Source of the DNA: an uncultured bacterium
GTDB taxonomy: Bacteria; Krumholzibacteriota; Krumholzibacteriia; LZORAL124-64-63
NCBI GenBank assembly: GCA_903912525.1
Contig: CAIWHK010000025.1
Span: 136,881 to 200,880, forward strand
Reading direction: 5' to 3'
Length of the DNA stretch: 64,000 bases
Part shown: positions 1-64,000 of the stretch, one piece after another
Layout: the number at the start of each line of letters is the position of its first letter
How positions within the stretch are numbered: the stretch's first letter is position 1
Program-made: the position numbers and the translations under genes
Notes under the pieces: model-generated
What the model saw: only the letters and a program-made list of their open reading frames with translations
The model's database searches: none
What the model was told of the DNA's origin: nothing

Positions 1-266
1 GGCGGCCTCCATTTCGACCAGCCGCGAACGGCGCGTGCCGTAGCGGTGCAGGTGCACGGGCGCCCACTCGACAAAGGCGTCTTCGGCGACCAGGCGGTCG
101 AAGGCCGCGTCATCGACGAAGTCGTACTCGCGGCCGTCGACCTCGCCGGCTCGGATCGGCCGCGTGGTCGACGACACCGAGAACGCCAGGCGCGGATCGC
201 GCCCGAGCAGCGTGTTGATGACGGTGCCCTTGCCCGTGCCCGAAGGCCCCGTGACCAGCAGGATCA
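1..266 (-). CDS. gmk: guanylate kinase (gene runs off window; N-terminal ~88 aa visible)
   Basis: Minus-strand translation MILLVTGPSGTGKGTVINTLL... contains the P-loop and GMP-binding motifs; start codon (cat) at 264-266. Confidence 0.85.
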
Positions 267-281
267 TGCCGCCACCCCCGC

Positions 282-1167
282 CTATTCCAGGTTCTGGATC
301 TGCTCGCGCAGCGACTCGACCTCGTCCTTCATCACGATGACAGCCTGCGTGATGTCCATCAGGTTGGTCTTGCTGCCCATCGTGTTCACTTCGCGGTGCA
401 TCTCCTGCAGCAGGAAGTTGATCCGCTTGGCCACCTGCCCGCCCTCGGTGAAGGCGGCGCGGAAGTGCTCGATGTGGATGCCCAGCCGCTCGCATTCCTC
501 GTTGATGTTCGAGCGGTCGGCCAGCAGGGCGACTTCCTGCGCCAGGCGCTGCGGCTCCAGCGGCTCGCTCAGCAGCTTCTCCAGGCGATCGTTCAGCTTG
601 CGCTGGATCTCCGCCGCCGCCAGCGGCGACAGCTTGCGCACCTCGCCCAGCTTCTGCTCGACGATCTCCAGGCGCCCGTTCATCTCGCGCACCAGCGCGG
701 CGCCCTCCTGCTTCTTCATCTCCTGCAGCCCGCGGGCCGCGCCGGCCAGCGCCGCCATCAGCGCAGCGTGCACGTGCTCGGGATCCAGCTCGGGATCCTC
801 GACGCGGAACAGGTCGGGCAGCTGCAGCAGGTGCTTCAGCTTGACGGGCTCGGCCGGCTCGCCGGTGGCCTTCGCCAGTTCGTTGGCCGCGGTCTGCACC
901 ATGCGGATGCCCTGCGCCAGGCGCTCGGGATCGGCCCCGGAGACAACCTCGCCGCGGGCCAGTTCCACCTGCACGCTGACCGAGACCCGGCCGCGCGCGA
1001 TGTTGTCCTTCAGGAAGTTGCGGACTTCCAGCTCGTAGGCCGCCAGCAGCGACGGCAGCTTAAGGCTGACGTCCAGGAAGCGGTGGTTCACCGACCGGAA
1101 CTCCACCGTGATCGTGACGGGGCCCGCCGTGCCCTCGCCCGTTCCGAAACCGGTCATGCTCAGCATG
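282..1167 (-). CDS. yicC: YicC family stress-induced protein
   Basis: C-terminal 295 aa of ORF 282..1892 starting MLSMTGFG match the YicC/TIGR00255 architecture; conserved yicC-gmk synteny; longer ORF extension rejected. Confidence 0.8.
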
Positions 1168-1367
1168 TCCACCGCGCGACCTCCGCCATCCTGCAGGTAC
1201 TTCCGTGATCCGTGCCGCGAAGTGTAGGCCAGCGGCCCCCCGCGGGCAAGACGGGGTTGCCCGGGCGGGGGAACCTGTGGCGCCCCACGGGCGTAGGATG
1301 CTACCATGCCCCTGCGCGAGCCGGCTGCCGGTCGTGAGGAATGGATGCCCCAGGAAAGGATGCCGAG

Positions 1368-1880
1368 ATGAGCCGTGGACGCCTGTTCATGATCGCCGCG
1401 CTGGCCACGTTGCTGGCCGCCCCCGCGTTTGCCCAGACCTACTACGACAAGCACGAGACGCCGTACCCCATCGGGGTGCGCGTCGGCTACACCAGCTGGG
1501 AGAGCATGCGCCAGATGCACTTCGGCGCCGACATGAAGCTGGGCGAACTGATGGAGAACATCTCGTTCACGCCCGGCTTCGAGATCGGCGTCGGCGACGA
1601 CGTGACCGTGCTGGCGCTCAACGGCGACGTCACCTGGGGCTTCAGCGAGATGGTCAACGCGCCCTGGGGCCTGTACGGCGGCGGCTCGCTGTCGCTGATC
1701 CGCGCCGACCTGGCCGGCCCCAACAACGAGACCGGCGATGCCGACACCAAGCTGGGCCTCAGCGCCCTGGGCGGGCTGACCCGCCGCCTGGACAACGGCC
1801 ACGATGCGATGTTCGAGGTGCGCGTGGGCCTGCTCGACAGCCCCGGCTGGAAGCTGACCCTCGGCTACAGCATTTTCTAG
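1368..1880 (+). CDS. small outer-membrane beta-barrel protein (signal peptide, C-terminal aromatic residue)
   Basis: MSRGRLFMIAALATLLAAPAFAQ signal peptide, alternating beta-strand pattern, ends ...LTLGYSIF; AAGGA RBS 8 nt upstream of ATG 1368. Confidence 0.55.
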   Translation: MSRGRLFMIAALATLLAAPAFAQTYYDKHETPYPIGVRVGYTSWESMRQMHFGADMKLGELMENISFTPGFEIGVGDDVTVLALNGDVTWGFSEMVNAPWGLYGGGSLSLIRADLAGPNNETGDADTKLGLSALGGLTRRLDNGHDAMFEVRVGLLDSPGWKLTLGYSIF

Positions 1881-1882
1881 TG

Positions 1883-3322
1883 ATGGGCGCACCCGGCGCC
1901 TTCAGTGATCCCGCCGCGCTGGCCGCCAGGCTGGCGCGGTGGCGCGTCATGTACGGCGACCGCCCCTTGTACCGCTGTGCCGCCGGCGAGCGCTGGGTGC
2001 GCCTGCACCTGGCCGGCGACGAGCGTTTCTGCCTGCTCCTGACGACCATTCCCGGCGCCACGCTGCTGGCGGGTGTCACCGGCCGCCTGCCCGAGGCTCT
2101 GGGCAACGCCCTGCCCGCCGAGCGCGACCACCCGCTGCTCGCGCTCCTGCAAGGCGCCACCCTGACCGGCCTGGCCGCGTTGCCCGGCGAGCGCGTGGCC
2201 TGCCTGCGCCTGGCGCGGCCGGACGGCTCGCCGATGCACCTGCTCCACCAGATGTTCGGATCGCCGGGCAACACCGTGCTGCTCGACGGCGGCGGTCGCT
2301 GCCTGTGGGCGATGCGCCGCCCGCCGCACGCGTTGCTGTCGGCGCCGCCCGAGCGGGCGCTGTACGCCACGGCAGTCCCGAGCGACGACCCGGCGGATGA
2401 CGATGCCGACGCGGCGCTCGACCACCTGGCCGTCGTGCTGGCGGCCGAGACGCGCGCGCGCATCGCAGCGTCGCTGGGTCGCCGCCTGCGTTCCGCGGAA
2501 AAGCTGTGCGAGCACCGGCAGCACGACCTCGCCGGCGCCGGCAGCGGCGACGAGCATCGCCGCCGCGCCGAGGCCCTCGCGGCCCACCTGCACGAACTGA
2601 AGCCCGGCGCCTCGCGCTGCGAGGTGCCCGACCTGCGCGACGGCACGCCGCTGGTCATCGAACTGGACCCGGCGCGCAATGCCGCGACGAACCTGGACGC
2701 CTTGTTTCACCGCGCGCGCAAGGCCGACCGCGGCCGCGAGGTGATCGCCGCGAACCTGGAGCGCGCGCAGGAAGAAGCCGCCGCCCTGCGCGGCGCGCTG
2801 GAGACGCTGTCGCAGCTGGACGCGGCCCCCGGCCCGGGACTGGCCGCGCTCACGGCCGCCCAGGACTGGGTCGCGGCGCACGGCGCCCTGGCCGGCGCCG
2901 CCCCCCGCGCGCAGCGCCGCGCCGAAGCGAACGACGAAGCGTCGCGCCCCTTCCGCCGCTACCTCATCGACGGCCGCTGGGAGGTGTGGGTGGGCCGCAG
3001 CAGCCGCGAGAACGACGAACTGACCCACCGCGCCGCGCACAGTCGCGACCTCTGGCTGCACGCGCACGGCGCCGCCGGCAGCCACGTCATCGTGCGCACG
3101 CGCGGCCGGCCCGACCTGGTGCCGCCGGCCGTCCTGGAGAAGGCCGCCTCGCTGGCCGCCTTCCACAGCAAGGCCCGCAACTCGTCGCTGGTGCCCGTGG
3201 TCTGGACGGAAAAGCGGTTCGTGCGCAAGCCGCGCAAGTCGCCGCCAGGGCTGGCGGTATGCCTGCAGGACCGGACAGTGATGGTCGAGCCGGGGATCGC
3301 GCCGGGGGTCGAACCGGCCTGA
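1883..3322 (+). CDS. NFACT-R (DUF814) domain protein, RqcH/FbpA-like
   Basis: C-terminal segment [24 protein letters not shown]...[13 protein letters not shown] is the NFACT RNA-binding (DUF814) signature; start chosen at first ATG after the upstream gene stop, uncertain. Confidence 0.55.
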
Positions 3323-3465
3323 GCGGGGACGGATTGACGGACGCGGACCGGTCGCCCATTTTTCTGGCGGTCGCCGGCGGCCGACCGGGCCGAAAACGCC
3401 TGGCCCGGCGGATCCGTGGCCACTGTTGCCGAGACAACGGACATCGAGACACGAGGACGAAGCCC

Positions 3466-4176
3466 ATGGGACGTGCATTCGAATACCGCCGCGCCGCCAA
3501 GGAGCGCCGCTGGGACAAGATGTCCAAGCTGTTCCCCAAGCTGGCCAAGTCCATCACCATGGCGGCCAAGAAGGGCGGGACGGATCCGGAGATGAACGCC
3601 CCCCTGCGCGCGGCGATCATCAACGCCAAGAACCAGAACATGCCCAAGGACAACATCGAGGCGGCGATCAAGCGCGCCAGCGGCAAGGACGCCGCCGACA
3701 TCTTCGAGGTCAATTTCGAGGGCAAGGGTCCGCACGGCGTGCTGGTCTTCGTCGAGTGCGCCACGGACAACAACACGCGCACCGTCGCCAACGTCCGCAG
3801 CTACTTCAACAAGTGCGGCGGCCAGCTGCTGCCCACCGGCTCGCTGGAATTCCTGTTCGACCGCAAGGCGATGTTCGAGTTCGCCAGGCCCGAGGACCTG
3901 GTCCTCGAGGAACTGGAGCTGGCCCTGATCGACGCCGGCCTGCAGGAACTGGTCGAGGACGCCGGCACGATCTACGTCTACGGCGACTACACCGACTTCG
4001 GCAGCCTCGCCCAGGCTCTCGAAGAACAGAAGATCGAGGTCGCCAAGTCCGGCCTGCAACGCATCCCGCAGAATCCGCAGGAGTTCAGCGAGGAACAGCT
4101 GACCGAGATCGAGAAGCTGCTCGACCGCATCGAGGACGACGAGGACGTGCAGGCGGTCTACACCAACATCTCCTGA
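3466..4176 (+). CDS. yebC: YebC/PmpR family DNA-binding transcriptional regulator
   Basis: [38 protein letters not shown]... full-length YebC/TACO1 family match; upstream part of ORF 2506..4176 rejected. Confidence 0.9.
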
Positions 4177-4233
4177 TCCGGACCGCGCCGCCGCCGGCGG
4201 CCACCGACCGTGCATTGCGCCGGCTGCAGGACG

Positions 4234-4251
4234 ACTTGCGCCGGCGCAACT
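4234..4251. repeat. intergenic palindromic element copy (ACTTGCGCCGGCGCAACT), plus half-site TTGCGCCGGC at 4215-4224
   Basis: Seen directly; 3' of yebC. Confidence 0.8.
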
Positions 4252-4445
4252 GTCTTGCGCCTCCCCGTTCGACTCATCATCGCGCCCGGCCGGGCGCCCT
4301 CCATCGCGACGACAATGAAGTTGCCCTCTCAACAGCGGGCGGCATGCCATCACGCGCGCGTGGCGGCCCCCGACCGGCGTGCTAGATTGACGCCTCGCGA
4401 CGTCCGACTGATGACCTGCCGATCCATGAACATGGAGGATGCCCG

Positions 4446-5453
4446 ATGATCCAGGACCGCAAGATCATGCGGAGCGTCCCCACCGCGTTCATCGCCTTCA
4501 TCGCCCTCTTCACCCTGCTCTGCGCAGCCGCGGCGCACGCCCAGGACGGTGCCCAGGACGGCGCTATTGTCGCGCGCGACACCCTGGCCTTCACGCCCGC
4601 GCAGAAGCAGTACTTCATCGAACGGGTCCGCCAGCGCGGGACCGAACTGGACCTCGACAACCTCATCATCCAGCGGATCACCTACCTGAGCGACGGCCTG
4701 CGCGTGAAGGGCTACCTGGTCGAGCCGGCGACAGGGGATTCGCTGCCGGCGGTCATCTTCAACCGGGGCGGGAACCGCGATTACACCGCGCTCAGCGACA
4801 CGTTCGCCGTGGTCCGTCTGGGTGTGCTGGCGCAGCACGGCTACATCGTCGCGGCGAGCCAGTACCGCGGCAACAAGGGCGGCGAGGGTCGCGAGGAGTT
4901 CGGCGGCGCCGACGTCGACGATGTGCTGAACCTGATCCCGCTGCTCGACCACCATCCTCGCGTGGATGCGTCGCGGCTCGGGATGTACGGCTGGAGCCGG
5001 GGCGGGATGATGACCTATCTCGCGCTCGCGCGGACCGACCGCATCCGGGGCGCCGTGGTCGGTTCGGGCATGGCCGACGCGTTCGACATGGTGACCCGCC
5101 GGCCGGAGATGGAGACGGGCGTGTTCGCCGAGTTGGTGCCCAACTGGGCGCAGGACCGTGACGCGGCGCTCGCGGCGCACTCGGCCGTGCGCTGGCCGGA
5201 GAAGCTGTGCAAGACGACGCCCATCCTCCTCCTTCACGGCAGCGCCGACGTGCGGGTCAACCCGCGCGAGGCCCTCAGCATGGCGGACGCGCTTTACGAA
5301 GCGCACCATCCGTTCCGCTTCGTCCTGTTCGAGGGCGGCGACCACGCGTTGTCGGGGTTCCGGCCGGAAGTCGACCGGGCCGTGACGGAGTGGCTCGACC
5401 GCTACGTGCGTGATAGGGCGCCGCTGCCTGACCTGCAGCCGCACGGGCCCTGA
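4446..5453 (+). CDS. secreted alpha/beta hydrolase, prolyl oligopeptidase (S9) / dienelactone hydrolase-like
   Basis: Signal peptide; GWSRGG nucleophile elbow (GxSxG), later catalytic D and H (LLLHGSADVRV, GGDHAL); GGAGGA RBS before ATG 4446. Confidence 0.75.
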   Translation: MIQDRKIMRSVPTAFIAFIALFTLLCAAAAHAQDGAQDGAIVARDTLAFTPAQKQYFIERVRQRGTELDLDNLIIQRITYLSDGLRVKGYLVEPATGDSLPAVIFNRGGNRDYTALSDTFAVVRLGVLAQHGYIVAASQYRGNKGGEGREEFGGADVDDVLNLIPLLDHHPRVDASRLGMYGWSRGGMMTYLALARTDRIRGAVVGSGMADAFDMVTRRPEMETGVFAELVPNWAQDRDAALAAHSAVRWPEKLCKTTPILLLHGSADVRVNPREALSMADALYEAHHPFRFVLFEGGDHALSGFRPEVDRAVTEWLDRYVRDRAPLPDLQPHGP

Positions 5454-5508
5454 GTCGGGCGGCAAGTCGCCTCTGCCTCTCTCTGCACAAATGTCCCCAT
5501 TTCGCGAT

Positions 5509-5526
5509 ACTTGTGCCGGCGCAAGT
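5509..5526. repeat. intergenic palindromic element copy (ACTTGTGCCGGCGCAAGT)
   Basis: Seen directly; between hydrolase gene end and Ser/Thr kinase start. Confidence 0.8.
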
Positions 5527-5669
5527 GTCGGAACGTCAACATTTACTGCCCGGAAGATCCTTCACAGCGGCGCGGCCCAACCAACGCTTGCCCCCATCGG
5601 CGTCCGTATCTAGAATGACATCCATTATCATTCAGATGTCACCGTCCCGTTCCACCCCGAGGTGCCCCG

Positions 5670-8600
5670 ATGAACGATGACCGTACGCTGCCCGTCGGCC
5701 CCGACGATGACCGCACGCTGCCCCTCGACGGCGCCGGCGGCGGTGGGCGCCCGGACGAGGATGTCGGCGCGATCATCGGCCCCTACCACCTGGTGCGGCG
5801 ACTGGGCCAGGGCGGCATGGGCGATGTCTTCCTGGCCGAGCAGCAGGAGCCCATCAAGCGGCGCGTCGCGTTGAAGGTCATCAAGCAGGGCATGGACACC
5901 CGCGCGGTCGTCGCCCGCTTCGACGCCGAGCGCCAGGCGCTGGCCCTGATGGACCACCCCTGCATCGCCAAGGTGCTGGACGCCGGCGCCACCGCGCGCG
6001 GCCGCCCGTTCTTCGTGATGGAGTACGTCGACGGCGAGCCCATCACCGACTACTGCAACCGCCACCACCTGGGCACGCGGGAACGGCTCGAACTCTTCGT
6101 GCGCGTCTGCGAGGGCGTGCAGCACGCGCACCAGAAGGCCGTCATCCATCGCGACCTCAAGCCCTCGAACATCATGGTCGCGGAGATCGACGGCCAGCCC
6201 GTGCCGAAGATCATCGATTTCGGCGTCGCCAAGGCCACCACACAGCGCCTGACCGAGATGACGATGTTCACCGAGATGGGCCAGCTCATCGGCACGCCCG
6301 AGTACATGAGCCCCGAGCAGGCCGCCGGCAGCATCGACGACATCGACACGCGCGCGGATGTCTACGCGCTGGGCGTGGTGCTGTACGAACTGCTGGCCGG
6401 CGCGCTGCCGTTCGAGTCGCGCGAACTGCGCAAGGCCGGTTACGACGCCATCCGGCGCATCATCATCGAGCAGGAGCCGCAAAGGCCGAGCACGCGCTTC
6501 GCCAGCCTGGGCGAGCGCTCATCGACGATCGCGACCGCCCACGGCACGGCGCCGCAGCGCCTGCGCAGCGAACTGCGCGGCGACCTCGACTGGATCACGA
6601 TGAAGGCCCTGGAGAAGGACCGGGACCGCCGCTACGAGACGGCCAACGGCCTGGCGGCCGACGTCCGGCGCCACCTGCGCCAGGAGCCGGTGACGGCCGG
6701 GCCGCCGAGCGCCTCGTACCGGCTGGGCAAGCTGGTGCGGCGCAACCGCCGGACATTCGTCGCCATGGCGACCATCGCCGTGGTGATGGTGGCCGCGACC
6801 GTCGTCAGCTCGGTCATGTACGCCCGCGAGCAGCGCGCCTCGCTGGCGGCCCGGCGCGAGGCGACCCGCTCCGCGCAGGTCTCCCACTTCCTGGGCGACA
6901 TGCTGGCCGGCATCGGCCCCCACGTGGCGCGCGGGCGCGACACCGAGCTGCTGCAGGCGATCCTGTCGGACACGGAAAAGCGGTTGAGCGACGAGCTGGT
7001 CGACGAGCCCGAGGTGGAGGCGACGCTGCGCCTGCAGCTGGCCAACACCTACCGGCAGCTCAGCGACTGGGATGCCGCCCGGAAGCAGCTCGACCGCGTG
7101 AAGGAACTGCAGGCCACGCGCCACATCCTCACACCCAGGCCGGCGCAGGTGGCCACGTCCGCGGCTTCGCTGGCCTGGGTCAGCGGCGACCTGCCCCTGG
7201 CCGAAAAGCTGTTCAGCGAGGGCCTGGCGGGCATGGACGGCGCGGCCGACGTCGACTCGCTGGAGTGGGCCGAATCGAGCCTGCACCTGGGCAGCATCAT
7301 CCAGGAAGCCGGCCGCTATGCCGAGGCCGACTCGCTGATGCGCGGCGCGCTCTCGGTCTACCGCCGTCAGCCGCGCGAGAGCGACGGGCTGGCCGTCGCG
7401 CTCAACAGCATGGGCAACCTGGCGCGCTACCAGGGCAACCTCGAACTGGCCGAGGAGCGCTATCGCGAGGCCCTGGACATCCACCGCCGCGTGCTGGGCG
7501 AGGACCACCCCTACGTGGCGACCGACATGCACAACCTCGGACGGCTGCTCGAGGCGCGCGGCAACAAGCCCGACGCCGAAAAGATGCTGCTCGACGCCCT
7601 GGACATCATTGACAAGGTCCATAAGGGGCCGAACGCCGATACGGCGATCGTCATGAGCTCGGTGGCCGATTTCTACCTGAACATGCAGCGACTGGACAAG
7701 GCCGACTCGCTGGTCGCCGCCGCCTACGAGATGACGTGCCAGGTGTACGGCGTCGATTCGGATGATGCCCGGCGCGCGCGCCTGGCCGTCGGCGAATTGA
7801 TGCGGCGGAGCGGGCGCTTCCCCGAGGCCGAGGCCTTCTTCCTGGCCATGCTGCCCGACGTCCGCGCGCACTCGACCGCCGATGCCACCATGCTGCCCGA
7901 CCTGCTGCGCCGCTTGGCCACCGCCCTGGTCTCGCAGGGCCGCGAACGCGAAGCCCTCCCCCACTACAGCGAGGCCGCCGCGATCTACACGAAGGTCCAG
8001 GGCACGGACCACCCCAACACGCTGCTGGTGCGCAACGACCAGGCGCGCGCGCTGGCGACCCTCGGCGACGATGTCGGCGGCCTGGCCCTGCTGCAGGAAG
8101 TGCTGGCGGCGCGGGAACGCGTGATCGGTCCCTCGCATCCGGAGACGGCCATCACGCGCATCGACCTCGGCCGCTCGTTGTGGCGCCTGGGTCGGCTGGA
8201 GGAAGCGGAGGCATCGCTACGGCGGGGCCGCGACGACTACAGCGCCGCGCAGGGCATCGAGCACCCGGGCCGCTGGAACGCCACGCTCCACCTGGCCGTC
8301 GTCCTGCGCGATCTCGGGCGCCTCGAAGAAGCGACGAAGGAACTGCGGGAAGCGGAGGCCTTCTTCGTCAAGACCGGCGGCGAGGGCGGCAGGGGAACCC
8401 AACTGACCCGTGTCCGCCTGGCCTCGGTCGAACTGTGGGCGGGGCGTGTTTCCGAGGCCGACCGGCTGCTGGCCCAGGCGCTCGACCCGGCGGCCGGCGA
8501 AGTGGCGACCTGGCTTCCCGGCTTCGCCCAGACCGAATTCGGCGATGTGCTGCTGAAGAACGGCCATCCCGCCGAGGCCGCCGAGCACCTGCGCCGCGCC

Positions 8601-8732
8601 TACAAGATGCTGCTGGCCGCATCCGGCCCGACCGACCGCGACACGCAGAAGGCGGTTCGCCTGCTGGTCAAGGCGTACGAAGCGCAGGGGCGCACCGCCG
8701 AGGCGGCGCAGTGGCGGGCGAAACTGAGCTGA
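5670..8732 (+). CDS. serine/threonine protein kinase with transmembrane segment and C-terminal TPR repeats
   Basis: Hanks kinase motifs GQGGMGDVF, VALK, HRDLKPSN, DFG, TPEYMSPE; one TM helix; long TPR region after it. Confidence 0.85.
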   Translation: MNDDRTLPVGPDDDRTLPLDGAGGGGRPDEDVGAIIGPYHLVRRLGQGGMGDVFLAEQQEPIKRRVALKVIKQGMDTRAVVARFDAERQALALMDHPCIAKVLDAGATARGRPFFVMEYVDGEPITDYCNRHHLGTRERLELFVRVCEGVQHAHQKAVIHRDLKPSNIMVAEIDGQPVPKIIDFGVAKATTQRLTEMTMFTEMGQLIGTPEYMSPEQAAGSIDDIDTRADVYALGVVLYELLAGALPFESRELRKAGYDAIRRIIIEQEPQRPSTRFASLGERSSTIATAHGTAPQRLRSELRGDLDWITMKALEKDRDRRYETANGLAADVRRHLRQEPVTAGPPSASYRLGKLVRRNRRTFVAMATIAVVMVAATVVSSVMYAREQRASLAARREATRSAQVSHFLGDMLAGIGPHVARGRDTELLQAILSDTEKRLSDELVDEPEVEATLRLQLANTYRQLSDWDAARKQLDRVKELQATRHILTPRPAQVATSAASLAWVSGDLPLAEKLFSEGLAGMDGAADVDSLEWAESSLHLGSIIQEAGRYAEADSLMRGALSVYRRQPRESDGLAVALNSMGNLARYQGNLELAEERYREALDIHRRVLGEDHPYVATDMHNLGRLLEARGNKPDAEKMLLDALDIIDKVHKGPNADTAIVMSSVADFYLNMQRLDKADSLVAAAYEMTCQVYGVDSDDARRARLAVGELMRRSGRFPEAEAFFLAMLPDVRAHSTADATMLPDLLRRLATALVSQGREREALPHYSEAAAIYTKVQGTDHPNTLLVRNDQARALATLGDDVGGLALLQEVLAARERVIGPSHPETAITRIDLGRSLWRLGRLEEAEASLRRGRDDYSAAQGIEHPGRWNATLHLAVVLRDLGRLEEATKELREAEAFFVKTGGEGGRGTQLTRVRLASVELWAGRVSEADRLLAQALDPAAGEVATWLPGFAQTEFGDVLLKNGHPAEAAEHLRRAYKMLLAASGPTDRDTQKAVRLLVKAYEAQGRTAEAAQWRAKLS

Positions 8733-8745
8733 GGCAGTAGGGAGG

Positions 8746-9939
8746 CTAGTCCTCGGTCTCGCGGATGCGCGCCAGGTCGCGGTGGTGCGCCAGGAAGATC
8801 CCCAGCAGTTCCGGGTCAAAATGCTTGCCCGAGTCCGCCTGCATCGTCTTGGCGGTTTCCTCGTGGGTCCAGGCGTCCTTGTAGACGCGGCGGCTGGTCA
8901 GGGCGTCGTAGACGTCGGCGATGGCGACGATGCGGGCCGACAGCGGGATCTCGCGTTCCTTCAGGCCCGCGGGATAGCCCGTGCCGTTCCACTTCTCGTG
9001 GTGGCAGCGCGCCACCTCGGCGCCCATGGTGATCATCGCGTAGCGGCCGTAGTCCTTGATCAGGCCCTCGAGCAGCTCGGCGCCGATCTCCGTGTGCGAC
9101 TTCATCACCGCGAACTCGGCCTCGGTCAGCTTGCCGGGCTTCAGCAGGATGGCGTCGGGGATGCCCACCTTGCCCACGTCGTGCAGGGCGGCGGCGCGCG
9201 CGATGGTCTCGATGAACTGCGGCGTCGCCTCGGGGTAGCCGGGACGTTCGGCCAGCAGGCCCGCCAGGAAGCCCGAGTAGGCGCACATGCGGCGCAGGTG
9301 CTCGCGGATGTGCGTGTCGCGGATCTCGGCCAGCAGCGCCATGCCGCGGATGACCGCGTCACGGCTGCGGCTCAGCTCGTTGACCAGCCGGATGTTCTCC
9401 AGCGAGTACGACATCTGGTCGACCAGCATCGTGCACATGCCGATCTCGGCGGGCGAGAACGCATGGGGGCGACGGCTGCCGAAGTCGAACACGCCGACGG
9501 CGCCGCGGTACGAGATGATCGGCAGCGCCAGCGCACTGGCGACCCCCGCGGCCAGCGGCTGCAGGTCCTCCAGGCCGGCCACGTCGGCCACGTGCACCAG
9601 GTATTCCTCGCTGAAGGCCTGCGCGTGCATGCTGTTGCTGTCGCGCGTCGAGACGCGCAGCCCGGGCTGCAGGCCGCGGTAGCCGTCGGCGGCGCGCAGC
9701 ACCAGCTCGCCGGTGGCGCGGTCGAGCAGGAACAGGGCACAGCAATCGCAGCCGATGACGCGGCGCGCACCGGCGACGACGTCGGCGTACGACGCCTCGT
9801 CGACCGGCATGCACACCAGGCGCGCGTTGAACGCCTGCAGGGCGCGCAGGCGCTCGACGTTTACGCCCTGGTCGCGGGGATCCGATGGCTCGGCAGGCCC
9901 CGTGTGCGTCAGGGTGGGATATCCGGTGTCGTCTGCCAT
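8746..9939 (-). CDS. GAF domain + HD-GYP domain cyclic-di-GMP phosphodiesterase
   Basis: HD...HHEKWNGTGYP (HD-GYP signature) C-terminal; GAF-like N-terminal region; start taken at MADDTGYPT (cat 9937-9939) to avoid overlap with ispG. Confidence 0.8.
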   Translation of the reverse strand: MADDTGYPTLTHTGPAEPSDPRDQGVNVERLRALQAFNARLVCMPVDEASYADVVAGARRVIGCDCCALFLLDRATGELVLRAADGYRGLQPGLRVSTRDSNSMHAQAFSEEYLVHVADVAGLEDLQPLAAGVASALALPIISYRGAVGVFDFGSRRPHAFSPAEIGMCTMLVDQMSYSLENIRLVNELSRSRDAVIRGMALLAEIRDTHIREHLRRMCAYSGFLAGLLAERPGYPEATPQFIETIARAAALHDVGKVGIPDAILLKPGKLTEAEFAVMKSHTEIGAELLEGLIKDYGRYAMITMGAEVARCHHEKWNGTGYPAGLKEREIPLSARIVAIADVYDALTSRRVYKDAWTHEETAKTMQADSGKHFDPELLGIFLAHHRDLARIRETED

Positions 9940-10056
9940 CTCCAACCCGGTGTGCCACGGCCCGGGCGGCCGGTTCAATCGAATGCGTGCGCTCGGGGCC
10001 GGGATCGGCAATTCCGCGAACGACTTGATGGATTTCGGCCCCCGCCGGCGGTATCC

Positions 10057-11178
10057 CTAGCGCAGCCGCTCAATCTCCTCGATCAGCACCTGTTCCAGGT
10101 CCGCCTTGTCGATGTTCCGGTGCAACTCACCTTTGCGATAGATGGCCACCTTGGTGCGCCCGGCGGCGATCCCGAGGTCGGCCGTCTTGGCTTCGCCAGG
10201 CCCGTTGACGATGCAGCCCATCACCGAGATGACCCGGTCCGCGGGCAGGTCGCGGGCCAGTTCCTCGACCCGGCTGGCCAGGGCGACCACGTCCACCTCG
10301 ACGCGACCGCAGGTCGGGCAGGCCACCACCCGGGCGTAGCCCTCGCGCAGGCCCAGGGCCTGCAGCATGTAGAAGGCGGCCTTCACCTCGTACGCGGGGT
10401 CGTCGGCCAGGCTGATGCGCACCGTGTCGCCGATGCCTTCGCTCAGCAGCACCGACATCGCCGCCACCGACAGCGAGGTTCCGGCCAGCAGTGTGCCGGC
10501 CTCGGTCACGCCCAGGTGCTGCGGCACATCGCTGACGGCCGCGAAGCGCCGGCAAGCCTCGACCACCTCGTGCGGCGTGCTGCTCTTGAGGCTGACCGCC
10601 ACCTCGTGGAAGCCGAAGGCGGCCAGCGCCTCGATCTCGTCCAGGGCGCTTTGCACCAGTGCGCCGGCCGCGTCGCGCTTGACGAGACCGTCGTAGCGCT
10701 TGTGCAAGCTGCCGCGGTTGACGCCGATGCGGATGGGCACGCCCATGTCCTGCGCGGCGCGGGCCACCTCCCGCACGTGGTCGCGCGAGCCGATGTTGCC
10801 GGGGTTGATGCGCAGCTTGGCCACGCCGGCCTTCAGCGCCGCGAGCGCCATCGTGTGGTCGTAGTGGATGTCGGCGATGAGCGGCAGGTTGGCCTCGCGC
10901 ACAAGCTGCGGCATGGCGTCGGCAGCCGCCTGGTCGTTGACCGTCACGCGCACATACTCGGCGCCGGCCGAGGCCAGCTCGCGGATCTGCTCCAGCGTCG
11001 CCTGCACATCGCCCGTCTTCGTCGTGGTCATGCTTTGCACGCGCACCGGGGCGCCGCCGCCCATCGGCAGGCCGCCCACGTTGATCTGCCGGGTCGGGCG
11101 CCGCGGCGCACACACCGGGCGCGGCGGCACGCGGCCGGGATCCAGGTCGATCAGGCCATTGTCGATCGGTTCGTTCAT
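10057..11178 (-). CDS. ispG: 4-hydroxy-3-methylbut-2-enyl diphosphate synthase
   Basis: TRQINVGGLPMGGGAPVRVQSMTTTKT... and C-terminal CPTCGR Fe-S motif, full-length GcpE/IspG. Confidence 0.9.
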   Translation of the reverse strand: MNEPIDNGLIDLDPGRVPPRPVCAPRRPTRQINVGGLPMGGGAPVRVQSMTTTKTGDVQATLEQIRELASAGAEYVRVTVNDQAAADAMPQLVREANLPLIADIHYDHTMALAALKAGVAKLRINPGNIGSRDHVREVARAAQDMGVPIRIGVNRGSLHKRYDGLVKRDAAGALVQSALDEIEALAAFGFHEVAVSLKSSTPHEVVEACRRFAAVSDVPQHLGVTEAGTLLAGTSLSVAAMSVLLSEGIGDTVRISLADDPAYEVKAAFYMLQALGLREGYARVVACPTCGRVEVDVVALASRVEELARDLPADRVISVMGCIVNGPGEAKTADLGIAAGRTKVAIYRKGELHRNIDKADLEQVLIEEIERLR

Positions 11179-13118
11179 CAGGTGCCGTCCCCCTTGCCGT
11201 CCCCGAGGGCCGGGCCGGCGCGGCGCAGGTCGCCGTCGCGCGCGGTCACGCCCGTCTGGTCGAGATATTCGAGCATCGGGATCCCGAGCTTGCGTGTCAG
11301 CCCGCTCAGCTCGCGGAACCCGCCGAAGGTCAGTTCCGGTTCAATCCTGAAGTGCGCCCGCAGGCGGGCCACCAGCGTGGCATAGGCGCGGGCGGAAACA
11401 AGGTACTCGCCACCGAGGGCCACCGCCCGTCCGTGATCGACCAGCCAACGAACCGCTTCGGCGGGCTTGAAATCCCGCAATGCGGCATCGGCTGCCGCCC
11501 GCTGGAACACCGGCGAACCGGCGGCCCAGTGGTCCAGTCCCGGCCAGTCCAGGCCCAGCCCGTCGAACTCGGCCGCGGCCTCGTCCATGGCGCGGCGCAG
11601 GCGTTCGCCCAGCTTCGGCCCCTCGGGCGACATCGCGATGCGGTCGCCGGCCACCACCCACAGGTCGGGCGCGGCCAGGGCGGCGCAGACGGCGTTCCAC
11701 TCGGCCACGCCACCGCCGAACGCGCAGCGCTGCCGCACTTCCTCGCGCGAGACGCCCAGCCGCAGCGGGTACTTCCGCGCGTACTCGGCGACCTGCGCCC
11801 CCACCGCCTCGGCCAGCGCCGCCAGCGCCTCGCGGTGGTAGGCGCGCGCGCCGATCACCTGCAGCAGCGGCAGTTCGGCCCAGGCAGCGGCGCTGTCGGC
11901 CGGCAACCCCGCCGTGCCGGCGTCCAGCAGCTTCTTGAGGAAGAGGTCCTCCGGCGAGCCGGTCTCCAGCACCTTCAACTGCGCCAGCGCGTCATTGTCG
12001 AAGCGCTTGTGTTGCGCGGGCGCGGCTTCGAGCACGACGGCGCCGGCAACGCTGACCATGGGCGAATAGAAACGCAGCACCAGCCGGTCGCCGCGCGCGG
12101 CCACCAGGTCCTCCTCCAGGTGCAGTTGCGCCAGGGCGGTGCGCGCGGCCGCGGCCGCCTCGCCGCCCATCTCCTGCACGTCCAGCAGCACGATGCGGCC
12201 GAGCACCTCGCGCCCGGCGTGGTGCACGTGCAAACGCTGCCGGTTCTTCACCGAGCGGCGGCAGTGCTTCATCAGGTCCACGCGGATGTCGAGCCGCTTC
12301 GTGGTGACGGCCGCGCGCGGGGCGACGACCTGCTGGCCGCGCGCCATGTCGTCGCGCTTGACCCCGTGCAGCGCCAGCGCCAGCCGCTGGCCCGAAGCGC
12401 CGCGCGGCGCCGGGCGGCCGTGCACCTGCACCTCGCGCACGCGCACCGGCAGCGCGCCGGGTTCGATCATCAGCTTGTCACCCTCGGCCACCGAGCCGCC
12501 CCAGCAGGTGCCGGTGACGACGACGCCGGCGCCCGGCATCGTGAACACGCGATCAACGGGCAGGCGGAACGCGCCCTGCTCGGCCCGCCGCGGCAGCGCC
12601 AGCGCCTCGGCCTTCAGCGCCGCGCGCAGTTCGTCCAACCCGGTGCGCGCGTGCGCCGACACGGGCACAATGGGCTTCCCGGCCAGGAACGTGCCGGCCA
12701 CCAGGTCGGCGGCCTCTTCCATCACGACACCGACCAGGTCCTCGTCCACGGCATCGGTCTTGGTCACGACCACGATGCCGCTGCGCACCTTCAGCGCGTC
12801 GAGGATCTCGAGGTGCTCGATCGTCTGGGGCATCACGCCTTCGTCGGCGGCGATGACCAGGAACGCCAGGTCCACGCCGCCGGCGCCCGAGACCATCTGC
12901 CGGACGAACTTCTCGTGGCCCGGCATGTCGACGACGCCCAGTTGGATGCCGTCGCCGAGGTCCAGCTCGGCGAAGCCCAGCTCGATGCTGATGCCCCGCT
13001 CCTGCTCTTCCTTCAGGCGGTCGGTGTTGGTGCCCGTCAGGGCCTGCACGAGCGCGGTCTTGCCGTGGTCGACATGGCCGGCGGCGCCGAGGATGAAGTG
13101 GCGGGAGGGCTCGGTCAT
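11178..13118 (-). CDS. selB: selenocysteine-specific translation elongation factor
   Basis: N-terminal GTPase (GHVDHGKT, DMPGHEKF, TKTD) followed by SelB-type winged-helix C-terminal extension; stop overlaps ispG start (ATGA). Confidence 0.8.
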   Translation of the reverse strand: MTEPSRHFILGAAGHVDHGKTALVQALTGTNTDRLKEEQERGISIELGFAELDLGDGIQLGVVDMPGHEKFVRQMVSGAGGVDLAFLVIAADEGVMPQTIEHLEILDALKVRSGIVVVTKTDAVDEDLVGVVMEEAADLVAGTFLAGKPIVPVSAHARTGLDELRAALKAEALALPRRAEQGAFRLPVDRVFTMPGAGVVVTGTCWGGSVAEGDKLMIEPGALPVRVREVQVHGRPAPRGASGQRLALALHGVKRDDMARGQQVVAPRAAVTTKRLDIRVDLMKHCRRSVKNRQRLHVHHAGREVLGRIVLLDVQEMGGEAAAAARTALAQLHLEEDLVAARGDRLVLRFYSPMVSVAGAVVLEAAPAQHKRFDNDALAQLKVLETGSPEDLFLKKLLDAGTAGLPADSAAAWAELPLLQVIGARAYHREALAALAEAVGAQVAEYARKYPLRLGVSREEVRQRCAFGGGVAEWNAVCAALAAPDLWVVAGDRIAMSPEGPKLGERLRRAMDEAAAEFDGLGLDWPGLDHWAAGSPVFQRAAADAALRDFKPAEAVRWLVDHGRAVALGGEYLVSARAYATLVARLRAHFRIEPELTFGGFRELSGLTRKLGIPMLEYLDQTGVTARDGDLRRAGPALGDGKGDGT

Positions 13119-13236
13119 GCGCTTGGTCTTCCCGCGTTGCGGTCAGGAGGCACGGCGCCGGTCGCGGCGCGAGGGGTCACTATACACCGTGGCGACCTCC
13201 CGTCGCCACCGGCCGGGTGCGCGCCGCGCCACGGGC

Positions 13237-13971
13237 TCAGAAGGCGACCGATACGCCGACGACGCCGGGGCTCACGACAGCCCGGGCGCTGCCCGGCAAC
13301 AGGCCCTTGCCCGTCACCAGGTCGCCGCAGGCCAGCCCCAGCGCGGCGCCCGCCAGCACGTCCGACAGGAAGTGCTTGTGCGCCTCGATGCGCCCCAGGC
13401 CGGTGGCCGTGGCCAGCACCGCCGCCGGCACCGAGGCCTTCCATCCCAGGTGGTGCCCCAGCACGGGCACGACACAGAACGCCGCGGTGGTGTGTCCCGA
13501 CGGGAACGAGTGCGGCCCGCCGTTTGGTCGCTGCCGGTGGAACGCCGCCTTCATGGTCCAGTTGACGGCGGTGCTGAACAGGAACGCCTCGGTAAGGTCG
13601 TCGCCCAGGGCCGCCGTCTTCGCGTGATGGCCCAGATGCCCGACCGCGTACAACCCCGCCGCGGCGCCGCCGATCACCAGGCCGTCGCCGTAGAAGTTGC
13701 CGACATCGGCGATCCGGCTGCCCACCGGCCCGTCCAGGCGCGCCGCCGCGACGTCGGGGTTCTCCTGGCCGTACGCCCAAGCCGCCAGCGCGCCGCCGGC
13801 CGCCAGGACCAGAACCGGTCGCGCCACGACATTGTGAACATGTACCGACGGAACCGACAGGAGGCGGCGGGAGGTCGAGTCCGACGCAGCCGCGCCCGCA
13901 GCCCGGGCCGCCGGGCAAGCGAACACGGTCGCCGCCAGCACCAGGGTGCCCAGCCTGAGGAATCGCACCAT
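13237..13971 (-). CDS. PAP2 family phosphatase (membrane)
   Basis: PAP2 motifs KxxxxxxRP (FHRQRP), PSGH (FPSGHTT), SRxxxxxHxxxD (RIEAHKHFLSDV); start immediately after murA stop. Confidence 0.75.
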   Translation of the reverse strand: MVRFLRLGTLVLAATVFACPAARAAGAAASDSTSRRLLSVPSVHVHNVVARPVLVLAAGGALAAWAYGQENPDVAAARLDGPVGSRIADVGNFYGDGLVIGGAAAGLYAVGHLGHHAKTAALGDDLTEAFLFSTAVNWTMKAAFHRQRPNGGPHSFPSGHTTAAFCVVPVLGHHLGWKASVPAAVLATATGLGRIEAHKHFLSDVLAGAALGLACGDLVTGKGLLPGSARAVVSPGVVGVSVAF

Positions 13972-13973
13972 GC

Positions 13974-15225
<1,252 letters not shown>

Positions 15226-15233
<8 letters not shown>

Positions 15234-16190
15234 CGGCGTCCCTATTCATCGGCGTCCCAGTCATCGGCGTCCCAGTCATCGGCGTCCCAGTCATCGGCGT
15301 CTCCTGCTTCCCCACGCGGGCGGTCACGATGCGGTCGCGCCCGGCATAGTCCTGGACCACGGCGGCGTCCTCGCCACCCGAGGCCGCCAGTATATCGCAA
15401 ACAGCCGGTCCCTGGTCGTCGCCGATCTCCACGGCGACGAAACCGCCCGGCCGCACCCACGACCCCATCGCCGCGGCGATGGCCTGGTAGAACCGAAGGC
15501 CGTCGGCGCCGCCGTCCAGGGCCGCAGCCGGATCGTGCTCGCGAACCTCGACCGGCAGCCCGGCCAGGTCGGCGCTGCGGACATACGGCGGGTTGCTCAC
15601 CAGCAGGTCGACCTGCCCGCGCAGGTGCTCCGGCAGCGGATCGAAGCGGCTGCCCTCCACCGCGTGCACGCGCGCACCGGCGCCCAGCGCCCGCGCATTG
15701 CGCATCGTCAGCGCCACCGCCAGCGGGTTGATGTCCGAGGCGTGCACCTGCAGCCGCGGCATCTCCACGGCCAGGCTGACCGCGATGGCCCCGCTGCCGC
15801 AGCCGATCTCCACCGCGATGGGCGCCCGCTCGCTGCGCCGCAGCGGCTCCAGCAGGCGCACGCAGGTCTCCACCAGCCGCTCGGTCTCGGGCCGGGGGAT
15901 GAAGACGCCGGGCTCCATCTTGAAGGGTCGGGAGTAGAACTCGGTCTCGCCCAGGATCTGCTGCAGCGGCACGCCGGACGCGCGCTGCCGCACCAGTTCG
16001 CGGTAACGGTCCACCTCGGGACCCAGGACCGGGCGGTCATGCTGGCAGAAGAGTTCCAGGCGGGTGAGCCCCAGCACGTCGGCGAGCAGGCGCTCGGCGT
16101 TCAGGCGCGCCGAGGTGACGCCCTTCTCGCCCAGGTAGCTGCCGGTCAGTTCCAGCAATTCGCGAACGGTGCGGTTGGCGGTGGTCATGG
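15226..16190 (-). CDS. prmC: release factor glutamine N5-methyltransferase with unusual C-terminal (TPMTG)x4 repeat tail
   Basis: HemK/PrmC motifs (VEIGCGSGAIAV, NPPY); start at MTTANRTVREL (cat 16188-16190); C-terminal tail encoded by 15-bp tandem repeats. Confidence 0.85.
15231..15305. repeat. 15-bp tandem repeat (CATCGGCGTCCCAGT-like) x5 spanning prmC 3' end and murA start codon
   Basis: Direct reading: ccatcggcgtccctatt catcggcgtcccagt x3 catcggcgtctcctg. Confidence 0.85.
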
Positions 16191-16207
16191 CCGCCCGGCT
16201 CCCGGTG

Positions 16208-17277
<1,070 letters not shown>

Positions 17278-17281
<4 letters not shown>

Positions 17282-18358
17282 GCGACGCCTCCCCCGGCGG
17301 CGGCCGAAGGTCCATCCGTCGGCAGGTCGTAGTACACGCGCTCCTTGAACTCGTCGCCCTCGGGCGTCAGCACGGCGCGCAGCGCGGACATCGCCACCGT
17401 CAACTGGTCGTCATCCGGCCGCTTGGTCGTGATCCGCTGCAGCCACAGCCCGGGCATGATGAACGGCCGCAGGATCCACAGGCGGCAGTACTTGCCCGAC
17501 AGCTTGATGGCCTCGTACGCCAGCCCGCCGATCAGCGGGATGAAGGCCAGGCGCTCCAGCCGGTCGGGCACCGTCTGCGGGCGGCCCAGGAAGCTGAAGA
17601 CCACGATCGAGATCAGCATCACGAAGAACAGGAAACTGGTGCCGCAGCGCGGATGCAGCGTGGTGAAGTCGCGCGCGCCGTCGGCGTCCAGCGACTTGCC
17701 GTTCTCGAAGGCATGGATGCTCATGTGCTCGGCGCCGTGGTACTCGAAGACGCGCGACATGTCCTTCAGCCGGCTGATGAGCCACAGGTAGGCCACGAAC
17801 ATGACCACGCGCACCAGGCCGTCGACCGCGTTCCAGGCGATACTGCCCGACTCCTTGCCGACAATGACATCGGTCAGCAGGATCGGCAGGTAGAAGAACA
17901 GGCCCAGGCTGAGCACGAAGCTCAGGGCCACCGTGCCCCAGGTCATCGCCTTGTCGCGCAGCGACATCTTGCCGCCGGCCACGCGTTCCTCGCTGGCGGC
18001 CTGGTCGGCCGAGAACATCAGGGCATCGATGCCGAGAGTCATGCTCTCGACCAGGTGCACGCCCCCGCGCGCGATCGGGATGTTCAACCAGGGAAAGCGG
18101 CGCACGATGCTGCGGAAGGGCTTCTTGCGGACAACGATGCGGTGGTCCGGCGTGCGCACAGCCATCGCCAGGTACTGGGGGCTGCGCATCATGACGCCCT
18201 CGATCAGCGCCTGCCCGCCCACGGCCAGGTCCATTTGCCGGGCCTCGTTGGCGCCCGGCAGCGCGGGCGCCTCACCGGCGTCCGACAGCAACTCGTCACC
18301 GGGGCCGGCCGCCGCCAACAGCGCCGCCTGCAGGAATCTCGGGAACATCGACCACATC
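17278..18358 (-). CDS. DUF1385 domain-containing membrane protein (commonly upstream of prfA)
   Basis: Conserved DUF1385 region [14 protein letters not shown]...HGAEH; stop overlaps prfA start; start set downstream of the rpmE terminator hairpin (MWSM.., uncertain by a few codons). Confidence 0.65.
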
Positions 18359-18425
18359 CTTCCGGAACGGCCCCAGCGCCCGCCCCGCGGGCCAGGAAAA
18401 CGAGGGCCAAGGGACTGCCCCGATG

Positions 18426-18459
18426 AGAAAAAGGGCACCGGGCAATCTACCCGGCGCCC
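18426..18459 (-). terminator. Rho-independent terminator downstream of rpmE
   Basis: On minus strand GGGCGCCGGG-tagattg-CCCGGTGCCC hairpin followed by TTTTTCTC. Confidence 0.6.
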
Positions 18460-18543
18460 TGTAACATTCGCAAGTCGGACGACATGCTATTCCGGTCACC
18501 TGACCGATCCCGGCCGGGCCGGGCGATCGCCGCGCGACGAGAG

Positions 18544-18762
18544 CTACTTCTTCTGTCCGTAGCTGGCGTCCGCGTACCGCTTGCGGAAACGCTCCACGCG
18601 CCCGGCGGTATCGATGATCTTCTGCTGGCCCGTGAAGAACGGGTGGCATGCCGCGCAGATTTCGACGTTCAGCTTGTCCTTGGTCGACCGCGTGCTGATC
18701 ACATTGCCGCACAGGCAGGTGATGGTGCAGTCCACGTACTTCGGATGGATGTTGTCTTTCAT
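18544..18762 (-). CDS. rpmE: 50S ribosomal protein L31
   Basis: [48 protein letters not shown]... canonical L31 with CxxC...C zinc ribbon. Confidence 0.9.
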
Positions 18763-18930
18763 AGCTCCCGCTGCCTTTGCGCCGGCCGGGGCTTCCCGCC
18801 CCGAGAACGTCTGCTGAGACGCCAAAGAAATAAGGAATGGTGCGGCATGCAAGGGAATTCTGGCCCGGTCTCCCCGCCACCCCCCGGCCGGGCCCCCGAA
18901 AGGGCCCCCAGGGCTCCATTGGGGCCCTTA

Positions 18931-20178
18931 TCAGGCGTTCATGGCCGCCAGGAATCCGGCGTTGTCCTTGGTTTTACTCAACTTATCGATCAGAAACTCC
19001 ATGGCCTCGGTCGGATTGTAATCCGCCAGGTACTTCCGCAGGACCCAGATCTTGGCCAGGTCCTTCGGATCCAGGAGCAGGTCTTCCTTACGGGTGCCCG
19101 ACTTGAAGATGTCGATGGCGGGGTACACCCGGCGATCGGCAATCTTCCGGTCCAGCACCAGTTCCATGTTACCAGTGCCCTTGAATTCCTCAAAAATGAC
19201 CTCGTCCATGCGGCTGCCCGTCTCGATCAGGGCCGTCGCGATGATGGTCAGCGACCCGCCGTCCTCGATGTTGCGGGCGGCGCCGAAGAACCGCTTCGGC
19301 TTCTGCAACGCGTTGGAATCCACACCGCCGGACAGGATTTTTCCCGAGTGGGGCACCACGGCGTTATGTGCGCGCGCCAGGCGGGTGATCGAGTCCAGCA
19401 GGATGACGACATCCATCCCGTTCTCGACCAACCGGCGCGCCTTCGCCAGAACCATGTTGGCCACCTGCACGTGCCGCTCGGCAGGCTCGTCGAAGGTGGA
19501 GCTGACGACCTCGCCCTTGACCGAGCGGGCCATGTCCGTGACTTCCTCCGGGCGCTCGTCGATGAGCAGGACGATCAGGTGCACCTCGGGATGGTTCGTC
19601 GTGATCGCGTTGGCGATCTTCTGCAGGATGACCGTCTTGCCGGCGCGCGGCGGCGACACGATCAGGCCGCGCTGTCCCTTGCCGATGGGCGCCATCAGGT
19701 TGATCAGGCGCGTGGTCATGTTCTTGGGGTCGTGCTCGAGGTTCAGCATCTGCTCCGGGTACAGCGGAGTCAGGTTGTCGAACAGCGTGACCTTCTTGGC
19801 GTTGGCCGGGTCCTTGTAGTTGACGGATTCGACCTTCAGCAGCGCGAAATAGCGCTCGTTGTCCTTCGGGGGACGCACCTGGCCGCTGATGGTGTCGCCG
19901 GTCTTCAGGTCGAACTTCTTGATCTGCGACGGCGAGAGGTAGATGTCGTCGGGACCGGGCAGGTAGTTGTACTTGGCCGACCGCAGGAACCCGTAGCCCT
20001 CGGCCAGCACCTGCAGGACACCCTCGGCGTAGATCAGCCCGTTCTTCTCGGTCTGTCCCTCGAGGATCTTGAAGATCAGCTCGCTCTTGCGCAGCGTGCT
20101 GAGCGCCTCGATGTTCATGCCGCGAGCCACTTCCACGAGCTCGTGGATGTTCATCTCCTGCAGTTCCTTGATATCCAT
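18931..20178 (-). CDS. rho: transcription termination factor Rho
   Basis: N-terminal RNA-binding domain, Walker A GKT / ATPase and Q/R loops; start at MDIKELQEM (cat 20176-20178). Confidence 0.9.
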
Positions 20179-20496
20179 GTCTCTCCTCGAACTCAGGCAG
20201 TGGCGATGCTTTGGGCGCCGGGATTGTGTTCGGCGTGCCGGCCACCCGGGAATCGGGCGGCCATCAGGCATGGCGGGTCGCCACGGTCTCTGATGAAAAA
20301 AATCCTCTGGGTTCAGCAGCGCGGGCCCGGGTCCGGGCAGAAGGCCCCGGTCGGATGGCCCGTTCAGAAGGCCTAGTTCAGGCGGTCATATCGTCCGGTC
20401 GTCATCTATCGGTCGTATCAGCCTAGCACATTCCGGGCCTGAATGCGAGCGGGGGTCGCCCTTCGCACCGGGCCCGGAACGCGCCGGGCAATACCG

Positions 20497-21762
20497 CTAC
20501 GGGTTGCCGGCCGCGGCCAGCTCCTGGTAGCGCTTGAAACTCACGTCGGCACCGAGCGGGTCGCCGGTCTCCAGCTGGGCCATGCTCAGGTACAGGAAGC
20601 CCTGGGCGTTGCCGGGGAAGCGGCCGATCAGTTCGTTGCCCAGCTCGACGGCGCGCTTGAACAGACCGGACGCCTTGTCCAGCTTCTGTTGCTTGAGCGC
20701 CGGGTCGGCCTCGGTGGCCGCGGCGTCCTTGAGGGACTTGCCGTAGTTGAAGACCGTGCGGATGCGCGCCACCAGCGAGTTCTCGGTCGGGAACGTCTCG
20801 AGGATGATCGCGCGGTCGAGCACGCCGATGGCGTCGTCGAAGCGGCCGATCTCGGGCTTGCCGTACCACAGGCCGGCGCTCACCAGCATCCCGATGTTGT
20901 TCCCGTCGTTGTTCGTGTCGGCGTCCTTCTCGTACAGGTCGACGATCTTGACGTACATGTCCGCGGCGCGCTCGTAGTTCTTCTGCTCGGCCGCCAGGCT
21001 GGCGACCTGGATCAGCAGGTCGGTATCCTCGGCGTGCGCGGCCAGCAGGTCGTTGTAGATCTTCGCGGCATCGTCACTGCGGCCCAGCGTGGCCAGCACG
21101 TAGGCCTTGTCCAACTGCAGATCGTACGCCGTCGGATTAGCGACCAGCACCTGGTCCAGCATCTCCAGCGCCTCGGTCAGCAGCTGGGACTTCTTTTCCA
21201 CATATTCGCCCGTCTCGGACATCTGGATCTTCATGCGGGCGATGCTCTTGATCGGCGTCAGCGAATCGGGCAGCGCGGCGTAGGCCAGACGCATGTGGCC
21301 CTCGGCCTGCTCGTAGTAGCGGCTGTCCCAGTCGATCTTGGCCTGGCTCAGGCGCGCACGGTAATTGTAGGCCAGCGAGATATTGACCTTCTCGGTCCAC
21401 TCCGCGGGCTTCAGCTCGATGGCGCGCTTGTACGCCTTGTACGCCAGCTCGTAGTTCTTGATGGCCTCGGGGAAGTCATCCTTGGCCACGGCTTCCTCGG
21501 CCAGCTTGCTGTGCGCCTCGGCGAGGTAGTAGAAGGCGTCCGGCTCATCCTGCGTGAACTCGAAGCCCTCGTGGATCACCTGGACGGCCTTGTTGTAGTT
21601 CTGGTCGTCGATGTACAGGATCGCGCTGGTGGTGTGTGCCGAGCGACAGCCGGCCAGTCCGCCAAGGGCGGCGATGGCCACCAGGCCGGCCAGCATGAAG
21701 GCGCGCGCGAGCGTCCGGGCGCCAGGCGCCGGGCGGGTGGGTTCGGTTCCGTACATCAACAC
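20497..21762 (-). CDS. TPR repeat lipoprotein
   Basis: Lipobox LAGC after signal peptide, multiple TPR-like helical repeats; alternative start at MLAGLVAIA (21696). Confidence 0.55.
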   Translation of the reverse strand: MLMYGTEPTRPAPGARTLARAFMLAGLVAIAALGGLAGCRSAHTTSAILYIDDQNYNKAVQVIHEGFEFTQDEPDAFYYLAEAHSKLAEEAVAKDDFPEAIKNYELAYKAYKRAIELKPAEWTEKVNISLAYNYRARLSQAKIDWDSRYYEQAEGHMRLAYAALPDSLTPIKSIARMKIQMSETGEYVEKKSQLLTEALEMLDQVLVANPTAYDLQLDKAYVLATLGRSDDAAKIYNDLLAAHAEDTDLLIQVASLAAEQKNYERAADMYVKIVDLYEKDADTNNDGNNIGMLVSAGLWYGKPEIGRFDDAIGVLDRAIILETFPTENSLVARIRTVFNYGKSLKDAAATEADPALKQQKLDKASGLFKRAVELGNELIGRFPGNAQGFLYLSMAQLETGDPLGADVSFKRYQELAAAGNP

Positions 21763-21935
21763 GGTTTCCCCCTCGGGAGTGACAGGGCGGCGGCCAGGAT
21801 CGGTTGCGTCGGGTAACCCTGGCGGAGGTGGGGATGACGCCGGCGCGGCAGATGGCGCCGGCCAGCGGAGGCGCGCAGAAGCGGCCTTATTCGCTGTTAA
21901 TTAATAGGAAACCGGGCGCTTGGCTGTCAACCGCT

Positions 21936-22529
21936 TTATTCCTCGCGGTGCCTGCGGTTGCCGTCCCGAACGCCCTTGCCCCGCCGCTCATCGGGGCCCG
22001 CCGGGCGGTCGCCACCGCCCGGGCCGGGCCGCCCCGAATGCCACGGCTCCATCGGCAGCAGCTCCACATACCGGGTCCGTTGTGTCGGGGTCAGCACGTC
22101 GAACTCCTGCAGCAGGAACTCCTGGGTCAGCGAATCGAGGTCGGCCTGGGCATGCCGGACGCCCGCCAGCGCCGCCCGGATCGCCGCCGGGTCGAAGGTC
22201 GCGGCCTCGGACTGTTCGCGCAGGGCCCGCCGGGCGGCCTCGATACGCTCGCGATGGGCGCGCACGGTCGGGGCGTTGGCCGACTGCAACTGCTCCAGGC
22301 GCGCCGTCTGGGCCGGCTCGAGGTCCAGCACCGTGGCCAGCCGGTCGACCCGCCGGTGCATCATCCGCCGCCACGCCACGGAGTCGTCCGTGGCCGGCCG
22401 ATTGCGCCAGGCGCGCGCTGCGGCAGGGGGCCGCCGGGGTTCCTCGCGGAGCGCCCGGATGACGCTCCAGCCGAGGCCGACGTTCAGGCCCAGGGAAACC
22501 AGCAGGACCAGGCGCACCAGGCGGCTCAT
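21936..22529 (-). CDS. LTXXQ motif periplasmic protein (Spy/CpxP/ZraP family)
   Basis: Signal peptide MSRLVRLVLLVSLGLNVGLG; LTQEF and LTPTQRTRY LTXXQ motifs; start overlaps anti-sigma stop (ATGA). Confidence 0.6.
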   Translation of the reverse strand: MSRLVRLVLLVSLGLNVGLGWSVIRALREEPRRPPAAARAWRNRPATDDSVAWRRMMHRRVDRLATVLDLEPAQTARLEQLQSANAPTVRAHRERIEAARRALREQSEAATFDPAAIRAALAGVRHAQADLDSLTQEFLLQEFDVLTPTQRTRYVELLPMEPWHSGRPGPGGGDRPAGPDERRGKGVRDGNRRHREE

Positions 22530-23023
22530 TTCGTCCCTCCGTTGCCGGCGGACTGCCGGCTGTCGGTCACCTCGGCCAGCGCCAGCCACGAATCGGACAG
22601 GCCGCCGGAGGCCTGGTCGTCCCAGGTCGAGTCCTGGAGCCACACGCCGGCCAGGCTGCTGTCGTCAGTGTTGTCGTCGTCAGCCACTGCCGTGCCCCCC
22701 AGGGTTCCGGTCCAGCGGCCGACCAGCACACCCAGCGCCAGGGTCGCCACGGCCAGCGATGCGCGCGCGGTGGCGCTGCGGCCGAAGAACCAACCGGCGG
22801 CTGCCTGCCCGGTCGTCCGCGCCTGCACGCCCGACCACAGGTCGGCGCGCGTAGCCGTCGGCGGCACGGCCGCCGTCGCCAGGATGTCCCACGTCGCCCG
22901 CAGGCGGGCCGCCTCGGCGCAGCAGCCCTCGCACGCGGCCAGGTGCGCCTCGACTTCGCCGGCCCGGGCCGGGTCCAGTTCGCCGCCCAGATGGGCAGCC
23001 AGCATTCCGGTGACGTGTTTCAT
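22526..23023 (-). CDS. transmembrane zinc-finger (ZAS-type) anti-sigma factor
   Basis: HLAACEGCC (H-x3-C-x2-C) motif near N-terminus, single TM helix, start overlaps sigma-factor stop. Confidence 0.6.
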   Translation of the reverse strand: MKHVTGMLAAHLGGELDPARAGEVEAHLAACEGCCAEAARLRATWDILATAAVPPTATRADLWSGVQARTTGQAAAGWFFGRSATARASLAVATLALGVLVGRWTGTLGGTAVADDDNTDDSSLAGVWLQDSTWDDQASGGLSDSWLALAEVTDSRQSAGNGGTK

Positions 23024-23589
23024 GGCCTCTCGTCCTCCTGCGCCAGGTCGACCCGCAGGCCGGCCAGCGCGCGTTGGATCAGCGACTCGACGCCGGCCAG
23101 CGAAGTGCCCATCGTCTCGGCGACCTCCGTGTAGCGCATCCCCTGGAAGCGGTGGAGCACCAGGGCCTGCCGTTGCCGCTCCGGCAGCCGGGCGATGGCC
23201 GCGCGCACGACCTGCGCGGTCTGCTCGGCTTCGATCCCGCGGTCGGCCGCGGGCGTATTCGACGCCACGTCATGGCGTTCGGTGTCCAGCGGCAGCCACT
23301 TGAGCAATCTCGCCCGCCTGCCGCGGCTGCGCGCCAGGTTCGCCGCGATGCGCAGCACCCAGGGGCGGAACTTGCCTTCGGCCCGGTAGCGACCGGCCTG
23401 CCGGAAGACCCGCACGAAGGTCTCCTGCGCCAGGTCCTCCGCATCATCGCGCGAGCCGGTCATGTTGATCAGGAAGGCCAGCACGTCGTGCTGCCAGCGG
23501 TCGACGAGGAGACGGAACGCCGCCTCCTCGCCCGCCGCCGTCCGGGCCATCAGCGTGTCATCATCGATGTCCGGCCGCTGCTGACCCAC
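23020..23589 (-). CDS. ECF (sigma-70 family) RNA polymerase sigma factor
   Basis: Region 2 (FVRVFRQAGRYR...WVLRIAAN) and region 4 HTH (MRYTEVAETMGTSLAGVESLIQRA). Confidence 0.85.
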   Translation of the reverse strand: MGQQRPDIDDDTLMARTAAGEEAAFRLLVDRWQHDVLAFLINMTGSRDDAEDLAQETFVRVFRQAGRYRAEGKFRPWVLRIAANLARSRGRRARLLKWLPLDTERHDVASNTPAADRGIEAEQTAQVVRAAIARLPERQRQALVLHRFQGMRYTEVAETMGTSLAGVESLIQRALAGLRVDLAQEDERP

Positions 23590-23606
23590 GCTCGTCCGGC
23601 CTTTCG

Positions 23607-24239
23607 TCAGTCGGTCTTCTGGTCGGGCCGGTTCCGGTGCTGGCGGCGGCCGCCACGACGCTCGGCATCCATGCCGTCGGCGCCAGGCCGACCGGGGCCG
23701 CGGCCGCCGTGCATGTAGGGGCCACGCGGGCCGCCCGGACCGAAGCCGCCACGCCCCCCGCCGATCATCATCAGCTTGTCGCGCTGGTCTTCGGTCAGCA
23801 GCTTGCGCATGGCCAGCCGATCCAGCAGGCGACCCGCCTGCAACTGGCTGCGCAGGTCACCGGCCTGCTTCGACAGGGCGAGCACCGTCTTCTCGGAAGG
23901 GTCGTCCTTCATCATCTCGCCCTGCAGGTCGTGCCGGAGCAGGCGCGCCTGCTTGCGCAGCGGCAGGTCACGGGCGCGGCCGGCCTCGAAGATCTTCGCG
24001 ATCGCGTCCTGCTGCGCGTCGGTCAGTTCCAGTCGCCGCGCCATGCGGGCGCGGAAGCCGGGTTCGAAATCGGCGGTGTCGTCGTCGGCGTCGGCGCGCG
24101 CGGCCATGCCGGGGACGTCGGGGCCGTCAGCGGCCAGGTCGTCGTCCTGCGCCAGGACCGGGATGGCGGCGGTCGCCAGGACCGCCAGGACCACCCCCAG
24201 GAGGGCGCGCCGGATCGGGAATCGGATCGGCTTCAACAT
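23607..24239 (-). CDS. LTXXQ motif periplasmic protein (Spy/CpxP/ZraP family), Gly-rich C-terminus
   Basis: Signal peptide; LTDAQQDAI and LTEDQRDKL LTXXQ motifs; 17 nt upstream of the ECF sigma gene. Confidence 0.6.
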   Translation of the reverse strand: MLKPIRFPIRRALLGVVLAVLATAAIPVLAQDDDLAADGPDVPGMAARADADDDTADFEPGFRARMARRLELTDAQQDAIAKIFEAGRARDLPLRKQARLLRHDLQGEMMKDDPSEKTVLALSKQAGDLRSQLQAGRLLDRLAMRKLLTEDQRDKLMMIGGGRGGFGPGGPRGPYMHGGRGPGRPGADGMDAERRGGRRQHRNRPDQKTD

Positions 24240-24344
24240 GATGGTCACCTCTGCCTGTTCGCGCCCCCGAGGGGCGCCTGCCTTGTGGTCCGCGGGATTC
24301 ATGCATGCGCGAGCCCTAACGCGGCAGGTCGGCGGCGCCAGCGG

Positions 24345-26399
24345 TCAACGTTGCAGATCCTCGACCACCTTGGCGAGGTTGGTCGTCAGGTCGGGGTGGC
24401 CGGGGGCCACGCGCAGGCCCTCGCGGAAGACGTCGGCGGCCTCGGCCAGCGACCCGCCGCGGGCCAGCAGGATGCCCAGGTCGACGTAGGCCTGGGGATT
24501 GCCCGGGTGCCAGCGGCGCAGTTCGCGCGCCGCGGCCAGCGCCTGCTCGCGACGGCCGGCCTGCTCGCTCAGCACGGCGGACAGGTGCAGGAGATCGACG
24601 TCGCGCGGGTGGGCCTGCAACGCCTGCAGCACGCGCGGGTAGGCCTCGTCGCGGCGCTTCTGCTCGAGCTGCAGGCGGATGACCTGCTTCAGCAGGTCGA
24701 GGTTCTGCGAGACGGCGCCGCAACCCTCCAGGAGCGTCTTCTCGGCGCCGGCGGCATCGCCGCGCTCGTACTGCACCATCGCCAGGCCCAGCCACGGCGC
24801 CGGGCCGCCGGCCTTGCCCACCAGCGCCTGGCGGTAGAGTGCCTCGGCGCGCGCCAATGAACCGTCGTCGTGTGTGGCGGAACCGACCTGGGCCCAACGC
24901 AGCGCCTCGTTGGCAGCAGCCATCGCCTTCCAGTCGCGGCGAATGTTCCCCAGACCCCAGGGCACGACCAGCAGCACGGCGACCAGCCACGGCGCCCACG
25001 CACGCCACTGCCGCGCGCGCGGCAGGCCATCGCCCAGCAGGCGCGCGATCGCCAGGCCGGCCAGCAGCGCCAACGCCGGCACCAGCGCCAAGCGGTAGCG
25101 CGAGACCACGAAGAAGACGCTCTGCACCGCCAGCAGCGCCAGCAGAACGACGGCCCACCAGCGCGATGCCGGCAGGCGCCAGGCGCCGGCCAGCCCGACC
25201 AGGCCCAGGACCGCGATCAGCGCATACGGCGCCACGAGCGCGCGCAGCGAAGGCGCCGAGTTCGTCCAGCCGTCGATGGTGGTCAACTGGTCGATCTCCC
25301 AACCCTGGAGGTGCAGGCGCACCTTCCTGAGCCACAGCCCGGCCGCGCGCGCCGGATGCTGGCGGATCGAGGCCAGGGCTGCGTCGGCCCACAGGCTGTC
25401 CGCCTGCGCGAGGCTGACCGAGGGCCGGTCGAAGCGCTCGGCCAGGAAGGCGCGGCCGGCGGGATCGAGGAGCCACGAGCCGGGCACCACGGCCACATAG
25501 AAGCCGTTCGCCTCCGGCCCGTTGCCGATGTAGAGATTCACGCCGCCGTTCAGCGCCGGGCCAACCAGCCGGCCGGCCGCCTTCGAATTGCGGGCCGCCG
25601 CCGGGGCCAGCACCACGAGCGCACCGAGAACCACCGCCGCGACGGCCACCGCGCGATGCGCACGGCTGCCCGCCCGGGCCCCCGCGGCCGCCGGTCGGGC
25701 CGGCCACGCCGCCGCAGCCATGCCCACGGGCAACAGCGCCACCGACGTGCCGCGCAGCAGCGTGGCCAGGCCGACCACCACGCCCAGCAGGGCCGCGCGC
25801 GCCACGACGGGCCAGGCGGGCGCGGGCTTCGCGGCCGGGTCCACGCGCCAGGTCGCATCCCAGGTCGCGAGCGCCAGGAAGACAGTCACCAGGAAGGCGA
25901 GCGGCACATCGAGCAGGATGGTGACTGCGTACACCGCGGCCGGCCGATACAGCGCGAACAGCGCCGCCGGCAGCCACACGACCAGTGTCCGCTTCCAGCC
26001 CCCGGGGACCAGCGACGCCAGATGGCGGCCCGCCATCACGCGCAGCAACGCGACGATGCCCAGCCAGCAGCCGAACTGGACCAGGCGGATGCCGCGCAAC
26101 TGTTCCGGACGATAGACGCGCGCGGTCGGGTCGGCCGGGGCGCTGCCGCTCAGCTCGATCAGACGCGGGTAGAGGGGCGACATGTAGGCGGGCTCGGTCG
26201 GGTCCGCTGGGGCCGCGGCGCGGTCGAGGTAGTAGATCTCGTCGAGGATGGGCGCGCGCCCGAAGACCGAGCGTTCGGCCTGCGGCAGGAACACGGCCCA
26301 GAACGCGGCCAGCAGCAGGCCGGCGACGAGCAGGCCCAGGAAGCGGCGAGGCGCGCCGCTCCCGGCCGCAGGCGCAGCAAAGCCGCGCCGCGCGCTCAC
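24345..26399 (-). CDS. GT39 (PMT/ArnT-like) membrane glycosyltransferase with C-terminal TPR repeats (TMTC-like)
   Basis: Multi-TM N-terminal region with DE loop motif (ILDEIYY), C-terminal TPR repeats; start proposed at GTG overlapping ychF stop (GTGA), uncertain. Confidence 0.6.
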   Translation of the reverse strand: MSARRGFAAPAAGSGAPRRFLGLLVAGLLLAAFWAVFLPQAERSVFGRAPILDEIYYLDRAAAPADPTEPAYMSPLYPRLIELSGSAPADPTARVYRPEQLRGIRLVQFGCWLGIVALLRVMAGRHLASLVPGGWKRTLVVWLPAALFALYRPAAVYAVTILLDVPLAFLVTVFLALATWDATWRVDPAAKPAPAWPVVARAALLGVVVGLATLLRGTSVALLPVGMAAAAWPARPAAAGARAGSRAHRAVAVAAVVLGALVVLAPAAARNSKAAGRLVGPALNGGVNLYIGNGPEANGFYVAVVPGSWLLDPAGRAFLAERFDRPSVSLAQADSLWADAALASIRQHPARAAGLWLRKVRLHLQGWEIDQLTTIDGWTNSAPSLRALVAPYALIAVLGLVGLAGAWRLPASRWWAVVLLALLAVQSVFFVVSRYRLALVPALALLAGLAIARLLGDGLPRARQWRAWAPWLVAVLLVVPWGLGNIRRDWKAMAAANEALRWAQVGSATHDDGSLARAEALYRQALVGKAGGPAPWLGLAMVQYERGDAAGAEKTLLEGCGAVSQNLDLLKQVIRLQLEQKRRDEAYPRVLQALQAHPRDVDLLHLSAVLSEQAGRREQALAAARELRRWHPGNPQAYVDLGILLARGGSLAEAADVFREGLRVAPGHPDLTTNLAKVVEDLQR

Positions 26400-27451
26400 A
26401 CGCTGAACCTGATCTCGATGATGTCGCCGTCCTGGACCACGTAGGCCTTGCCCTCGAGGCGCACCTTGTTGGCGGCCTTGGCCGCCGACATGTCGCCGGC
26501 GGCGATCAGGTCCTCGTACCCGGTGACCTCGGCGCGGATGAAGCCGCGCTGCAGGTCCGAGTGGATGGCGCCCGCGGCGACCGGCGCCGTCGAGCCGCGA
26601 CGCACCGTCCAGGCGCGGCACTCGTCCGGCCCCACGGTGAAGAAGCTCTGCAGTTCGAGCGCGGCGTAGGCGGCGCGGATCATGCTGCCGAATGCGGGTT
26701 CGGCGATGCCCATGTCGGCCAGGAACTCGGCGGCTTCCTCGGCCGACAGTTCGGCCAGCTCGGCCTCGATGCGCGCGCACAGCGACACAACGGCGGCGCC
26801 CGCCTGCTCGGCGGCGGCCATCACGTCGGCGCCGGGATCGGTGCTTTCCTCGTGGTTGAGCACGATGATCATCGGCTTGCTGGTCAGGAACGCGTACCCC
26901 ACCGAGAGCTTGGCGTCGTCGACCGTCAGCGTCAGTTCACGCAACGGGCGGCCGGCCTCGAGCTGCTCCTTGAAGCGCTCCATCAGAGGCTGTTCGAGCG
27001 GGTTGGCCACCTTGCCCAGCCGCGCCTTGTCCTTGATCAGGCGATCGAGGCGGTTCTCGACGATCTGCAGGTCGGCCATGACCAGTTCGAGCGCGAGGTT
27101 CTCGATCTCGCCCTTCGGGTCGGACGGGCCGTAGCCGCCGTCGAAGCAGCGCACGACCTGCGCCAGCGCATCGACCTTGCGGGCATGCTCCAGGAAGCGG
27201 ACCGCTTCGCGCGCGCCGTCGGCGCCGACGCCGCCGGCGAACCCGGGGACATCGACCCACGAGATGGCCGCGTACACGGTGCGCTTCGGCTTGAACATCG
27301 CCGTCAGGCGGTCCAGGCGCGCGTCGGGCACATGCCCGGTCGCCAGGTACGGATCGACGCCGCCCTGGCCGGTGGGCCGGCTGCCGCCGGTGATGACGTT
27401 ATGGAGGGTGGTCTTGCCCGTGAACTTCAGACCGATCAGCCCGACCTGCAC
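26396..27451 (-). CDS. ychF: redox-regulated ATPase YchF (Obg family GTPase)
   Basis: MQVGLIGLKFTGKTTLHN... G1-G4 motifs and C-terminal TGS domain. Confidence 0.9.
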   Translation of the reverse strand: MQVGLIGLKFTGKTTLHNVITGGSRPTGQGGVDPYLATGHVPDARLDRLTAMFKPKRTVYAAISWVDVPGFAGGVGADGAREAVRFLEHARKVDALAQVVRCFDGGYGPSDPKGEIENLALELVMADLQIVENRLDRLIKDKARLGKVANPLEQPLMERFKEQLEAGRPLRELTLTVDDAKLSVGYAFLTSKPMIIVLNHEESTDPGADVMAAAEQAGAAVVSLCARIEAELAELSAEEAAEFLADMGIAEPAFGSMIRAAYAALELQSFFTVGPDECRAWTVRRGSTAPVAAGAIHSDLQRGFIRAEVTGYEDLIAAGDMSAAKAANKVRLEGKAYVVQDGDIIEIRFSV

Positions 27452-27563
27452 TGCATGCGCTCCTGGGACAGGGTGCTTTCATGGGGACGCGTTCTCGCGC
27501 AAGAATAGGCCCCGCCGCGCGCAGGGCCAAACGCCAACCGGACGGATGCGGGTCCGGGAACGA

Positions 27564-27983
27564 TCAGTCGCCGGGCGGCTCGGGCGTGGCCCAGGGCGAG
27601 GCGTTCTCGTACGGGTCGGACCAGTCGGACCAGGGGCCGGCCACGCCGCCCGCGGTCGTCCCGCGCACGCGCACCAGGTACGAGTGGTAATAGTCGAGCG
27701 TCAGCCAGACGACATGGGAATCGACCGGCCCGGCCACCCTCGTGAAGGTCAGCGGACTGACCAATTCCTCGACACTGCGGGTCAGATCCCGGACCTGGGC
27801 TTCGTACCGTGCGGGCGCCGACTGGCTGGCCGAAACAGGCGCCGCGGCGAACGCCACGCGCACCAGGGCATCGCGGGCCCGGACTTTGTCGCCCCCGGCC
27901 GCACGCAGCCAGGCGGCCGTTCCCAACCCTGCGCAAAGGGCAACTACCACAATGATCAGCCTGATTTTCCGCGATCTGGTCAT
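27564..27983 (-). CDS. hypothetical membrane-anchored protein (FN3-like beta domain)
   Basis: N-terminal signal anchor, C-terminal WSDWSD-containing beta-rich domain; no confident family. Confidence 0.4.
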   Translation of the reverse strand: MTRSRKIRLIIVVVALCAGLGTAAWLRAAGGDKVRARDALVRVAFAAAPVSASQSAPARYEAQVRDLTRSVEELVSPLTFTRVAGPVDSHVVWLTLDYYHSYLVRVRGTTAGGVAGPWSDWSDPYENASPWATPEPPGD

Positions 27984-28271
27984 GGCTCTTCCCGTCCCGG
28001 GAGCACCCGGGGTCGCAAGGTCGTGGGGCCGGCTAACGGCATTCCCCCGAGGGGCTAACGGACAAGATACCAGATCGGCCCCGCGCTTGCTACCACCGGG
28101 AGGGACGTTCGGCCGGCGCCCCCAATGGGGTCAAGAACGGCTTTTCATGTGTTTCCTGTTGCCGCGCCGGGTGCCGAACCGGCATATTCAGGGAACAAAC
28201 CCCTGATTCGGCTCCTTACACGCCGAGCCCCGGAGGGATCCGGGCGACACGTCTGGGTTTGTGCACGGAGG

Positions 28272-30017
28272 ATGGATCGTTTGCGCCGCCTGCTCCTGAC
28301 AATCTTCATCACCTGCGCAGCGACCGCGCTTCCCGCCTGGGGGGCCGATCTTCGCGTTCCCGGCACCTATGCCACGATCAGCGCGGCGCTCTCGTCCGCG
28401 TCCGCCGGTGACCGTGTGCTCGTGACCGCCGGGACGTACCGCGAGCACGGGCTGGTCCTTCGCGACGGTGTTGTCCTGGCCGGCGCCGGCCCATCGCCCG
28501 ACGCCGTCATCATCGACGGCCAGGACGCCGGCCGCATCCTCACCTGCGAGAACACGACGCGCGCCGCGGAAGTGCGCAACCTGACCTTTACGCGCGGCCG
28601 CGCCGTCGGCGCCACGCTGCGCGAAGGCAGCGGCGGCGCCATCCTGTGCAACCATGCCGCGCTGACCATCGCCGACTGTCATTTCCGCGGCAACAGCGCC
28701 GAACAGAACGGCGGCGCCGTCTGGATTCTCGAGGCGTCGCCCACGATCACCGGCTGCGTGTTCAGCGGCAACACGGCCGGCGGCGGCGGCGGCGGCGTCG
28801 ATTGCACGCTCAACGCATCGCCCAGCCTGCAGAACTGCCGCTTCGAGAACAACCAGGCCGACTGGGGCGCCGGCCTGTCGTGCCGCGACATCTCGTCGCC
28901 CGTCGTCATCTCCACGATGTTCATCGCCAACACGACCGTCGGGACCCGCGGCTACGGCGGCGGCGCGTTCGCCGACCTCGACTCGAAGCCCGCCTTCCTG
29001 TCCTGCACCTTCACGGCGAACCAGGCGCGCTACGGCGGCGCGGTGGCGAACTTCGCCGGCGCCGACGCCACGCTGGTGCGCTGCACGCTGGTCGGCAACC
29101 ACGGCACCTGGCGCGGCGCAGGCATCTACACGAACAACGCCTCGACGACGATCGGCGCGAGCATCATCGCCTTCCATGACGGCCCCGGCGTGTTCTCGGG
29201 CGGGACCTACGGCCCGCAACTGAACCAGTGCGACCTCTACGGGAACACCGGCGGCAACTGGACGGGCGCCGCGGCGCCCGCAGGCATCGGAGCCGCAAAC
29301 CTGGCGCGCAACCCGCTGTTCTGCGTCGCTTCCGACCCGGCGACGCTGACGTTCGCCCTGCAGGACGGCTCGCCCTGCCACCCCGACAGCAACGGGGGCC
29401 TGACGCTCGGTGCCTGGCCTGCCGGCTGCGGCGCTCCCCTGCCCTCCACGCTCCAACTGGCCGCGAACTGGGCCGGCAACCAGGCCCGCCTGGCCTGGAG
29501 CCTGCCGGACGGCCTGGGCGTGGTGCCCGCGTTCCGGCTGACGGGCGCGCTGGCGACCACGCCCGAGGTAACCTGGGAGATCCCGTTCACCGACCAGGGC
29601 GGCGGGCAGTTCGTCGCCGACGACCCCGGCGCCGCGCTGCAGGGCGAAGGCCCGTTCACCTGGTGCCTGTATGCGCAGTTCGCGGGCGGGGACTGGACGC
29701 TGATGGCGCAGGTGACCATGGACCTGCCGCGCGACGTGCCGGGCGTCAGCCATGTCATGGCGGCGCCGAATCCGTTCAACCCAGCGACGTCGATCCGCTT
29801 CCAGCTTGCCGTGTCCCAGCGCGTGCGCGTGACGGTTTACGACATGGTGGGACGGCTGGTGGCGAGACTGGCCGACCAGGTCTTCACGGTCGGCGAGAAC
29901 GCGGTCACCTGGGACGGGCAGGCCGACGATGGTCGCGACCTGGCGTCGGGCACCTACCTGGTCCTGGTCGACAGCCCGGGGCGCGAGGTCTCGACCAAGG
30001 TCACGCTGTTCAAATAA
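28272..30017 (+). CDS. right-handed parallel beta-helix repeat protein with C-terminal T9SS-type (NPFNP / FlgD-Ig-like) sorting domain
   Basis: Signal peptide after GGAGG RBS; repeated NxxGGA/pectin-lyase-fold repeats; C-terminus NPFNPATSIRFQL...VYDMVGRLV...WDGQADDGRDLASGTYLVLV...KVTLFK. Confidence 0.7.
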   Translation: MDRLRRLLLTIFITCAATALPAWGADLRVPGTYATISAALSSASAGDRVLVTAGTYREHGLVLRDGVVLAGAGPSPDAVIIDGQDAGRILTCENTTRAAEVRNLTFTRGRAVGATLREGSGGAILCNHAALTIADCHFRGNSAEQNGGAVWILEASPTITGCVFSGNTAGGGGGGVDCTLNASPSLQNCRFENNQADWGAGLSCRDISSPVVISTMFIANTTVGTRGYGGGAFADLDSKPAFLSCTFTANQARYGGAVANFAGADATLVRCTLVGNHGTWRGAGIYTNNASTTIGASIIAFHDGPGVFSGGTYGPQLNQCDLYGNTGGNWTGAAAPAGIGAANLARNPLFCVASDPATLTFALQDGSPCHPDSNGGLTLGAWPAGCGAPLPSTLQLAANWAGNQARLAWSLPDGLGVVPAFRLTGALATTPEVTWEIPFTDQGGGQFVADDPGAALQGEGPFTWCLYAQFAGGDWTLMAQVTMDLPRDVPGVSHVMAAPNPFNPATSIRFQLAVSQRVRVTVYDMVGRLVARLADQVFTVGENAVTWDGQADDGRDLASGTYLVLVDSPGREVSTKVTLFK

Positions 30018-30933
30018 CAGGGCGCGGCTGGTCAACCGGCCGGAAATCCCAGGCAGGAGCGCGGCCGCCGCGCCGACGGGCCACGATGCCCGCGGCAGGG
30101 CGGCCGTCGTCGTCGAAGCCCTCCTCGTGCGCCAGCACGTCCCAGTGCGGCGCCGCGAAGGCGCGGACCAGCTCGCCCGGCCGCAGGCGATGGCGCGCGG
30201 TGACATCGTCGGGCAGGCCCGGCGCCTCGCGGAACGTGCGCACGACCGCCACCCCACCATCGCCCACCAGGTCGCCCATCCGCGCCAGCACGCCGCGATC
30301 CAGACAGCGGATGTTCACGACCACGGCCCAGGGGCCGGGCGGCAACGCGTCGACGGCGCGCACGTCGGCGTCGACCACGCGCAGCGGGACGCAGCGACTG
30401 GCGGCCAGCCGCTCTGCCAGCACGAGGGCCTCCGGTTGCCAGTCGACGCCGGTGACGCGGTAGCCGCGCGCGGCCAGCCAGACCGCGGCGCGGCCGGAAC
30501 CGCAACCGAGGTCGAGCACCGGGCCGAGCGCCGGCGGCGGCAGCAGTCCGGCGTGCGCCACGAGCCAGTGCGGCGGCTGCCACAGCGTGCGGTCGCTGGG
30601 GCCGCGTTCGACCCATTGGGCGGGCAGTCGTTCCAGCGCCGATTCATCGACAGCGATGGCCGCCAGGCGCGCGCGGCCTCGGCCGGCCAGCGCTCGAGCC
30701 AGCCCCTGCGCCCGCTCACCGGTGGCCGCCACAACCAGCAGCGGCCGGTGGCGCGGCGGCAGGAAAATCGACGGCAGACCGGCATCCAGCTGCGCTGGAT
30801 CAGCGGCCAGGTCGGCCACCCCGGGCATCGACACGGCACCGCTCAGGTGCCCTGCCGCGAACACCCCGCACTCCCTCTCGTCCAGGACAGCCGCAGACGG
30901 GTCCTGGGCCAGGAAACCCACGACTGCCTGCAT
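30010..30933 (-). CDS. fusion of a Cys-less rhodanese-homology domain and a TehB-like class I SAM methyltransferase
   Basis: N-terminal rhodanese fold lacking the CRxGxR cysteine; C-terminal VLDLGCGSGRAAVWLAARGYRVTGVD SAM-binding motif resembling TehB; start codon uncertain (ATG 30933 or upstream GTG). Confidence 0.55.
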   Translation of the reverse strand: MQAVVGFLAQDPSAAVLDERECGVFAAGHLSGAVSMPGVADLAADPAQLDAGLPSIFLPPRHRPLLVVAATGERAQGLARALAGRGRARLAAIAVDESALERLPAQWVERGPSDRTLWQPPHWLVAHAGLLPPPALGPVLDLGCGSGRAAVWLAARGYRVTGVDWQPEALVLAERLAASRCVPLRVVDADVRAVDALPPGPWAVVVNIRCLDRGVLARMGDLVGDGGVAVVRTFREAPGLPDDVTARHRLRPGELVRAFAAPHWDVLAHEEGFDDDGRPAAGIVARRRGGRAPAWDFRPVDQPRPVI

Positions 30934-31123
30934 GTCGTTGTCTTGAAACAAGATGAAACTCACGCTGCGCCCTCCCGAACACCCGGGGACCTTTTGGTGG
31001 CCCCTACCCAATGCGTGCTTTATTATCGCCCCCCCGGGCCGAAATCAAAACCGGGACAGCGTTCGTGCTTCCCGCTCAAGCCCGTTCCGACGGCCCGGAT
31101 GCCGCCGCCCAGGAGAAACGCAC

Positions 31124-33751
31124 ATGCCATCGATCCGCAAGTTCGTCGTCACGCCCAACCTGCCCGACCCGCTCAAGCCGTTGCTCGACATCGCGCGCAA
31201 CGTCTGGTGGAGCTGGAATGTCGAGGCCATCTCGCTGCTCCGGCGCGTCGATCCCGACCAGTGGGACCGGCACGCCGGCAACCCGGTGGCGGTGCTCGGC
31301 TCACTGTCGGCGCAGCGGGTGCGCGAACTCGAGCGCGACCAGGCGTTCCTGGCCCACCTCGAGCGCGTGCAGGGCGACCTCGAGCGCTACCTGACGCACC
31401 CGACGTGGTACGCAAGCGAGCACCAGGGCGTCGGCGAGGGCCTGGTCGGCTATTTCTCGCTGGAGTTCGGCCTGCACGAATCGTTGCCGCTGTACTCCGG
31501 CGGCCTGGGCATCCTCGCGGGCGACCACCTGAAGTCCGCCACCGACCTGGGCATCCCCCTGGTCGGCGTGGGCCTGGCCTACCAGTCCGGCTACTTCCGC
31601 CAGTACCTGAACCATGACGGCTGGCAGATGGAGGAGTACCCGGTCAACGACTTCTACAACATGTCGATGTCGCTGGAGCGTGACAAGGACGGCGCGCCGC
31701 GCCTGATCGAGGTGCACTACCCGGGCCGCTCCATCTTCGCGCAGATCTGGCGCCTGCAGGTGGGCCGCAACCCCCTGTTCCTGCTGGACACCAACGTGAT
31801 GGAGAACCAGCCCGACGACCGCGACCTGACCGCGCGCCTGTACGGCGGCGACAACGACATGCGCATCCGTCAGGAGATCATGCTGGGCATCGGCGGCCTG
31901 CGCGCCCTGATCGCGCTGGGGCTCGAGCCCACGGTGTGCCACATGAACGAGGGCCACTCGGCGTTCCTGGCGCTCGAGCGCATCAACCTGCTGATGAAGC
32001 ACCGCAAGCTGGCGTTCGAGACGGCGTTCGAGATCGTGCGCGCCAGCAGCATCTTCACCACGCACACGCCGGTGCCCGCGGGCAACGACCACTTCCCGCC
32101 CGAGCTGGTGCGCACCTACCTGGCGCGCAAGGCCGACGAGATGGGTATCGGCATCGATCGGCTGCTGGCGCTGGGTCGCCAGGACCCGCAAAACACGGCC
32201 GAGACCTTCTGCATGACGGTGCTGGCGCTGCGGCTGAGCCGATTCGCCAACGGCGTCAGCGAGCTGCACGGCCACGTCTCGCGCAACATGTGGCAGCGCG
32301 TGTGGCCCGAGGTGCCCGAGAACGAGATCCCCATCACCCACGTGACCAACGGCATCCACACCCGCAGCTGGCTGTGCTCGGAGATCGCGCGCCTGTACGA
32401 CCGCTATCTCGGGCCCCGCTGGTACGAGGAGCCCACGAACAAGACGTTGTGGGACCGCGTGGACCAGATCCCGGACGCCGAGCTCTGGCGCTCGCACGAG
32501 CGCATGCGCGAGCGGCTGGTCGGCTTCACCCGCAGCCGGCTGCGCAAGCAACTGAAGCGCCGCGGCGCCAACCGCATCTGGATCAAGGCGGCCAGCGAGG
32601 CGCTGGACCCCGAGGCCCTGACCATCGGGTTCGCGCGCCGGTTCGCCACGTACAAGCGCGCGGCGCTGTTGCTTTCGGACCCGGAGCGGCTGAGCCGCAT
32701 CCTGAACAACCCGGACCGCCCGGTGCAGCTGATCTTCGCCGGCAAGGCCCACCCGAAGGACCACCCGGGCAAGGAAGTCATCCGCCAGCTGGTGCACATG
32801 GCCGAGCGCGAGGAGTTCCGCAAGCGGATCGTCTTCGTCGAGGACTACAACATCGAGGTGGCGCGCTACCTGGTGCAGGGCGTGGACGTGTGGCTGAACA
32901 ATCCGCGGCGGCCGCTCGAAGCCAGCGGCACCAGCGGCATGAAGGTGCCGCCCAACGGCGGCATCAACCTGTCGGTGCTCGACGGCTGGTGGTGCGAGGG
33001 ATACAAGACGGACAATGGCTGGGCCATCGGCGCCGGCGAGGAATACGACGACCAGAACTACCAGGACGACGTCGAGAGCACGGCGCTGTACGACCTGCTC
33101 GAGAACGAGATCGTGCCGACGTTCTACGACCGCGGCCTGGACGGCGTGCCGCGCGAGTGGACGCGCATCATGAAGAACTCCATGCGCACAGTGAACGCCG
33201 AGTTCAACACCAACCGCATGGTCGAGGAATACACCGAGCGCTTCTACATCCCCTGCCTGGACAACATGCGGCGCCTGGCCGCGGACAACCACGCGCTGGC
33301 CGCCGACCTGGCCGACTGGCGCCGGCGGCTGCACGCGAACTGGCATGGCGTGCAGATCCTGTCCGTCGATGCACCGCCGCTCAAGGCGCAGCCGATGGGC
33401 GCCATGCTGCCGGTCACGGCACAGGTGCGGCTGGGCCCGATCAGCTCCGACGAGGTGCTGGTCGAGGTCTACCACGGCCTGCTGGACACGAACGGCCACA
33501 TCGACAACGGCGAGACCGCCACGATGTTCGCCCAGGGCAAGCCCACGAACGACGGCGTGGTCACCTTCAAGGGCGAGATCCCCTGCCGGCGCGCCGGGCG
33601 CCGCGGGTTCTCGGTCCGCCTGGTGCCGCGCAAGGACGGTGTGCCGCTGGACCGCTTCGAGACCGGCCTGATCTGCTGGTGGCACGACGAGTCGGTCGAA
33701 CCGTCGCCGACGCCGCAGGGCGCCTCGGGACAGACGGTGCACTCGCACTAG
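31124..33751 (+). CDS. glgP: alpha-glucan phosphorylase (GT35, GlgP-family)
   Basis: Full-length alpha-glucan family phosphorylase; pyridoxal-phosphate lysine region (SGTSGMKVPPNGG); AGGAGA RBS before ATG 31124. Confidence 0.85.
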   Translation: MPSIRKFVVTPNLPDPLKPLLDIARNVWWSWNVEAISLLRRVDPDQWDRHAGNPVAVLGSLSAQRVRELERDQAFLAHLERVQGDLERYLTHPTWYASEHQGVGEGLVGYFSLEFGLHESLPLYSGGLGILAGDHLKSATDLGIPLVGVGLAYQSGYFRQYLNHDGWQMEEYPVNDFYNMSMSLERDKDGAPRLIEVHYPGRSIFAQIWRLQVGRNPLFLLDTNVMENQPDDRDLTARLYGGDNDMRIRQEIMLGIGGLRALIALGLEPTVCHMNEGHSAFLALERINLLMKHRKLAFETAFEIVRASSIFTTHTPVPAGNDHFPPELVRTYLARKADEMGIGIDRLLALGRQDPQNTAETFCMTVLALRLSRFANGVSELHGHVSRNMWQRVWPEVPENEIPITHVTNGIHTRSWLCSEIARLYDRYLGPRWYEEPTNKTLWDRVDQIPDAELWRSHERMRERLVGFTRSRLRKQLKRRGANRIWIKAASEALDPEALTIGFARRFATYKRAALLLSDPERLSRILNNPDRPVQLIFAGKAHPKDHPGKEVIRQLVHMAEREEFRKRIVFVEDYNIEVARYLVQGVDVWLNNPRRPLEASGTSGMKVPPNGGINLSVLDGWWCEGYKTDNGWAIGAGEEYDDQNYQDDVESTALYDLLENEIVPTFYDRGLDGVPREWTRIMKNSMRTVNAEFNTNRMVEEYTERFYIPCLDNMRRLAADNHALAADLADWRRRLHANWHGVQILSVDAPPLKAQPMGAMLPVTAQVRLGPISSDEVLVEVYHGLLDTNGHIDNGETATMFAQGKPTNDGVVTFKGEIPCRRAGRRGFSVRLVPRKDGVPLDRFETGLICWWHDESVEPSPTPQGASGQTVHSH

Positions 33752-33776
33752 GCGATCCGGTCCTGGTGAAGGAAAG

Positions 33777-33816
33777 CGCCGGCCGCTCCCTGCAGGGGGC
33801 GGCCGGCGTGTTTTTG
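33777..33816 (+). terminator. Rho-independent terminator after glgP
   Basis: CGCCGGCCGC-tccctgcaggggg-GCGGCCGGCG hairpin followed by TGTTTTTG. Confidence 0.7.
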
Positions 33817-33836
33817 TGCAGCAGGGCGACAGGCCT

Positions 33837-34595
33837 TCAGGCGCCGCGTTCCACGCGCACGACGGCCGTATGCACGATGCGGTCGTGTGACAACCGGCGA
33901 TTCGGCTCGCGCCACAGCGAAAGCAGCCCGAGGCCCAACGTCGCGGGGATCTCGAGCAGGCCGGCCGCGCGCTCGAAGCTATCGAAGAGCGACAGTTTCT
34001 CGCCGCCGAGATGCACGACGCGGATGCCGAGCAGTCGCTTGCCCAGGGTCTGCCCGCGCCGCGAGGCGTGGCACAACGTGAAGTACAGCAACACCACGCC
34101 GAACAGGGCCACAAGGCGCAGCGGGGTCGGCATCAGCCGATGGATCTCGAAACGGATCGACTTCTCGGGCACCACGCCGCCCTCGGTCTCGTCGAAGTTG
34201 AGGGAGTACATGAGATCGTAGCCCCTGAGCGCCTCGATGGCCGCGGCGGTGTCATGACGCTCGACGGCCAGCTCGACCTCAGCCGGGACGCCGGGCATCT
34301 CCGCGCGGACGAGCACGGGCGCCAGGTCGCCCCAGGCGACGTCGGCCTGCTCGGGCGTGGGCTTGCCGTACAGGGTCGTCGCGGCCCGGTAGGCGGCCGG
34401 CTCGGCCAGGTTCAGGTACAGGGCGGCCGCACCGATCGCGACCGCCAACATCGGCGCCAGCATGACCACATAGTCGAGCGCGAGGGCAGCCGCGCGGCGG
34501 CCCGGCGAGGCGAGCTCGCGGCCGACCAGGGCGCGCGAGACTTGCAATGATTCCCCAGTCAACAGCCTGCGGCTGCCGGTCTGTCGGTGGCCCAT
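33837..34595 (-). CDS. RDD family membrane protein
   Basis: RDD-family signature region (ASRRGQTLGKRLLGIRVV) with flanking TM helices; start codon uncertain (34595 or 34607). Confidence 0.5.
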   Translation of the reverse strand: MGHRQTGSRRLLTGESLQVSRALVGRELASPGRRAAALALDYVVMLAPMLAVAIGAAALYLNLAEPAAYRAATTLYGKPTPEQADVAWGDLAPVLVRAEMPGVPAEVELAVERHDTAAAIEALRGYDLMYSLNFDETEGGVVPEKSIRFEIHRLMPTPLRLVALFGVVLLYFTLCHASRRGQTLGKRLLGIRVVHLGGEKLSLFDSFERAAGLLEIPATLGLGLLSLWREPNRRLSHDRIVHTAVVRVERGA

Positions 34596-34798
34596 GTCCC
34601 CTCCCATCCTCGGCGTCCCGGTCGTCGGCGGCCAGGTCCGGAGCGTACCATTGCCGCTCCCGTCCGGCCACCTCTTGGCACTTCCGGGCTTGAGCGGCCC
34701 GCCGACTTGGGGGACACTGGCGTCCCTGACCGGCGAGCCCCGGTGGCCCACCCCAGGAGTCCCGATCCCGACAAGCCGACCCCGAAAGGACGCCCCCG

Positions 34799-36130
34799 AT
34801 GGCCGGTCTCGAACACATCCTCCAGAAGGTCAGCGGCTTCATCTGGGGCTGGCCGCTGCTGGTCCTCCTGTTCGGCACGCACCTGTACCTGACGTTCCGC
34901 CTGCGCTTCATGCAGCGCTACATCTTCAAGGCGATCCGCATCTCGTTCTCGCGCGAGAAGGAGGGCGAGGGCGACGTCTCGCAGTTCGGCGCGCTGACGA
35001 CGGCGCTGGCCGCGACGATCGGCACCGGCAACATCGTCGGCGTGGCCACGGCCGTGGCGGCCGGCGGGCCCGGAGCGGTGCTCTGGATGTGGCTGACGGG
35101 CGTGTTCGGCATCGCCACCAAGTACGCCGAGGCCGTGCTCGCGGTGAAGTACCGCATCCGCATGCCCGACGGCTCGATGGCCGGCGGCCCGATGTATGCG
35201 CTGGAGCGCGGCCTGGGCCTGCGCTGGCTGGCGATCGTCTTCGCCGCCCTGACCGCAGTGGCCGCCTTCGGCATCGGTTGCATGGTGCAGGCGAATTCCA
35301 TCTCGTCGATGGCGCAGCAGACGTTCAACATCTCGCCGTGGATCTCGGGCGCGTTGATGACGATCCTGACGGCCGTCGTCATCCTGGGCGGCATCAAGTC
35401 CATCGCCGGGGTGTGCGAGAAGCTGGTGCCGTTCATGGCCGTCTTCTACGTGCTGGGCTGCCTGATCCTGCTGATCATGCGCGCGGATACGCTGCCCGCG
35501 ACGCTGGCGAACATCTTCCACTCCGCGTTCACCGGCCAGGCGGCTATCGGCGGCTTCGTGGGCGCCGGCATGAAGGAAGCCATCCGCTACGGCATCGCGC
35601 GCGGGCTGTTCTCGAACGAGTCGGGCCTCGGCAGCGCACCGATCGTCGCGGCCGCCGCCCAGACGCGCAACCCGGTGCGGCAGGCACTGGTCTCGTCGAC
35701 GGGCACCTTCTGGGACACCGTCGTCGTCTGCGCCATGACGGGCCTGGTCATCGTCAACATGGGCGACTGGCAGCAGGGCCTGAAGGGCGCCGCGCTGACG
35801 CAGGCGGCCTTTGCCGAGATCAAGGGTATCGGCCCGGTGGTCCTGACCGTGGGCCTGCTCACGTTCGTCTTCTCGACCATCCTCGGCTGGTCGTACTACG
35901 GGGAGAAGGCGGCCGAGTACCTGTTCGGCCAGAAGGCGATCCGCCCCTATCGCTTCGCCTGGGTGGCGGCGGTGATGGTGGGATCGGTGACGTCGCTGCA
36001 GGCGGTGTGGGACTTCGCGGACATCGCCAACGGGCTGATGGCGATCCCGAACCTGGTCTCGCTGCTGGCGCTGTCGGGCGTGATCGTGTCCGAGACCCGG
36101 ACGTACCTGTGGGAGGCGAAGGACATCTAG
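34799..36130 (+). CDS. alanine/glycine:cation symporter (AGCS family)
   Basis: Full-length AGCS match (GALTTALAATIGTGNIVGVATAVAAGGPGA...), 11-12 TM helices. Confidence 0.9.
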   Translation: MAGLEHILQKVSGFIWGWPLLVLLFGTHLYLTFRLRFMQRYIFKAIRISFSREKEGEGDVSQFGALTTALAATIGTGNIVGVATAVAAGGPGAVLWMWLTGVFGIATKYAEAVLAVKYRIRMPDGSMAGGPMYALERGLGLRWLAIVFAALTAVAAFGIGCMVQANSISSMAQQTFNISPWISGALMTILTAVVILGGIKSIAGVCEKLVPFMAVFYVLGCLILLIMRADTLPATLANIFHSAFTGQAAIGGFVGAGMKEAIRYGIARGLFSNESGLGSAPIVAAAAQTRNPVRQALVSSTGTFWDTVVVCAMTGLVIVNMGDWQQGLKGAALTQAAFAEIKGIGPVVLTVGLLTFVFSTILGWSYYGEKAAEYLFGQKAIRPYRFAWVAAVMVGSVTSLQAVWDFADIANGLMAIPNLVSLLALSGVIVSETRTYLWEAKDI

Positions 36131-36140
36131 GTCGGCGGCC

Positions 36141-38119
<1,979 letters not shown>

Positions 38120-38123
<4 letters not shown>

Positions 38124-38557
38124 CGACCGGCATCCACGATCTCGACGATGCGCACGCCGGGTCCGAGTTCCGTGCCCGGCTGGACGTAACCGATCGCGCC
38201 GGGGTTATCGCGCACGAAAAGGACGACTTCGTCGGCGGTATCCCTCACCGGCGGCGGGAGGGCGCGGCCCGAGAAGATGCGCTGCTGCCAGAACGCCCGC
38301 ACCGCGTTCACGTTTCGCATCAGGATCTCCTGGCTGAATGCGGCCCTGATCGGGGCGGCCGCGGGCTGGTCCACCGGCAACACGGGCAGGCCCTCGCCCC
38401 AGAAGGTCACTTTCTTGAGAAAGAGACGCGACAGTTCCTCGCGGTCGATCCGCGTTGCCGGATTGGCGGCATTGACGATGACCACGAAATCAGACGCGGG
38501 CCGGGAAGGCGCCACGGCGGGCGCCAGGAGCAGGAACCCGAGCACGACGGCGATCAC
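38120..38557 (-). CDS. small periplasmic substrate-binding-like protein (phosphonate/PBP-like domain), likely HK partner
   Basis: Signal peptide then [13 protein letters not shown]...AIGYV resembling PhnD/PBP-type binding domains; putative GTG start; stop overlaps HK start (ATGA). Confidence 0.4.
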
Positions 38558-38585
38558 TCGCGTCCGTGAAGGGCGGCATTTGCTG

Positions 38586-39698
38586 TCAGAACGCAAATTG
38601 CACCCCCAGCGAAACGAGGTTGGTCCGCTGCACCAGTTCCCCGCCGTCCAGGACCGCCTCCGGATCCCCGGGACGCGCGAATCGATTCCCATCGACGCGC
38701 GAGACCGAGAGCTTGGCGACGAACTCCGGCGCGAACCAGTAGTTAAGCCCCGCGGTGAGCTCGCGGTGGCGCAGCATGCATTCCGCTGCAGGCTCGAGGC
38801 TGTCTTCGAGGCGCGTCCGCGAGTGGTCGACGCGGGCCGCGACCTGCCAGCCGCCATGGACCACCCGCGAAACCTCGACATAGGCGGCATCGACGTCGGC
38901 GGCGTCGGCCTGCTCCACCACGACCACTTCGCCCCGCGCCGCCCAGTCCCCCGCATTCCAATCCGCCAGCGCGCCCACGCAGGACCGGCGTCCCCCGTCC
39001 ACGCCGTCCTCCCGCCCGGTGTAGGCAGAGAGTCCCAGGCGAAGGTCGACGCCTGGCATCCCGACCACAAACCGCATCCCGGTGATGTCCCGCAGGGCGA
39101 TCTCATCGGAGTCTTCGCCGACTTCGGCTTCGTCGCCGCCGGATACCGGGATCTCCGTGAATTCCAGGTCCGTCTCGCCCGCATAGACGTCGTAGTCCAG
39201 CTGGTAGCCACGCTTGAACGTAGTGCCGGTCAGCCCGACGCCCCGGTACGACTCGGCCACGATGCCCGCCGGCCCGTAGATCCCTTCCGGCAACCAGAAG
39301 AAGGGCCTGAGGGTGCCGACATCGTAGATCTCCGTGTAGATCCCGAACGGATGCTTGATCTGGCCCATCCGCAGCTTCAAGGCGTCAGCCACGCACCACT
39401 CGCCGAAGGCGTAGTCGATGGTGGCTGTACCGGGCTCACCGGCTGATTCCTCCCACCAGAGCTGGGTGCTGATGCGCACGTCGGGCGACACCTGCGACGC
39501 CAGCGTCACCGCCAGGTTGTGGTACCCGCCGTCCCCGGCCTTGCTGGACGCGTGGTAGAGGTTGTCGTCGGAGCCGCTGCGGCTGTAGCTCCAGCTTCCA
39601 TAGCCGTGGATCTCGACGTCTCCGGACGCCGCTCTGGCCGGGCTCGACAGGAGTGCGATCGCCAGAACGACGCCCCCGGTGACCATTGATCGCAACAT
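38586..39698 (-). CDS. outer-membrane beta-barrel (porin-like) protein
   Basis: Signal peptide MLRSMVTGGVVLAIALLSSPARA, amphipathic beta strands, C-terminal ...GVQFAF. Confidence 0.5.
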   Translation of the reverse strand: MLRSMVTGGVVLAIALLSSPARAASGDVEIHGYGSWSYSRSGSDDNLYHASSKAGDGGYHNLAVTLASQVSPDVRISTQLWWEESAGEPGTATIDYAFGEWCVADALKLRMGQIKHPFGIYTEIYDVGTLRPFFWLPEGIYGPAGIVAESYRGVGLTGTTFKRGYQLDYDVYAGETDLEFTEIPVSGGDEAEVGEDSDEIALRDITGMRFVVGMPGVDLRLGLSAYTGREDGVDGGRRSCVGALADWNAGDWAARGEVVVVEQADAADVDAAYVEVSRVVHGGWQVAARVDHSRTRLEDSLEPAAECMLRHRELTAGLNYWFAPEFVAKLSVSRVDGNRFARPGDPEAVLDGGELVQRTNLVSLGVQFAF

Positions 39699-39920
39699 GC
39701 GTCCTCTCGTTCCCCACGGCACGCCCGACGGCGAGTCGGGCCTATCCGACAATGACAGGTCGTTGAGTCCCGCGACAGGCGCGGGTCGCCAACGGTTTGG
39801 TTCTCCATTTTGAATCGGCGTTTTCGTCGTGCTTCTCTAGGGAGAAACTACCATCAGGGGCAAAAAGATAAGCGCCGCCGGGCGTGACCCGGCGGCGCAA
39901 ATTCATACTGATTCTGAATG

Positions 39921-42647
39921 CTATTTCGCCAAGGTCATCCGCTTCGTCTCGCTGACCTCGCCGGCCCGCAGGCGGTAGACGTAGACGCCGGTGGCCACGG
40001 GGCGGCCCGCCTCGTCACGGCCCTGCCAGGTGTGCTCGTGGCGCCCCTGCGTCTGTTCGCCGGTGAAGACGGTGTCGACCAGGCGGCCCGCCAGGTCATA
40101 GATGCTCAGCTCGACCGGGCCGGCCACGTTCAGCTCGTAACGGATGACCGTCGACGGGTTGAACGGGTTCGGCACGTTCTGTAGCAGCTCGACGACGGCG
40201 TTCGCGCCGGGCAGCGGCGCCGCGCTCAGTTCGGGATGGAACATCTTGGTGACGAAATCTGGGCGATCGATGAACGGGTTGCGGTTGCCCTGGATCGCGT
40301 AGATCGCCTCGTTGCGGTCGATCTCCTTCTGGCTGACCGGGTCCTGCGTGTTCCATTCGAGCAGCAGGGCCTTCGTCCAGGCCGCCAGTTCGCACCTCGT
40401 GGCCGCGGGCGAGCTGGACCAGGCAGAGTCCTCGGTGTAGTAGCGCGTGGTCACGTAGAAGTACGTGCGCGCGAAGTCGCCCTTGTAGGCGTCGATGGGC
40501 TCGAACACCGTGCCCGTGTAGCCCGGGTAGGCATTGGGCCCGACCTTGCAGCCGTTGAGCGTCGTCCACGTGGGCGACGTCACCTCGCCGTACGGGTAGT
40601 TGCTGCGCCGGTTGTTCACGTCGTTGTCGGTCGGGTAGAGCTGGAACAGGTCGGTGTACATCGGCGCCAGGCTATTGAACCAGCTGGCCGGCCACGAGTG
40701 CTCGCGGTTGTACCCGGTGCCCTCGGTGCCCGCCGAGCCGCCCTGGTCGACGCCGAACGTGTACTCGTAGGGCGGGATGCCGCCGGGAACGTCCGAGTAC
40801 ATGTCCCAGACCTTGCCGTTGGGCTTGTCGTCGGTCGTGTAGAACGCCGTCCACAGGCCCGTGTAGCTGATCGAACTGTGGCCGTCGATGATGTTGTGCA
40901 GCGCCAGGCGCAGCGTGTCGCCGGTCAGGCCCTCGGCCGGGTTGTAGTAGCCGACGGGGATGTTGCCGCCGTAGTAGTTGAACACCAGCTGGGCGTTGCT
41001 GATGGTGTTGCCGTACGCGTCGGCCACGCCGTTGACCGTCAGCGTGTGGGCGCCGCTGGCCATGGTCGTGACGGTCAGCGCGACCGTCTCGGGCTGTCCG
41101 GCCACGATGGCCGCGCCGTTGACGCTGCAGCCGGTCACCGTGTAGTTGGCGGCGACGTTGGCGCTGGCGGCGGCGACGGGCTCGGAGAAGGTCACCTTGA
41201 CGGAGGTGAGGCCGGCGGGCAGCACCGACGCGATCGTCGGCACGTACGTGTCGCTCACGAACACGACGTCCCCGGCCGAGCGGGGCACGATGCCGTCGTC
41301 GACCGTGCTGCCGCTGACCGGGCCGGTGATCGTGTAGTGCGTGCCCAGCACCAGGTTCGGGCTGACGCCCAGGTCGTCGACGGCGATGGCGCCGGCGCCG
41401 CTGTCGACTTCCCAGCGCGGCGTCGAGGCGGCGCTGAGCGTGCAGGCCACATCGACCAGCTGGACCAGGACGCCCTCGTAGTCCTCGGCCAGGGCGGCGC
41501 TGGAACTGAGGACCTCGGCCGCCGTCCCGAAGCCGGAGCCGAGGAGGGTGACGGTCGCGGAAGTCAGCGTCGTGTTGCTGCTGACCTCGGCGACGACGCC
41601 GGTCACCTGGACGAGCGAGCCCACGGCCGGCGCGGCGACGGCGCCGGTGACCCACAGGCCGCTGCGCGCGCCCGTGCCGTCCTGGATCACGAACGTGGTG
41701 CCGAAGACGCCCGTGACCACGCCGTTCGTGACGGCGGTCTGGCCCACGAGCGGCGACGCGGCGCCGGTGCCCTGGATCGCGGCGATCGTCACCGTGTTGG
41801 GCACGCCGAAGTTCTGCACGCCGGACACGGTCTGCCCCGTGTTGGCGTTCACGGCCGTGATCGTGTAGAAGACCGTCGTGCCGGCGGCCTGCGCCGGGAT
41901 GGCCGAGGACGTCAGGTAGGTGCTGCCGCCCGTGTTGGTCATCGCGATGGCGTTGGTCAGCGATCCGGAGACGGTGCCCCAGTTCAGCGTGACGCTGCTG
42001 ACGGCCGCCAGCGCGTCGGTGACGGTCGCCTGGACGTTGACGGGGTCGCCCAGCGCCGGCGAGGCCGGGATCGTCGTGATGGCCGTGATGGACGGGCCGG
42101 AGACCTGGTTGTGCACGCCGGGCGTGGCCTGCGTCGGGAAGTCGACGGCGGTGCCGGTCCACTGGGAGGACACGAACGTCGCGCTGCCCGTGGTGACGTC
42201 CGCGTGGCGCACATAGGTCTGGTCCTTGAATTCCGCCAGCGTGACGAGCAGGCCGTCGACCACGGTCCCGGACCCGTTCTTCAGCTTGGCGCCGTCACCG
42301 ACCTGGCCGTTCCAGTTCGTGTTGCTGGTCGACCAGGCGGCGCCGACGAAGTCGCGCGTGAAGGGCACCACCGGCGCATCATCGCCGGCGACCAGGGCCT
42401 GTCCCGGCGCGATGGTGCCGGACAGGTTCCAGGTGAAGACGTCGATGCTGTTGCCCACGGCGACCAGCTGCCAGCCGGTCAGGCTGACCGGCGATGCGCC
42501 CGTGTTGTAGATCTCGATGTAGCGGTCGGTCAGGTAGTTCAGGCGCGGGTCGCAGAGCTCGGAAATGATGATGTCCGCGCGCGCGATGGGCGCCAGGACG
42601 GACAGCATCAGCAGGAGCACGGTCAGGCGGGCGACGAATTTCTTCAT
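39921..42647 (-). CDS. secreted multidomain nuclease: lamin-tail domain + Ig-like repeats + endonuclease I family + T9SS-type C-terminal domain
   Basis: LTD (IIISELCDP...YIEIYNTG), endonuclease I block (EHSWPASWF...NDVNNRRSNYPYG...), C-terminal NVPNPFNPSTVIRYEL...YDLAGRLV...K; start at MKKFVARLTVLLL (cat 42645-42647). Confidence 0.75.
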   Translation of the reverse strand: MKKFVARLTVLLLMLSVLAPIARADIIISELCDPRLNYLTDRYIEIYNTGASPVSLTGWQLVAVGNSIDVFTWNLSGTIAPGQALVAGDDAPVVPFTRDFVGAAWSTSNTNWNGQVGDGAKLKNGSGTVVDGLLVTLAEFKDQTYVRHADVTTGSATFVSSQWTGTAVDFPTQATPGVHNQVSGPSITAITTIPASPALGDPVNVQATVTDALAAVSSVTLNWGTVSGSLTNAIAMTNTGGSTYLTSSAIPAQAAGTTVFYTITAVNANTGQTVSGVQNFGVPNTVTIAAIQGTGAASPLVGQTAVTNGVVTGVFGTTFVIQDGTGARSGLWVTGAVAAPAVGSLVQVTGVVAEVSSNTTLTSATVTLLGSGFGTAAEVLSSSAALAEDYEGVLVQLVDVACTLSAASTPRWEVDSGAGAIAVDDLGVSPNLVLGTHYTITGPVSGSTVDDGIVPRSAGDVVFVSDTYVPTIASVLPAGLTSVKVTFSEPVAAASANVAANYTVTGCSVNGAAIVAGQPETVALTVTTMASGAHTLTVNGVADAYGNTISNAQLVFNYYGGNIPVGYYNPAEGLTGDTLRLALHNIIDGHSSISYTGLWTAFYTTDDKPNGKVWDMYSDVPGGIPPYEYTFGVDQGGSAGTEGTGYNREHSWPASWFNSLAPMYTDLFQLYPTDNDVNNRRSNYPYGEVTSPTWTTLNGCKVGPNAYPGYTGTVFEPIDAYKGDFARTYFYVTTRYYTEDSAWSSSPAATRCELAAWTKALLLEWNTQDPVSQKEIDRNEAIYAIQGNRNPFIDRPDFVTKMFHPELSAAPLPGANAVVELLQNVPNPFNPSTVIRYELNVAGPVELSIYDLAGRLVDTVFTGEQTQGRHEHTWQGRDEAGRPVATGVYVYRLRAGEVSETKRMTLAK

Positions 42648-42940
42648 GCAGGAGGACCTCGCGCGGGAATCGGGAGGTGATGACTCCGGCACCAAGGGCG
42701 GAGTCAGGGCAACGGCACCATAACCGTCAATGATGGTACCACATATAGATGCGCGCGGCAGCAGGAAAAATCAAATGATTCTCAACTGGAAGCCCGGGCT
42801 ACAAAGATCCCGATTATGTGATTTCGGATTGATTGAGGCCGTTCAGCGGATCTGGTACGATAAACGGGAAGGACTTGGGGGCCGACAGGGACTTTGCATT
42901 TCGGCATGTTCGCCGTCGCCGCCGTTCCCGAACGCTGAGG

Positions 42941-43600
42941 ATGGCCATCATGCGCCGGCCCTACGCCCGTCACCTGGCCTTGTTCGTTGCCGTCATCGCA
43001 TGGTGCCATGTGTGCGCGGGAGCCGCAGGCGCCCAGCCGTCGAACTCGATCGGCATCTATGCCACGCCAAGCGCGGACCAGGCCGAGGTCGTCCCGGCCC
43101 CCCTGTTCGTGCCAATCAACATCTACTTCGTCCTGACCGACCCCCGCACGACGTCGGGAACGCCCGTGACGGCGATCGACGGCTTCGAGTTCCTCGTCCG
43201 GATCACGGGCACGCGCGCGAACCTGCTGCGGCTGAATGAGCTCACGCCGGCAAGTACGATCAACGTCGGCGACCACCAGGATCCGTTCTATGCGACCTAC
43301 AGGTGCAGCTGGCCCACGCCGATCGGCGTCTATGGCGGCCTGGTGACGCTGATGACGTGGCAGCTCTTCCTCGTCAACGCGCCCTCGACGTATTTCATGT
43401 ACCTCGAGCCCGCGTCGCCGGCGACGATCCCGAACCAGCTCAGCTTCGGCTACCGCGTCGGCGCGACCCATTACGTCCGCGCCGCGACCGGGACACAGGC
43501 CCTCTATTCGCAACCGGTGTTCGCGATCGGGGCGTACCTGAACCCGCCGGTCGCGGGGGAATCCAGGACGTTCGGGGACGTCAAGGCGTTGTTCAGGTAG
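42941..43600 (+). CDS. hypothetical secreted protein
   Basis: Signal peptide after GAGG RBS; no recognised family. Confidence 0.4.
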   Translation: MAIMRRPYARHLALFVAVIAWCHVCAGAAGAQPSNSIGIYATPSADQAEVVPAPLFVPINIYFVLTDPRTTSGTPVTAIDGFEFLVRITGTRANLLRLNELTPASTINVGDHQDPFYATYRCSWPTPIGVYGGLVTLMTWQLFLVNAPSTYFMYLEPASPATIPNQLSFGYRVGATHYVRAATGTQALYSQPVFAIGAYLNPPVAGESRTFGDVKALFR

Positions 43601-43612
43601 CAGCCCCCCTGC

Positions 43613-45616
43613 CTAACGGCCGCCGATCTCCCGCAGCAGCTGCGCCGCCGCCTCGTTGCCGGGATCGTCGGCCAGGACACGGCGCAACTCCGTCGCCGCC
43701 GCGCCCTGGTCGCCCGCCGCCAGGTACGACCGCGCCAGGTTGATCCGTGCCGGCGCGAAACCGTCATCGACCCTCAGCGCCTGCTCGAAGCTGCGCCGCG
43801 CGCCCGCCGCATCACCCTGGATGCCCATCAGGGCACCGAGATTGTTCAGCGCCTGCGGCTGCGCCGGGTCGAGCGCCAGGCCCTGCTCGATCTCGGCCCG
43901 GGCCTGGTCGTAGCGTCCCTGCGCGGCATGGATGAGGCCCAGGGTGGTGAGCGTCGCCCCCCGGCGCGGGTCCAGCCGCAGCGCCGCCTGCGCCGCCTGC
44001 TCCGCCTCGGCGAAGCGGCCCATCGCGTGCAGCGTCACGGCCATCTGGTAGGGCACGTCGGGATCCTGCGGAGCCAGCGGCAGCGCGGCCTGCAGCGCGG
44101 CCAGCGAGCGCTCGAACTCGCCCTTTTCGCGCCACGTGACGCCCAGGCTGACGTGGCTCTCGAAGTCGCGCGGCAGCAGGTCGCGGGCGCGTTCATAGGT
44201 GGCGATGGCCTGGTCGAGGCGGCCGGCGCGCGTCAGCTGCAACCCCTCGTGCAGGTACTGCGCGTAGAGCGCGGCCTTGTGGTCGAGCGGGCGCCGCGCG
44301 GGCGCGGTGTACGCTGCCGCTGCCAGCGCCACCAGGCCCAGGATGCCCACGGTGCGCCACGCGCGGGCGCGCACCGCCGTGACCAATGCCATGACGAACG
44401 CCGCCCCAAAGATGGCCAGGTACGGCACCAGCACGACACGATAGCGGGTGGTGACGAAGAACAGGGCGACGCTGAGTGCGGTCAGCAGCACGGCGCCGTA
44501 GAGCACGCCCAGCTCGCGCCACCGGCGCGCCAGCGCCAGCATGCCGGCCACCGCCAGGAGCGCCAGCGGCCACAGCCCGAGCGTGCCCCAGCGCAGGACC
44601 GGCCACCGCCGGTGCTCGTACCCGAACCATTCGATCTGCGGCTTGTCCTGGCCGCCGAGGAACAGGTCGACCTTGCCCAGGTAGCGACCCAGCCAGCCTG
44701 CGGGATCGCGGCGGAACTGCTCATTCGCGCGGCCCGCCCAGTAGCGTGAGACCGCGGCCGAGTCGAGGTCGCGGCCGAGCGCCGTCTCGGCGGTGTTCTC
44801 GGCGTTCCAGCTGCTGTCGGTGTCGAGCTTACCCTGCAAGGCGTCACCGTGCGCGTTGCCGGTGTAGAAATTGAAGCCGCCGCTCGAGGTGATGAGGACC
44901 GGCGCCCCTTCCACAGCGAGGTTGCGGATGAAGGTCGCGGACGGCGCGGCGAACAGGCCGGCGGCGAAGACCGCCAGAGTGATGAGGAGTTGCCGGCGCG
45001 GCAGTCGCGGCGCGCGCAGCAACGGCAGCAGCGCCAGGGGCGCCAGCAGCAACAGCGTCGGGCGCCCGGTCGCGGCCAGCCCCAGCAGCAGGCCTGCGGC
45101 GCCCAGTCGGAGCGGGCGCGAACTGTCCTTGACGCCGGTTGCCAGCAGCAGGCCGCCGGCGAGCAACGTCGAGACGAGCACCTCCATCAGCAGCTTGCCC
45201 TCGAAGAACACTTGCGGGCCCGAGAAGGCGACGAGGCCCGCGGCGACGAGCGCCGTGCGGCGGTCGAACCAGCGCCGAGCCAGGGCGTAGGTCAGTCCCG
45301 AGAGGACCAGACCGAGGATGTGCTGCAGGATGATCGCGACGACCGCGCTCGCACCCGTGACCGCATAGACGGCGCCCAGTGCGTACGCGTAGAGCGGGCC
45401 GAAGAAGTAGGCCTTGTCCGAGCCGATGCCGTGGCCATGGGCGATGCTGCGGGCCATGTCGTCGTAGACGGCTTCGTCCCAGAGGGGGACGGTGAAAGTG
45501 GGATCGTGGCGGACCTGGAGCCAGAAGGACAGGCGCAGCGCGGCGGCGGCCAGCAGGATCACGAACAGGGGGTGGCGCGTCGCCCTCGACAATCGGCTGG
45601 TCATCGGCGTGTTCAC
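43613..45616 (-). CDS. GT39 (PMT/ArnT-like) membrane glycosyltransferase with C-terminal TPR repeats (TMTC-like), second copy
   Basis: DE motif (LWDEAVYDD) in first loop, ~11 TM helices, C-terminal TPR block. Confidence 0.7.
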   Translation of the reverse strand: MNTPMTSRLSRATRHPLFVILLAAAALRLSFWLQVRHDPTFTVPLWDEAVYDDMARSIAHGHGIGSDKAYFFGPLYAYALGAVYAVTGASAVVAIILQHILGLVLSGLTYALARRWFDRRTALVAAGLVAFSGPQVFFEGKLLMEVLVSTLLAGGLLLATGVKDSSRPLRLGAAGLLLGLAATGRPTLLLLAPLALLPLLRAPRLPRRQLLITLAVFAAGLFAAPSATFIRNLAVEGAPVLITSSGGFNFYTGNAHGDALQGKLDTDSSWNAENTAETALGRDLDSAAVSRYWAGRANEQFRRDPAGWLGRYLGKVDLFLGGQDKPQIEWFGYEHRRWPVLRWGTLGLWPLALLAVAGMLALARRWRELGVLYGAVLLTALSVALFFVTTRYRVVLVPYLAIFGAAFVMALVTAVRARAWRTVGILGLVALAAAAYTAPARRPLDHKAALYAQYLHEGLQLTRAGRLDQAIATYERARDLLPRDFESHVSLGVTWREKGEFERSLAALQAALPLAPQDPDVPYQMAVTLHAMGRFAEAEQAAQAALRLDPRRGATLTTLGLIHAAQGRYDQARAEIEQGLALDPAQPQALNNLGALMGIQGDAAGARRSFEQALRVDDGFAPARINLARSYLAAGDQGAAATELRRVLADDPGNEAAAQLLREIGGR

Positions 45617-45669
45617 GATTTCCCGATCCCTTTCCCTGTTCGGCGCCGACGCCGGCGCCGGGTCGCGGC

Positions 45670-46008
45670 TCAGCTGCCTTGGCCCAGCCCCGGCACGATG
45701 GCCCGGAGGTCCTCCACATACTGCCGGTACTGGGCGATGCCCGCTTCGGTGACACGCACCAGCGTCCGCGGCTTCCGCCCCTCGAACGTCTTCTCGACGC
45801 GCACGATCCCCGCTGATTCCAACTTGGTGAGATTGACCGAGAGAACACCGTCAGTGACGCGCAACGCCGCGCGCAGGTCCGTGAAGGCGTGGGCGGTAGG
45901 CATGGCAACGAGCCGGGACAGCAGCATGAGCCTGACCCGGCCGTGGATGAGTGGCGACAGTGGCTCCCGGCCCGGCTGAACCGGCCCAGGTGCTTTGCTG
46001 CGCGCCAT
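45670..46008 (-). CDS. winged-helix transcriptional regulator
   Basis: 112-aa protein with HTH_34-like winged helix (LMLLSRLVAMPTAHAFTDLRAALRVTDGVLSVNLTKLESAGIVRVEK). Confidence 0.55.
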   Translation of the reverse strand: MARSKAPGPVQPGREPLSPLIHGRVRLMLLSRLVAMPTAHAFTDLRAALRVTDGVLSVNLTKLESAGIVRVEKTFEGRKPRTLVRVTEAGIAQYRQYVEDLRAIVPGLGQGS

Positions 46009-46677
46009 GACGTCCGGCCTCCTTGCCGGGGTGTCATCGCCGCGAGGGCTCGCCGCATCCGTGCGGCGTCGCTGCCGATCGCGCGGGCGCTGTCCAGGGA
46101 CCGGCCGGTGTGTTCCCGGTTGTCGGTCCGGGCCGGTCCCTGAAATCCAGGATTGGCCGCCCTGCCAGTTCCTGTCGCGGGTCGTTCGGTTCGCCCGCCT
46201 GTGCGGGCTGCGGCCGTCTCTGCCTTCCGCGGCGCATCCTTGCGCCACGGTCGGCCGGCGAGGGGCGGCTGGGCACCCAGGACCAGTGAACCCACCCCTC
46301 GCGCCGTCGGAGATCCGTCTCCACCCCCTTGCGGGGGCCCATGGCTCCGTCATCGGGCCTGGCTGGCCGAACCGTTGGACCTGATCAGTAAGTCGCCGCG
46401 AGCTCCGTCCGCGCGCCCTGCCGATCGTTTGCGCCGTGGCCGCCCCTGCCCGGGATCCTTCCCGGAACGGGTTCGTGCGACCGGGCGCATATGCTTTAAT
46501 AATTGAAGTACTTTTCTTTGTAAAGCTTAAAATGACGACGCAGCACACCTTTTTTTCCGGGGACGCCACGCGGTCCCAGCATTGGAATTGCAGCCCGCCG
46601 AACGCTACTTTGCCGAAGCGGTTTCATGAAGGCGGGCGCGCCGCAGCGCCCGGGGGATCCTGCCGGAAGGAAGCGCC

Positions 46678-47877
46678 TTGAAGACCGACAAACTCATCGC
46701 CATCGAAGACAAGTTCGGCGCGCACAACTACCACCCGCTCGACATCGTCATCCGCAAGGCCGACGGCGTCTGGGTCGAGGACGTCGAAGGCAATCGCTAC
46801 ATGGATTTCCTGGCGGCCTACAGCGCCGTCAACCAGGGCCACTGCCACCCGCGCCTGGTGAAGGCGATGAGGAAGCAGGCGTCGCGCGTGACGCTGACCA
46901 GCCGCGCGTTCCGCAACGACCAACTGCCGTTCTTCTGCGAGGAAGTGTGCGCGCTGACCGGCTTCGCCAAGGTGCTGCCGATGAACTCGGGCGCCGAGGC
47001 CGTCGAGACCGCGCTCAAGGCCGCGCGCAAGTGGGGCGAGAAGGTCAAGGGCATCGCCAAGGACCAGTGCGAGATCATCGTCTGCGCCGACAACTTCCAC
47101 GGCCGCACGACGACCATCGTCTCGTTCTCGACCGACGAGCAGTATCGCGACGGTTTCGGCCCGTTCACGCCGGGATTCAAGATCATCCCCTATGGCGACG
47201 CGAAGGCGCTGGCCGCGGCGATCACGCCGAACACGGCCGCGTTCCTGGTCGAACCCATCCAGGGCGAGGCCGGCATCAAGCTGCCGCCCGAGGGCTTCCT
47301 GAAGAAGGCCGAGAAGATCTGCCGCGACAACAACGTGCTCTTGATCTGCGACGAGATCCAGTCGGGCCTCGGACGCACGGGCAAGCTGTTCGCGTTCCAG
47401 CACGAGGGCGTCAGTCCCGACGGCGTCATCGTCGGCAAGGCGCTCAGCGGCGGCTTCTATCCCGTGTCGGCGTTCCTCAGCAGCGAGGAAGTGATGGGCG
47501 TCTTCAATCCCGGCGACCACGGCTCGACGTTCGGCGGCAACCCGCTGGGCATGGCCGTCTCGCGCGAGGCGATGAAGGTGCTCGTCGAGGAGAAGCTGGT
47601 CGAGAACAGCGCCAAGCTGGGCCCGTGGTTCATGGAGAAGCTGCAGGAGATGAAGTACCCGTGCATCAAGCAGGTGCGCGGGCGCGGGCTGTGGATCGGC
47701 GTCGTGCTGGACCGCCCGGCGCGCCCCTACTGCGAGGCGCTGATGAAGGAGGGCATGCTCTGCAAGGAGACGCACGAGAACGTCATCCGGCTGGCGCCGC
47801 CCCTGAACATCACGAAGGCCGAGTTGAACATGGCTGTTCGGCGCATCGACAAGGTGTTCAAGAAGCTCAGCAAGTAG
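46678..47877 (+). CDS. rocD: ornithine aminotransferase (class III PLP aminotransferase)
   Basis: Full-length OAT match incl. PLP lysine region ([15 protein letters not shown]...GK). Confidence 0.9.
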
Positions 47878-47928
47878 CCCGCAGGCGGCCGGAGCCCGGT
47901 GACATCACGGGCCGCGTCTGCTAGAGTG

Positions 47929-47971
47929 AGGCCACGGCGGCCGCCGGTTCATCGGCGGCCGCGGCCTTTTC
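47929..47971 (+). terminator. Rho-independent terminator after rocD
   Basis: GGCCACGGCGGCCGCCG-gttcat-CGGCGGCCGCGGCC hairpin followed by TTTTCC. Confidence 0.6.
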
Positions 47972-47994
47972 CGGCTGCCCCAAGGAGAGCCCTG

Positions 47995-49389
47995 ATGGCC
48001 CTGTCCCCCACGCCCGCTCGCGGGCGCCGTCTTCTCGTCGTCACCACCCTGCTGATGATGGGCGTCACAAACGGCGCACAGGCGCAGGCACCCGCCGCAC
48101 CGGTGACCGGCGTACCTGGCGACGACGGTTTCGCCTGGCGCACGCTGTCCGGCCTCTGTGACCTGGTCGGCGGCCGCCCCGCCGGCAGCCCGCAGATGAA
48201 GAAGGCCGCCGAGTGGGCGGTCGCCACGTTCAAGGAGGCCGGCTTCGACAGCGTGTGGACCGAGCCGGTCACCGTGCCGGTGTGGACACGCGGCCGCGAG
48301 TGGGCGCGGTGCACGGCGCCCGTCGAGTTCGACCTGACCATGCTCGGGCTGGGGCTCAGCGACGGCACCGGGCCCGACGGCATCGAGGCCGAGGTCATGG
48401 TCGTCACCAGCTTCGACGAACTGGAGAAGCGCGGCGGCGAGGCCAATGGGCGCATCGTCCTTTTCAACATGCCGTGGGAGGGCTACGGCCGCACCGTGGC
48501 GTATCGCAGCAAGGGCGCCAGCGAGGCCGCGAAGCACGGCGCCGTGGCCTGCCTGATCCGCTCGGTCACCCCCAACAGCCTGGCCACGCCCCACACCGGC
48601 ATGATGCGCTACGCCGACGGCGTGCCGCACATCCCGGCCGCGGCGCTGACCGTCGAGGACGCCGGCCGGCTGGCGCGCCTGGCCGAGCGCGGGCTGAAGC
48701 CGCGCGTGAAGCTGTACATGGAGGCGCGCAACCTGGGCGACGGCCCGTGCGCCAACGTGGTCGCGGACATCCGGGGCGCGAAGTGGCCGGAGCAGATCGT
48801 GCTGCTGGGCGCGCACCTCGACTCGTGGGATGTCGGCACCTGCGCGCACGACGACGGCGCGGGCTGCGCGATGATGATGGCGGCCGCGCAAATGTTGAAG
48901 GCGGACGGACAGCGCCCCGCCCGCACCGTGCGCGTCGTGCTGTACACCGCCGAGGAGATCGGCGTCTACGGCGGTCGCGCCTATCGCGATGCGCACAGGG
49001 ACGAGGGCGACCGGCATGTCGCGGCGCTCGAGAGCGACTCCGGCGCATTCGCTCCGCGGGGCTTCTCGGTCGAGGGCGACTCGCTGGCCGTGCTGCGGGT
49101 GCGCGCGATGGCCGCGCCCCTGGCCTGGGTCGGGGCCGACTCGGTGACTGCCGGCGGCTCGGGCGCCGACGTGCACCCCCTGACCGACCTGGGCGTGCCC
49201 TGCCTGGGCCTGCGCGTCGAGGGCGGGACCTACTTCCACTACCACCACTCGCCGGCCGACAACCTGGACAAGGTCGACCCGGTGCTGCTGGCGAAGGACG
49301 TCGCCGCCGTGGCCGGCCTGGCCCGGGCCCTGGCCAACGACCCCGAAACGCTGCCGCGCAAGCTTCCCGCGCAACCAGCGCCCCGCTGA
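47995..49389 (+). CDS. secreted M28 family aminopeptidase with PA domain
   Basis: AAGGAGAG RBS; signal peptide; M28 zinc ligands (HLDSW, DDGAG, EE, ...H) and PA domain insert. Confidence 0.8.
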   Translation: MALSPTPARGRRLLVVTTLLMMGVTNGAQAQAPAAPVTGVPGDDGFAWRTLSGLCDLVGGRPAGSPQMKKAAEWAVATFKEAGFDSVWTEPVTVPVWTRGREWARCTAPVEFDLTMLGLGLSDGTGPDGIEAEVMVVTSFDELEKRGGEANGRIVLFNMPWEGYGRTVAYRSKGASEAAKHGAVACLIRSVTPNSLATPHTGMMRYADGVPHIPAAALTVEDAGRLARLAERGLKPRVKLYMEARNLGDGPCANVVADIRGAKWPEQIVLLGAHLDSWDVGTCAHDDGAGCAMMMAAAQMLKADGQRPARTVRVVLYTAEEIGVYGGRAYRDAHRDEGDRHVAALESDSGAFAPRGFSVEGDSLAVLRVRAMAAPLAWVGADSVTAGGSGADVHPLTDLGVPCLGLRVEGGTYFHYHHSPADNLDKVDPVLLAKDVAAVAGLARALANDPETLPRKLPAQPAPR

Positions 49390-49464
49390 TTCCGTAGAAC
49401 CAAGGTTGCGGCCCGGCTGTCCGGGCCGCGACCCCCGTCCCCGCCAACTGCCTGGAGGTTTCCG

Positions 49465-52400
49465 ATGTCCCGTTGCCCAAACCCGTCCGCCCGGCGGGCC
49501 GCGTCCGCGCTGGGCCTGGCGCTGCTGCTGCTGGCGCCCGCCCTGGCCGGAGCCGCCCTGCCGACCGGCGCCGCCGACCCGGTGGCCGCCGCACCCGATT
49601 TCAGCGACGCGCGCCTGCTGCGATTCCCCGACATCAGCGGCGATCAGGTCGTCTTCACGTACGCGGCCGACCTGTGGACCGTGTCGGCAAGCGGTGGCGA
49701 GGCGCGGCGGCTGACCGCGGCGCCCGGTTTCGCCGGCAGCGCCAAGTTCTCGCCCGATGGCAAGTGGATCGCCTTCTCGGGCAACTACGACGGCAACAAC
49801 GACCTCTACGTGGTGTCGGCCGGCGGCGGCGAGCCGCGGCGCCTGACCTGGCACCCGTCGTTCGACCGCATCATCGACTGGCAGCCCGACGGCAAGGCCA
49901 TCCGCTTCCAGTCCGGGCGCGAGAGCGCCACCGGCCGCGACCTGCAGCTGTTCACGGTGCCCGTCGAGGGCGGCCTGCCGCAGAAGATGGTCCTGCCGAC
50001 GGCCGGCCTGTCGAGCTACTCGCCCGACGGTACGAAGATCGCCTACAACCGCATCACCTCCGAGAATCGCACCTGGAAGCGCTACAAGGGCGGCATGGCG
50101 CAGGACGTCTGGATCTGGGACTTCAACGCCAAGCGCTCGCAGCGCATGACCGACTGGGTCGGCGCCGACAACTTCCCGATGTGGTCGGGCGAGAACGTCT
50201 ACTACACCAGCGACCGCAGCGGCCGGCTGGAGATCTGGGCCTGGAACCAGAAGTCGGGCCAGCACCGCCAGGTGACCAAACACGACGAGTACGATGTCAA
50301 GAACCCGAGCCTCGGCGACGGCGTCATCGTCTATGAGAACGGCGGCTGGCTGTTCGTGCTGGACCTGAAGACCGAGCAGTCGCGCAAGGTCACCGTCTCG
50401 CTGCACAGCGACAACGTGCTGACGCGCCCGGCCATCAAGGGCGTCGACGGCCTGATCACGAGCACCTCGGCGGCCCCCGACGCCAAGCGCGTGGCCTTCG
50501 CGGCGCGCGGCGACATCTTCACCGTGCCGGCCGAGAAGGGCGACGTGCGCAACCTGACGGCCACACCCGGCCTCCGCGAAATGGCCCCGGCCTGGTCGCC
50601 CGACGGCAAGCAGGTCGCCTGGCTGAGCGATCGCAGCGGCGAATACGAGATCTGGCTGGCCGCGGCCGACGGCACCGGCGAGCCGAAGCAGCTGACCACC
50701 GGCGGCACGACCTACAAGCTGTCGCTGGACTGGTCGCCGGACGGCAAATTCCTGGCGGTCAACGACGCGGACATGAACCTGTGGCTGGTGGACGCCGCCA
50801 CGGGCGTGACGAAGAAGATCGACCAGTCGCCCACCGGCGAGATCAACGGCTGGAGCTGGGCGCCGGCCGGCGGCGGCTGGCTGGCGTACGCCAAGGGCGA
50901 GCCGAACGGCTACCGCTCCATCTTCCTGTACGAGCTGGCCAGCGGCAAGGTCACCCGGGTGACGACGGATTTCACCGATGACTCGGCCCCGTGCTTCGAC
51001 GACAAGGGCGACTACCTGTTCTTCGTCTCGAGCCGGCACTTTGCACCCACGCTGGGCGGCTTCGACCTGAACCCGCTGTGGACGAACATGGACGGGCTGT
51101 ACGTGGTGACGCTGCGCGCGGATGTGGCGCACCCGTTCCCGCCCGAGAGCGACGAGGTCGGCGCCGGCGAGGACGCCGACAAGAAGGACGACGACGCCGA
51201 CAAGAAGGACGGCGACAAGGCGGACAAGAAGGGCAAGGCCGACAAGAAGGCCGCCGCCAAGGCGCTCGTGATCGACGTGGCCGGCCTGGTCGACCGCCAG
51301 GTTGCGCTGGACGTGCCGGCCGGCAACTACGGCGGGCTGGCGTTCGCCGAGGGCAAGCTGTTCTACCAGAGCCGCGAGTTCGCCGCGGGCGGCGGCGAGG
51401 GCCCCCCGGCGTCCTCGATCAAGGTCTTCGACATGAAGGAGCGCGAGGCCAAGACGGTGCTCGAGAAGGCCGACGGCTTCGAGATGACCCAGGACGGCAA
51501 GCAGCTGCTCTACACGTCCGACGGCAAGTTCGGCCTGGTCACGGCCGCGGCCGACCAGAAGCCCGCCGAGAAGCCGCTGCGCACCGGCGAGATGCAGGCC
51601 CGCGTGGACCCGCGCGCCGAGTGGCGGCAGATGTTCCGCGACGCCTGGCGCCAGGAGCGCGACTTCTTCTACGATCCCGGCCTGCACGGCGTGGACTGGG
51701 AGCGCATGTACACGCGCTACGGCCAGCTGGTCCCCTACGTCTCGCACGGCAACGACTTCAGCTACCTGCTGGGCGAGCTGATCAGCGAGCTGAACTGCTC
51801 GCACACCTACGTCTCGCCGGGCGACGTGCCGAAGACGCCCAGCGTGGGCACCGGCCTGCTGGGCTGCACGTTCGCGCTGGACCAGGCGAGCGGCCGTTAC
51901 CGCATCGGCGACATCTACAGCGAACGCGACTGGAACCGCGACACGCCGACGCCGCTGCATGCGCCGGGCATCGACGTGAAGGAAGGCGAGTACCTGCTGG
52001 CGGTCGACGGCGTCGACCTGAAGGCCCCCACCAGCCCCTACAGCCTGTTCGAGAACAAGGTCGGCCGTCAGGTCGTGCTGAAGGTCGGCAAGAGCGCCGA
52101 CGGCAAGGACAGCCGCAACGTGAAGGTCGAGCCCATCGCCGACGACAGCGCCCTGCGCTACGAGTCCTGGGTGCAGGCCAACCGCCGGCGCGTCGACGAG
52201 CTGTCGAAGGGCCGCATCGGCTACCTGCACCTGCCGAACACGGCCATCGAGGGGCAGATCGGCTTCGCCAAGGGCTACTACCCGAACCTGCGGAAGGAGG
52301 GGTTGATCATCGACGAGCGCTACAACGGCGGCGGATTCATCCCCGACTTCGTGATGAACATCCTCAGGCAGAAGCTGGTCAACCTGTGGAAGCCGCGCTT

Positions 52401-52812
52401 CGGCCAGGACTGGCGCACGCCGGGCACCGCGTTCGCCGGCCACCTGGCGATGGTCAGCAACGGCTACGCCGGCAGCGGCGGCGACGCCCTGCCCTACTAC
52501 TTCAAGTACTACGAGCTGGGCCCGGTGATCGGCATGCGCACCTGGGGCGGCCTGGTGGGCATCAGCCGCGGCCTGGGCCTGATGGACGGCGGCAGCGTGA
52601 CGTTCCCCGAGTTCGGCCTGTTCAACATGCAGGGCCAGTGGGACGTCGAGAACAAGGGCGTCGAGCCGACCATCGAGCTGGACAACCTGCCGGAAGACGA
52701 GATCGCCGGCCGGGACCCGCAGCTCGAGAAGGCGGTCGAGGTGCTGCTGCAGAAGATCAAGGATGAGCCGGTGAACGTGCCGACGTCGCCGACCTTCCCG
52801 CGGGACAAGTAG
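49465..52812 (+). CDS. tricorn protease homolog (S41B peptidase with beta-propellers and PDZ)
   Basis: Signal peptide, TolB-like WD/beta-propeller repeats, C-terminal S41 domain; 1114 aa. Confidence 0.85.
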   Translation: MSRCPNPSARRAASALGLALLLLAPALAGAALPTGAADPVAAAPDFSDARLLRFPDISGDQVVFTYAADLWTVSASGGEARRLTAAPGFAGSAKFSPDGKWIAFSGNYDGNNDLYVVSAGGGEPRRLTWHPSFDRIIDWQPDGKAIRFQSGRESATGRDLQLFTVPVEGGLPQKMVLPTAGLSSYSPDGTKIAYNRITSENRTWKRYKGGMAQDVWIWDFNAKRSQRMTDWVGADNFPMWSGENVYYTSDRSGRLEIWAWNQKSGQHRQVTKHDEYDVKNPSLGDGVIVYENGGWLFVLDLKTEQSRKVTVSLHSDNVLTRPAIKGVDGLITSTSAAPDAKRVAFAARGDIFTVPAEKGDVRNLTATPGLREMAPAWSPDGKQVAWLSDRSGEYEIWLAAADGTGEPKQLTTGGTTYKLSLDWSPDGKFLAVNDADMNLWLVDAATGVTKKIDQSPTGEINGWSWAPAGGGWLAYAKGEPNGYRSIFLYELASGKVTRVTTDFTDDSAPCFDDKGDYLFFVSSRHFAPTLGGFDLNPLWTNMDGLYVVTLRADVAHPFPPESDEVGAGEDADKKDDDADKKDGDKADKKGKADKKAAAKALVIDVAGLVDRQVALDVPAGNYGGLAFAEGKLFYQSREFAAGGGEGPPASSIKVFDMKEREAKTVLEKADGFEMTQDGKQLLYTSDGKFGLVTAAADQKPAEKPLRTGEMQARVDPRAEWRQMFRDAWRQERDFFYDPGLHGVDWERMYTRYGQLVPYVSHGNDFSYLLGELISELNCSHTYVSPGDVPKTPSVGTGLLGCTFALDQASGRYRIGDIYSERDWNRDTPTPLHAPGIDVKEGEYLLAVDGVDLKAPTSPYSLFENKVGRQVVLKVGKSADGKDSRNVKVEPIADDSALRYESWVQANRRRVDELSKGRIGYLHLPNTAIEGQIGFAKGYYPNLRKEGLIIDERYNGGGFIPDFVMNILRQKLVNLWKPRFGQDWRTPGTAFAGHLAMVSNGYAGSGGDALPYYFKYYELGPVIGMRTWGGLVGISRGLGLMDGGSVTFPEFGLFNMQGQWDVENKGVEPTIELDNLPEDEIAGRDPQLEKAVEVLLQKIKDEPVNVPTSPTFPRDK

Positions 52813-52844
52813 CAGGCTGGAGCACCAGCTTCGTGACGGACGAA

Positions 52845-52880
52845 GGCGCCGCTTCCGGGAGGAGGCGGCGCCTTTCGATT
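52845..52880 (+). terminator. Rho-independent terminator after tricorn protease gene
   Basis: GGCGCCGCTTCC-ggga-GGAGGCGGCGCC hairpin followed by TTTCGATT. Confidence 0.6.
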
Positions 52881-52885
52881 GGCCA

Positions 52886-52936
52886 CTTGCGCCGGCGCAA
52901 GTATCCGCAAGTCGCGAGAATTGCGCCGGCGCAAGT
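52886..52936. repeat. two copies of the intergenic palindromic element (ACTTGCGCCGGCGCAAGT at 52886-52903 and AATTGCGCCGGCGCAAGT at 52919-52936)
   Basis: Seen directly; between convergent tricorn and small HTH genes. Confidence 0.85.
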
Positions 52937-52947
52937 GCCCGGCGTCC

Positions 52948-53130
52948 CTACTTCACCGCCTTCTTCACCTTCGCCACGACGTCCTTGCCGTACAGGTTGC
53001 ACACCCCGCGCTTGGCCTTGGGCTGGATGTCGAGTTCCTTCAGCGCCTTCTTCACCTTGGCGTCGGTCAGGCCGAGCTCCTTGGCGATGGCGCCGGCGGT
53101 CAGCAGGTCCGCGTTCTTGTCGGTGGGCAT
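52948..53130 (-). CDS. small (60 aa) putative HTH DNA-binding protein
   Basis: MPTDKNADLLTAGAIAKELGLTDAKVKKALKEL... helix-turn-helix-like N-terminus, Lys-rich C-terminus; no confident family. Confidence 0.4.
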   Translation of the reverse strand: MPTDKNADLLTAGAIAKELGLTDAKVKKALKELDIQPKAKRGVCNLYGKDVVAKVKKAVK

Positions 53131-53189
53131 GGGCTCGTCCTCCTGGGGCTGTAGGGATCGCGTGTCTCGCGGGCGGGCGCGCGGGCCGT

Positions 53190-53699
53190 TCAGGCCTCGT
53201 ACAGCTCGCCGACACAATCCTTGTACGTAAGGTACAGGCGCGCGTCCAGTTCCAACTGGTCGTAGTCGGCCGCCATGTGGCGGCAGAGCTGGTAGAAGGC
53301 GCGGTTGTGCTCGGTCTCCTTGAAGTGGGCCAGCTCGTGGATCAGGATCATGTCGAGGAACGGCAGCGGCGCCTTGCGGAAGACCGTGGCGACGCGGATC
53401 TCGTTGCGCGTGCTGAGCCGGCTGCCGTGGATGCGCGAGGTCTTGCGGTGGATGCCCAGGGCGTTGTGCACCGCGTGCAGCTTGGGATCGTAGACGACCT
53501 TCCACAGCGCAGGCGCCTGGCGCATGTAACGGTTCTTGAGCTCGACAGCGTAGCCGTAGAGCGCCTTCTCGTTGCGGTACTGGTGCGTCTCGGGATAGCG
53601 CTCGAGCAGCCACGCGCCGAGTTTCCCGTCGTCCAGCAGTTCGCGGACCTGGCCGATGATCTCGGCGTCATAGCCGGTCAGGTAGGGTAAAGGCTGCAT
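53190..53699 (-). CDS. YgjP-like (DUF45) zinc-dependent hydrolase
   Basis: HELAHFKETEHNRAFY HExxH-type motif typical of the YgjP/DUF45 family. Confidence 0.65.
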   Translation of the reverse strand: MQPLPYLTGYDAEIIGQVRELLDDGKLGAWLLERYPETHQYRNEKALYGYAVELKNRYMRQAPALWKVVYDPKLHAVHNALGIHRKTSRIHGSRLSTRNEIRVATVFRKAPLPFLDMILIHELAHFKETEHNRAFYQLCRHMAADYDQLELDARLYLTYKDCVGELYEA

Positions 53700-53703
53700 T
53701 TGG

Positions 53704-53955
53704 CTACCGCCCCCCTGCCGGCCGGCGATGGGCGCGTCGCGTGTGCAGGCGGATATAGAGATCCTCCACCTGCTTGCGGGCCCACGGCGTGCGGCGCAGG
53801 AACTTCAGGCTCGAAGCGACCGACGGGTCGGTGGTGAAGCACTTGATCTTGACCCGCGTGCCCAGCTCGGCCCAGCCATAGTGCGCCACCAGGGCGATAA
53901 GCACGTCCTCGAGCGTCTTGCCGTGCAGGGGATTGTCGGGCTGTTCTTCGACCAT
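53704..53955 (-). CDS. DUF2132 domain-containing protein
   Basis: [24 protein letters not shown]...[29 protein letters not shown] matches conserved DUF2132 pattern. Confidence 0.55.
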
Positions 53956-54017
53956 GGGGCGCACGTCCGCTCGGGCTCGGGGAATGTTCGGGAAGGCCCG
54001 CGTGTCAGGCGCGGCGC

Positions 54018-56063
54018 CTAGAACACGACCCGCAGCACCCCGCGCAGCGTGCGGCCGTCCTGCTCGATCGCGTCGAGGGCGCCGACGCCCGGGCTGCGGT
54101 AGTCCACATCGAACAGATTGTACAGGCTCACCGACAGCGACGCCACCTCGCGCCAGCGGCGCGCGTACAACGTCGCGTTGACGAGCCAGAGGTCGTCCAG
54201 CGCCTGCCCGCCCGACGTGATGCGCTCGCTGGCATACTGGGCCTCGAGGCCCGCCAGCAGCCAGGCGCCCGCCAGCGGCGTCGAGACATTGAGCTTCCCG
54301 AGGTACGCCGGCGAATTGACCAGCCTGCTGCCGGTCGCGTCGTCCTCGGCGTGGGTGTAGGTGAAGCTCGCCCGCACGAAGACGTCGGCAGCCGGCTCGC
54401 CCTCGGCCTGCAGTTCGACGCCCAGCGCCTTCACGCGATCGAGGTTGGCCGAATAGTACAGCCCATCCTCAGGATCCTGCAGCTCGCCGATGAGGTTGGT
54501 GACGTCGTTGGCGAAGCCCGCCACCGAGGCCCGCCAGTCGGCGCCCAGCCGGCGCTCACCCACGACCTCGTACGTCGTGATCTCCTCGGGCTCCAGGCCG
54601 GGGTTGACCTTGCCGCTGATGCCGCCGTCCTCGTAGTAGAATTCGTAGGCACTGGGCGCGCGGAAGGCCCGGCCGTAGAGGAGCTTGATGGTCGTGACAT
54701 CGTCGGCGCCGATGACGCAGGCCAGGCGCGGGTTCACGACGTCGCCGAACGAGTCGTAGTGGTCCAGCCGCACGCCCGCCGTGATGCCGAGGCGCTCGCC
54801 GGGCCGGTATTCGTCCTGCGCGTAGAAGCCGACGACATGCGTTTCGGGATCGATGTCCAGCCAGCTGAACGGCGGCGTCGAGAGGTCGTAGTTGCGCATC
54901 GACTGGCGGTAGTCGTACCGGTACTCGGCGCCCAGGACGGCGGTGTGGCGCGGGTCGGGCCGCCAGTTCAACTGCAGCTCGCCGCCCACCGACTGGGCCA
55001 GGCTCTCGTCGCGGTTGACCAGCAGGTCGCGCGGCTGCCCCTCCTCCGCCATGTCGTACGGATAGTCGCCCCAGTAGCTGTAACGGTCGTAGTAGAGGCG
55101 GGCGTCCAGGTCGGTCGTCGGCGACAACGCGCGCGCATACCGGCCCTCCAGGAAGGACCGCGCATCGAAGGTCTTGCGCGGCACGTCGGCGGGCATTCCC
55201 CAGGCCGGCGGTCCGTGCTTGGTGCGCTCGGCGTAGAAGCCCTCGACGGACAGGCCCCCGTGGTGGTGGCTCACCATCAGCCGCCGGCCGGTCTGGTCGT
55301 CGCCGTCGCGCAGCAGGCCATCGCCCGCGCCGGCATCGACGAATTCCTGCAGGTAAAGGGGGTTCTGGCCCTCGCTCCGGAAGGCGCTGGCCGAGACCAG
55401 CAGTTCCGCGCCGCACTGCGCGCGGTGTCCCCAGGTCAGGCGGCCGCGGCGGGTGTCGAGCGAACCGACCTCGCCCGTGGCCTCGAAGCCGTCGAAATCG
55501 CCGGCCTGCTTCGTGATGACGTTGATGACCGCGAAGAAGGCGTTGTTGCCGTAGAGAGCCGAGCCCGGGCCGCGCACGATCTCGACGCGGTCAATCAGGT
55601 CGAGGTCGAGGATGAAGTCCTCGACAACGGCTGCCGTGTCGTAGAGCGGATCGTTCAGGCGGTGCCCGTTGACGAGCAGGAGCAGGCGGCCGCCGAAATC
55701 GCCGGGGCGGTTGAAGCCGCGGACGCCGGCGAAGCCGTACGTGCGCGGGTTGATCGCGTAGAAGCCCGGCACGCTCTGCAGCAGGTCGGCCAGCGTGCGC
55801 CAGCCGTAGAGCCTCACCTCCTGGCCGGTGACCACCGTCACCGAGGAAGGCGCCTCGGAGGCGTCCTGCGCGCGCTTGGCGGCCGTGTAGACCGGGATCG
55901 CCATCAACTGGTCCAGGCTCAGGCCAAGCAGGTCGTCGTCGGACACCGTTTCGGCGGCCGGGCACATCGTTGCCAGCATCACGAGGCCGATCACCAGGGC
56001 GCAGCAGGCGCGGCGCGTCGATCCCTGTCGTGGGCGAAACAGGAGGTCCATCTCCATCATCAT
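54018..56063 (-). CDS. TonB-dependent outer-membrane receptor
   Basis: Signal peptide, plug domain ([24 protein letters not shown]), 22-strand barrel, terminal ...LRVVF. Confidence 0.75.
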
Positions 56064-56173
56064 CCCCCTCGTCCTGGTCGCGGCGCACGGGCCCGGGGCG
56101 TCCGGCCGGCGCACGCAAACGATGCGGCCATTCTGGCGCACACGAGGGCCTGGGACAATGTCTTTATCGGGAA

Positions 56174-56863
56174 TCAGCGCGCGGTGCAGGCGGCGCCGAG
56201 CGCCCCGGCCATGACCGCGATGTCCGTGAGCCCGACCGCCCCGTCGAAATCGAAATCGGAGCGGTAGTTGTAGGCGCCCTGGTAGTCGGTCGCCAGGTAC
56301 GGGATGTCCGCAAGGTCGACCGACAGGCTGCCGTCGATGTCGGGGCTGTTGAACCACAGGTTCAGCGACGTCGCGCCGCAGTACATGTCCGGCGACCAGT
56401 AGAACATGGCCGTGCCGGTGGGATGCCCCGTCGCGTCGACCGGCGAGTGGCCGCCGCCGGGGATGGGCTGCCGCTCGAAGAAGGCAGGACGGCCCTCGGA
56501 GTAGTCGACAATCAGGAGCGGGCCCGGTGCGCCGCAGATGGCCAGGGTCGAGCGGGGGTCCCCCAGCATCAGTGCCTGGTCCGTGAAGTCGATCGGCGTC
56601 CAGGTGCCGGCATCGGTGAGATACTCGACGCGATAGAGAAGCAGGGCGATGCCGCCGGCGGTCGCGTCATCCAGCGAGGTCCGCCCGTCCGGGTAGATGC
56701 ACACGCTGTTGGGCGTGGTGATCATCGCGGGCGTGAAGGGCGCCATCTGCGGCCACAGGCGGTAGGGGCACATGCCGGCGGCGGCGGGAAGGGCGACCAG
56801 CGATAACAGGACGAGCGCTGTGGCAACCACCGGAGCCATCGGCTGAAAACGGTGAAACCTCAT
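56174..56863 (-). CDS. hypothetical secreted protein with C-terminal dockerin-like calcium-binding repeats
   Basis: Signal peptide; DIDGSLSVDLADI and DFDFDGAVGLTDIAV dockerin-like repeats; directly upstream of the TonB receptor gene. Confidence 0.4.
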   Translation of the reverse strand: MRFHRFQPMAPVVATALVLLSLVALPAAAGMCPYRLWPQMAPFTPAMITTPNSVCIYPDGRTSLDDATAGGIALLLYRVEYLTDAGTWTPIDFTDQALMLGDPRSTLAICGAPGPLLIVDYSEGRPAFFERQPIPGGGHSPVDATGHPTGTAMFYWSPDMYCGATSLNLWFNSPDIDGSLSVDLADIPYLATDYQGAYNYRSDFDFDGAVGLTDIAVMAGALGAACTAR

Positions 56864-56978
56864 GGCCCTCCACCTCATCGCCACCCGGCGGGCCCGGCCC
56901 GCCATCCCCGACACACCTGCGTCAGCGACCATTGTAGCACCGGCGGCGGGGAAATGAAGGAGCTTTCGCAGCTACGCG

Positions 56979-56996
56979 AGTTGCGCCGGCGCAAGT
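56979..56996. repeat. intergenic palindromic element copy (AGTTGCGCCGGCGCAAGT)
   Basis: Seen directly; 3' of membrane-protein gene 57001..57528, upstream of the dockerin-like / TonB receptor operon. Confidence 0.8.
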
Positions 56997-57000
56997 CTCC

Positions 57001-57528
57001 TCAGGACGCCGGCTCATCCTCCCACAGCGCCTCTTCCCGCTCGTCGCCCGCGACCATGTGGTCGACGAAGTTGCGCAGCAGGTACATCTCGTCCTGCGTC
57101 AGCCCCTGGCCGATGACCGCCGCGCCGTAGACGAACGCGATCAGCGCCAGCGACGCCGGCAGCAGCCAGAAGCCCCATGCGTATTCCTTCACCGACGCCT
57201 GGGCCCAGCCCAGCATGATGCCGCCGAGTCCCGTCAGCGACAGCACGCCGTAGACGGCCATGAAGCCGGTCCACACGTTGGGGCGCGGGCCGAAACGGCC
57301 GTGCAGCACGATGCGGTCGCCGCGCTCGAGCAGCTGCAGGTTCAGGTGCGGCGAGAGCAGCGACTGGCGCTCGGGGGGCACCTGCAGGTAGGCGTAGCCA
57401 CCCACCACCTGGCCGCTGACGCGGGTGCTGCCCTTCTCGAGGCGGGTCTTGATACGTGCCATGGTGCGCGTGCCGTCGATCTTCATGGGGATCTCGAACG
57501 TCGGGCGCATGCGGGGACGGATGGCCAT
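57001..57528 (-). CDS. hypothetical membrane protein (soluble N-domain + 2 TM helices)
   Basis: ORF-based; two predicted TM helices (FMAVYGVLSLTGLGGIMLGW, FWLLPASLALIAFVYGAAVIG); start uncertain. Confidence 0.4.
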   Translation of the reverse strand: MAIRPRMRPTFEIPMKIDGTRTMARIKTRLEKGSTRVSGQVVGGYAYLQVPPERQSLLSPHLNLQLLERGDRIVLHGRFGPRPNVWTGFMAVYGVLSLTGLGGIMLGWAQASVKEYAWGFWLLPASLALIAFVYGAAVIGQGLTQDEMYLLRNFVDHMVAGDEREEALWEDEPAS

Positions 57529-57693
57529 GGGCGCTCCCAGGGGACGGGTCGATGCCGCAACACATGGCCCTGATTCTAGCGGACCCAAGACGGCGTTGTC
57601 GACAAATCCGACTGATTTTATCTGTTTTAATGTTATCATGATCGGCGACCACGGATGCCGCCCCGCCATCGTCAATCCACGGGATGGAATGCC

Positions 57694-58608
57694 ATGAACG
57701 ACCACGCCAAAATGTTGCGGGCGCTGACCCTGCTGCTCCTGCTCCTGCCCGCGGCAGGCCTGGCCCAACTGGCGCAGAGCACCTTCGCCACCGGGACCGA
57801 CGACTGGCTGAGCGTGACGATGCCCTACCCCAGCGCCATCCCCCCGACCATCCTGAGCGTGTACACACCCACCTGGGTGGCGGCAAGCGGCGGGTACCTG
57901 TCGATGGTCGATCCCGACGGGACGGGAGCCGGCAACACCGAATACTGGCAGGCGCCGGCGGCGTTCCTCGGTGCGAAGGGTGCGGCCTACGGCGGGACGC
58001 TGGCCTTCGACATCGGCAACGCGGGAACTGGATATCCGCCATTCGCGGAGGAGGACCTCATCCTGGTCGGCGGCGGGCTCACGCTGGCGGCGATGCTGCC
58101 GTCGATGCCGACCGCGTCGCTTGGACACTACGCCATCACGTTGACCGAAGTCGGCTGGAAGCGGGACGCTCTGACCGGCCCCGACGCGACGCGCGCCGAG
58201 TTCCAGGCTGTGCTCGCGGACCTTGATCAGCTGTTCATCCGCGCCGAGTACCAGTTGGGTCCGGACACCGAATACCTCGACAATGTCCTCATGGCGTCCG
58301 GGACCTCGGCGGCCGGGCCGGCGGTCGGCGCCGGATTCGCGCTCGGGCGCTGTGCGCCGACCCCGTTCAATCCTTCGACCGTGATCACGCTGGATGTCGC
58401 GCAGGCGGAACGGATTCGCGTGGACATCGTCGATGCGGCCGGGCGCGCCGTGCGCCACCTGCGCGATGAGTCGCTGGAATCCGGGCTGCACCGCCTGGTC
58501 TGGGATGGCACGGACGACAAGGGGCTGCGCGCCGCGAGCGGGGTCTACTTCTGCCGTGCGTCGGCGGGCGAGATGGTTCTGGTGCGGAGCATGGTCCTGC
58601 TGAAGTGA
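57694..58608 (+). CDS. hypothetical secreted protein with T9SS-type C-terminal sorting domain
   Basis: Signal peptide MNDHAKMLRALTLLLLLLPAAGLAQ; C-terminus TPFNPSTVITLDV...IVDAAGRAV...WDGTDDKG...SGVYFCRA...K. Confidence 0.6.
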   Translation: MNDHAKMLRALTLLLLLLPAAGLAQLAQSTFATGTDDWLSVTMPYPSAIPPTILSVYTPTWVAASGGYLSMVDPDGTGAGNTEYWQAPAAFLGAKGAAYGGTLAFDIGNAGTGYPPFAEEDLILVGGGLTLAAMLPSMPTASLGHYAITLTEVGWKRDALTGPDATRAEFQAVLADLDQLFIRAEYQLGPDTEYLDNVLMASGTSAAGPAVGAGFALGRCAPTPFNPSTVITLDVAQAERIRVDIVDAAGRAVRHLRDESLESGLHRLVWDGTDDKGLRAASGVYFCRASAGEMVLVRSMVLLK

Positions 58609-58634
58609 CGAGGTACTGGCGCCGGCGCGGCTCC

Positions 58635-60257
58635 TCAGCGTTTGGGCGCGCCGTCCCGCACGCGGCCCTTCGCCACGCGCACTTCCTGCAGCAGGCGGGC
58701 GATGCCGGCGTTGTCGGGCGCCAGCGTGGCCGCGTGACCGAGATCCCTCTCGGCTTCGTCGAGGCGGTGGGCCTGCATGTGCAGCAGGCCGCGGTTGTAC
58801 CAGGCGGTGGGATCGCCCGGAGCCAGTTCGATGGCGCGCGTGAACGCGGTCAGCGCGCCGGTCTCGTCGCCGTTGCGGGCCCGCACGGCGCCGAGGTGGC
58901 ACCACGGCGCCGCCGCGTTCGGGTCCAGTTCGACGGCCCGGGCCAGGCGCAGGCCCGCGGCCGGCAGGTCCTGGCGCTCGAGCAGCAGGCGGCCCAGTTC
59001 GGCCTCGGTGCGCGCATCGGCCGGCAGGCCGGCCTTGGCGAAGGCCTCGGACGCAGCGCGCAGGTCGTCGCGCGCCTGGTCGTCGCGACCGCTGGCGGCA
59101 AACACGAGGCCGCGCACACGGAGGCTCCACGGATCGCCGGGCAGCCTGCGCTGGCGGATGCCCGCGGCCTCGACCGCCAGCCCGGCCCAGAGGTCGCGCT
59201 CGGGGCCCGGGACCGCGGCGCTGAACTGCTCCCAGGCGTAGCGCGCGTAGGCCGAGAGCGAGCCGGTGACGTACAGGTGCTCCAGACCCAGCCACACCGG
59301 CACTTCGCGCGCCGGCTGTCCATTCTCGCCCGACTCGAGCCGCGGCAAAAGCAGGCGCCGGCAGCAGGGATCGCCCGCGAGCGGACCCGACGCCGCCGAC
59401 TGCTCGTACCAGTGCGCCGCCAGCGTCCACTCCGCCACGCGTTCGGCGAGCTCACCCATGTCGCGAAAACACTCCAGCGCGTGTTCGGGCGACGGCCGCT
59501 GCGCCAGGTAGTAGTTCAGCGCGCCGCGCAGGCGGTCCTGGGTCTCGTCGTTCGCCGCCTCGATCCAGCGGCCGTAGGTGTTGAACAGGTCCTGCCTCTG
59601 CAGCTCTTCGCTGATCTGCATCACGCGCGACGTCTGCCCCATGCGCGCCTGGATGAGCCCGCGAACCTTGAGGCCCGCCGGTCCCGACGGCTCCAGTTGC
59701 AGGGCCAGCAACGCCCACCTGTCGGCCTCGTCCCAGTCGGCCCGGTCGTAGTGGTACCAGGCGCGGGCCAGCGCCGTGGCCAATGCCGCCTCGCGGCGAT
59801 AGGTCGCGCCGCGGGCCGCCAGCGGCGCGCCGGGATCGTTCAACCGGCGCACAGCAGCCGCCGCGCCCTCGAGCGCCGACGCCGTGTGCAGCCGGTCGCC
59901 CGCCGCGCGCCGCGCCTCAGCCAGCGCCAGCCAGTGGTCAGGGTCGTCGGGTGCGGCCAGGGCCGCTTCGGCCAGCAGGCGCAGGCGGTCGAGCGCGGCG
60001 GACTCGCGCCCGGCAGCGCGTGCGGCGTCGTCGGCGCGTGCGCGGCGCGCGGCCTGCGTGGCTGGATCCAGTTTCAGGAACGGGTCGATGACCAGGGAAT
60101 CGTCGATGGCCGCGAAGAGCACGTCGGGGGCCTGGGCGCAAACGCGGGCGGCGGTGCCGGCGCATCCGCCGCACACCGCCGCCGTTCCGACCAGCATCGC
60201 CAGGAGCAGATAGACCTGCGCGCCCGGCGCCCGCCAAAACATCGCCCGCCACGACAT
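58635..60257 (-). CDS. TPR repeat lipoprotein
   Basis: Signal peptide with lipobox-like CGGC; multiple TPR-like repeats; start uncertain (60257 or 60293). Confidence 0.5.
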   Translation of the reverse strand: MSWRAMFWRAPGAQVYLLLAMLVGTAAVCGGCAGTAARVCAQAPDVLFAAIDDSLVIDPFLKLDPATQAARRARADDAARAAGRESAALDRLRLLAEAALAAPDDPDHWLALAEARRAAGDRLHTASALEGAAAAVRRLNDPGAPLAARGATYRREAALATALARAWYHYDRADWDEADRWALLALQLEPSGPAGLKVRGLIQARMGQTSRVMQISEELQRQDLFNTYGRWIEAANDETQDRLRGALNYYLAQRPSPEHALECFRDMGELAERVAEWTLAAHWYEQSAASGPLAGDPCCRRLLLPRLESGENGQPAREVPVWLGLEHLYVTGSLSAYARYAWEQFSAAVPGPERDLWAGLAVEAAGIRQRRLPGDPWSLRVRGLVFAASGRDDQARDDLRAASEAFAKAGLPADARTEAELGRLLLERQDLPAAGLRLARAVELDPNAAAPWCHLGAVRARNGDETGALTAFTRAIELAPGDPTAWYNRGLLHMQAHRLDEAERDLGHAATLAPDNAGIARLLQEVRVAKGRVRDGAPKR

Positions 60258-60292
60258 CGCCCTTGGGCGACGCGGCTGCGGGCCGTCGTTCA

Positions 60293-61696
60293 TCAGTGCA
60301 CCAGCCTGTGGAACCAACTGCCGCGGGGTGCTTCCTGCATCGTGACGATGGGCACCGTGCCGAGCAACCTGTCGCCCAGCTTCACCATCGCGCGTCCCAC
60401 CTCGGCCCCCGCCGCCAGCGGAGCCTGCGCCTGCCGGGTGATGTCATTGGCGATGACCAGGTCGCCGCGACGGCCCTTGGGCACGCTGACGGTCAGCGCC
60501 TCGCCGTACGTGACCGGCACCTGGCTGACCTTGCCGTCCTTGACCGTGACCATGACCGGCAGCGCGGCGCCCGGGCCGTCGATCACCTTCACCGGCTCGT
60601 ACATGTTGAAACCGTGCGTCAGCAGCCGGTTGGTCTCCGAGGCGCGCGCGTTGTTCGTCGAGCAGCCCATCACGCACGAGAGCAGGCGCTGCCCGTTGCG
60701 CACCGCCGTTGCCGTGACGCAGAACCCCGCCGGCCGGGTGTAACCGGTCTTCAGGCCGTCGAGTCCCTCGAACTTGCCGATCAGGCGGTTCGGGTTGTGC
60801 AGCGTGAAGGTGCCGCCCCGGAAGGGCGCCGTGGCCGTCGAGCCCCACTCAAGGGCTTCGGGATGCTTGATCACCTCGCGGCCGAGCAGGGTCATGTCGT
60901 AGGCGGTCGACATGTCGGACTTCTGCCCGCGCGCCGGCGGCAGCCCGTGCACCGAATGGAATTCGGTGTCGTTCATGTGGAGCTCGCGCGCCCGCACGTT
61001 CATGCGCTCGACGAAGACGGCCGTGGAGCCGGCGACGTGCTCGGCCAGCGCGGCCGCCGCGTCGTTGGCCGAGTGGATGCACAGCGCCATCAGCAGCTCG
61101 CGCACCGTGAACTTCTCGCCCGCCTTCAGGTAGACCTGCGAGCCGCCGACGTTGCTGGCGTTCTTTGTCACCGTGACGGTGTCGGCAAGGCTCAACTCGC
61201 CGCGATCGGCCGCCTCGAGGACCAGCAGCTCGGTCATCATCTTCAGCATCGAGGCGGGCGGACGGCGTTCGCGCTCGCGGTGCGCCTCGATGATCAGGCC
61301 GGTGTTGACATCGACGACGATGGCCGAAACGAAGTCGCCGGTCACACTGGCCGGCCCGGACTCGTTCTCGGTGAAGGTCAGGGGGTCGTGCCCGGGAGCG
61401 GCGGCGGCGCGCGCCTTCGTGGACCGGCGGGAGGTCTTGGCGCGCGTGGTCTTGGATCGCGTGGACTTCGACTTGGCGGTCGACTTGGTGGTCGGCTTCG
61501 CGGTCGTCGATTTCGCGGTCGTCGATTTGGCGGTGGTCGACTTGGCGGTGGTCGACTTGGCAGCCGTCTTGGTCGTGGTCGATTTGGAGGGGGTAGCGGC
61601 CCCCGCCCCCTCGACCGCCGCAGCCGGCACCAGGGTCGCGATCAGGAAAATGGCGGCCACGCGGCCGAAAAATCGCTGCAGCTCCGTCTTCATCAT
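60293..61696 (-). CDS. dacA: D-alanyl-D-alanine carboxypeptidase (S11, PBP5-like) with N-terminal (AKSTT)n low-complexity linker
   Basis: SxxK (ASMLKMMT), SxN (HSAND), KTG (LKTGYT) motifs; N-terminal signal peptide then repeat tract. Confidence 0.75.
   Translation of the reverse strand: MMKTELQRFFGRVAAIFLIATLVPAAAVEGAGAATPSKSTTTKTAAKSTTAKSTTAKSTTAKSTTAKPTTKSTAKSKSTRSKTTRAKTSRRSTKARAAAAPGHDPLTFTENESGPASVTGDFVSAIVVDVNTGLIIEAHRERERRPPASMLKMMTELLVLEAADRGELSLADTVTVTKNASNVGGSQVYLKAGEKFTVRELLMALCIHSANDAAAALAEHVAGSTAVFVERMNVRARELHMNDTEFHSVHGLPPARGQKSDMSTAYDMTLLGREVIKHPEALEWGSTATAPFRGGTFTLHNPNRLIGKFEGLDGLKTGYTRPAGFCVTATAVRNGQRLLSCVMGCSTNNARASETNRLLTHGFNMYEPVKVIDGPGAALPVMVTVKDGKVSQVPVTYGEALTVSVPKGRRGDLVIANDITRQAQAPLAAGAEVGRAMVKLGDRLLGTVPIVTMQEAPRGSWFHRLVH
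61462..61594. repeat. 15-bp imperfect tandem repeat array (GGTCGACTTGGCGGT-like, ~8 units) encoding (AKSTT)n in dacA
   Basis: Direct reading of repeated gacttggcggtggtc units. Confidence 0.8.
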
Positions 61697-61884
61697 GGTC
61701 CGGTCCTCAACTGTTGTGCGGCTCCGGCGCGGGCCGTCAGCTCCTCTGACGGCCTGGGGCACCGGTGATGGCGCCTGGCGGCAGCGTCAGGATACCGCCG
61801 CAATGGCGGGAATTCAACCCGTGATGGCGGTGAGAATGCACTTTCGCAGCGCGGCCGCCGCATGCCGGCGCGCGCAACGTCCGA

Positions 61885-62598
61885 TCAGCGCCGGCGCCAC
61901 ACCCAGACACTGCCCGAATCCGTCGCGGGATCGAACGGCCTGGCGTTGAAATCGGCGTCATGGATCACCGGCTGCCACTGCGAAGGGATATGCATCGCCC
62001 GGTAGCTGGCGCTCGACAACGGGTAGAGCGCCTCGCGGCCGCGGAAGACCACGCGATCGGGGTCCGTCAGCGCCGTGACGAAGTCCAAGCGCCCTGGGGT
62101 GACGTTCTCGTAGGCGCGGTGGAAAGCCAGGCCGCTCTCGGGCACCCGGATGACCGGGAAGACATGGCCGCGCCGTTTGAGGATCGGGTCGAAGTTCACC
62201 GTCTGGAAGACCCACGCCCCGCCCGGCTGCAGCAGGCGGTGCACCGCCGACAGGAAGCCCGGCAGGGACGCCAACGGCAGGTGCGGCAGCACGTTGCCGA
62301 GGCAGATGACCGAACTGAACTCGCCGGCGGGCAGCAGCCCGATCTCCTGCATCCCCAGGATGCGAAAATCGACGCCCGGATGGCGCGCCTCGGCCTGGTC
62401 GATCATGCCGGGGTCGAGGTCGATCCCGAGACAGGGGCGGTCCGGCCCGGCCAGATGGCCGCAGAAGGCCCCGGTGCCACAGCCGACGTCCAACAGCCGG
62501 CCCGTTGGCGGCAACGCGCGCTCCAGGAACGCCACGACGTCCGGACGCGCGGGAAACACCTCTTCGTAGTGGCCGGCGAAGTCGGCGTAGAAGGCCAT
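61885..62598 (-). CDS. class I SAM-dependent methyltransferase
   Basis: Motif I LLDVGCGTGAFCGHL, post-I acidic residue, motif II/III. Confidence 0.75.
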   Translation of the reverse strand: MAFYADFAGHYEEVFPARPDVVAFLERALPPTGRLLDVGCGTGAFCGHLAGPDRPCLGIDLDPGMIDQAEARHPGVDFRILGMQEIGLLPAGEFSSVICLGNVLPHLPLASLPGFLSAVHRLLQPGGAWVFQTVNFDPILKRRGHVFPVIRVPESGLAFHRAYENVTPGRLDFVTALTDPDRVVFRGREALYPLSSASYRAMHIPSQWQPVIHDADFNARPFDPATDSGSVWVWRRR

Positions 62599-62659
62599 GG
62601 CGGGTGCGATTCCTTCCGTACGGGGCGGGATCGAAAATTCGAGTCGTCTGCGGCCGCGC

Positions 62660-63040
62660 CTACTCGGGAGGCAGGTCGATGTCGCCGGCGGCGGCGATCC
62701 ACAGCGTCAAACCGCCGGCCAGGTGGCTCACCGACGGCCAGCCCATGACGCCCTGCAGGTAGCGGCCCAGCCTTCGCGTGCGGACGCCGTTGCGGCAGAC
62801 CAGCGCGAACGGCTGCTGACGGTCGGCGACACGGTCGAAGCCGGCAAGCCAGGCGGCCAGGTCGTAGCGCCGGTAGGCATCGAAGAAGGTCAACAGGTGG
62901 GTGCCCGGAATGATTCCCGTTCCCTCCCATTCATCTTCGCGCCTGATGTCGATGACCGGGACGCCGGCCGCCATCAGCGCCTGCAGGCCGCCGACATCCA
63001 GGTCGACCACCCGGGCATCGACCGGCGTGGTCATCATCAT
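62660..63040 (-). CDS. rhodanese-like sulfurtransferase domain protein (active-site Cys present)
   Basis: CRNGVRT (C-R-x-G-x-R/T) active-site loop; 61 nt upstream of the methyltransferase gene on the same strand. Confidence 0.7.
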   Translation of the reverse strand: MMMTTPVDARVVDLDVGGLQALMAAGVPVIDIRREDEWEGTGIIPGTHLLTFFDAYRRYDLAAWLAGFDRVADRQQPFALVCRNGVRTRRLGRYLQGVMGWPSVSHLAGGLTLWIAAAGDIDLPPE

Positions 63041-63063
63041 GTCGCGGACCCAGGACTCCACGC

Positions 63064-63795
63064 TCAGTCGACCAGGTAGTATTCGACGGTGGAGACCACG
63101 CGCACCTTCTTGATGTGCGTGTTGTTCTGGTCGCGGTCCTCGACCGTGAACTGGCCCTGCTGCGCCGACTTGATGCGGCCGAGCCGGCTCTGGCTGTCCT
63201 GCGCGAACTTGGCGGCCACTTCGCGGGCGTTGCGCGTCGCCTCCTCGATCATCCCCGGCTTCAGTTCGTTCAGCTTGGTGAAGATGTACTGTGTCTGCGC
63301 CTGGAACTGGTTGCCGCCCAGGACGATGCCCCGCTGGCCCAGTTCACCCAGGCGCTTCTGCGTCGTCCGCACCAGGTCGATGCGAGGAGAATAGACCGTG
63401 ACCGTGCGCGTGGCCGTGTAGCGCAGGGGGATGTCCCCGCCGCCGCCCCACTGTTCGGCCAGCTTGTCGGTCACCGCGGCCGGCGCGACGGTGATCTCCT
63501 CGTCGGTGAAGCCCGCCTGCTTCAGGAAGTCGACGACGGTGACAGCGTTCTTCTCGATCGTCGCGTACAGCCCCATGGCATCGTTCGATGCCGCCGAGAA
63601 CTGCAGCGGCCACAGCGCGATGTCGGCCGGAACATCGCGCTCGGCCAGGCCCTTGACCGTCACCGTGCGGTCCAGCTGGCGCACCTGCAGGGCGCCGCGC
63701 CCCAGCAGCAGTCCCAGGGCCACCAGGCCCAGGAAGATGCCCGCCGCCAGCACGAGATTGCCGCGCCCGCCCCTGCCTTCGATCACCTGGCTCAT
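63064..63795 (-). CDS. SIMPL domain (DUF541) periplasmic protein
   Basis: N-terminal TM/signal and conserved SIMPL/DUF541 core; 243 aa. Confidence 0.7.
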   Translation of the reverse strand: MSQVIEGRGGRGNLVLAAGIFLGLVALGLLLGRGALQVRQLDRTVTVKGLAERDVPADIALWPLQFSAASNDAMGLYATIEKNAVTVVDFLKQAGFTDEEITVAPAAVTDKLAEQWGGGGDIPLRYTATRTVTVYSPRIDLVRTTQKRLGELGQRGIVLGGNQFQAQTQYIFTKLNELKPGMIEEATRNAREVAAKFAQDSQSRLGRIKSAQQGQFTVEDRDQNNTHIKKVRVVSTVEYYLVD

Positions 63796-63807
63796 GACTG
63801 TCTGCTC

Positions 63808-64000
63808 CTATTTCTCGAGCTGCCGCACGGCGTCGATGACGGTGCCGTCCACCCACTTGATGGCCGCGACGACCTTCTGTCCCAGCCGGGGCTTGGCCGC
63901 CGGGCCGCCGCACAGGTCCTCGACCTCGCGCTTGATGTCGACCAGCGACCGGATCGGCAGCGACGAGCCCTGCACGGCCTCGATCAGGTCCCGCCGAAGC
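63808..64000 (-). CDS. hypothetical protein, C-terminal fragment (gene starts beyond window end)
   Basis: Open frame ending ...AAIKWVDGTVIDAVRQLEK* with GGAGCA RBS-spacing to next gene; no family assigned. Confidence 0.3.
   Translation of the reverse strand, partial: LRRDLIEAVQGSSLPIRSLVDIKREVEDLCGGPAAKPRLGQKVVAAIKWVDGTVIDAVRQLEK

Follow-up and report, generated by a model that had tools for sequence, protein, structure and literature searches.

The REP/BIME elements and REPIN-RAYT systems of E. coli and Pseudomonas (Bertels & Rainey 2011, PMC3116915) are short, palindromic and dispersed; they lie mostly outside genes and after them, occur as singlets and as fixed-spacing doublets or arrays able to form long hairpins, and are lineage-specific, being present in one species and absent from a related one. 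The cyanobacterial highly iterated palindrome HIP1 (Xu, Lawrence & Durand 2018, PMC5861425) is a perfect 8-bp palindrome of one lineage without a known partner; it reaches one copy per 350 nt, within genes as between them, and its orthologous sites are conserved beyond codon constraint. The 18-bp palindrome described here, ACTTGCGCCGGCGCAAGT, shares all of the listed traits of the first group. Unlike REPs, however, it is shorter and perfectly symmetrical, and thus, lacking an asymmetric head, has no orientation; some of its copies lie in frame inside genes, a few of them created by substitution; it lies within HNH nuclease genes instead of flanking a Y1 transposase; and a crude regular-expression search of 0.97 Mb of sampled DNA found no RAYT gene or RAYT/Y1 transposase signature. 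With HIP1 it has in common the perfect symmetry, the single lineage, the lack of a known partner, the conservation of orthologous sites beyond codon constraint and the presence in both coding and non-coding DNA, but it is found at most once per 13 kb, avoids ordinary coding sequence (about 25-fold depletion) and is closely associated with the 3' ends of genes. Our best reading is that of a new REP/BIME-like palindrome marking the ends of transcription units.

The window, i.e., the whole 64-kb stretch of DNA analysed, contains five copies with at most one mismatch, distributed over four intergenic regions (Table 1). Only 0.08 matches are expected at up to three mismatches, and none of 100 dinucleotide shuffles reached five, which upholds the view of the initial annotation that these copies are not a product of chance. 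The mismatch spectrum is bimodal: five matches fall at 0–1 mismatches and none at 2–3, while the classes of 4–6 follow the Markov expectation. All five sites listed earlier were recovered, the third one base away from its first placement (52885-52902, not 52886-52903), and all are indeed intergenic and 3' of a gene according to gene calls that, in the window and in relatives alike, come from a GC3-based heuristic. The distance of 40–80 nt past a stop codon claimed for every copy needs correction, as the measured values for c1 to c5 are 57, 55, 72 (45 to the stop of the other gene), 11 and 4 nt. Likewise, the 16-bp core is perfect in c3 only and not in three copies; it is the 14-bp TTGCGCCGGCGCAA that is perfectly symmetrical, in four of them. 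The extra half-sites TTGCGCCGGC at 4215 and GCAAGT at 5462 had been placed rightly, but the remaining GCAAGT lies at 52907 instead of 52905. The window shows no enrichment of lone half-sites, and GGCGCAAGT is confined to full copies.

Table 1. Copies of the palindrome and accompanying features in the window, with neighbouring genes.
Feature	Sequence	Coordinates	Strand	Remark	Neighbouring genes
Copy c1	ACTTGCGCCGGCGCAACT	4234-4251	none	1 mismatch	yebC stop (4176) before; S9-hydrolase start (4446) 194 nt after
Degenerate half copy	cATTGCGCCGGCtgcagg	4213-4230	none	21 bp upstream of c1	
Copy c2	ACTTGTGCCGGCGCAAGT	5509-5526	none	1 mismatch	hydrolase stop (5453) before; Ser/Thr-kinase-TPR gene (5670) 143 nt after
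Terminator of tricorn gene	AGGCGCCGCTTCCGGGAGGAGGCGGCGCCT then TTCGATT	52846-52880	+	canonical; outside the palindrome family	
Copy c3	ACTTGCGCCGGCGCAAGT	52885-52902	none	perfect	convergent spacer; tricorn protease stop (52812) before
Spacer of c3/c4 doublet	atccgcaagtcgcgag	52903-52918	none	16 bp	
Copy c4	AATTGCGCCGGCGCAAGT	52919-52936	none	1 mismatch	past stop of 60-aa gene (52948-53130, minus strand)
Copy c5	AGTTGCGCCGGCGCAAGT	56979-56996	none	1 mismatch	past stop of 57001-57528 gene (minus strand); 64 nt before start of 56174-56914 gene (minus strand)

Beyond the window, the exact 18-mer was found by a genome scan in at least 93 DNA stretches, mostly from about 15 related MAGs; outside them, the matches listed are singletons at chance level. 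The carriers are uncultured, have about 70% GC and are labelled Ca. Krumholzibacteria, Ca. Eisenbacteria or simply 'bacterium'. One of their loci (L079) is 80–89% identical to the window at 45.7–51.2 kb, and the YebC relatives bearing an organism name are labelled Ca. Krumholzibacteria/Krumholzibacteriia (82–85% identity). About 100 kb around more distant tricorn relatives (58–68% amino acid identity) contained no copy. Conservation covers exactly 18 bp and does not extend into the flanks, apart from weak preferences there that differ between two clades (GnG...CnC or CA...TG). Density is uneven between related genomes. Since loci chosen independently of the motif (about 85 kb flanking yebC and HNH genes) yielded a single extragenic copy, hundreds of copies per genome are not established; the other loci from relatives were ascertained on the motif itself.

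In these MAG loci, the palindrome is mostly intergenic and lies where transcription units end, just past the stop codon. Intergenic DNA makes up 14% of the sequence and holds 83 of the 153 copies, while 50 copies are coding, 31 of them in HNH genes; reckoned with the 19 others, intergenic enrichment is about 25-fold per bp. Coding sequence is thus strongly depleted, one nuclease gene family excepted, and does not carry copies at the background frequency that the initial annotation had named as the alternative to a specific element. Copies lie at a median of 42 nt past the upstream stop versus 137 nt before the next start (Wilcoxon 5e-5), many of them under 25 nt from a stop. Convergent spacers contain the most copies per spacer, with a median of 21 nt to the stop, and promoter-containing divergent spacers the fewest per kb. 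The 85 flanking proteins scanned fell into 114 unrelated Pfam families, among which no transposase family ranked.

A period of 34 bp recurs in 12 doublets or arrays of relatives, with up to four copies, and the c3/c4 spacer conforms both to it and to the shared ending ...cg(t/c)gag. Together, c3 and c4 fold into an 18-bp stem with -46 kcal/mol for both strands (z between about -6.5 and -6.9), and the degenerate half copy forms a long hairpin with c1 (-32 kcal/mol, z -3.4). Copies are gained and lost between related species (L050 versus L058, L015 versus L058) and remain letter-perfect where they persist while the spacer diverges: 18 of 18 bases are kept in the locus pairs L037/L082 and L011/L023, and 16 of 18 in L029/L049. 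Variant palindromes from the clade labelled Eisenbacteria are still self-complementary at the centre (CCGG, GCGC, CTAG or TCGA). Symmetric double changes are mildly in excess, pair 2/17 being G-C eight times against about 3.5 expected.

Such evidence induces us to interpret the five sites as members of a lineage-specific, dispersed 18-bp perfect palindrome of REP/BIME (REPIN) type with weak clade-specific flanks, a reading to which we assign a probability of about 0.5. The REP/BIME-like option of the initial annotation agrees with the lineage restriction, intergenic enrichment, 3' bias, 34-bp arrays and presence/absence between species; its interpretation as a whole is partly supported. All 18 positions are held, the self-complementary centre included, and decayed copies with 2–3 mismatches are missing from the window, which points to sequence-specific recognition, copying or both; a merely structural need would not fix 18 bases, and so sequence-specific upkeep is favoured. 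A dimeric protein might recognise the symmetric site, or its hairpin or cruciform, and continual copying or gene conversion might, additionally or instead, keep the copies identical. Placed 3' of a stop codon, a single copy would give a modest hairpin and a doublet an 18-bp stem, which could insulate the transcript 3' end as a barrier against exonucleases or read-through, as for REPs. Judging from position, the host would most probably be affected through such 3'-end insulation. Several observations speak against the REP/BIME-like reading: neither a cut-and-paste nor a copy-paste element predicts coding copies born by substitution, no RAYT/Y1 signature emerged from the crude search of the 0.97 Mb sampled and no transposase family ranked among the neighbours, about a third of the relatives' copies are coding and their density is uneven, and no asymmetry defines an orientation.

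The coding copies deserve separate attention. They occur in all three frames (LAPAQV, LRRRKS and TCAGAS), and at least two were gained by substitution, not insertion: in a MutS-like protein, LLAPAQV aligns with SYVPAQK of E. coli, and in HNH proteins L[ST][PR]A[EQ][LA] became LAPAQV. Two HNH families, hn1 and hn2, share 25–34% identity and yet both carry 1–4 copies per gene; among 120 relatives of hn1 in the database, 93 encode LAPAQ, and no other 18-nt stretch of the HNH genes is as conserved as the motif with its rare codons CTT and CAA (99% versus 80% overall). It is therefore tempting to suppose that the palindrome is the cognate site of this multi-copy endonuclease, a nuclease with dispersed sites analogous to REP-RAYT with a different enzyme. 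A dimer would bind through a ParB/KorB-like domain and nick or cut, so that gene conversion or recombination spreads and homogenises the copies, and those within the nuclease's own gene would serve autoregulation or the shuffling of paralogues. Mosaic paralogues (P0008/P0040: N domain 81% identical, remainder 100%) and a perfect 22-bp palindrome (L121, 9892-9913) some 90 bp in front of the gene of a distant family member fit this idea. However, the window has five copies and no HNH gene of the hn1/hn2 type, copies next to HNH genes are not the rule, and a nuclease cutting its own gene is awkward. The distant members in L120 and L121 have neither an embedded long palindrome nor the 18-mer, which makes embedding a property of motif-bearing genomes and not of the enzyme family. 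ParB-fold proteins bind the parS, NBS and KorB operator palindromes; these differ in sequence from the 18-mer, which clusters past stop codons, neither around the origin nor throughout coding sequence, and the HNH protein is a nuclease devoid of the ParB N-terminal CTPase domain. We thus regard this explanation as rather unlikely, and the HNH nuclease with its ParB/KorB-like DNA-binding domain as a speculative candidate partner for the REP/BIME-like palindrome.

Perfect dyad symmetry through the centre, the all-or-none mismatch spectrum, orthologous sites outlasting their spacers, nucleotide-level conservation within coding sequence and gains by substitution at pre-adapted peptides (MutS-like, HNH) would also suit a DNA-level architectural site, similar to HIP1 or to sites of nucleoid-associated proteins, at which a symmetric protein organises or insulates chromosome domains. 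HIP1 offers the same kind of selection evidence without a gene-level function (PMC5861425). The location after genes would then simply reflect tolerance of the site there, but this leaves the close coupling to stop codons and the 34-bp arrays unexplained; the low and uneven density between related genomes and the depletion of ordinary coding sequence, unlike in HIP1, add to our impression that an architectural role is unlikely.

Plain hairpins that terminate transcription or stabilise mRNA 3' ends, with no dedicated partner or copying and with identity due to recent common descent, would account for the location just past stops and in convergent spacers and for the hairpins of single copies (-8.1 kcal/mol) and doublets. 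The initial annotation's accessory terminators thus fit in position but not in form: no T-tract follows any of 48 oriented copies, and the single hairpin is weak, which argues against canonical terminators. A hairpin-plus-T terminator of the tricorn gene directly precedes c3, indicating that the organism has ordinary intrinsic terminators too. Two copies had been reported beside such terminators; the only clear case is the 52885/52919 pair (terminator at 52846-52875), and a T-run is missing from the hairpin near 4186-4205. Moreover, unrelated flanks show that the copies are not duplicated loci, structure would tolerate compensatory or loop changes whereas 18 bases are fixed, loop included, the most frequent variant, at position 2 or 17, disrupts a base pair, and coding copies have no place in this scheme, which we consider quite improbable.

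Known uptake sequences, such as Neisseria DUS and Haemophilus USS, are non-palindromic words of 9–12 nt found about once per kb, and pairs of Neisseria DUS are also located after genes. A competence receptor preferring the 18-mer, with mutation and transformation drive accumulating copies where tolerated, would explain an exact word with flank 'dialects' across species, coding copies in three frames, some of them substitution-born, the after-gene enrichment and the all-or-none conservation. Still, this proposal is very unlikely, given an 18-bp palindrome about ten times sparser than these short words, unenriched lone half-sites, fixed 34-bp arrays and symmetric variant palindromes.

Finally, an operator family through which one dimeric transcription factor controls downstream genes has in its favour an operator-like length and three window copies that are also upstream of a co-directional gene, but the proximity to stops, the preference for convergent over divergent spacers, the functionally unrelated neighbours (85 proteins in 114 Pfam families), the copies within coding sequence and the suggested regulator itself, a 60-aa protein that has no Pfam or NCBIfam match and is tied to the motif by adjacency only, make it highly improbable.

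Two minor observations concern the surroundings of the first copies. A further TTGCGCC lies near c1, at 4255-4261, and a sigma-70-like promoter match (5588-5616) separates c2 from the Ser/Thr-kinase-TPR gene.

A search of the window for the 18-bp perfect palindrome ACTTGCGCCGGCGCAAGT with up to three mismatches returned exactly five sites (c1–c5 in the table), each with 0–1 mismatch, against 0.08 sites expected from dinucleotide shuffles, and the 14-bp core was perfect in four of the five. All five copies are intergenic, the genes of the window being called from codon-position GC with our own GC3 heuristic and named with Pfam. The five-site palindrome family proposed in the initial annotation was thus recovered, with corrections to one coordinate, to the number of perfect cores, to the range of distances from stop codons and to one half-site coordinate. 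At the relaxed threshold, no copies with 2–3 mismatches, and hence no decayed copies, were found in this window of ~70% GC, and the classes with 4–6 mismatches occurred at the Markov expectation, so the family is of an all-or-none kind. Lone GCGCCGGCGC cores at 41389, 58619 and 61888 of the window rule out that every such core has been converted into a full motif.

Copies of the 18-bp palindrome in the window, spacers with variant palindromes in other loci, and genes of the HNH endonuclease families hn1 and hn2, which carry in-frame copies
Feature	Locus	Position	Context
c1	window	4234	3' of yebC
c2	window	5509	3' of S9-type hydrolase gene
c3	window	52885	between converging tricorn protease gene and 60-aa gene
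c4	window	52919	same spacer as c3
c5	window	56979	4 nt past stop codon of unassigned 175-aa gene
Variant palindromes	L036	1407–1569	spacer
Variant palindromes	L061	1459–1558	spacer
Variant palindromes	L053	1379–1466	spacer
Variant palindromes	L030	6425–6511	spacer
Variant palindromes	L084	2978–3048	spacer
Variant palindromes	L086	2072–2130	spacer
hn1 gene	L034	430–1464	
hn1 gene	L039	2456–3502	
hn1 gene	L048	3210–4322	
hn1 gene	L043		
hn1 gene	L041		
hn1 gene	L046		
hn1 gene	L058		
hn2 gene	L047	792–2051	
hn2 gene	L062		
hn2 gene	L073		
hn2 gene	L022		

The window and the motif-bearing loci of other genomes together gave 153 copies with at most one mismatch, a set in which exact copies and multi-copy hosts are inflated because the loci were chosen for the motif, a choice that does not create an intergenic or stop-codon bias. 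With heuristic gene calls in the loci, 133 copies could be placed relative to genes (50 inside called genes, 48 in co-directional, 22 in convergent and 13 in divergent spacers), and 20 lay at contig edges. Non-coding DNA, which makes up 14% of the sequence (coding, 86%), held 83 of the 133 placed copies. Among the 50 coding copies, 31 were in one HNH gene family, ~12 inside other genes and ~7 right at the boundary of a called gene; with the HNH genes set aside, intergenic DNA was ~25-fold richer in the 18-mer per bp than coding DNA. In co-directional spacers, copies lay a median of 42 nt past the upstream stop codon versus 137 nt ahead of the next start codon, and 34 of the 48 were nearer to the stop (Wilcoxon 5e-5). 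The nearest stop codon in convergent spacers was at a median of 21 nt, and divergent spacers had the fewest copies per kb, at a median of 117 nt from the start codon. Genes with copies on both sides were ordinary ones.

No conservation beyond the motif was found among the five aligned window copies and their flanks, and when 222 sites from related genomes were aligned on their central 10-mer, conservation covered exactly 18 bp. Flank preferences are weak, span 1–3 bases and are specific to each of the two motif-bearing clades, being GnG...CnC in the clade of the window and CA...TG in a clade of MAGs labelled Ca. Eisenbacteria. The consensus is a perfect palindrome with symmetric flanks, so a copy has no orientation. 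As a side observation, part of the outer arm (CAAGT) recurs in direct orientation 7–15 nt outside the palindrome at extragenic copies of the loci (14 cases versus 4 in the opposite orientation, 183 flanks) and also at window 52907–52912 and 5462–5467; it is sometimes part of a short tandem duplication, such as GCAAGTccggcact, present twice in L029.

One copy can fold into a 7-bp stem with a CCGG loop (−8.1 kcal/mol), and the c3/c4 doublet into an 18-bp stem of −46 kcal/mol on either strand. An exact 34-bp period is favoured between adjacent copies (12 cases, c3/c4 among them), the largest array having four units (locus L070), and the 16-bp array spacer tends towards ctc-N10-gag, with a semi-conserved end. 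In the Eisenbacteria-labelled clade, further perfect 18-bp palindromes stand beside the main word, namely ACCTGCCCCGGGGCAGGT, ACATGCGCCGGCGCATGT, ACGTGCTGCGCAGCACGT and ACATGTTCTAGAACATGT, all with AC...GT ends and palindromic centres; in L061, each of the three units of a 41-bp repeat with conserved spacers carries a different palindrome. The main word itself varies most often at position 2 or 17, which breaks the symmetry, while the symmetric double change at 2/17 was seen 8 times versus ~3.5 expected under independence (~2-fold) and, as VAPAQL, is a major allele of the HNH family.

In three pairs of loci from different species, a small sample, the motif was kept at orthologous gene ends (79–94% nucleotide identity) in a diverged spacer (L037/L082, L011/L023 and L029/L049), and in the comparisons L050 vs. 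L058 and L015 vs. L058 one species has it and the other lacks it. Homology stops exactly at the motif in three of five orthologous comparisons. We do not claim the motif as a synteny breakpoint or recombination site, because in the yebC control synteny breaks on both sides of the gene regardless of the motif, the neighbours of yebC differing in every relative examined, with the motif or without it. Gene order around yebC (window 1–9000) differs on both sides in L115–L119, at 83–92% YebC identity, a sign of very poor synteny within the lineage. For the orthology of c1 and c2 this comparison was uninformative; of the relatives, L115 alone carries a copy, and that one sits in another spacer.

Proteobacteria (REP/REPIN) and cyanobacteria (HIP1) have dispersed palindromic repeats whose spread and upkeep are still debated. 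The REP unit is asymmetric, a conserved 5' tetranucleotide and an imperfect stem giving it an orientation, whereas the 18-mer unit is symmetric. In a comparison with REP, BIME and REPIN–RAYT systems (PMC3116915; REP functions are summarised in PMC5861425), the 18-mer shares the short palindromic stem-loop, although it is shorter than a typical REP and perfect; the dispersed, mostly extragenic copies, typically 3' of genes, with exceptions inside HNH and other genes; and the doublets or clusters, here at the fixed 34-bp spacing, that form a larger hairpin. In REPIN–RAYT systems the repeats flank the gene of a cognate RAYT, an HUH–Y1 transposase; a crude six-frame regex for the HUH...Y motif of RAYT found none in 0.97 Mb of window and loci. 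Also unusual are the short, perfectly symmetric unit, the lack of decayed copies in the window, some coding copies made by substitution and a nuclease gene family saturated with copies.

Of the three readings offered in the initial annotation, the REP/BIME-like element was supported and the operator was not. For accessory terminator hairpins the position fits, but a T-tract (at least four T in the 8 nt past the motif) was seen at none of the 48 copies that could be oriented by a gene. Extragenic, 3'-biased, arrayed, lineage-specific, gained and lost, the motif fits a dispersed palindrome of the REP/BIME kind. Given this fit, and the misfit to an operator regulon and to a canonical terminator, we favour, with a probability of about 0.5, a REP-like palindrome whose copies would be held identical through sequence-specific recognition and/or conversion, and which would act at transcript ends as a hairpin or insulator. 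The signature is unusually clean, with one invariant 18-bp palindrome, no decayed copies in the window, clear placement at 3' ends and copies written into coding sequence in every frame, some of them through substitution; it allows one to ask separately why the word stays identical and how it affects the adjacent gene.

One rival of the REP-like reading concerns the copies inside genes. In frame, the 18-mer reads LAPAQV, LRRRKS or TCAGAS, and all three readings occur. LLAPAQV of a MutS-like protein aligns gap-free to SYVPAQK of E. coli MutS, and judging from this alignment the copy is a product of substitution; DLRRRKS of HypF falls where six residues are inserted in comparison with a solved HypF. 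The main coding host is the HNH endonuclease family hn1, together with the distant hn2, in the Eisenbacteria-labelled clade (25–34% identity between the two over alignable regions); no HNH gene of either kind lies in the window. This very large multi-copy family carries 1–4 in-frame copies per gene at fixed positions, which are a disordered linker, the C-terminal tail and the helix start ahead of ...ACDA.... The database has more than 577 relatives of hn1, mostly on short contigs, and 93 of the best 120 encode LAPAQ. No other 18-nt window of the HNH gene is as conserved as the internal copy (99% versus 80% overall), and its rare codons CTT and CAA are conserved nonetheless. Relatives at ~40–60% identity have L[ST][PR]A[EQ][LA] in these columns without a gap, so the word was written over a pre-adapted peptide. 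HNH paralogues are mosaics whose N-terminal and C-terminal parts go with different relatives; in the proteins P0008 and P0040, the N domain is 81% identical and the remainder 100%. DUF222–HNH ('REP13E12-type') endonucleases combine an N-terminal PF02720 (DUF222) region with an HNH domain; hn1 has the HNH domain (PF01844, 1e-10) and no DUF222 match, and some relatives at 45–66% identity to protein P0271 have precomputed PF02720 matches.

It is tempting to suppose, improbable as we consider it, that the 18-mer and the multi-copy HNH endonuclease make up a previously undescribed nuclease–palindrome system, an analogue of REP–RAYT built on an unrelated enzyme. The enzyme, with a ParB/KorB-like DNA-binding domain next to HNH, might in that case recognise the symmetric site, while nicking and gene conversion might create, homogenise and spread the copies; we hold this mechanism to be doubtful, as we do its extension to codon conversion (LxPAQx to LAPAQV) and paralogue shuffling at embedded copies. 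The repeated embedding of copies in a nuclease family with a predicted palindrome-binding fold provides a concrete candidate partner. Support for the HNH family as a candidate reader of the 18-mer is thin: its fold scores are modest, and the distant members in L120 and L121 contain neither the 18-mer nor a long palindrome within the gene. These two members also speak against the idea that each HNH subfamily has its own embedded palindrome. Solo-LTR-like remnants of HNH genes are ruled out, since copies do not systematically flank these genes and the flanks of extragenic copies show no resemblance to HNH sequence. If true, the nuclease–palindrome system would be a functional analogue of REP–RAYT in a candidate phylum without cultured members.

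Two observations on HNH loci may be added. A perfect 22-bp AT-rich palindrome, ATTTTCCAATCGATTGGAAAAT, which may be an operator, lies ~90 bp upstream of the distant HNH member in L121 (9892–9913), on a 1.6-Mb contig that is locally free of the 18-mer. L113 (JADJQR010000001.1) has a segmental duplication at 10001–20385 with units ~6 kb apart, in which an HNH gene or HNH fragment is followed by two FGE-sulfatase genes and a FlgD_ig gene; an FGE-sulfatase gene adjoins the HNH gene in L114 as well.

Other rivals of the REP-like reading are a HIP1-like architectural element, an uptake signal and a plain hairpin. Like HIP1, the 18-mer has sites conserved between genomes beyond codon constraint (the three orthologous pairs and the rare codons of the HNH genes), but HIP1 occurs about once per 0.35–1 kb in coding and non-coding DNA alike (PMC5861425), whereas the 18-mer is not hyper-abundant and is depleted in ordinary coding sequence. 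It occurs no more than once per 13 kb, as in the window (5 per 64 kb), and its density differs between genomes, since ~85 kb of unbiased sequence from closer relatives, taken around yebC and beside two HNH genes, had one extragenic copy; ~100 kb from tricorn relatives (58–68% amino acid identity) had none. DUS/USS uptake signals, whose DNA a competence machinery prefers, have a non-palindromic core of 9–12 nt, occur ~1 per kb and function as single units. Unlike them, the sparser 18-mer has the whole palindrome as its functional unit, and a half-site or DUS-like unit is ruled out, as 9-mer half-sites in the window occur inside full copies only, with no enrichment of lone ones. An isolated TTGCGCCGG half-site was noticed outside any full copy at window 18777–18785, in the spacer between 18762 and 18931.

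A plain hairpin would be a mere RNA stem-loop with a variable loop, whereas here the centre is symmetric too, which argues for recognition or generation of the 18-mer at the level of duplex DNA. An intrinsic terminator, in which a GC-rich hairpin runs straight into a U-tract, does not fit the missing T-tracts or the consensus scans, which found no terminator-like site at the copies. Ordinary hairpin-plus-T terminators exist in the window, one of them directly beside c3. Another is a strong bidirectional hairpin, GCCGGCCGCTCCCTGCAGGGGGCGGCCGGC at 33777–33806, which has T-runs on either strand and separates the converging genes 31124–33751 and 33837–34751. Operators of a transcription-factor regulon, which would lie in the promoters of genes with related functions, do not fit, since the copies lie near stop codons, divergent spacers are the poorest and the neighbours are functionally themeless: the 85 flanking proteins scanned represented 114 Pfam families with no common theme, and they were not enriched in transposases. 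MITEs and IS-derived elements are units of 50–500 bp with terminal inverted repeats and a target-site duplication, and such an origin is ruled out here, as the flanks do not align and nothing is conserved beyond the 18 bp and the weak flank bases. A CRISPR array, with many identical repeats, unique spacers of similar length and cas genes, does not fit the arrays of at most four units and their partly conserved 16-bp spacers, or the lack of any Rfam match in the whole window at the gathering threshold. A 669-bp stretch of the window (46009–46677) is free of GC3-heuristic gene calls and of Rfam matches.

A scan of a genome collection found at least 93 DNA stretches with the exact 18-mer. Among the matches listed, most fall in ~15 MAGs of 66–73% GC with inconsistent taxonomic labels: 'bacterium', Ca. 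Krumholzibacteriia, Ca. Eisenbacteria and, implausibly, Fibrobacteraceae. Singletons in unrelated taxa are close to chance, which by our own arithmetic would give an 18-mer roughly 9 matches in 596 Gb, and the single match in viral contigs, on a contig of 56% GC, is likewise at chance level. The sampled loci contained no orthologues common to both motif-bearing clades. No paper containing the 14-bp core was found in the literature, nor anything relevant on repeats in Eisenbacteria, which, with the empty Rfam result, points to an undescribed repeat family in uncultured FCB-group bacteria. The 18-mer could be used as a metagenome marker of this lineage, and it is a likely cause of assembly breaks, given that many motif- or HNH-bearing contigs are short.

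The YebC protein of the window has a match of 100% identity in a JGI metagenome, on a 14.7-kb contig, and those of its relatives at 82–85% identity that bear an organism name are Ca. Krumholzibacteria or Krumholzibacteriia; an exact database look-up of the window hydrolase protein returned no record. A contig labelled 'Krumholzibacteriia' is 87% identical to a contig of another bin. L079, from a contig labelled 'Fibrobacteraceae', is 80–89% identical to window 45.7–51.2 kb, and since the named relatives of the window are Ca. Krumholzibacteria, the public label 'uncultured Fibrobacteraceae' looks wrong for these MAGs. The MAGs bearing this label have 72–73% GC (L042, L057, L068, L079 (CAYNPY01) and L026 (CAZWYF01)).

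Follow-up and report, generated by a model that had tools for sequence, protein, structure and literature searches.

Organization and conservation of the locus

The window (the whole 64-kb stretch of DNA analysed here, from an uncultured member of the Krumholzibacteriota) carries a compact four-gene cassette on its minus strand. The genes are designated A to D, and their features, together with a conserved motif upstream of A, are as follows:

24318..24343, minus strand: predicted ECF-type promoter, CGCTGG-N16-CGTT (from position and conservation)
23607-24239, minus strand: gene A, secreted LTXXQ protein, ZraP-like by predicted fold, 210 aa (open reading frame and Pfam)
23020-23589, minus strand: gene B, ECF (group 4) sigma factor, 189 aa, GTG start (open reading frame and Pfam)
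22526-23023, minus strand: gene C, single-pass ZAS anti-sigma factor, 165 aa (open reading frame and Pfam)
about 22709-22768, minus strand: predicted membrane helix of C, residues ~86-105 (hydrophobic segment)
21936-22529, minus strand: gene D, putative membrane-anchored periplasmic CnrX-like LTXXQ protein, 197 aa (open reading frame and Pfam)

A GAGG ribosome-binding site precedes the ATG of gene A at 24239, a gap of 17 nt separates A from B, and the B/C and C/D junctions are each four-base ATGA overlaps, in agreement with the original prediction of four tightly coupled minus-strand genes at 21936-24239. The domain calls made at that stage (LTXXQ, sigma factor, and zf-HC2) also held, with all four products scoring above their Pfam thresholds. 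No sigma-70-type promoter or intrinsic terminator was found inside the cassette, and a search of positions 21500-24600 for Rfam families, sigma-70 promoters, intrinsic terminators, and notable repeats gave negative or chance-level results. The neighboring genes have housekeeping functions (ispG, selB, prfA, prmC, rho, and ychF); no RND, CDF, P-type ATPase, multicopper oxidase, or other metal-efflux gene is located within about 10 kb, and no thioredoxin or other redox gene lies within or beside the operon.

All four genes were detected by tblastn in each of 12 distinct other loci long enough to show the cassette, and they are therefore real genes rather than chance open reading frames in GC-rich DNA. 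The A-B-C-D order is kept in 12/12 of these loci, across which sigma factor identity ranges from 57 to 93%, and gene A is present in all 12 that cover its position. In all related loci examined, the flanking LTXXQ genes thus accompany the sigma and anti-sigma genes, as the idea of conserved partners in the original prediction requires. Among the loci with gene calls, every one preserves the C/D overlap, and only L014 lacks the B/C overlap. The cassette is always flanked by ychF and rho, the loci come from genomes labelled Krumholzibacteriota, a profile search of genome contigs with the D alignment returned 7 loci, every one from the same lineage, and a tblastn search of D against 72,556 plasmids gave no match. 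The four genes form a genuine stress-signalling operon with conservation across an uncultured phylum. Within one lineage, this conservation is inseparable from that of the entire region between ychF and rho, and synteny alone is not proof of a functional link between A and the B-C-D genes.

A conserved motif upstream of the operon

Upstream of gene A, a -35-like element (CGCTGG, 24338-24343) and a -10-like element (CGTT, 24318-24321) are separated by a 16-nt spacer. The motif starts 1 nt past the stop codon of the TPR/GT-C gene that precedes it, about 70-75 nt upstream of the start of A. In the alignment of 12 distinct loci, both elements and the 16-nt spacing are invariant (12/12), while the spacer and flanking bases vary, and an ECF-type promoter driving the whole operon is therefore predicted. 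CGCTGG-N16-CGTT occurs once on both strands of the window, one match being close to the chance expectation; the case for a promoter accordingly rests on the position and conservation of the motif. A scan of the window for further copies, exact or with one mismatch, yielded only in-gene near-matches at chance level and no regulon members. The 10 to 14 invariant bases are too few for specificity in a metagenome-wide scan. In complete genomes of the lineage, the motif could serve regulon prediction. The AAC core that most often marks ECF promoters is missing from the -35-like element, and CGCTGG-N16-CGTT, read here as a predicted promoter, could instead be another kind of regulatory site.

Sigma factor and anti-sigma factor

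The product of gene B contains sigma regions 2 and 4 (Sigma70_r2, 57.3 bits; Sigma70_r4_2, 59.6 bits in Pfam) and no region 3, which, with its length of 189 aa, places it in the ECF group (group 4). It scores 94.5 bits with the TIGR02937 sigma70-ECF model (cut-off 42.9) and reaches no NCBIfam equivalog cut-off. Its best solved relatives are AlgU/RpoE-type sigma factors (80 and 69 bits), with CnrH at 49 bits, and its best pairwise match among the few labelled ECF sequences compared is ECF281s4 (31% identity, 81 bits). A homolog search gave 2660 matches at E<=1e-20, of which the best 120 of 2660 are all at least 56% identical.

The product of gene C matches zf-HC2 at 31.4 bits (cut-off 22.2) and has, in its predicted cytoplasmic domain, the class I ZAS signature, an H-x3-C-x2-C motif with an upstream His as the fourth ligand. 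The motif and transmembrane helix attributed to it earlier were both located: H27-C31-C34 is followed by the hydrophobic segment, which a conserved WFFG motif adjoins. The zinc-site residues H3, H27, C31, and C34 do not vary among 19 homologs or across 13 loci. Beyond the predicted helix, the periplasmic tail (~residues 106-165) is acidic and Trp-containing, with W128, W134, and L147 invariant; its net charge is -6 to -14, and it is acidic in 12/12 loci measured, while D and A are neutral to basic. The C-terminal end is also conserved, reading GGTK in the closer group of homologs.

It had been suggested that C is a redox/zinc-sensing anti-sigma factor, and the invariant H-x3-C-x2-C motif and the zf-HC2 score above cut-off would suit a cytoplasmic thiol/redox switch like RsrA, to which the LTXXQ proteins would be incidental. 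When the C family profile is compared with ChrR, however, H3/H27/C31/C34 fall residue for residue on H6/H31/C35/C38, and the position of the fourth ligand is occupied by His3 instead of a Cys. The zinc site of ChrR is structural and not a thiol switch, and RsrA uses Cys11. The RsrA model scores only 14.6 bits against C (cut-off 62.5), and most homologs have Arg in place of the additional Cys35 of C in the window. In addition, C is anchored in the membrane and its periplasmic tail is conserved, and the operon and its borders contain no redox gene. Zinc binding by C is predicted, and because its site is of the ChrR-like His-His-Cys-Cys type, nothing points to redox sensing. A redox switch at this locus is thus very improbable, and the redox-sensing part of the earlier description is not supported.

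Two proteins of the LTXXQ superfamily

Both A and D belong to the LTXXQ superfamily (PF07813): each scores above the gathering cut-off of 24.3 bits (31.1 for A, 28.5 for D), is modelled as a helical hairpin, and carries two LTXXQ-type motifs. Protein A begins with a predicted signal peptide (residues 1-30, cleaved between VLA and Q), and the same end, LA before Q, is found in all loci. Its mature part consists of an acidic N-terminal region, a helical hairpin (~residues 63-160) with the motifs LTDAQ and LTEDQ, and a Gly/Arg-rich tail. In protein D, a predicted membrane helix (residues 4-24, with the motif SLGLNxGLG) precedes a hairpin domain (~residues 49-160) that contains LEPAQ (degenerate), LTPTQ, and an invariant DSL..E, followed by a Gly/Pro/Arg-rich tail. 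Mean pairwise identity is 69.7% in the membrane helix of D, 41.8% in its periplasmic domain, and 32.5% in the signal peptide of A; judged from these values, the N-terminal hydrophobic segment of D behaves as a retained, highly conserved membrane anchor. Thus, of the proposal that both are signal-peptide LTXXQ proteins, one with a Gly-rich tail, the family assignment stands, a cleavable signal peptide is typical of A only, and Gly-rich tails occur in both.

The two proteins differ in their closest structural matches. A single-sequence AF2 model of A (core pLDDT about 84-96, mean pLDDT 66), searched against the PDB with Foldseek, has as its top six matches chains of the ZraP entry 3lay (target-normalised TM-score 0.78-0.88, rmsd 1.3-2.0), and A is closest to ZraP by predicted fold. 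The likeness is one of fold only, as A scores 15.2 bits with the ZraP equivalog model NF008584 (cut-off 200) and lies far under the equivalog cut-offs for ZraP, Spy, and CpxP. For D, modelled from 18 sequences (core pLDDT 85-97, helix at residues 3-26), the top 15 matches are CnrX/NccX (target-normalised TM-score 0.53-0.75). Spy was found among the structural matches of both. Since Foldseek E-values for the two models are only about 3e-3 to 1e-2, these fold calls depend on the match probabilities and TM-scores and on how consistent the top hits are. In sequence-only comparisons of A, D, and their family profiles with PDB chains, LpoA, STV, ZraP, and Spy appeared below threshold (E 0.2-0.5). 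As to whether A and D are paralogs, BLASTP likeness is confined to the Gly-rich tails, and when their profiles were compared, the first LTXXQ motif was the only part to align.

Does the locus respond to metals?

The best Pfam family of D is Metal_resist ("Heavy-metal resistance," PF13801; 45.6 bits, cut-off 29.2), which, together with the CnrX/NccX matches of D and the ZraP matches of A, suggests a metal sensor/resistance regulator of the CnrYXH type, in which D would bind Ni, Co, Zn, or Cu to release the sigma factor and A would be a zinc-dependent chaperone like ZraP. In the same direction, A homologs in several loci are rich in Gly, His, Met, and Cys in the N-terminal region and have a CDG motif in their tails, and the published summaries of groups ECF281, ECF290, and ECF111 infer a heavy-metal role (PMC7826278). 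Against this reading, the CnrX metal ligands are missing. In the ungapped hhalign match of D residues 66-158 to CnrXs residues 17-109, the CnrX ligands H42, H46, E63, H119, and M123 correspond to V61, A65, Q82, F138, and E142 of D, with 0/5 kept, and the periplasmic domain of D has no invariant His, Cys, or Met across 16-18 homologs. In the most distant loci, the D homologs have His at the CnrX E63 position, and for this reason some metal binding is possible. The Cys/His-rich stretches of A homologs are not conserved, and A in the window has no Cys at all. Protein D resembles CnrX/NccX in its PF13801 match, predicted N-terminal anchor, and modelled fold, while lacking the five-residue metal site, and its context differs as well: the partner is a zf-HC2 class I anti-sigma factor, and housekeeping genes rather than metal-efflux or multicopper oxidase genes surround the operon. 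The locus is also core and syntenic in its lineage, unlike typical accessory metal-resistance determinants. A metal-responsive regulator is accordingly quite unlikely, and the earlier label of a metal-stress cassette does not fit a D protein without any of the five CnrX ligands, set among housekeeping neighbors with no efflux system.

Are the LTXXQ proteins regulators or only effectors?

The LTXXQ proteins might be mere downstream effector chaperones that make no contact with the anti-sigma factor, with C subject to generic regulated proteolysis by a site-1 protease and then RseP. Spy, which shares the fold of A and D, is a pure effector chaperone; members of the sigma factor's own regulon are often present in ECF operons; and the conserved C-terminal end of C could be a protease recognition site. 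Several features of D argue otherwise. Its anchor is far better conserved than its soluble domain, and a free chaperone would hardly need an anchor. In every locus with gene calls, the start codon of D overlaps the stop codon of C, which implies a fixed proportion of D to C. In structure, D is closest not to Spy but to CnrX/NccX, which are signalling proteins anchored in the membrane. A purely effector role for both proteins is thus unlikely. The original proposal that an LTXXQ protein modulates the anti-sigma factor is plausible for D, whose closest structural matches control CnrY; the contact with C itself is one that we infer.

Proposed mechanism and implications

The reading preferred here, with a probability of about one half, is that the cassette is a self-contained, probably autoregulated envelope-stress signalling operon at a core genome locus of a Krumholzibacteriota-type lineage. 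The contacts between its proteins, the signal, autoregulation, and the role of A are conjectural, and the model may be outlined as follows. [quoted passage not shown] Protein D, with its CnrX fold and tethered by its own conserved helix, would engage the acidic, Trp-containing tail and the membrane helix of C, and translational coupling would ensure that D is made in fixed proportion to C. A periplasmic disturbance, with misfolded or unassembled envelope proteins likelier than a specific metal, would alter the D-C contact, and the sigma factor would be released either allosterically, as with CnrX/CnrY, or through exposure of C to regulated proteolysis, as with RseB/RseA. Free sigma factor would then transcribe the operon from CGCTGG-N16-CGTT upstream of A, and A would accumulate in the periplasm as a holdase, the effector of the pathway; it might also damp the response by feedback, in the way that CpxP and ZraP act on their kinases.

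A more far-reaching version of this model, which is rather doubtful, would make the operon the primary envelope-stress switch of the whole uncultured phylum. Cpx logic would here be transferred to an ECF sigma/anti-sigma pair, with an LTXXQ inhibitor that is itself a product of the pathway and is titrated by misfolded clients. D would be a metal-blind descendant of the CnrX fold that acts as a membrane-tethered co-anti-sigma factor, reading protein-folding stress and passing the signal to the ZAS anti-sigma factor through membrane-helix contacts, and A would close the feedback loop; the sigma factor, with its unusual -35 element CGCTGG, would define an unclassified ECF group.

The design that combines a CnrX-type sensor, an anti-sigma factor, and an ECF sigma factor reaches beyond proteobacterial metal-resistance islands. 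Here, it occupies a core, housekeeping-linked locus of an uncultured phylum, with a ZAS anti-sigma factor, without the metal site, and with an additional ZraP-like secreted protein. If the proposed mechanism is true, LTXXQ-fold proteins would be general periplasmic modulators of both histidine kinases and anti-sigma factors, and the term "heavy-metal resistance," taken over from Pfam into functional summaries of ECF groups, would be misleading for many of these groups. The core architecture has already been catalogued, and the locus opens no long-standing question.

Comparison with known systems

Secreted LTXXQ proteins that are both a product of their pathway and its periplasmic modulator or chaperone are known from the CpxP-CpxA and ZraP-ZraSR systems of Enterobacteria, and the titles of PDB entries among the A and D matches agree with these roles. 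ZraP is the best structural match of A, including the Gly-rich C-terminal tail, but its His-rich zinc motifs are not conserved in A, and both enterobacterial systems signal via histidine kinases, not via an ECF sigma factor and anti-sigma factor. The sigmaE-RseA-RseB system of E. coli offers a functional analogy, namely, a core envelope-stress ECF sigma factor co-transcribed with a single-pass anti-sigma factor and with a periplasmic protein that binds the periplasmic part of the anti-sigma factor, and RpoE and AlgU are the nearest solved relatives of B. RseA is not a ZAS protein, however, and the RseB fold is unrelated to LTXXQ; the logic is similar, and no homology is claimed. ChrR, the partner of sigmaE in Rhodobacter sphaeroides, shares with C a class I anti-sigma domain with a His-His-Cys-Cys zinc site, but it is a soluble protein with a cupin sensor domain at its C terminus, whereas C is membrane-anchored with a short acidic periplasmic tail.

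A close characterized counterpart is CnrYXH/NccYXH of Cupriavidus metallidurans (ECF291), a proteobacterial system consisting of the ECF sigma factor CnrH, the single-pass anti-sigma factor CnrY, and the membrane-anchored periplasmic sensor CnrX of the LTXXQ/PF13801 fold. CnrX controls CnrY via periplasmic docking and membrane-helix contacts (PMC6851896), and the logic proposed for D is the same, with the sensor engaging the anti-sigma factor at its membrane helix and its short periplasmic tail. Nonetheless, the two systems differ in several respects: CnrY is a minimal class II anti-sigma factor, in contrast to the class I ZAS domain of C; the gene order is cnrY-cnrX-cnrH, rather than sigma factor, anti-sigma factor, sensor; the Ni/Co ligands are absent here (0/5), as is an adjacent cnrCBAT-like efflux operon; B is nearer to AlgU/RpoE than to CnrH (80 versus 49 bits); and an additional secreted LTXXQ gene precedes the sigma factor gene. 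A literature search for characterized ECF systems with a Spy- or CpxP-like partner returned none beyond CnrYXH. [quoted passage not shown]

The B-C-D portion of the cassette, in which the sigma factor is followed by a one-helix anti-sigma factor at +1 and a PF13801/LTXXQ protein at +2, also resembles catalogued neighborhoods. In the ECF classification 2.0 (Casas-Pastor et al. 2021, PMC7826278 and supplement), ECF281 has a ZAS anti-sigma factor with one membrane helix at +1, and its subgroup s2 a heavy-metal resistance protein at +2; ECF111 has LTXXQ or Metal_resist at +2; and ECF290 has a PF13801/LTXXQ protein with one membrane helix at +2. C and D correspond to the +1 anti-sigma factor and the s2-type +2 protein of ECF281, while the promoter predicted for that group, GGAACTT (or GGAAGTT)...GTCTAA, differs from CGCTGG-N16-CGTT, as does the ECF111 promoter, TTGAACCT...GTCTAAA. 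Furthermore, the summaries of the three groups mention no LTXXQ gene at -1, their listed phyla do not include a Krumholzibacteriota-type lineage, and they contain no experimentally studied member with the four-gene architecture. The earlier view that this architecture is not well described holds only in part, given that CnrYXH has been studied and ECF281, ECF111, and ECF290 have been catalogued. The cassette is a variation on catalogued gene arrangements, not a new kind of system; its new features are the lineage in which it occurs, the motif predicted as its promoter, a CnrX-like protein that has lost the metal site, and an additional ZraP-like gene in first position.

Gene organization and genomic context

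The four-gene cassette is real and lies on the minus strand, here listed with the conserved motif found upstream of it:

21936-22529, minus strand: gene D, 197 aa, CnrX-like LTXXQ protein
22526-23023, minus strand: gene C, 165 aa, ZAS anti-sigma factor
23020-23589, minus strand: gene B, 189 aa, ECF sigma factor, GTG start
23607-24239, minus strand: gene A, 210 aa, ZraP-like LTXXQ protein, GAGG ribosome-binding site, ATG at 24239 taken as start
24318-24343, minus strand: CGCTGG-N16-CGTT motif, candidate promoter, from the alignment of 12 loci

The start chosen for gene A is followed by a classical signal peptide. Genes A and B are separated by 17 nt and ATGA overlaps join B to C and again C to D, in exact agreement with the four coupled ORFs of the original prediction. 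Its domain annotation (LTXXQ, sigma, and zf-HC2) was likewise correct, as all four proteins pass Pfam gathering thresholds (A, LTXXQ; B, Sigma70_r2 and r4_2; C, zf-HC2; D, Metal_resist [PF13801] and LTXXQ). NCBIfam supports the ECF superfamily for B, and none of the four proteins reached an NCBIfam equivalog cut-off.

Inspection of the neighborhoods of nine homologs and seven GTDB genomes yielded 12 distinct loci spanning the full length of the cassette. The order A-B-C-D is kept in all 12 (tblastn), so that the flanking genes, on whose conservation the original prediction had been staked, are indeed conserved partners, within a sample that comes from a single lineage and shows conservation of the housekeeping flanks as well. 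On one side lies ychF, in most cases with a gene for a TPR or PMT-like membrane protein after it; on the other lie a TPR lipoprotein gene, rho, rpmE, and DUF1385. Identity to the window ranges across loci from 57-93% for B and 41-70% for A to 34-69% for C and 30-82% for D, and the C/D ATGA overlap is present in every locus having gene calls. The loci are labelled Candidatus Krumholzibacteriia or Krumholzibacteriota; one labelled Fibrobacteraceae (L012) is nevertheless syntenic with the Krumholzibacteriota loci. In L002, the called gene for the A homolog covers no more than its last 114 aa (859-1203, no Pfam hit), and tblastn similarity to A reaches further upstream (760-1014, against A residues 76-160); the short call is a start-site or frameshift problem, not gene loss.

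Detectable homologs numbered only 31 for C and 24 for D; B gave 2660 matches at E<=1e-20, the best 120 of these 2660 all being at least 56% identical. Across the lineage, sigma factor B (23020-23589) is far better conserved than its partners C and D (21936-23023).

The product of the gene upstream of the cassette (24345-26399, minus strand) is a large membrane protein that has TPR repeats at its C-terminus and whose L014 homolog has a weak match to PMT (GT-C glycosyltransferase). As an ORF, the gene extends over 24345-26780 (811 aa) and overlaps ychF; since related loci start this gene at the ychF stop, its true start is probably near 26399 rather than 26780. L005/L013 and L017 do not have this gene, and there the cassette comes directly after ychF. 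A SelB-type selenocysteine-specific elongation factor with GTP_EFTU and SelB beta-barrel and winged-helix domains is encoded at 11178-13118 (minus strand), suggesting that the organism probably uses selenocysteine. With G+C at ~70% across the window, spurious long ORFs arise on both strands. No Pfam match at E<=1e-5 was found for two minus-strand ORFs, 28188-30260 (690 aa) and 31301-34114 (937 aa), which are overlapped by plus-strand ORFs of similar length and may be spurious in GC-rich sequence or genes of unknown function.

The two LTXXQ proteins

A and D share no similarity by BLASTP outside their Gly-rich tails, and their profile alignment covers the first LTXXQ motif only. The predicted structure of D, based on 18 homologs, comprises an N-terminal helix (residues 3-26) and a helical hairpin core with pLDDT 85-97 over residues 50-160; a Foldseek search of the PDB with this model gives CnrX or NccX for each of the 15 best matches, and Spy, STV, CpxP, and ZraP after these. 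For A, modeled from a single sequence (core pLDDT 84-96), the six best matches are ZraP 3lay chains (TM-score 0.78-0.88, rmsd 1.3-2.0 A), and CpxP, CnrX, and Spy come next. In every locus, the signal peptide of A is cleavable and ends in ...LA|Q, in a poorly conserved segment (mean pairwise identity 32.5%), whereas the hydrophobic N-terminus, with its SLGLNxGLG motif, is the best conserved part of D (69.7%, versus 41.8% for the periplasmic domain). On this basis, A is taken to be soluble in the periplasm, and D to be anchored in the membrane, as CnrX and NccX are.

In most A homologs (L003, L005, L009-L012, L014-L017), the Gly-rich C-terminal tail contains a Cys, which is often part of G-x-C-D-G, and several of these homologs have Gly/His/Met-rich N-terminal regions. 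The A proteins of the window and L001 have lost all Cys and have instead an Asp-rich N-terminal region (compared with window 23607-23760).

The resemblance of D to CnrX raises the possibility that the cassette is a true metal sensor. The metal ligands of CnrX are H42, H46, E63, H119, and M123 (PMC6851896). When the CnrXs sequence, confirmed against PDB 2y39, was aligned with the D family by hhalign, the match was ungapped (D residues 66-158, CnrXs residues 17-109) and placed these ligands at V61, A65, Q82, F138, and E142 of D; none of the five is conserved. Homolog alignments revealed no invariant His, Cys, or Met in the periplasmic domain of D, and the Gly/His/Met/Cys-rich stretches of some A homologs are unconserved, with no Cys in the window's A. 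Within ~10 kb of the cassette lie ispG, selB, genes for a PAP2 protein and an EPSP-synthase-fold enzyme, prmC, prfA, DUF1385, rho, genes for a TPR lipoprotein and a TPR membrane protein, ychF, and a methyltransferase gene, and no metal transporter gene. A metal-sensing role is thus unlikely, and the "metal-stress" label originally given to the cassette is not supported; it is based on the name of a Pfam family rather than on features of the proteins.

The anti-sigma factor

Residues H3, H27, C31, and C34 of C are invariant in 19/19 homologs, and a profile search aligns them onto His-His-Cys-Cys residues of ChrR, which we take to be its zinc ligands H6, H31, C35, and C38. The zinc site of ChrR is structural. 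The original proposal of a redox-sensing anti-sigma factor finds no support in the sequence of C: most homologs have Arg in place of the extra Cys35 of the window's protein, C scores far under the cut-off of the RsrA model, and the ligand set is ChrR-like. Thiol-based redox sensing by this ZAS protein accordingly seems very improbable.

The 43-59 residues of C that follow the membrane helix form a consistently acidic tail, with a net charge of -6 to -14 and with invariant W128, W134, and L147; mature A and the periplasmic part of D range from neutral to basic. These charges are compatible, as a weak indication, with a tail that might serve as a docking peptide. A different possibility, which we regard as credible but rather unlikely, is that both LTXXQ proteins are effectors only and C is under generic proteolytic control. 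One anti-sigma homolog (L016:4558-5007) is without the near-invariant membrane-adjacent WFFG, with the four zinc ligands and a D partner kept.

A candidate promoter upstream of A

DNA upstream of A was aligned from 12 distinct loci, ranging from very GC-rich to AT-rich; L012 was left out, as an N run (masked or unassembled, ~3050-3160) covers its promoter region. The alignment contains an invariant CGCTGG, a variable 16-nt spacer, and an invariant CGTT, the latter usually embedded in GCCGCGTTAGG. In the window, the motif (24318-24343) starts one base past the upstream gene's stop codon; the A start follows ~75 nt further on. The motif has a single match in the 64 kb window, where one is expected by chance, so its candidacy is based on the phylogenetic footprint and position, not on match count. 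ECF promoters typically have two-part motifs with fixed spacing and a CGTT -10 element, and usually AAC in the -35 element; AAC is absent from the -35-like CGCTGG. A search for sigma-70-type promoters and terminators inside the cassette found none. A single A-B-C-D transcript is suggested, probably driven by B itself. A GCATG(C) box conserved in most loci ~9-14 nt past the -10-like CGTT (window 24290-24317, minus strand) may indicate where transcription is initiated or be an additional regulatory site.

Proposed mechanism

The best-supported reading, to which we assign a probability of about one half, is a CnrX-like three-component switch whose metal specificity has been lost. D would act as the membrane-tethered partner of anti-sigma factor C, A would be secreted as a ZraP/CpxP-like effector that may also provide feedback, and the whole operon would be under an ECF-type promoter. 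Every contact between the proteins in this scheme is inferred, as are the signal and the autoregulation.

Comparison with known systems

CpxP, Spy, and ZraP are under two-component control, as had been stated. What the original prediction overlooked is CnrX, which was the founding structure of PF13801 and serves the ECF system CnrYXH as periplasmic sensor (PMC6851896). Related arrangements are described in the summaries of several ECF groups: ECF281, with a zinc-finger, one-membrane-helix anti-sigma factor at +1 and, in subgroup s2, a heavy-metal resistance protein at +2; ECF111, with a one-membrane-helix anti-sigma factor at +1 and LTXXQ or Metal_resist at +2; ECF290, with a membrane-bound Metal_resist protein at +2; and ECF03s10, with an LTXXQ protein at +2 (PMC7826278). 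This makes the B-C-D core an architecture that is already catalogued, although no member with a ZAS anti-sigma factor is known to have been studied experimentally. B is closer to AlgU/RpoE-type sigma factors (bit scores 80 and 69) than to CnrH (49), and is 31% identical to one labelled ECF281s4 member. The predicted motifs of ECF281 and ECF111 end in GTCTAA, unlike CGCTGG-N16-CGTT. The claim that the architecture is not well described thus fails for the core and stands for what these summaries lack: gene A as an LTXXQ gene in the -1 position, the promoter motif, the lineage, and the explicit absence of the metal site. The cassette is a variation on a catalogued arrangement, not an undescribed architecture.

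Follow-up and report, generated by a model that had tools for sequence, protein, structure and literature searches.

A TehB-like methyltransferase fused to a rhodanese-homology domain without catalytic cysteine in Krumholzibacteriota, and the rhodanese and methyltransferase neighbors that share its chromosomal region

Partnerships of rhodaneses with methyltransferases are represented by EanB/EanA of the anaerobic ergothioneine pathway and by TrhO with TrmR or CmoB (tRNA xo5U34). In both systems the catalytic cysteine of the rhodanese is required and additional domains are present; EanA is a methyltransferase of the EgtD type and is not TehB-like. TehB from Haemophilus influenzae, in turn, carries a DUF1971/cupin-like N-terminal domain. 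Judging in part from the titles of PDB entries, we take the substrates of TehB to be tellurite and selenite, and that of Ecm18 to be a disulfide. The His/Arg residues implicated in catalysis by TehB are presumably held by its ELHRTD segment, and the residues of the C-terminal hairpin reportedly discussed by Choudhury et al. in 2011 are His176, Arg177, and Arg184. A search of the literature found no paper on a rhodanese–TehB-type fusion, or on the genes described below in Krumholzibacteriota.

The window analyzed here, a stretch of 64,000 nucleotides, contains a rhodanese associated with a methyltransferase twice, as an earlier note on this DNA had pointed out; two gene boundaries are now slightly corrected, to 30963 and 63061 (Table 1). 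In the first case both domains belong to a single polypeptide, and in the second they are encoded by two separate genes, denoted rhod2 and MT2. The earlier note considered this recurrence to be the sign of a functional unit; several of its descriptive points are correct, but this central inference is not supported. With fair, though far from complete, confidence we favor an account in which the fusion is an enzyme specific to Krumholzibacteriota, with rhod2 and MT2 being unrelated and coincidental neighbors.

Table 1. Features of the window, with positions counted from its first nucleotide
Feature	Position	Strand	Basis
Fusion gene, dead rhodanese-homology domain and TehB-like class I SAM methyltransferase	30010..30963	(-)	ORF, Pfam and NCBIfam scans
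Rhodanese-homology domain, non-catalytic, aa 1-112	30598..30933	(-)	
LPSIFLPPRH motif, family-specific, nearly invariant, aa 53-62, loop preceding central β-strand	30748..30777	(-)	
Canonical rhodanese active-site loop position, aa 69-74, AATGER, no Cys, unconserved	30712..30729	(-)	82 homologues
Class I SAM methyltransferase domain, aa 118-288, TehB-like, basic	30070..30582	(-)	family median pI 9.6
SAM-binding motif I, GPVLDLGCGSGR	30490..30525	(-)	alignment with E. coli TehB GKTLDLGCGNGR; invariant columns
ychF, conserved downstream neighbor of the fusion	26396..27478	(-)	Pfam scan; synteny, 17 related loci
β-helix gene, convergent, between fusion and ychF in the window's lineage	28125-30017	(+)	
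glgP-type α-glucan phosphorylase, conserved divergent neighbor of the fusion	31121..33751	(+)	Pfam scan, synteny
selB	11178-13142	(-)	
prmC, a further class I methyltransferase in the window	15226-16287		
rhod2, ordinary single-domain rhodanese, 133 aa, outside the fusion system	62660..63061	(-)	Pfam Rhodanese PF00581
rhod2 active-site loop, CRNGVRT	62777..62797	(-)	
MT2, class I SAM methyltransferase from another subfamily, 237 aa	61885..62598	(-)	Pfam and NCBIfam scans, family alignment

The fusion protein comprises 317 residues if translation starts at GTG 30963, and 307 residues if it starts at ATG 30933. The former, with a GGGAGG Shine-Dalgarno sequence ahead of it, is probably the true start, in agreement with the 317-residue gene calls of two relatives (P0001 and P0002, 99% and 88% identical, respectively). 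The AF2 model of the protein has a pLDDT of 90.7 and a pTM of 0.86, and its N-terminal domain has the rhodanese α/β fold. No solved structure spanning both domains was found with Foldseek, where the top query-normalised TM-score was 0.46.

The N-terminal domain lacks the cysteine that opens the six-residue loop C-R-x-G-x-R/S/T of catalytic rhodaneses, a loss already recognized in the earlier note and found here to extend to nearly the whole family. Among 82 homologues, residue 69 is Ala in 46, Gly in 30 (either of them in 76/82), and Cys in 2, and residues 70–74 are variable. The sole well-conserved cysteine of the entire protein is the one in motif I of the methyltransferase. Since both the catalytic cysteine and the constraint on the active-site loop have been lost, the fused domain is unable to carry a persulfide or perselenide and cannot transfer sulfur or selenium.

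In the LPSIFLPPRH motif, P54, L58, P59, and R61 are invariant in the 82 sequences and S55, I56, and P60 reach 90% conservation or more; used as a scan pattern, the motif is specific enough to pull out the fusion family. An alignment of 22 N-terminal domains contains 16 invariant columns, including P54, S55, L58, P59, P60, R61, R85, and R87, and most of the 16 remain invariant in the larger set. The median pI of this domain is 5.7, versus 9.6 for the methyltransferase domain. Together with an R-G-R turn, the motif creates a new invariant surface at the strand ends opposite the old active site. When the N-terminal domain was modeled by itself, the pLDDT of the LPSIFLPPRH loop decreased from 95 to 88, in alignments that also differed in depth. 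From the fold topology, the high pTM, and this small drop in pLDDT we infer that the loop may be located at the domain interface or the substrate site, where the surface would either pack on the methyltransferase or complete its substrate-binding area.

The motif I of the methyltransferase domain is strongly TehB-like, as the earlier note maintained, and TehB proteins are its nearest solved structures; a phmmer search of the PDB aligned residues 135–273 of the fusion with residues 31–173 of Salmonella TehB (E 1.3e-9). Residues R148, R192, R209, R235, and R249 are invariant in the family, with R232 at least 90% conserved. The Pfam TehB profile (PF03848) gives 25.8 bits, formally above its gathering score of 20.4, for profile positions 32–70 of 193 only. 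These relationships speak for the proposal that a rhodanese and a methyltransferase form a recurrent unit, once fused and once split, in which handling of a chalcogen (S/Se/Te) is followed by its methylation, leading to volatilization or detoxification, as the nearest solved relatives of the domain, TehB and Ecm18, act on chalcogen centers. The curated models nevertheless argue against it. The NCBIfam TehB models NF008405 (33.7 bits, cut-off 218), NF008992 (33.1 bits, cut-off 303), and TIGR00477 (31.5 bits, cut-off 219.5) match motifs I–II only, and TPMT (PF05724) reaches 20.4 bits against a gathering score of 26, over 48 residues only. The scores for UbiG (20.5 vs 102.95) and MenG/UbiE (14.6 vs 158) are no closer to their cut-offs. 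For MT2, no match to the TehB and TPMT models was found, with UbiG at 30.2 vs 102.95 and UbiE at about 16 vs 216. Thus, the comparison with TehB, TPMT, and UbiE families suggested in the earlier note places both methyltransferases below every curated NCBIfam cut-off for TehB, TPMT, and UbiE/UbiG, and neither was assigned to any named family.

The TehB proteins of known structure (E. coli, Salmonella, H. influenzae; PDB 2xva, 4dq0, 2i6g, 3m70) also differ from the fusion in ways that bear on the same proposal. The fusion is 24% identical to E. coli TehB, relative to which it has a four-residue deletion after β4 and a six-residue deletion in the C-terminal hairpin. The latter corresponds to the ELHRTD segment, which the alignment shows to be absent from all members of the fusion family; of the hairpin residues, only the later TehB Arg may align, with R278 of the fusion. 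A tehA partner was found neither in the window nor in 17 related loci. AzCIB_0135 of Aromatoleum is an unrelated TPMT.

By sequence, the methyltransferase domain is closest to unnamed, stand-alone class I SAM-dependent methyltransferases of ~180–210 residues from Desulfobacterota, Acidobacteriota, and Beta/Gammaproteobacteria (for example, P0391 of Dechloromonas hankyongensis), which are 30–37% identical to the fusion over residues 113–288, compared to 24% for E. coli TehB. The family has at least 7982 members at E<=1e-10, counted as clusters at 90% identity. They share with the fusion an N-terminal helix (P..WL..H), the GPVLDL[AG]CG.GR segment, the L.R motif after β4, and [YR][ET]TF...G.P...LL.PGEL, whereas they have no rhodanese domain and contain YETF in place of RTFR. 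Among the 120 matches listed none has a specific name, only generic ones, and none of these relatives reaches the cut-off of any NCBIfam model. Clustering of neighboring ORFs in 39 loci found no functional clue shared across phyla; the conserved neighbors are lineage-specific housekeeping genes only. In Burkholderiales they are dapA-bamC, located downstream of the methyltransferase, as well as Sua5/YrdC-like genes and M50/HtpX proteases, and in Acidobacteriota they are isocitrate dehydrogenase and a HesB-like gene. What looked like a longer N-terminal match at two proteobacterial loci, one of them in Rhodoferax (L023, L034), turned out to be a spurious upstream extension of the ORF.

Full-length matches to the fusion are limited to metagenome-assembled genomes labeled as Krumholzibacteriia/Krumholzibacteriota, unclassified 'bacterium', or 'uncultured Fibrobacteraceae', the last label being probably wrong. 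A profile of the N-terminal domain, searched against 1.84 billion representatives, matched at full length only proteins of ~300 residues, presumably of the same fusion family, in addition to shorter proteins that are probably its fragments. In 17 loci with 41–64% identity, the order is a divergent glgP, the fusion, an optional β-helix gene, and ychF, and the fusion is always a single gene. We conclude that Krumholzibacteriota inherit this gene vertically and that it represents a conserved, uncharacterized family confined to this candidate phylum; because the architecture is conserved, the fusion is not due to chance.

It can also be considered that the fusion methylates a macromolecule of translation, such as rRNA, tRNA, a ribosomal protein, or a factor, with the dead rhodanese serving as an RNA- or protein-docking module. 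We regard this as rather unlikely. None of the RNA-methyltransferase families of NCBIfam comes near its cut-off (RlmC 19.9 vs 553, Erm 14.9 vs 212, CmoM 13.8 vs 366, TrmB 16.2 vs 112.65), and the confident classification as an rRNA or tRNA methyltransferase that, according to the earlier note, would speak against its proposal was obtained for neither enzyme. In most lineages the β-helix gene is positioned between the fusion and ychF on the opposite strand, so that co-transcription of the two is not obligatory. Furthermore, the closest relatives are minimal methyltransferases (~180 residues) of the small-molecule type, found elsewhere in unrelated contexts, such as upstream of dapA.

The second pair consists of proteins of other subfamilies, and is therefore unrelated to the fusion. 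The rhodanese profile assigns 41.8 bits to rhod2, against a gathering score of 22.2, and its loop is intact, as described before; the Cys is present in 16/16 orthologues and the C-R-x-G-x-R-T loop in 15/16, the remaining one having L for the first R. Judged by its sequence, rhod2 is probably active. MT2 combines a Methyltransf_25/11 core (57.6 bits for Methyltransf_25) with a conserved C-terminal subdomain, and in the PDB its profile is matched best by 3cgg and 1wzn, together with N-methyltransferases acting on sugars or glycine. When compared as one pair, MT2 and the methyltransferase of the fusion are 28% identical over 118 residues around motif I (E 8e-5). The similarity of the two rhodanese domains is not significant (E 0.066), and an HMM of the fused domain did not detect rhod2 at E<=1. 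The split genes are thus not orthologue-level homologues of the fused domains, as a Rosetta-stone relationship would imply, and with no homology between the pairs, the split one does not represent the fusion in unfused form. Readings based on EanA/EanB or TrhO/TrmR were likewise rejected, on the grounds of a missing catalytic cysteine, wrong domain sizes and architectures, and background model scores; the models or chains of ovoA_Cterm, CmoM, and OvsM gave only background-level scores.

The presence of both loci within 64 kb is explained by a gene order conserved throughout the phylum, and in one JGI contig orthologues of the fusion and of MT2 are about 57 kb apart. Since the fusion, MT2, and prmC bring the class I methyltransferases in the window to at least three, the chance of finding one beside a rhodanese gene can be roughly estimated at several percent. 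The direct adjacency of rhod2 and MT2, which the earlier note expected to be conserved if the pair were meaningful, is limited to close relatives. The two genes are adjacent and co-oriented in 7/7 loci of the close clade (MT2 75–82% identical; gaps of 94–153 nt), and in 0/26 distant loci (48–57% identity), where the gene immediately upstream of MT2 is, in 21/26, a divergently transcribed Usp gene. An orthologue of rhod2 is nevertheless found 0.57–2.4 kb upstream of MT2 in 8/17 distant loci, making a loose functional link between them possible.

Taken together, these data make the chalcogen unit very unlikely. In its favor, apart from the TehB-like fold, are the intact loop of rhod2, its orthologues within 2.4 kb of MT2, and SelB, which is encoded by this organism as the earlier note stated. 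However, the fused domain has lost its cysteine across the family, the two pairs are not homologous, an oppositely oriented gene separates rhod2 and MT2 in distant relatives, and selB is located 17 kb from the fusion, within an unrelated housekeeping array. Neither locus is accompanied by tehA, ars, selD, or any comparable gene for selenium, tellurium, or arsenic. Because the second pair places unrelated genes side by side in one lineage only, a recurrent chalcogen-handling unit is not supported.

Independently of the fusion, SIMPL, rhod2, and MT2 might form a genuine operon in the clade of the window, with a coupled function such as generation of a persulfide or thiol followed by S-methylation. 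The co-orientation in the close clade, the end of SIMPL only 2 nt ahead of rhod2, and the gap of 61 nt between rhod2 and MT2 in the window (the length given in the earlier note), in which a simple scan revealed no terminator-like site, are consistent with such an arrangement. On the other hand, the seven loci count as one evolutionary event, since all of them belong to one shallow clade, and in the rest of the phylum opposite-strand genes intervene or rhod2 is missing nearby. At 70% G+C, moreover, promoter and terminator scans around the second pair are uninformative. We therefore consider this operon unlikely. An Rfam scan of the whole window found no riboswitch or other leader upstream of the genes at either locus.

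In the account that we favor, rhod2 and MT2 would be ordinary core genes, each conserved separately, that became neighbors through the loss of the intervening opposite-strand Usp gene and possibly of one further gene. The fusion would be a rigid two-domain enzyme, its C-terminal half a minimal, basic class I SAM-dependent methyltransferase and its dead rhodanese domain a substrate-binding, lid, or docking module. Our best guess is that the enzyme uses SAM to methylate a small nucleophile carrying a negative charge, in a reaction that would follow the SN2 chemistry of TehB. We can speculate further, at a level we ourselves hold to be quite improbable, that the LPSIFLPPRH/R-G-R surface adapted the dead rhodanese for anion binding or substrate delivery, yielding a new phylum-specific class of methyltransferases, a core gene of Krumholzibacteriota, with a metalloid or chalcogen oxyanion (selenite, tellurite, arsenic species) or a phospho- or sulfo-metabolite as the substrate. 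Finding the substrate would provide a function for a core gene of an entire uncultured phylum, as well as a lead for the large, unnamed stand-alone family (at least about 8000 clusters). The two co-occurrences of common domain types in 64 kb reflect one true fusion and a conserved chromosome order, with no functional module.

Comparison with the known systems places the fusion apart from each of them. The domain preceding the methyltransferase is a rhodanese fold in the fusion, unlike in H. influenzae TehB, and N-x-R-x-L, RTFR, and RHRL-x-P-x-EL are conserved motifs peculiar to the fusion family. EanB, with ~430 residues, is much larger than rhod2, a single domain of 133 residues. Unlike GlpE and PspE, which are catalytic single-domain rhodaneses, the N-terminal domain of the fusion has no active-site cysteine and its loop is unconstrained. 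It differs as well from the inactive rhodanese-homology domains, such as the docking domains of MKP/DUSP, USP8, and mitoribosomal mL94, in being joined to a methyltransferase and in having its own invariant motif, LPSIFLPPRH. With its substrate found, the fusion would add a bacterial case of the rhodanese fold re-used non-catalytically beside a methyltransferase.

The fusion protein, in which a non-catalytic rhodanese-homology N-domain precedes a TehB-like class I SAM methyltransferase domain (MT1), and the second pair, formed by a single-domain rhodanese gene (rhod2) and a methyltransferase gene (MT2), are both present as described in the earlier note, whose account of the domains, of the layout of the second locus, and of selB is confirmed. 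GTG 30963, located 10 codons before ATG 30933 in this window of 69.6% G+C, is the most likely start of the fusion gene, since a GGGAGG Shine-Dalgarno sequence lies 6 nt 5' of it and since the 317-aa gene calls of two close homologues, P0001 and P0002 (99% and 88% identical), share this start point (MSFILFQDN...). In Pfam, the match to Methyltransf_25 (48.3 bits, residues 139-210) represents the class I methyltransferase core, that to TehB (25.8 bits) is limited to 39 positions of the profile, all near motif I, and that to Rhodanese (18.9 bits) falls below the threshold of 22.2.

Coordinates of the features discussed in the text
Feature	Position	Strand	Remarks
NFACT/RqcH-like (DUF814-type) gene	~1205-3322	+	
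YebC/PmpR-family gene	3400-4176	+	
ispG (GcpE)	10057-11340		
selB	11178-13142	-	Pfam scan
rpmE	~18544-18927	-	
LTXXQ/ECF sigma/anti-sigma cluster	21936-24344	-	
Beta-helix/PMP-repeat secreted protein	28125-30017	+	FlgD_ig / Por_Secre_tail-type end
Fusion ORF	30010-31011	-	Includes the 307-aa protein from ATG 30933 of the earlier note
Endonuclease I + lamin-tail-domain secreted protein	39921-42770	-	FlgD_ig / Por_Secre_tail-type end
TPR/PMT_2 ORF	43613-45850	-	
tRNA-Leu(gag), ARAGORN call	44734-44824	+	Probably a false positive
Laminin_B-domain secreted protein	57631-58608	+	FlgD_ig / Por_Secre_tail-type end
MT2 methyltransferase	61885-62598	-	237 aa
rhod2 rhodanese	62660-63061	-	133 aa, Pfam 41.8 bits, loop CRNGVRT
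Partial gene, probably the 3' end of citF	63810-64000	-	Ends at 63810

Among 5.8 billion proteins searched, the homologues of the fusion form a tight family (~290-320 aa, 47-99% identity), assigned, where a taxon is named, to Krumholzibacteria/Krumholzibacteriota and occasionally to 'Gemmatimonadales'. When one genome per GTDB species was scanned, full-length matches were found solely in MAGs labelled Krumholzibacteriia/Krumholzibacteriota, unclassified 'bacterium', or 'uncultured Fibrobacteraceae', the last probably a mislabelling, and the matches in all other phyla were restricted to residues ~113-288, the methyltransferase domain. Among the 40 columns that are invariant in an alignment of 82 members, those of the N-domain include the structural rhodanese motif D18-x-R20...H29, as well as positions within L-P54-S-I-F-L58-P59-P-R61-H and R85-G-R87. 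Residue 69, at the position of the rhodanese catalytic Cys, is Ala in 46 members, Gly in 30, and Cys in 2, and the loop that follows it is variable. The N-domain profile gave 1427 matches in 1.84 billion representative proteins. Those extending over most of the profile are solely ~300-aa proteins, which we take to be the same family, and shorter ones, probably its fragments; the remainder are multi-rhodanese proteins aligned at the D-x-R...G-H motif. Since near-full-profile matches are confined in this manner, the LPSIFLPPRH version of the domain appears to exist in the fusion only. In our reading, the dead rhodanese domain would serve for binding or docking or as a lid, by means of its new conserved surface; both LPSIFLPPRH and R-G-R precede β-strands, so that, judging from topology, the face that carries them would be opposite to that of the old active-site loop.

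In 17 related loci (fusion 41-64% identical), the two domains are always encoded by one fused gene, with a glgP-type phosphorylase gene divergent from it and ychF downstream, either directly or, as in the window, after a convergent secreted beta-helix gene. This opposite-strand insertion is present in many, though not all, related genomes. Further downstream on the same strand are a TPR protein, the LTXXQ/ECF-sigma/anti-sigma cluster, rho, rpmE, DUF1385, prfA, prmC, murA, and selB; in the window, this co-oriented array (11178-30963, minus strand), conserved across Krumholzibacteriota, also has a TPR gene just before rho and a PAP2 gene between murA and selB. The surroundings of the fusion are a stable phylum-wide housekeeping synteny, which is not striking. 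They contain no tehA, ars, selD, selA, or other metalloid genes, and neither selA nor selD adjoins selB in the window, its neighbour being ispG.

The MT2 and rhod2 genes are separated by 61 nt. MT2 (237 aa) represents a Krumholzibacteriota family of its own, as well conserved as that of the fusion and characterized by an invariant MAFY.DFAG.Y start, by GNVLPHL and FQTVNFDP after it, and by a C-terminal subdomain that is conserved too. In the PDB, it is related to 3cgg, to 1wzn, and to sugar or glycine N-methyltransferases, and Pfam and NCBIfam scans gave no TehB match for it. MT1 and MT2 are 28% identical, around motif I only; the rhodanese domain of the fusion has no significant pairwise similarity to rhod2, which was not detected by HMMs built from the fusion. 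The C-R-x-G-x-R-T loop is retained in orthologues of rhod2, an ordinary single-domain rhodanese that is probably active.

Among 45 surveyed loci with MT2 orthologues, the order SIMPL-rhod2-MT2-PBP5-TPR of the window was found in all seven loci of the close clade (MT2 75-82% identical) with enough upstream sequence, whereas rhod2 is directly upstream of MT2 in none of the 26 distant loci (48-57% identity), 21 of which have a divergent Usp gene there. Of the 17 loci with 2.6 kb or more of upstream sequence, eight have a rhod2 orthologue 0.57-2.4 kb from MT2, with Usp and sometimes a further ~1.8-kb gene between them; in L088, for which gene calls exist, an opposite-strand NHL-repeat gene occupies the latter position. 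Outside the clade of the window (L087, L088, L089, and ~20 metagenome loci), the divergent Usp gene flanks MT2, and a TrpB-like PALP enzyme often follows, then PBP5 and TPR. What is truly conserved around MT2 is its divergent pairing with Usp. Given the difference between close and distant loci, the rhod2-MT2 adjacency is a derived, single-clade state and not an ancient operon; it arose when the genes in between were lost from a region of conserved synteny. The occurrence of the fusion and MT2 within one 64-kb window shows inherited chromosome order, since one JGI contig carries both orthologues ~57 kb apart.

In a long-read MAG of the close clade (L085, GCA_016703265.1), the rhod2 orthologue (5283-6000) is full of frameshifts and insertions; the MT2 protein beside it is identical to that of L086, and assembly noise, not pseudogenization, is the most likely cause of the damage. 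L086 and L088 have citE and citF upstream of SIMPL, where the window ends in the partial gene.

The recurrent unit for chalcogen (S/Se/Te) handling proposed in the earlier note is unsupported: the two pairs are non-homologous, the split adjacency is not conserved, the fused rhodanese is unable to carry sulfur or selenium, and neither family assignments nor context indicate Se or Te. For the fusion alone, the chalcogen reading is a minority possibility.

The FlgD_ig / Por_Secre_tail-type C-terminal domains of three secreted proteins of the window suggest a T9SS-like sorting signal. The Rfam scan found no element in the context of the fusion and, at the gathering threshold, no tRNA within the TPR/PMT_2 ORF, so the antisense ARAGORN call there is doubtful. 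The YebC/PmpR-family gene, which appears to be unusually Lys-rich and to have a lower G+C content than the DNA around it, and the NFACT/RqcH-like gene were both missed by a simple GC3 gene-finding filter.

The fusion constitutes a true family of two-domain methyltransferases, as yet uncharacterised. Its methyltransferase domain reached 31-34 bits with the three curated TehB models, below their cut-offs of 218-303, and, in Pfam and NCBIfam scans, stayed under the cut-off for TPMT, UbiE/UbiG, and every RNA-methyltransferase model. Closer relatives than TehB are a very large family, of 7982 or more clusters (E<=1e-10), of stand-alone methyltransferases of ~180-210 aa (30-37% identity) from Desulfobacterota, Acidobacteriota, and Beta/Gammaproteobacteria, which share with the fusion GPVLDL[AG]CG.GR, L.R, and [YR][ET]TF...LL.PGEL. 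Their source names are merely generic among the matches listed, no NCBIfam model recognizes them at its cut-off, and their gene neighbourhoods vary by phylum and offer no functional clue. In Burkholderiales and relatives (L029, L047, L048, L051, L058, L064, L083; ~6000-7500), the stand-alone gene is directly 5' of dapA and co-oriented, an arrangement conserved across these loci; L047, L051, L058, and L083 also carry a Sua5/YrdC-like gene, an M50 protease gene, and htpX upstream of it, and in these four dapA is followed by a possible bamC.

The median pI in the fusion family is 9.6 for the methyltransferase domain vs 5.7 for the N-domain, and R148, R192, R209, R235, and R249 are invariant in the former, with R232 at least 90% conserved, among the 82 members. 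A basic domain with invariant arginines is consistent with an anionic substrate, and we can tentatively propose a TehB-like chemistry, in which the enzyme would transfer a methyl group to a small anionic nucleophile. The main alternative, that the target is a translation-related macromolecule, seems unlikely. Aligned with E. coli TehB (24% identity), the fusion family lacks four residues after β4, as well as the six-residue segment ELHRTD of the C-terminal hairpin, to which the His/Arg residues implicated in catalysis by TehB would belong. Confined to a single candidate phylum, the fusion represents a known enzyme class with an accessory domain not described for it before.

What the first reader, a model, noticed from the sequence alone, without database searches (positions are those of the whole stretch)
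39921..43600. Giant secreted LTD + endonuclease-I nuclease with T9SS-type C-terminal domain, followed by an unknown secreted protein and a TMTC-like glycosyltransferase
The 908-aa protein combines a lamin-tail domain, long Thr/Val/Ala-rich Ig-like repeats, a clear endonuclease I catalytic block, and the same NPFNPSTVI...K C-terminal domain seen in two other proteins in the window (28272-30017 beta-helix protein, 57694-58608 unknown protein). It is a cell-surface or secreted DNase, with possible roles in DNA scavenging, biofilm remodelling, or defence against extracellular DNA or NETs. The downstream 220-aa secreted protein (42941-43600) has no family and could be a nuclease inhibitor or immunity partner, as often encoded beside secreted nucleases.
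Basis: partly seen in the sequence, partly recalled or inferred. Interest (0 to 1): 0.5.

Follow-up and report, generated by a model that had tools for sequence, protein, structure and literature searches.

The report
Secreted multidomain endonuclease I, unrelated neighbours
The region encodes an ordinary, widely conserved exported DNA/RNA-cutting enzyme of an uncultured Krumholzibacteria-like bacterium. The small neighbouring protein is not its partner, but it carries a short C-terminal tag that no searched library describes and that many exported proteins of this lineage share.

Summary
Window 39921-42647 (minus strand) encodes a 908-aa protein with these parts:
- a signal peptide;
- a lamin-tail domain;
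- three distinct Thr/Val/Ala-rich beta domains, which are not repeats;
- an endonuclease I domain with the catalytic Glu-His and Asn motifs intact;
- an 80-aa FlgD_ig / T9SS type-A C-terminal domain, also found on two other window proteins.

More than 240 full-length homologues with the same architecture exist, named mostly as Krumholzibacteria and Eisenbacteria MAGs. The gene ends in a strong terminator and has no conserved partner gene.

- The 219-aa ORF (42941-43600) is on the opposite strand, so it is divergent, not downstream.
- It sits beside the nuclease only in the nearest relative. It is absent within 10 kb of the nuclease in the other loci with a full-length homologue.
- It belongs to its own family of about 226 cluster representatives. 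An inhibitor or immunity role is therefore not supported.
- The PMT_2+TPR glycosyltransferase is a strain-specific insertion.
- T9SS core genes could not be tested.

Side finding: the 219-aa protein ends in an invariant tag, E-x-x-[ST]-[WF]-G-x-[VI]-K-x-L-[YF]-R-stop. At least 53 unrelated exported protein families in this lineage share it, and no Pfam model, NCBIfam model or paper searched covers it.

The parts
39921..42647 (-). CDS of the 908-aa secreted multidomain endonuclease I (stop codon 39921-39923)
   Evidence: ORF. Pfam and NCBIfam domains. More than 240 full-length homologues with the same architecture. AF2 model with mean pLDDT 80.
42576..42647 (-). Sec-type signal peptide, aa 1-24 (MKKFVARLTVLLLMLSVLAPIARA|D)
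   Evidence: Read directly from the sequence. Modelled as one N-terminal helix, aa 2-17. No signal-peptide predictor was available.
42252..42584 (-). Lamin-tail domain (LTD), aa 22-132
   Evidence: PF00932, 51.4 bits against a cutoff of 34.3. Aa 4-169 also resemble the N-terminus of ExeM (NF033680, 39.9 bits, far below its cutoff).
41802..42095 (-). First Ig-like beta-sandwich, aa ~185-282
   Evidence: AF2 strands 186-281, pLDDT 80-93. 63% T/V/A/G/S. No Pfam hit.
41253..41750 (-). Beta domain shared with the N-terminal part of ExeM/NucH-type nucleases, aa ~300-465 (inferred nucleic-acid-binding module)
   Evidence: NF033681 ExeM_NucH_DNase model positions 2-109 match aa 308-398 (E 3.9e-4). The profile matches residues 2-116 of PDB 9sf8, an EEP-domain protein (E 2.8e-4). 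AF2 shows an all-beta domain. The binding function is inference.
40974..41240 (-). Second Ig-like domain, aa ~470-558
   Evidence: AF2 strands 472-558, pLDDT 85-94. Some homologues carry precomputed PF13205 (Big_5 by my recollection). Its position in those homologues was not checked.
40260..40925 (-). Endonuclease I catalytic domain, aa 575-796. Catalytic E649-H650 (REHSWP) and N678 (DVNNRRSN).
   Evidence: PF04231, 235 bits. PDB endonuclease I / Vvn hits at about 1e-10. Alignment with E. coli EndA. R648, E649, H650, N678 and R681 are invariant in 29 homologues.
39924..40172 (-). C-terminal FlgD_ig / T9SS type-A sorting domain, aa 826-908
   Evidence: PF13860, 42.3 bits. TIGR04183, 35.4 bits against a cutoff of 23. 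Seven predicted strands, pLDDT 80-90. Aligns with two other window proteins.
39862..39898 (-). Intrinsic-terminator-like hairpin directly after the nuclease stop codon
   Evidence: 12-bp stem with 11 G-C pairs, 3-nt loop, then TTATCTTTTT. It implies a monocistronic nuclease transcript.
42648..42940 (.). 293-bp divergent intergenic region between the nuclease and the 219-aa ORF
   Evidence: Sequence read. No sigma-70-like promoter match, which is uninformative for this lineage.
42941..43600 (+). 219-aa exported protein: signal peptide, ~140-aa beta-sandwich, linker, C-terminal tag. The start may instead be the ATG at 42950.
43559..43597 (+). C-terminal tag ESRTFGDVKALFR, followed by the stop codon
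   Evidence: Invariant in the close homologues. 103 of 148 family representatives match the strict pattern and about 30 more are near-variants. The tag is also on unrelated exported proteins.
43613..45616 (-). 667-aa PMT_2 + TPR membrane glycosyltransferase. It is a neighbour, not part of a functional unit.
   Evidence: PF13231, 39.6 bits, plus many TPR families. Absent from the syntenic locus L001 and from all nuclease loci.
28059..30017 (+).
   Evidence: Beta_helix plus FlgD_ig. Tail alignment.
57631..58608 (+). Laminin_B-domain protein with the same C-terminal domain
   Evidence: PF00052, 83 bits, plus FlgD_ig, 38 bits. Tail alignment.

Best explanation
The 908-aa gene encodes a non-specific, divalent-metal-dependent DNA/RNA endonuclease of the endonuclease I (Vvn/EndA, beta-beta-alpha-metal) family. 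It is made with a Sec signal peptide.

Proposed mechanism:
- The protein crosses the inner membrane by Sec.
- It is then most likely carried across the outer membrane through its 80-residue T9SS type-A / FlgD_ig C-terminal domain, and it is either released or held on the cell surface.
- The lamin-tail domain, the ExeM/NucH-like beta domain and two Ig-like spacers hold the catalytic head away from the cell and probably help it bind DNA.
- The likeliest role is breaking down extracellular DNA and RNA for phosphorus, nitrogen and carbon in an uncultured Krumholzibacteria-like bacterium.

It is a stand-alone, monocistronic gene. The adjacent 219-aa exported beta-sandwich protein and the PMT_2+TPR glycosyltransferase are unrelated neighbours.

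Shown: domain content, conserved catalytic motifs, conserved architecture, terminator, lack of a conserved partner. Inferred: enzymatic activity, export route, DNA binding by the accessory domains, physiological role.
For: - Domain HMMs are above their curated thresholds: LTD, Endonuclease_1, FlgD_ig and TIGR04183.
- The EndA 'WEHVVP' and 'EVNGDRGN' motifs align with REHSWP (E649-H650) and DVNNRRSN (N678). These residues are invariant in 29 homologues of 48-84% identity.
- Solved endonuclease I structures (2PU3, 1OUP, 2G7E) match the profile at 1e-10 to 1e-7.
- More than 240 proteins have E<=1e-20. Nearly all of the 120 listed have the same ~908-aa architecture.
- Genome hits are titled Krumholzibacteriia and Eisenbacteria. 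Shorter endonuclease I + CTD versions occur in Neomarinimicrobiota and Bacteroidota records.
- The AF2 model has pLDDT 80 with a 7-strand C-terminal sandwich.
- Three proteins in the window carry the CTD. Other CTD proteins lie within 6 kb of the nuclease in 20 of 43 loci.
- A strong terminator follows the stop codon.
- A T9SS-transported endonuclease I with DNase and RNase activity is reported for Riemerella anatipestifer (PMC12398890).
- T9SS is reported as possibly present in several non-Bacteroidota FCB phyla (PMC11285876).
- LTD-bearing extracellular nucleases such as ExeM, and a large LTD-nuclease in DNA-degrading sediment bacteria, are known (PMC6085458 listed; PMC8289736 read).
Against: - No T9SS core gene is in the window. 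No paper in the library links T9SS to Krumholzibacteriota or Eisenbacteria. The export route is therefore inferred from the CTD alone.
- The Pfam Por_Secre_tail model scores only 17.5 bits against a cutoff of 27.
- The cysteines that I recall forming disulfides in the Vvn/EndA-type enzymes have no aligned counterparts here, so folding and stability may differ.
- There is no experimental activity for any member of this 908-aa architecture.
- The nutrient-scavenging role rests on analogy. The flanks give no nucleoside or phosphate uptake operon that is conserved with the nuclease.
Confidence: 0.8

Rival explanations
1. Nuclease plus cognate inhibitor/immunity pair. In this reading, the 219-aa protein binds and neutralises the endonuclease I domain in the periplasm before export.
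For: The two genes are adjacent, with starts 293 bp apart, in the window and in the closest relative (L001/L002/L007). The small protein is exported, so it could meet the nuclease in the periplasm.
Against: - The genes are divergent, not co-transcribed.
- No homologue was found in any other fetched locus. These include about 40 loci with a full-length nuclease homologue and up to 10 kb of flank on each side.
- In the 56%-identity clade the gene follows an aldehyde dehydrogenase.
- The family has 226 representatives at 50% clustering, some fused to FG-GAP-like repeats and a T9SS-type CTD. That pattern suits a surface module, not an inhibitor.
- The window/L001 adjacency sits inside a block where the whole neighbourhood is syntenic, so it carries little information.
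Confidence: 0.03
2. The FlgD_ig tail is not a secretion signal here. In this reading it is a structural or adhesive Ig domain. The nuclease stays periplasmic like E. coli EndA or Vibrio Vvn and degrades incoming foreign DNA.
For: - Classical endonuclease I enzymes are periplasmic (established knowledge of EndA/Vvn).
- The best Pfam match of the tail is FlgD_ig, not Por_Secre_tail.
- The profile also hits FlgD structures at 6.5e-6.
- T9SS machinery was not demonstrated for this lineage.
Against: - The tail passes the curated TIGR04183 cutoff.
- It sits at the extreme C-terminus of many unrelated proteins: three in the window and more in 20 of 43 related loci. That behaviour fits a sorting domain.
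- NCBI names some homologues 'T9SS type A sorting domain-containing protein'.
- A 900-aa protein with an LTD, spacers and a DNA-binding-like module resembles the extracellular nucleases ExeM/Xds, not the ~230-aa periplasmic enzymes (PMC6085458 listed).
Confidence: 0.12
3. Surface nuclease used for biofilm-matrix remodelling or for DNA processing ahead of natural transformation, instead of nutrition.
For: Extracellular nucleases of Vibrio and Shewanella control eDNA in biofilms (PMC3212620, PMC6085458, PMC6746945; listed). The same molecular mechanism as in the best explanation would apply.
Against: No competence or biofilm genes flank the gene in the window or are conserved near homologues. 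With these data this role cannot be told apart from the nutritional role.
Confidence: 0.2

Closest known systems
Endonuclease I family (E. coli EndA, Vibrio vulnificus Vvn, V. cholerae Dns/EndA, Aliivibrio salmonicida EndA by my recollection; PF04231; PDB 1OUP, 2PU3, 2G7E)
   Same: Same catalytic domain across the full HMM. The Glu-His general-base motif, the Asn metal ligand, ARTYFY and QGN(H/R)NP motifs are conserved. A Sec signal peptide is present.
   Different: - About 4 times larger: five extra domains precede or follow the catalytic domain.
- The cysteines seen in EndA have no aligned counterpart.
- There are a ~14-aa insertion and an N-terminal helical extension.
- It is predicted to cross the outer membrane instead of staying periplasmic.
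T9SS-transported endonuclease I of Riemerella anatipestifer (AS87_RS02625; Shen et al. 2023, as cited in PMC12398890)
   Same: An endonuclease I enzyme that is a T9SS cargo, with reported DNase and RNase activity. Short endonuclease I + CTD homologues of the window protein occur in many Bacteroidota MAGs.
   Different: The window protein comes from a different phylum (Krumholzibacteria-like). It adds the LTD, two Ig-like domains and the ExeM/NucH-like domain. I did not check the Riemerella protein's own architecture.
ExeM (Shewanella) / Xds (Vibrio) / NucH extracellular nucleases
   Same: An N-terminal lamin-tail domain followed by a shared beta domain (NF033680 aa 4-169; NF033681 aa 308-398; PDB 9sf8). 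Both are large extracellular nucleases with a C-terminal sorting signal.
   Different: The catalytic domain there is endonuclease/exonuclease/phosphatase (EEP), here endonuclease I. ExeM's sorting signal is GlyGly-CTERM, as the NF033680 model name indicates, and here it is a T9SS-type CTD. Scores are far below the ExeM cutoffs (39.9 against 1300), so this protein is not a member.
For the 219-aa neighbour: cohesin modules, and C-terminal sorting tags such as the T9SS CTD or PEP-CTERM
   Same: A beta-sandwich for which both fold-search methods rank cohesin or cohesin-like modules first. One domain family ends either in the short tag or in a T9SS-type CTD. Domain families that take alternative anchors behave this way.
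   Different: - No sequence match to the Pfam Cohesin model.
- The tag is only ~17 residues, has no transmembrane stretch, and matches no curated model.

Membership tests
Endonuclease I (PF04231; Vvn/EndA type His-Me finger nuclease) | Full-length match to the family HMM above the curated threshold | tested here: met
   235.1 bits against a cutoff of 25. Model positions 1-234 of 235 match aa 575-796.
Endonuclease I (PF04231; Vvn/EndA type His-Me finger nuclease) | Catalytic Glu-His (general base) and Asn (metal ligand) motifs | tested here: met
   E649-H650 aligns with EndA WEHVVP and N678 with EVNGDRGN. The Vvn alignment covers the Asn motif. The residues are invariant in 29 homologues.
Endonuclease I (PF04231; Vvn/EndA type His-Me finger nuclease) | Metal-dependent non-specific nuclease activity | not testable with these tools
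   Needs an enzyme assay.
T9SS type-A CTD cargo protein | C-terminal domain matching TIGR04183 / PF18962 | tested here: met
   TIGR04183 scores 35.4 bits against a cutoff of 23. PF18962 scores only 17.5 against 27, while the related PF13860 FlgD_ig scores 42.3 against 27.
T9SS type-A CTD cargo protein | Domain at the extreme C-terminus, Ig-like 7-strand sandwich, plus an N-terminal Sec signal peptide | tested here: met
   The domain ends at the last residue. There are seven predicted strands at aa 819-906 with pLDDT 80-90. The signal peptide was read from the sequence.
T9SS type-A CTD cargo protein | T9SS core machinery (PorK/L/M/N or GldK-N, SprA/Sov, PorV, PorU) encoded in the same genome | not testable with these tools
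   None in the 64-kb window. No paper on these phyla was found. FCB phyla other than Bacteroidota are reported as possible T9SS carriers (PMC11285876).
T9SS type-A CTD cargo protein | CTD removed by PorU and cargo released or lipid-anchored | not testable with these tools
   Needs proteomics.
ExeM/NucH extracellular nuclease family (NF033680/NF033681) | Whole-protein match above cutoff, including the EEP catalytic domain | tested here: not met
   39.9 bits against 1300 and 19.4 against 300. Only the N-terminal LTD and one beta domain match, and there is no EEP domain.
Secreted nuclease with dedicated inhibitor/immunity gene | Partner gene co-oriented or co-transcribed and co-conserved with the nuclease across genomes | tested here: not met
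   The orientation is divergent. The partner is found beside the nuclease only in L001/L002/L007 and in no other fetched nuclease locus. The neighbour differs in the 56%-identity clade.
PMT_2/TMTC-like GT-C glycosyltransferase with TPR domain (ORF 43613-45616) | N-terminal PMT_2 membrane domain plus C-terminal TPR repeats | tested here: met
   PF13231 scores 39.6 bits against 26.1 at aa 74-224. Several TPR families (e.g. TPR_2 at 86 bits) match in aa ~450-665.
Cohesin module (for the 219-aa protein) | Cohesin HMM match or a convincing fold match | tested here: inconclusive

The most novel reading that the evidence does not exclude
The 219-aa neighbour ends in an undescribed C-terminal tag, roughly C..[TV]P[VT]E..[ST][WF]G.[VI]K.L[YF]R-COOH. 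In this reading, the tag is a sorting or surface-attachment signal specific to the Krumholzibacteria/Eisenbacteria-type lineages seen here. It would mark exported proteins for a dedicated export, anchoring or docking step, in parallel with the T9SS-type CTD used in the same genomes.

Evidence:
- 19 of 21 occurrences of the 9-residue core in 782 kb of these lineages are directly followed by a stop codon. There are none in 442 kb from Neomarinimicrobiota and Bacteroidota.
- A metagenome scan found 138 tagged ORFs. Of the 99 complete ones, 86 have a signal-peptide-like N-terminus by a crude rule. They fall into at least 53 unrelated families.
- The families recognised by Pfam include CHRD, LTD, NHL, beta-helix, PPC, CBM_4_9, C2 and C-type lectin.
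- Positions not fixed by the search pattern are also conserved: T/S at -10, P/A at -15, frequent E at -13 and frequent Cys at -19/-20.
- In the 219-aa family the short members end in the tag, while 8 long members end in a FlgD_ig-type CTD instead.
- No Pfam or NCBIfam model covers the tail, and no paper in the library was found.
Probability: 0.45. Interest if true: 0.65.

Novelty: new member of a known kind. Interest (0 to 1): 0.3.

Why it matters
The nuclease itself is a routine annotation. It documents that Krumholzibacteria- and Eisenbacteria-type bacteria carry a highly conserved surface or secreted endonuclease I. The architecture is modular: ExeM-like accessory domains are joined to an EndA-like catalytic head and a T9SS-type tail. 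This is relevant to extracellular-DNA turnover in lake, wastewater and sediment habitats. It also offers a candidate enzyme with built-in DNA-binding modules.

The correction matters for annotation practice. Adjacency in one genome suggested an immunity gene, and comparative synteny removes that idea.

The more interesting by-product is the short invariant C-terminal tag on the neighbouring protein. It marks dozens of unrelated exported proteins. If it is a sorting signal, it points to an unstudied protein-localisation pathway in uncultured FCB-related phyla.

Tried and rejected
- **Inhibitor/immunity hypothesis.** Tested by synteny in 43 nuclease loci and in contigs of distant homologues of the 219-aa protein. 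Rejected.
- **Conserved partner genes of the nuclease.** All-against-all clustering of flanking ORFs found only other CTD proteins, tricorn protease and histidine kinases in minorities of loci, plus a cold-shock gene downstream in Eisenbacteria loci. Nothing is functionally linked.
- **Operon with the downstream porin-like, PstS-like and histidine-kinase genes (36141-39752), as a phosphate-scavenging unit.** Rejected. A strong terminator separates them, and the block is absent from the nearest relative.
- **T9SS core genes.**
  - None in the window.
  - No SprA-sized ORF in about 1.7 Mb of fetched loci.
  - Literature searches for T9SS in these phyla were empty.
- **Whole-model Foldseek of the nuclease.** It returned only generic multi-Ig/FN3 proteins and was uninformative.
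- **afdb50 fold library.** Not available.
- **Protein-database search with a profile of the tag tail.**
  - The 40-residue version collected only 16 candidates and returned short fragments.
- **Literature search for the tag peptides.** Only chance string matches.
- **Recurrent neighbours of tagged genes in 120 metagenome stretches, looking for a sorting enzyme.** Only CTD-bearing proteins recur.
- **Rfam on the window and three loci.** No hits.

Full report
**What is in the sequence.** The window has about 70% G+C. It carries core chromosomal genes, including rho, prfA, prmC, selB, ispG and an EPSP-synthase-family gene. The finding covers three genes:
- 39921-42647, minus strand, 908 aa from the ATG;
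- 42941-43600, plus strand, 219 aa;
- 43613-45616, minus strand, 667 aa.

The first two genes are therefore divergent, with starts 293 bp apart. The second and third are convergent.

**The nuclease: domains.** Pfam gives LTD at aa 22-132, Endonuclease_1 at aa 575-796 (235 bits, covering the whole model) and FlgD_ig at aa 842-893. NCBIfam's T9SS type-A sorting-domain model TIGR04183 scores 35.4 bits against a cutoff of 23 at aa 826-904. Parts of the ExeM and ExeM/NucH models match aa 4-169 and aa 308-398, far below their cutoffs.

**The nuclease: catalytic residues.**
- A profile of 29 homologues hits solved endonuclease I structures (2PU3, 1OUP/Vvn, 2G7E) at 1e-10 to 1e-7. It also hits residues 2-116 of the EEP-domain protein 9sf8, through aa 289-384.
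- Aligned with E. coli EndA, REHSWP (E649-H650) matches WEHVVP, DVNNRRSN (N678) matches EVNGDRGN, and ARTYFY and QGNRNP are shared. The cysteines seen in EndA have no aligned counterpart, and there is a ~14-residue insertion.
- R648, E649, H650, N678 and R681 are invariant among homologues of 48-84% identity.

**The nuclease: predicted structure.** The AF2 model has mean pLDDT 80 and shows these parts:
- signal-peptide helix;
- LTD sandwich, aa ~25-170;
- Ig-like domain, aa ~185-282;
- larger all-beta domain, aa ~300-465;
- second Ig-like domain, aa ~470-558;
- alpha/beta nuclease domain, aa ~575-805;
- low-confidence linker, aa 808-817;
- seven-strand C-terminal sandwich.

The middle part is 62-66% T/V/A/G/S but has no internal sequence repeat.

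**Conservation and taxon.** More than 240 proteins match at E<=1e-20. Nearly all of the 120 listed are about 905-940 aa with the same three Pfam domains. Sources name them 'endonuclease I', 'endonuclease' or 'T9SS type A sorting domain-containing protein'.

In one-genome-per-species contigs the full-length form occurs mainly in records titled Candidatus Krumholzibacteriia (56-62% identity) and Candidatus Eisenbacteria (47-51%). A few records carry other labels. The closest hits (81-89%) are unclassified lake bins. Shorter endonuclease I + CTD forms occur in Neomarinimicrobiota, Ignavibacteria and Bacteroidota. The organism is thus a Krumholzibacteria-like member of the FCB group, and the protein is a well-populated but uncharacterised architecture.

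**Transcription unit and neighbours.**
- A 12-bp, 11-GC hairpin with a T-rich tail lies 23 nt after the stop codon, so the gene is most likely monocistronic.
- In the nearest relative (L001, 84% nuclease identity) the order is Na/Ala symporter, nuclease, 218-aa protein, HTH_34 regulator, aminotransferase, M28 peptidase, tricorn protease.
- That relative lacks two blocks found in the window. One is the histidine kinase, PstS-like and porin-like block (36141-39752). The other is the PMT_2+TPR glycosyltransferase (43613-45616). Both are strain-specific insertions at the nuclease flanks.
- tblastn of the window neighbours against all fetched loci finds the 219-aa protein next to the nuclease only in L001/L002/L007. 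It finds the glycosyltransferase and the porin-like protein nowhere.
- Clustering of flanking ORFs in 43 loci shows that only other CTD-bearing proteins recur, in 20 loci.
- A cold-shock gene follows the nuclease in several Eisenbacteria loci.

**The C-terminal domain.**
- The window has three proteins with it: the nuclease, a beta-helix protein and a Laminin_B protein.
- A common tail on unrelated exported proteins fits a sorting domain, and the tail passes NCBI's T9SS type-A threshold.
- T9SS core genes are absent from the window and could not be searched in the rest of the genome.
- The literature held here says T9SS may exist in several non-Bacteroidota FCB phyla (PMC11285876). It says nothing on Krumholzibacteriota or Eisenbacteria.
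- A T9SS-transported endonuclease I with DNase and RNase activity is known in Riemerella (PMC12398890).
- LTD-bearing extracellular nucleases are known, both ExeM (PMC6085458; listed) and a large LTD-nuclease in DNA-degrading sediment bacteria (PMC8289736).
- The best-supported mechanism is therefore Sec export, CTD-dependent passage of the outer membrane, and extracellular or surface DNA/RNA cleavage.
- I put confidence at about 0.8 for 'exported endonuclease I' and about 0.6-0.7 for the T9SS route.

**The 219-aa protein.**
- It has no Pfam or NCBIfam hit and only 8 close homologues in the word-indexed database.
- An exhaustive profile search finds 226 cluster representatives at E<=1e-3. Most are ~200 aa and matched end to end.
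- In the 56%-identity clade the gene lies after an aldehyde dehydrogenase.
- AF2 gives a modest model (pLDDT 60, core 70-82). It shows a signal helix, a ~140-residue beta-sandwich, a disordered linker and a short terminal helix.
- Together with the divergent orientation and the lack of co-conservation, this removes the inhibitor/immunity idea. I put that idea at about 0.03.

**The tag (side finding).**
- All close homologues end in FGxxKALFR.
- Across the family, 103 of 148 representatives match a strict pattern and about 30 more are near-variants. The consensus is P-V-A-[VT]-E-x-x-[ST]-[FW]-G-x-[VI]-K-[AS]-L-[FY]-R-stop.
- Eight long members carry the domain N-terminally and end instead in a FlgD_ig-type CTD.
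- The same tail ends unrelated exported proteins near nuclease homologues. These include CHRD, beta-helix, RCC1-like and unknown proteins.
- In 782 kb of Krumholzibacteria/Eisenbacteria-type DNA, 19 of 21 occurrences of the 9-residue core are directly followed by a stop codon. In 442 kb from other phyla there are none.
These hold 138 tagged ORFs, typically 160-330 aa. Of the 99 complete ones, 86 have a signal-peptide-like N-terminus by a crude rule.
- Residues outside the searched pattern are also conserved: T/S at -10, P/A at -15, frequent E at -13, and frequent Cys at -19/-20.
- The tagged ORFs fall into at least 53 BLAST-unrelated families.
- Pfam on 25 representatives finds CHRD, LTD, NHL, Beta_helix, PPC, CBM_4_9, C2 and Lectin_C. 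Most have no hit.
- No Pfam or NCBIfam model covers the tail, and a literature search for the peptide strings found nothing relevant.
- One metagenome protein has tag-like motifs at the ends of internal repeated modules. The motif is therefore not strictly terminal.
- I read the tag as a candidate lineage-specific sorting, anchoring or docking signal, with probability about 0.45. Rivals are a short structural or dimerisation helix, or a donor strand. I could not find a co-occurring candidate machinery gene.

**Verdict.** The nuclease interpretation is sound and ordinary, a new member of a known kind. The partner and glycosyltransferase links are not supported, and the T9SS machinery remains untested. 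The only unexpected item is the C-terminal tag on the neighbouring protein.

Noticed in passing
window 43559-43597 (+); also L009 1246-1911, L010 3719-4213, L025 696-1274 and 5615-6280, L044 7537-8175, L046 2279-3028 and 120 metagenome loci L089-L208: An invariant C-terminal tag, E..[ST][WF]G.[VI]K.L[YF]R followed by a stop codon, sits on exported proteins of at least 53 unrelated families. In the fetched genome loci it occurs only in Krumholzibacteria/Eisenbacteria-type DNA. No Pfam model, NCBIfam model or paper searched covers it.
   Followed up: partly
metagenome loci L090, L093, L095, L100, L103, L110, L121, L130, L132, L140: Two pattern matches lie on the same strand on one contig, about 0.5-1 kb apart in nine loci and about 4 kb apart in L140. 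This suggests tandem arrays of small paralogous tagged proteins. Several family members also share near-identical signal peptides (MKKLLFAVCALAAISLLAP...).
   Followed up: no
metagenome-derived protein, 9th representative (~700 aa): One protein has three repeated modules. Each ends in a tag-like motif (WSDVKSFYR, WSTVKSLYR, WGDIKRLYR). The motif can therefore be internal, at module ends, which argues for caution about a pure 'C-terminal signal' reading.
   Followed up: no
window 36141-39752 (-) and 43613-45616 (-): Two blocks flank the nuclease/219-aa pair. One is the hybrid histidine kinase, small PstS-like protein and OprO/P-like porin (which ends in ...QFAF). The other is the PMT_2+TPR glycosyltransferase. 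Both are absent from the otherwise syntenic locus of the nearest relative (L001), so the nuclease sits between two insertion-prone junctions.
   Followed up: partly
window 57631-58608 (+): A small exported protein combines a Laminin_B (domain IV) module (83 bits) with the FlgD_ig/T9SS-type tail.
   Followed up: no
window 44734-44824 (+): ARAGORN calls a 91-nt tRNA-Leu(GAG) inside, and antisense to, the glycosyltransferase ORF. Rfam at gathering threshold finds no tRNA there, so it is probably a false positive.
   Followed up: partly
L021 7611-7826 (+); similar in L020, L022, L025, L027, L028, L035, L037, L042: A cold-shock protein gene (GTVKWFNDSKGFGFI...) with a long conserved upstream region often lies beside the nuclease homologue in nine loci, several of them titled Eisenbacteria. 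It first showed up as a conserved antisense ORF cluster. It is not present beside the window gene.
   Followed up: partly
window 11178-13142 (-): A SelB-type selenocysteine elongation factor is encoded, so the organism probably makes selenoproteins.
   Followed up: no
representatives 10 and 17 (metagenome loci): Two ~210-230-aa exported proteins consist of a lamin-tail domain followed directly by the WGxxKxLYR tag. The LTD therefore occurs in these lineages with either kind of C-terminal ending.
   Followed up: no
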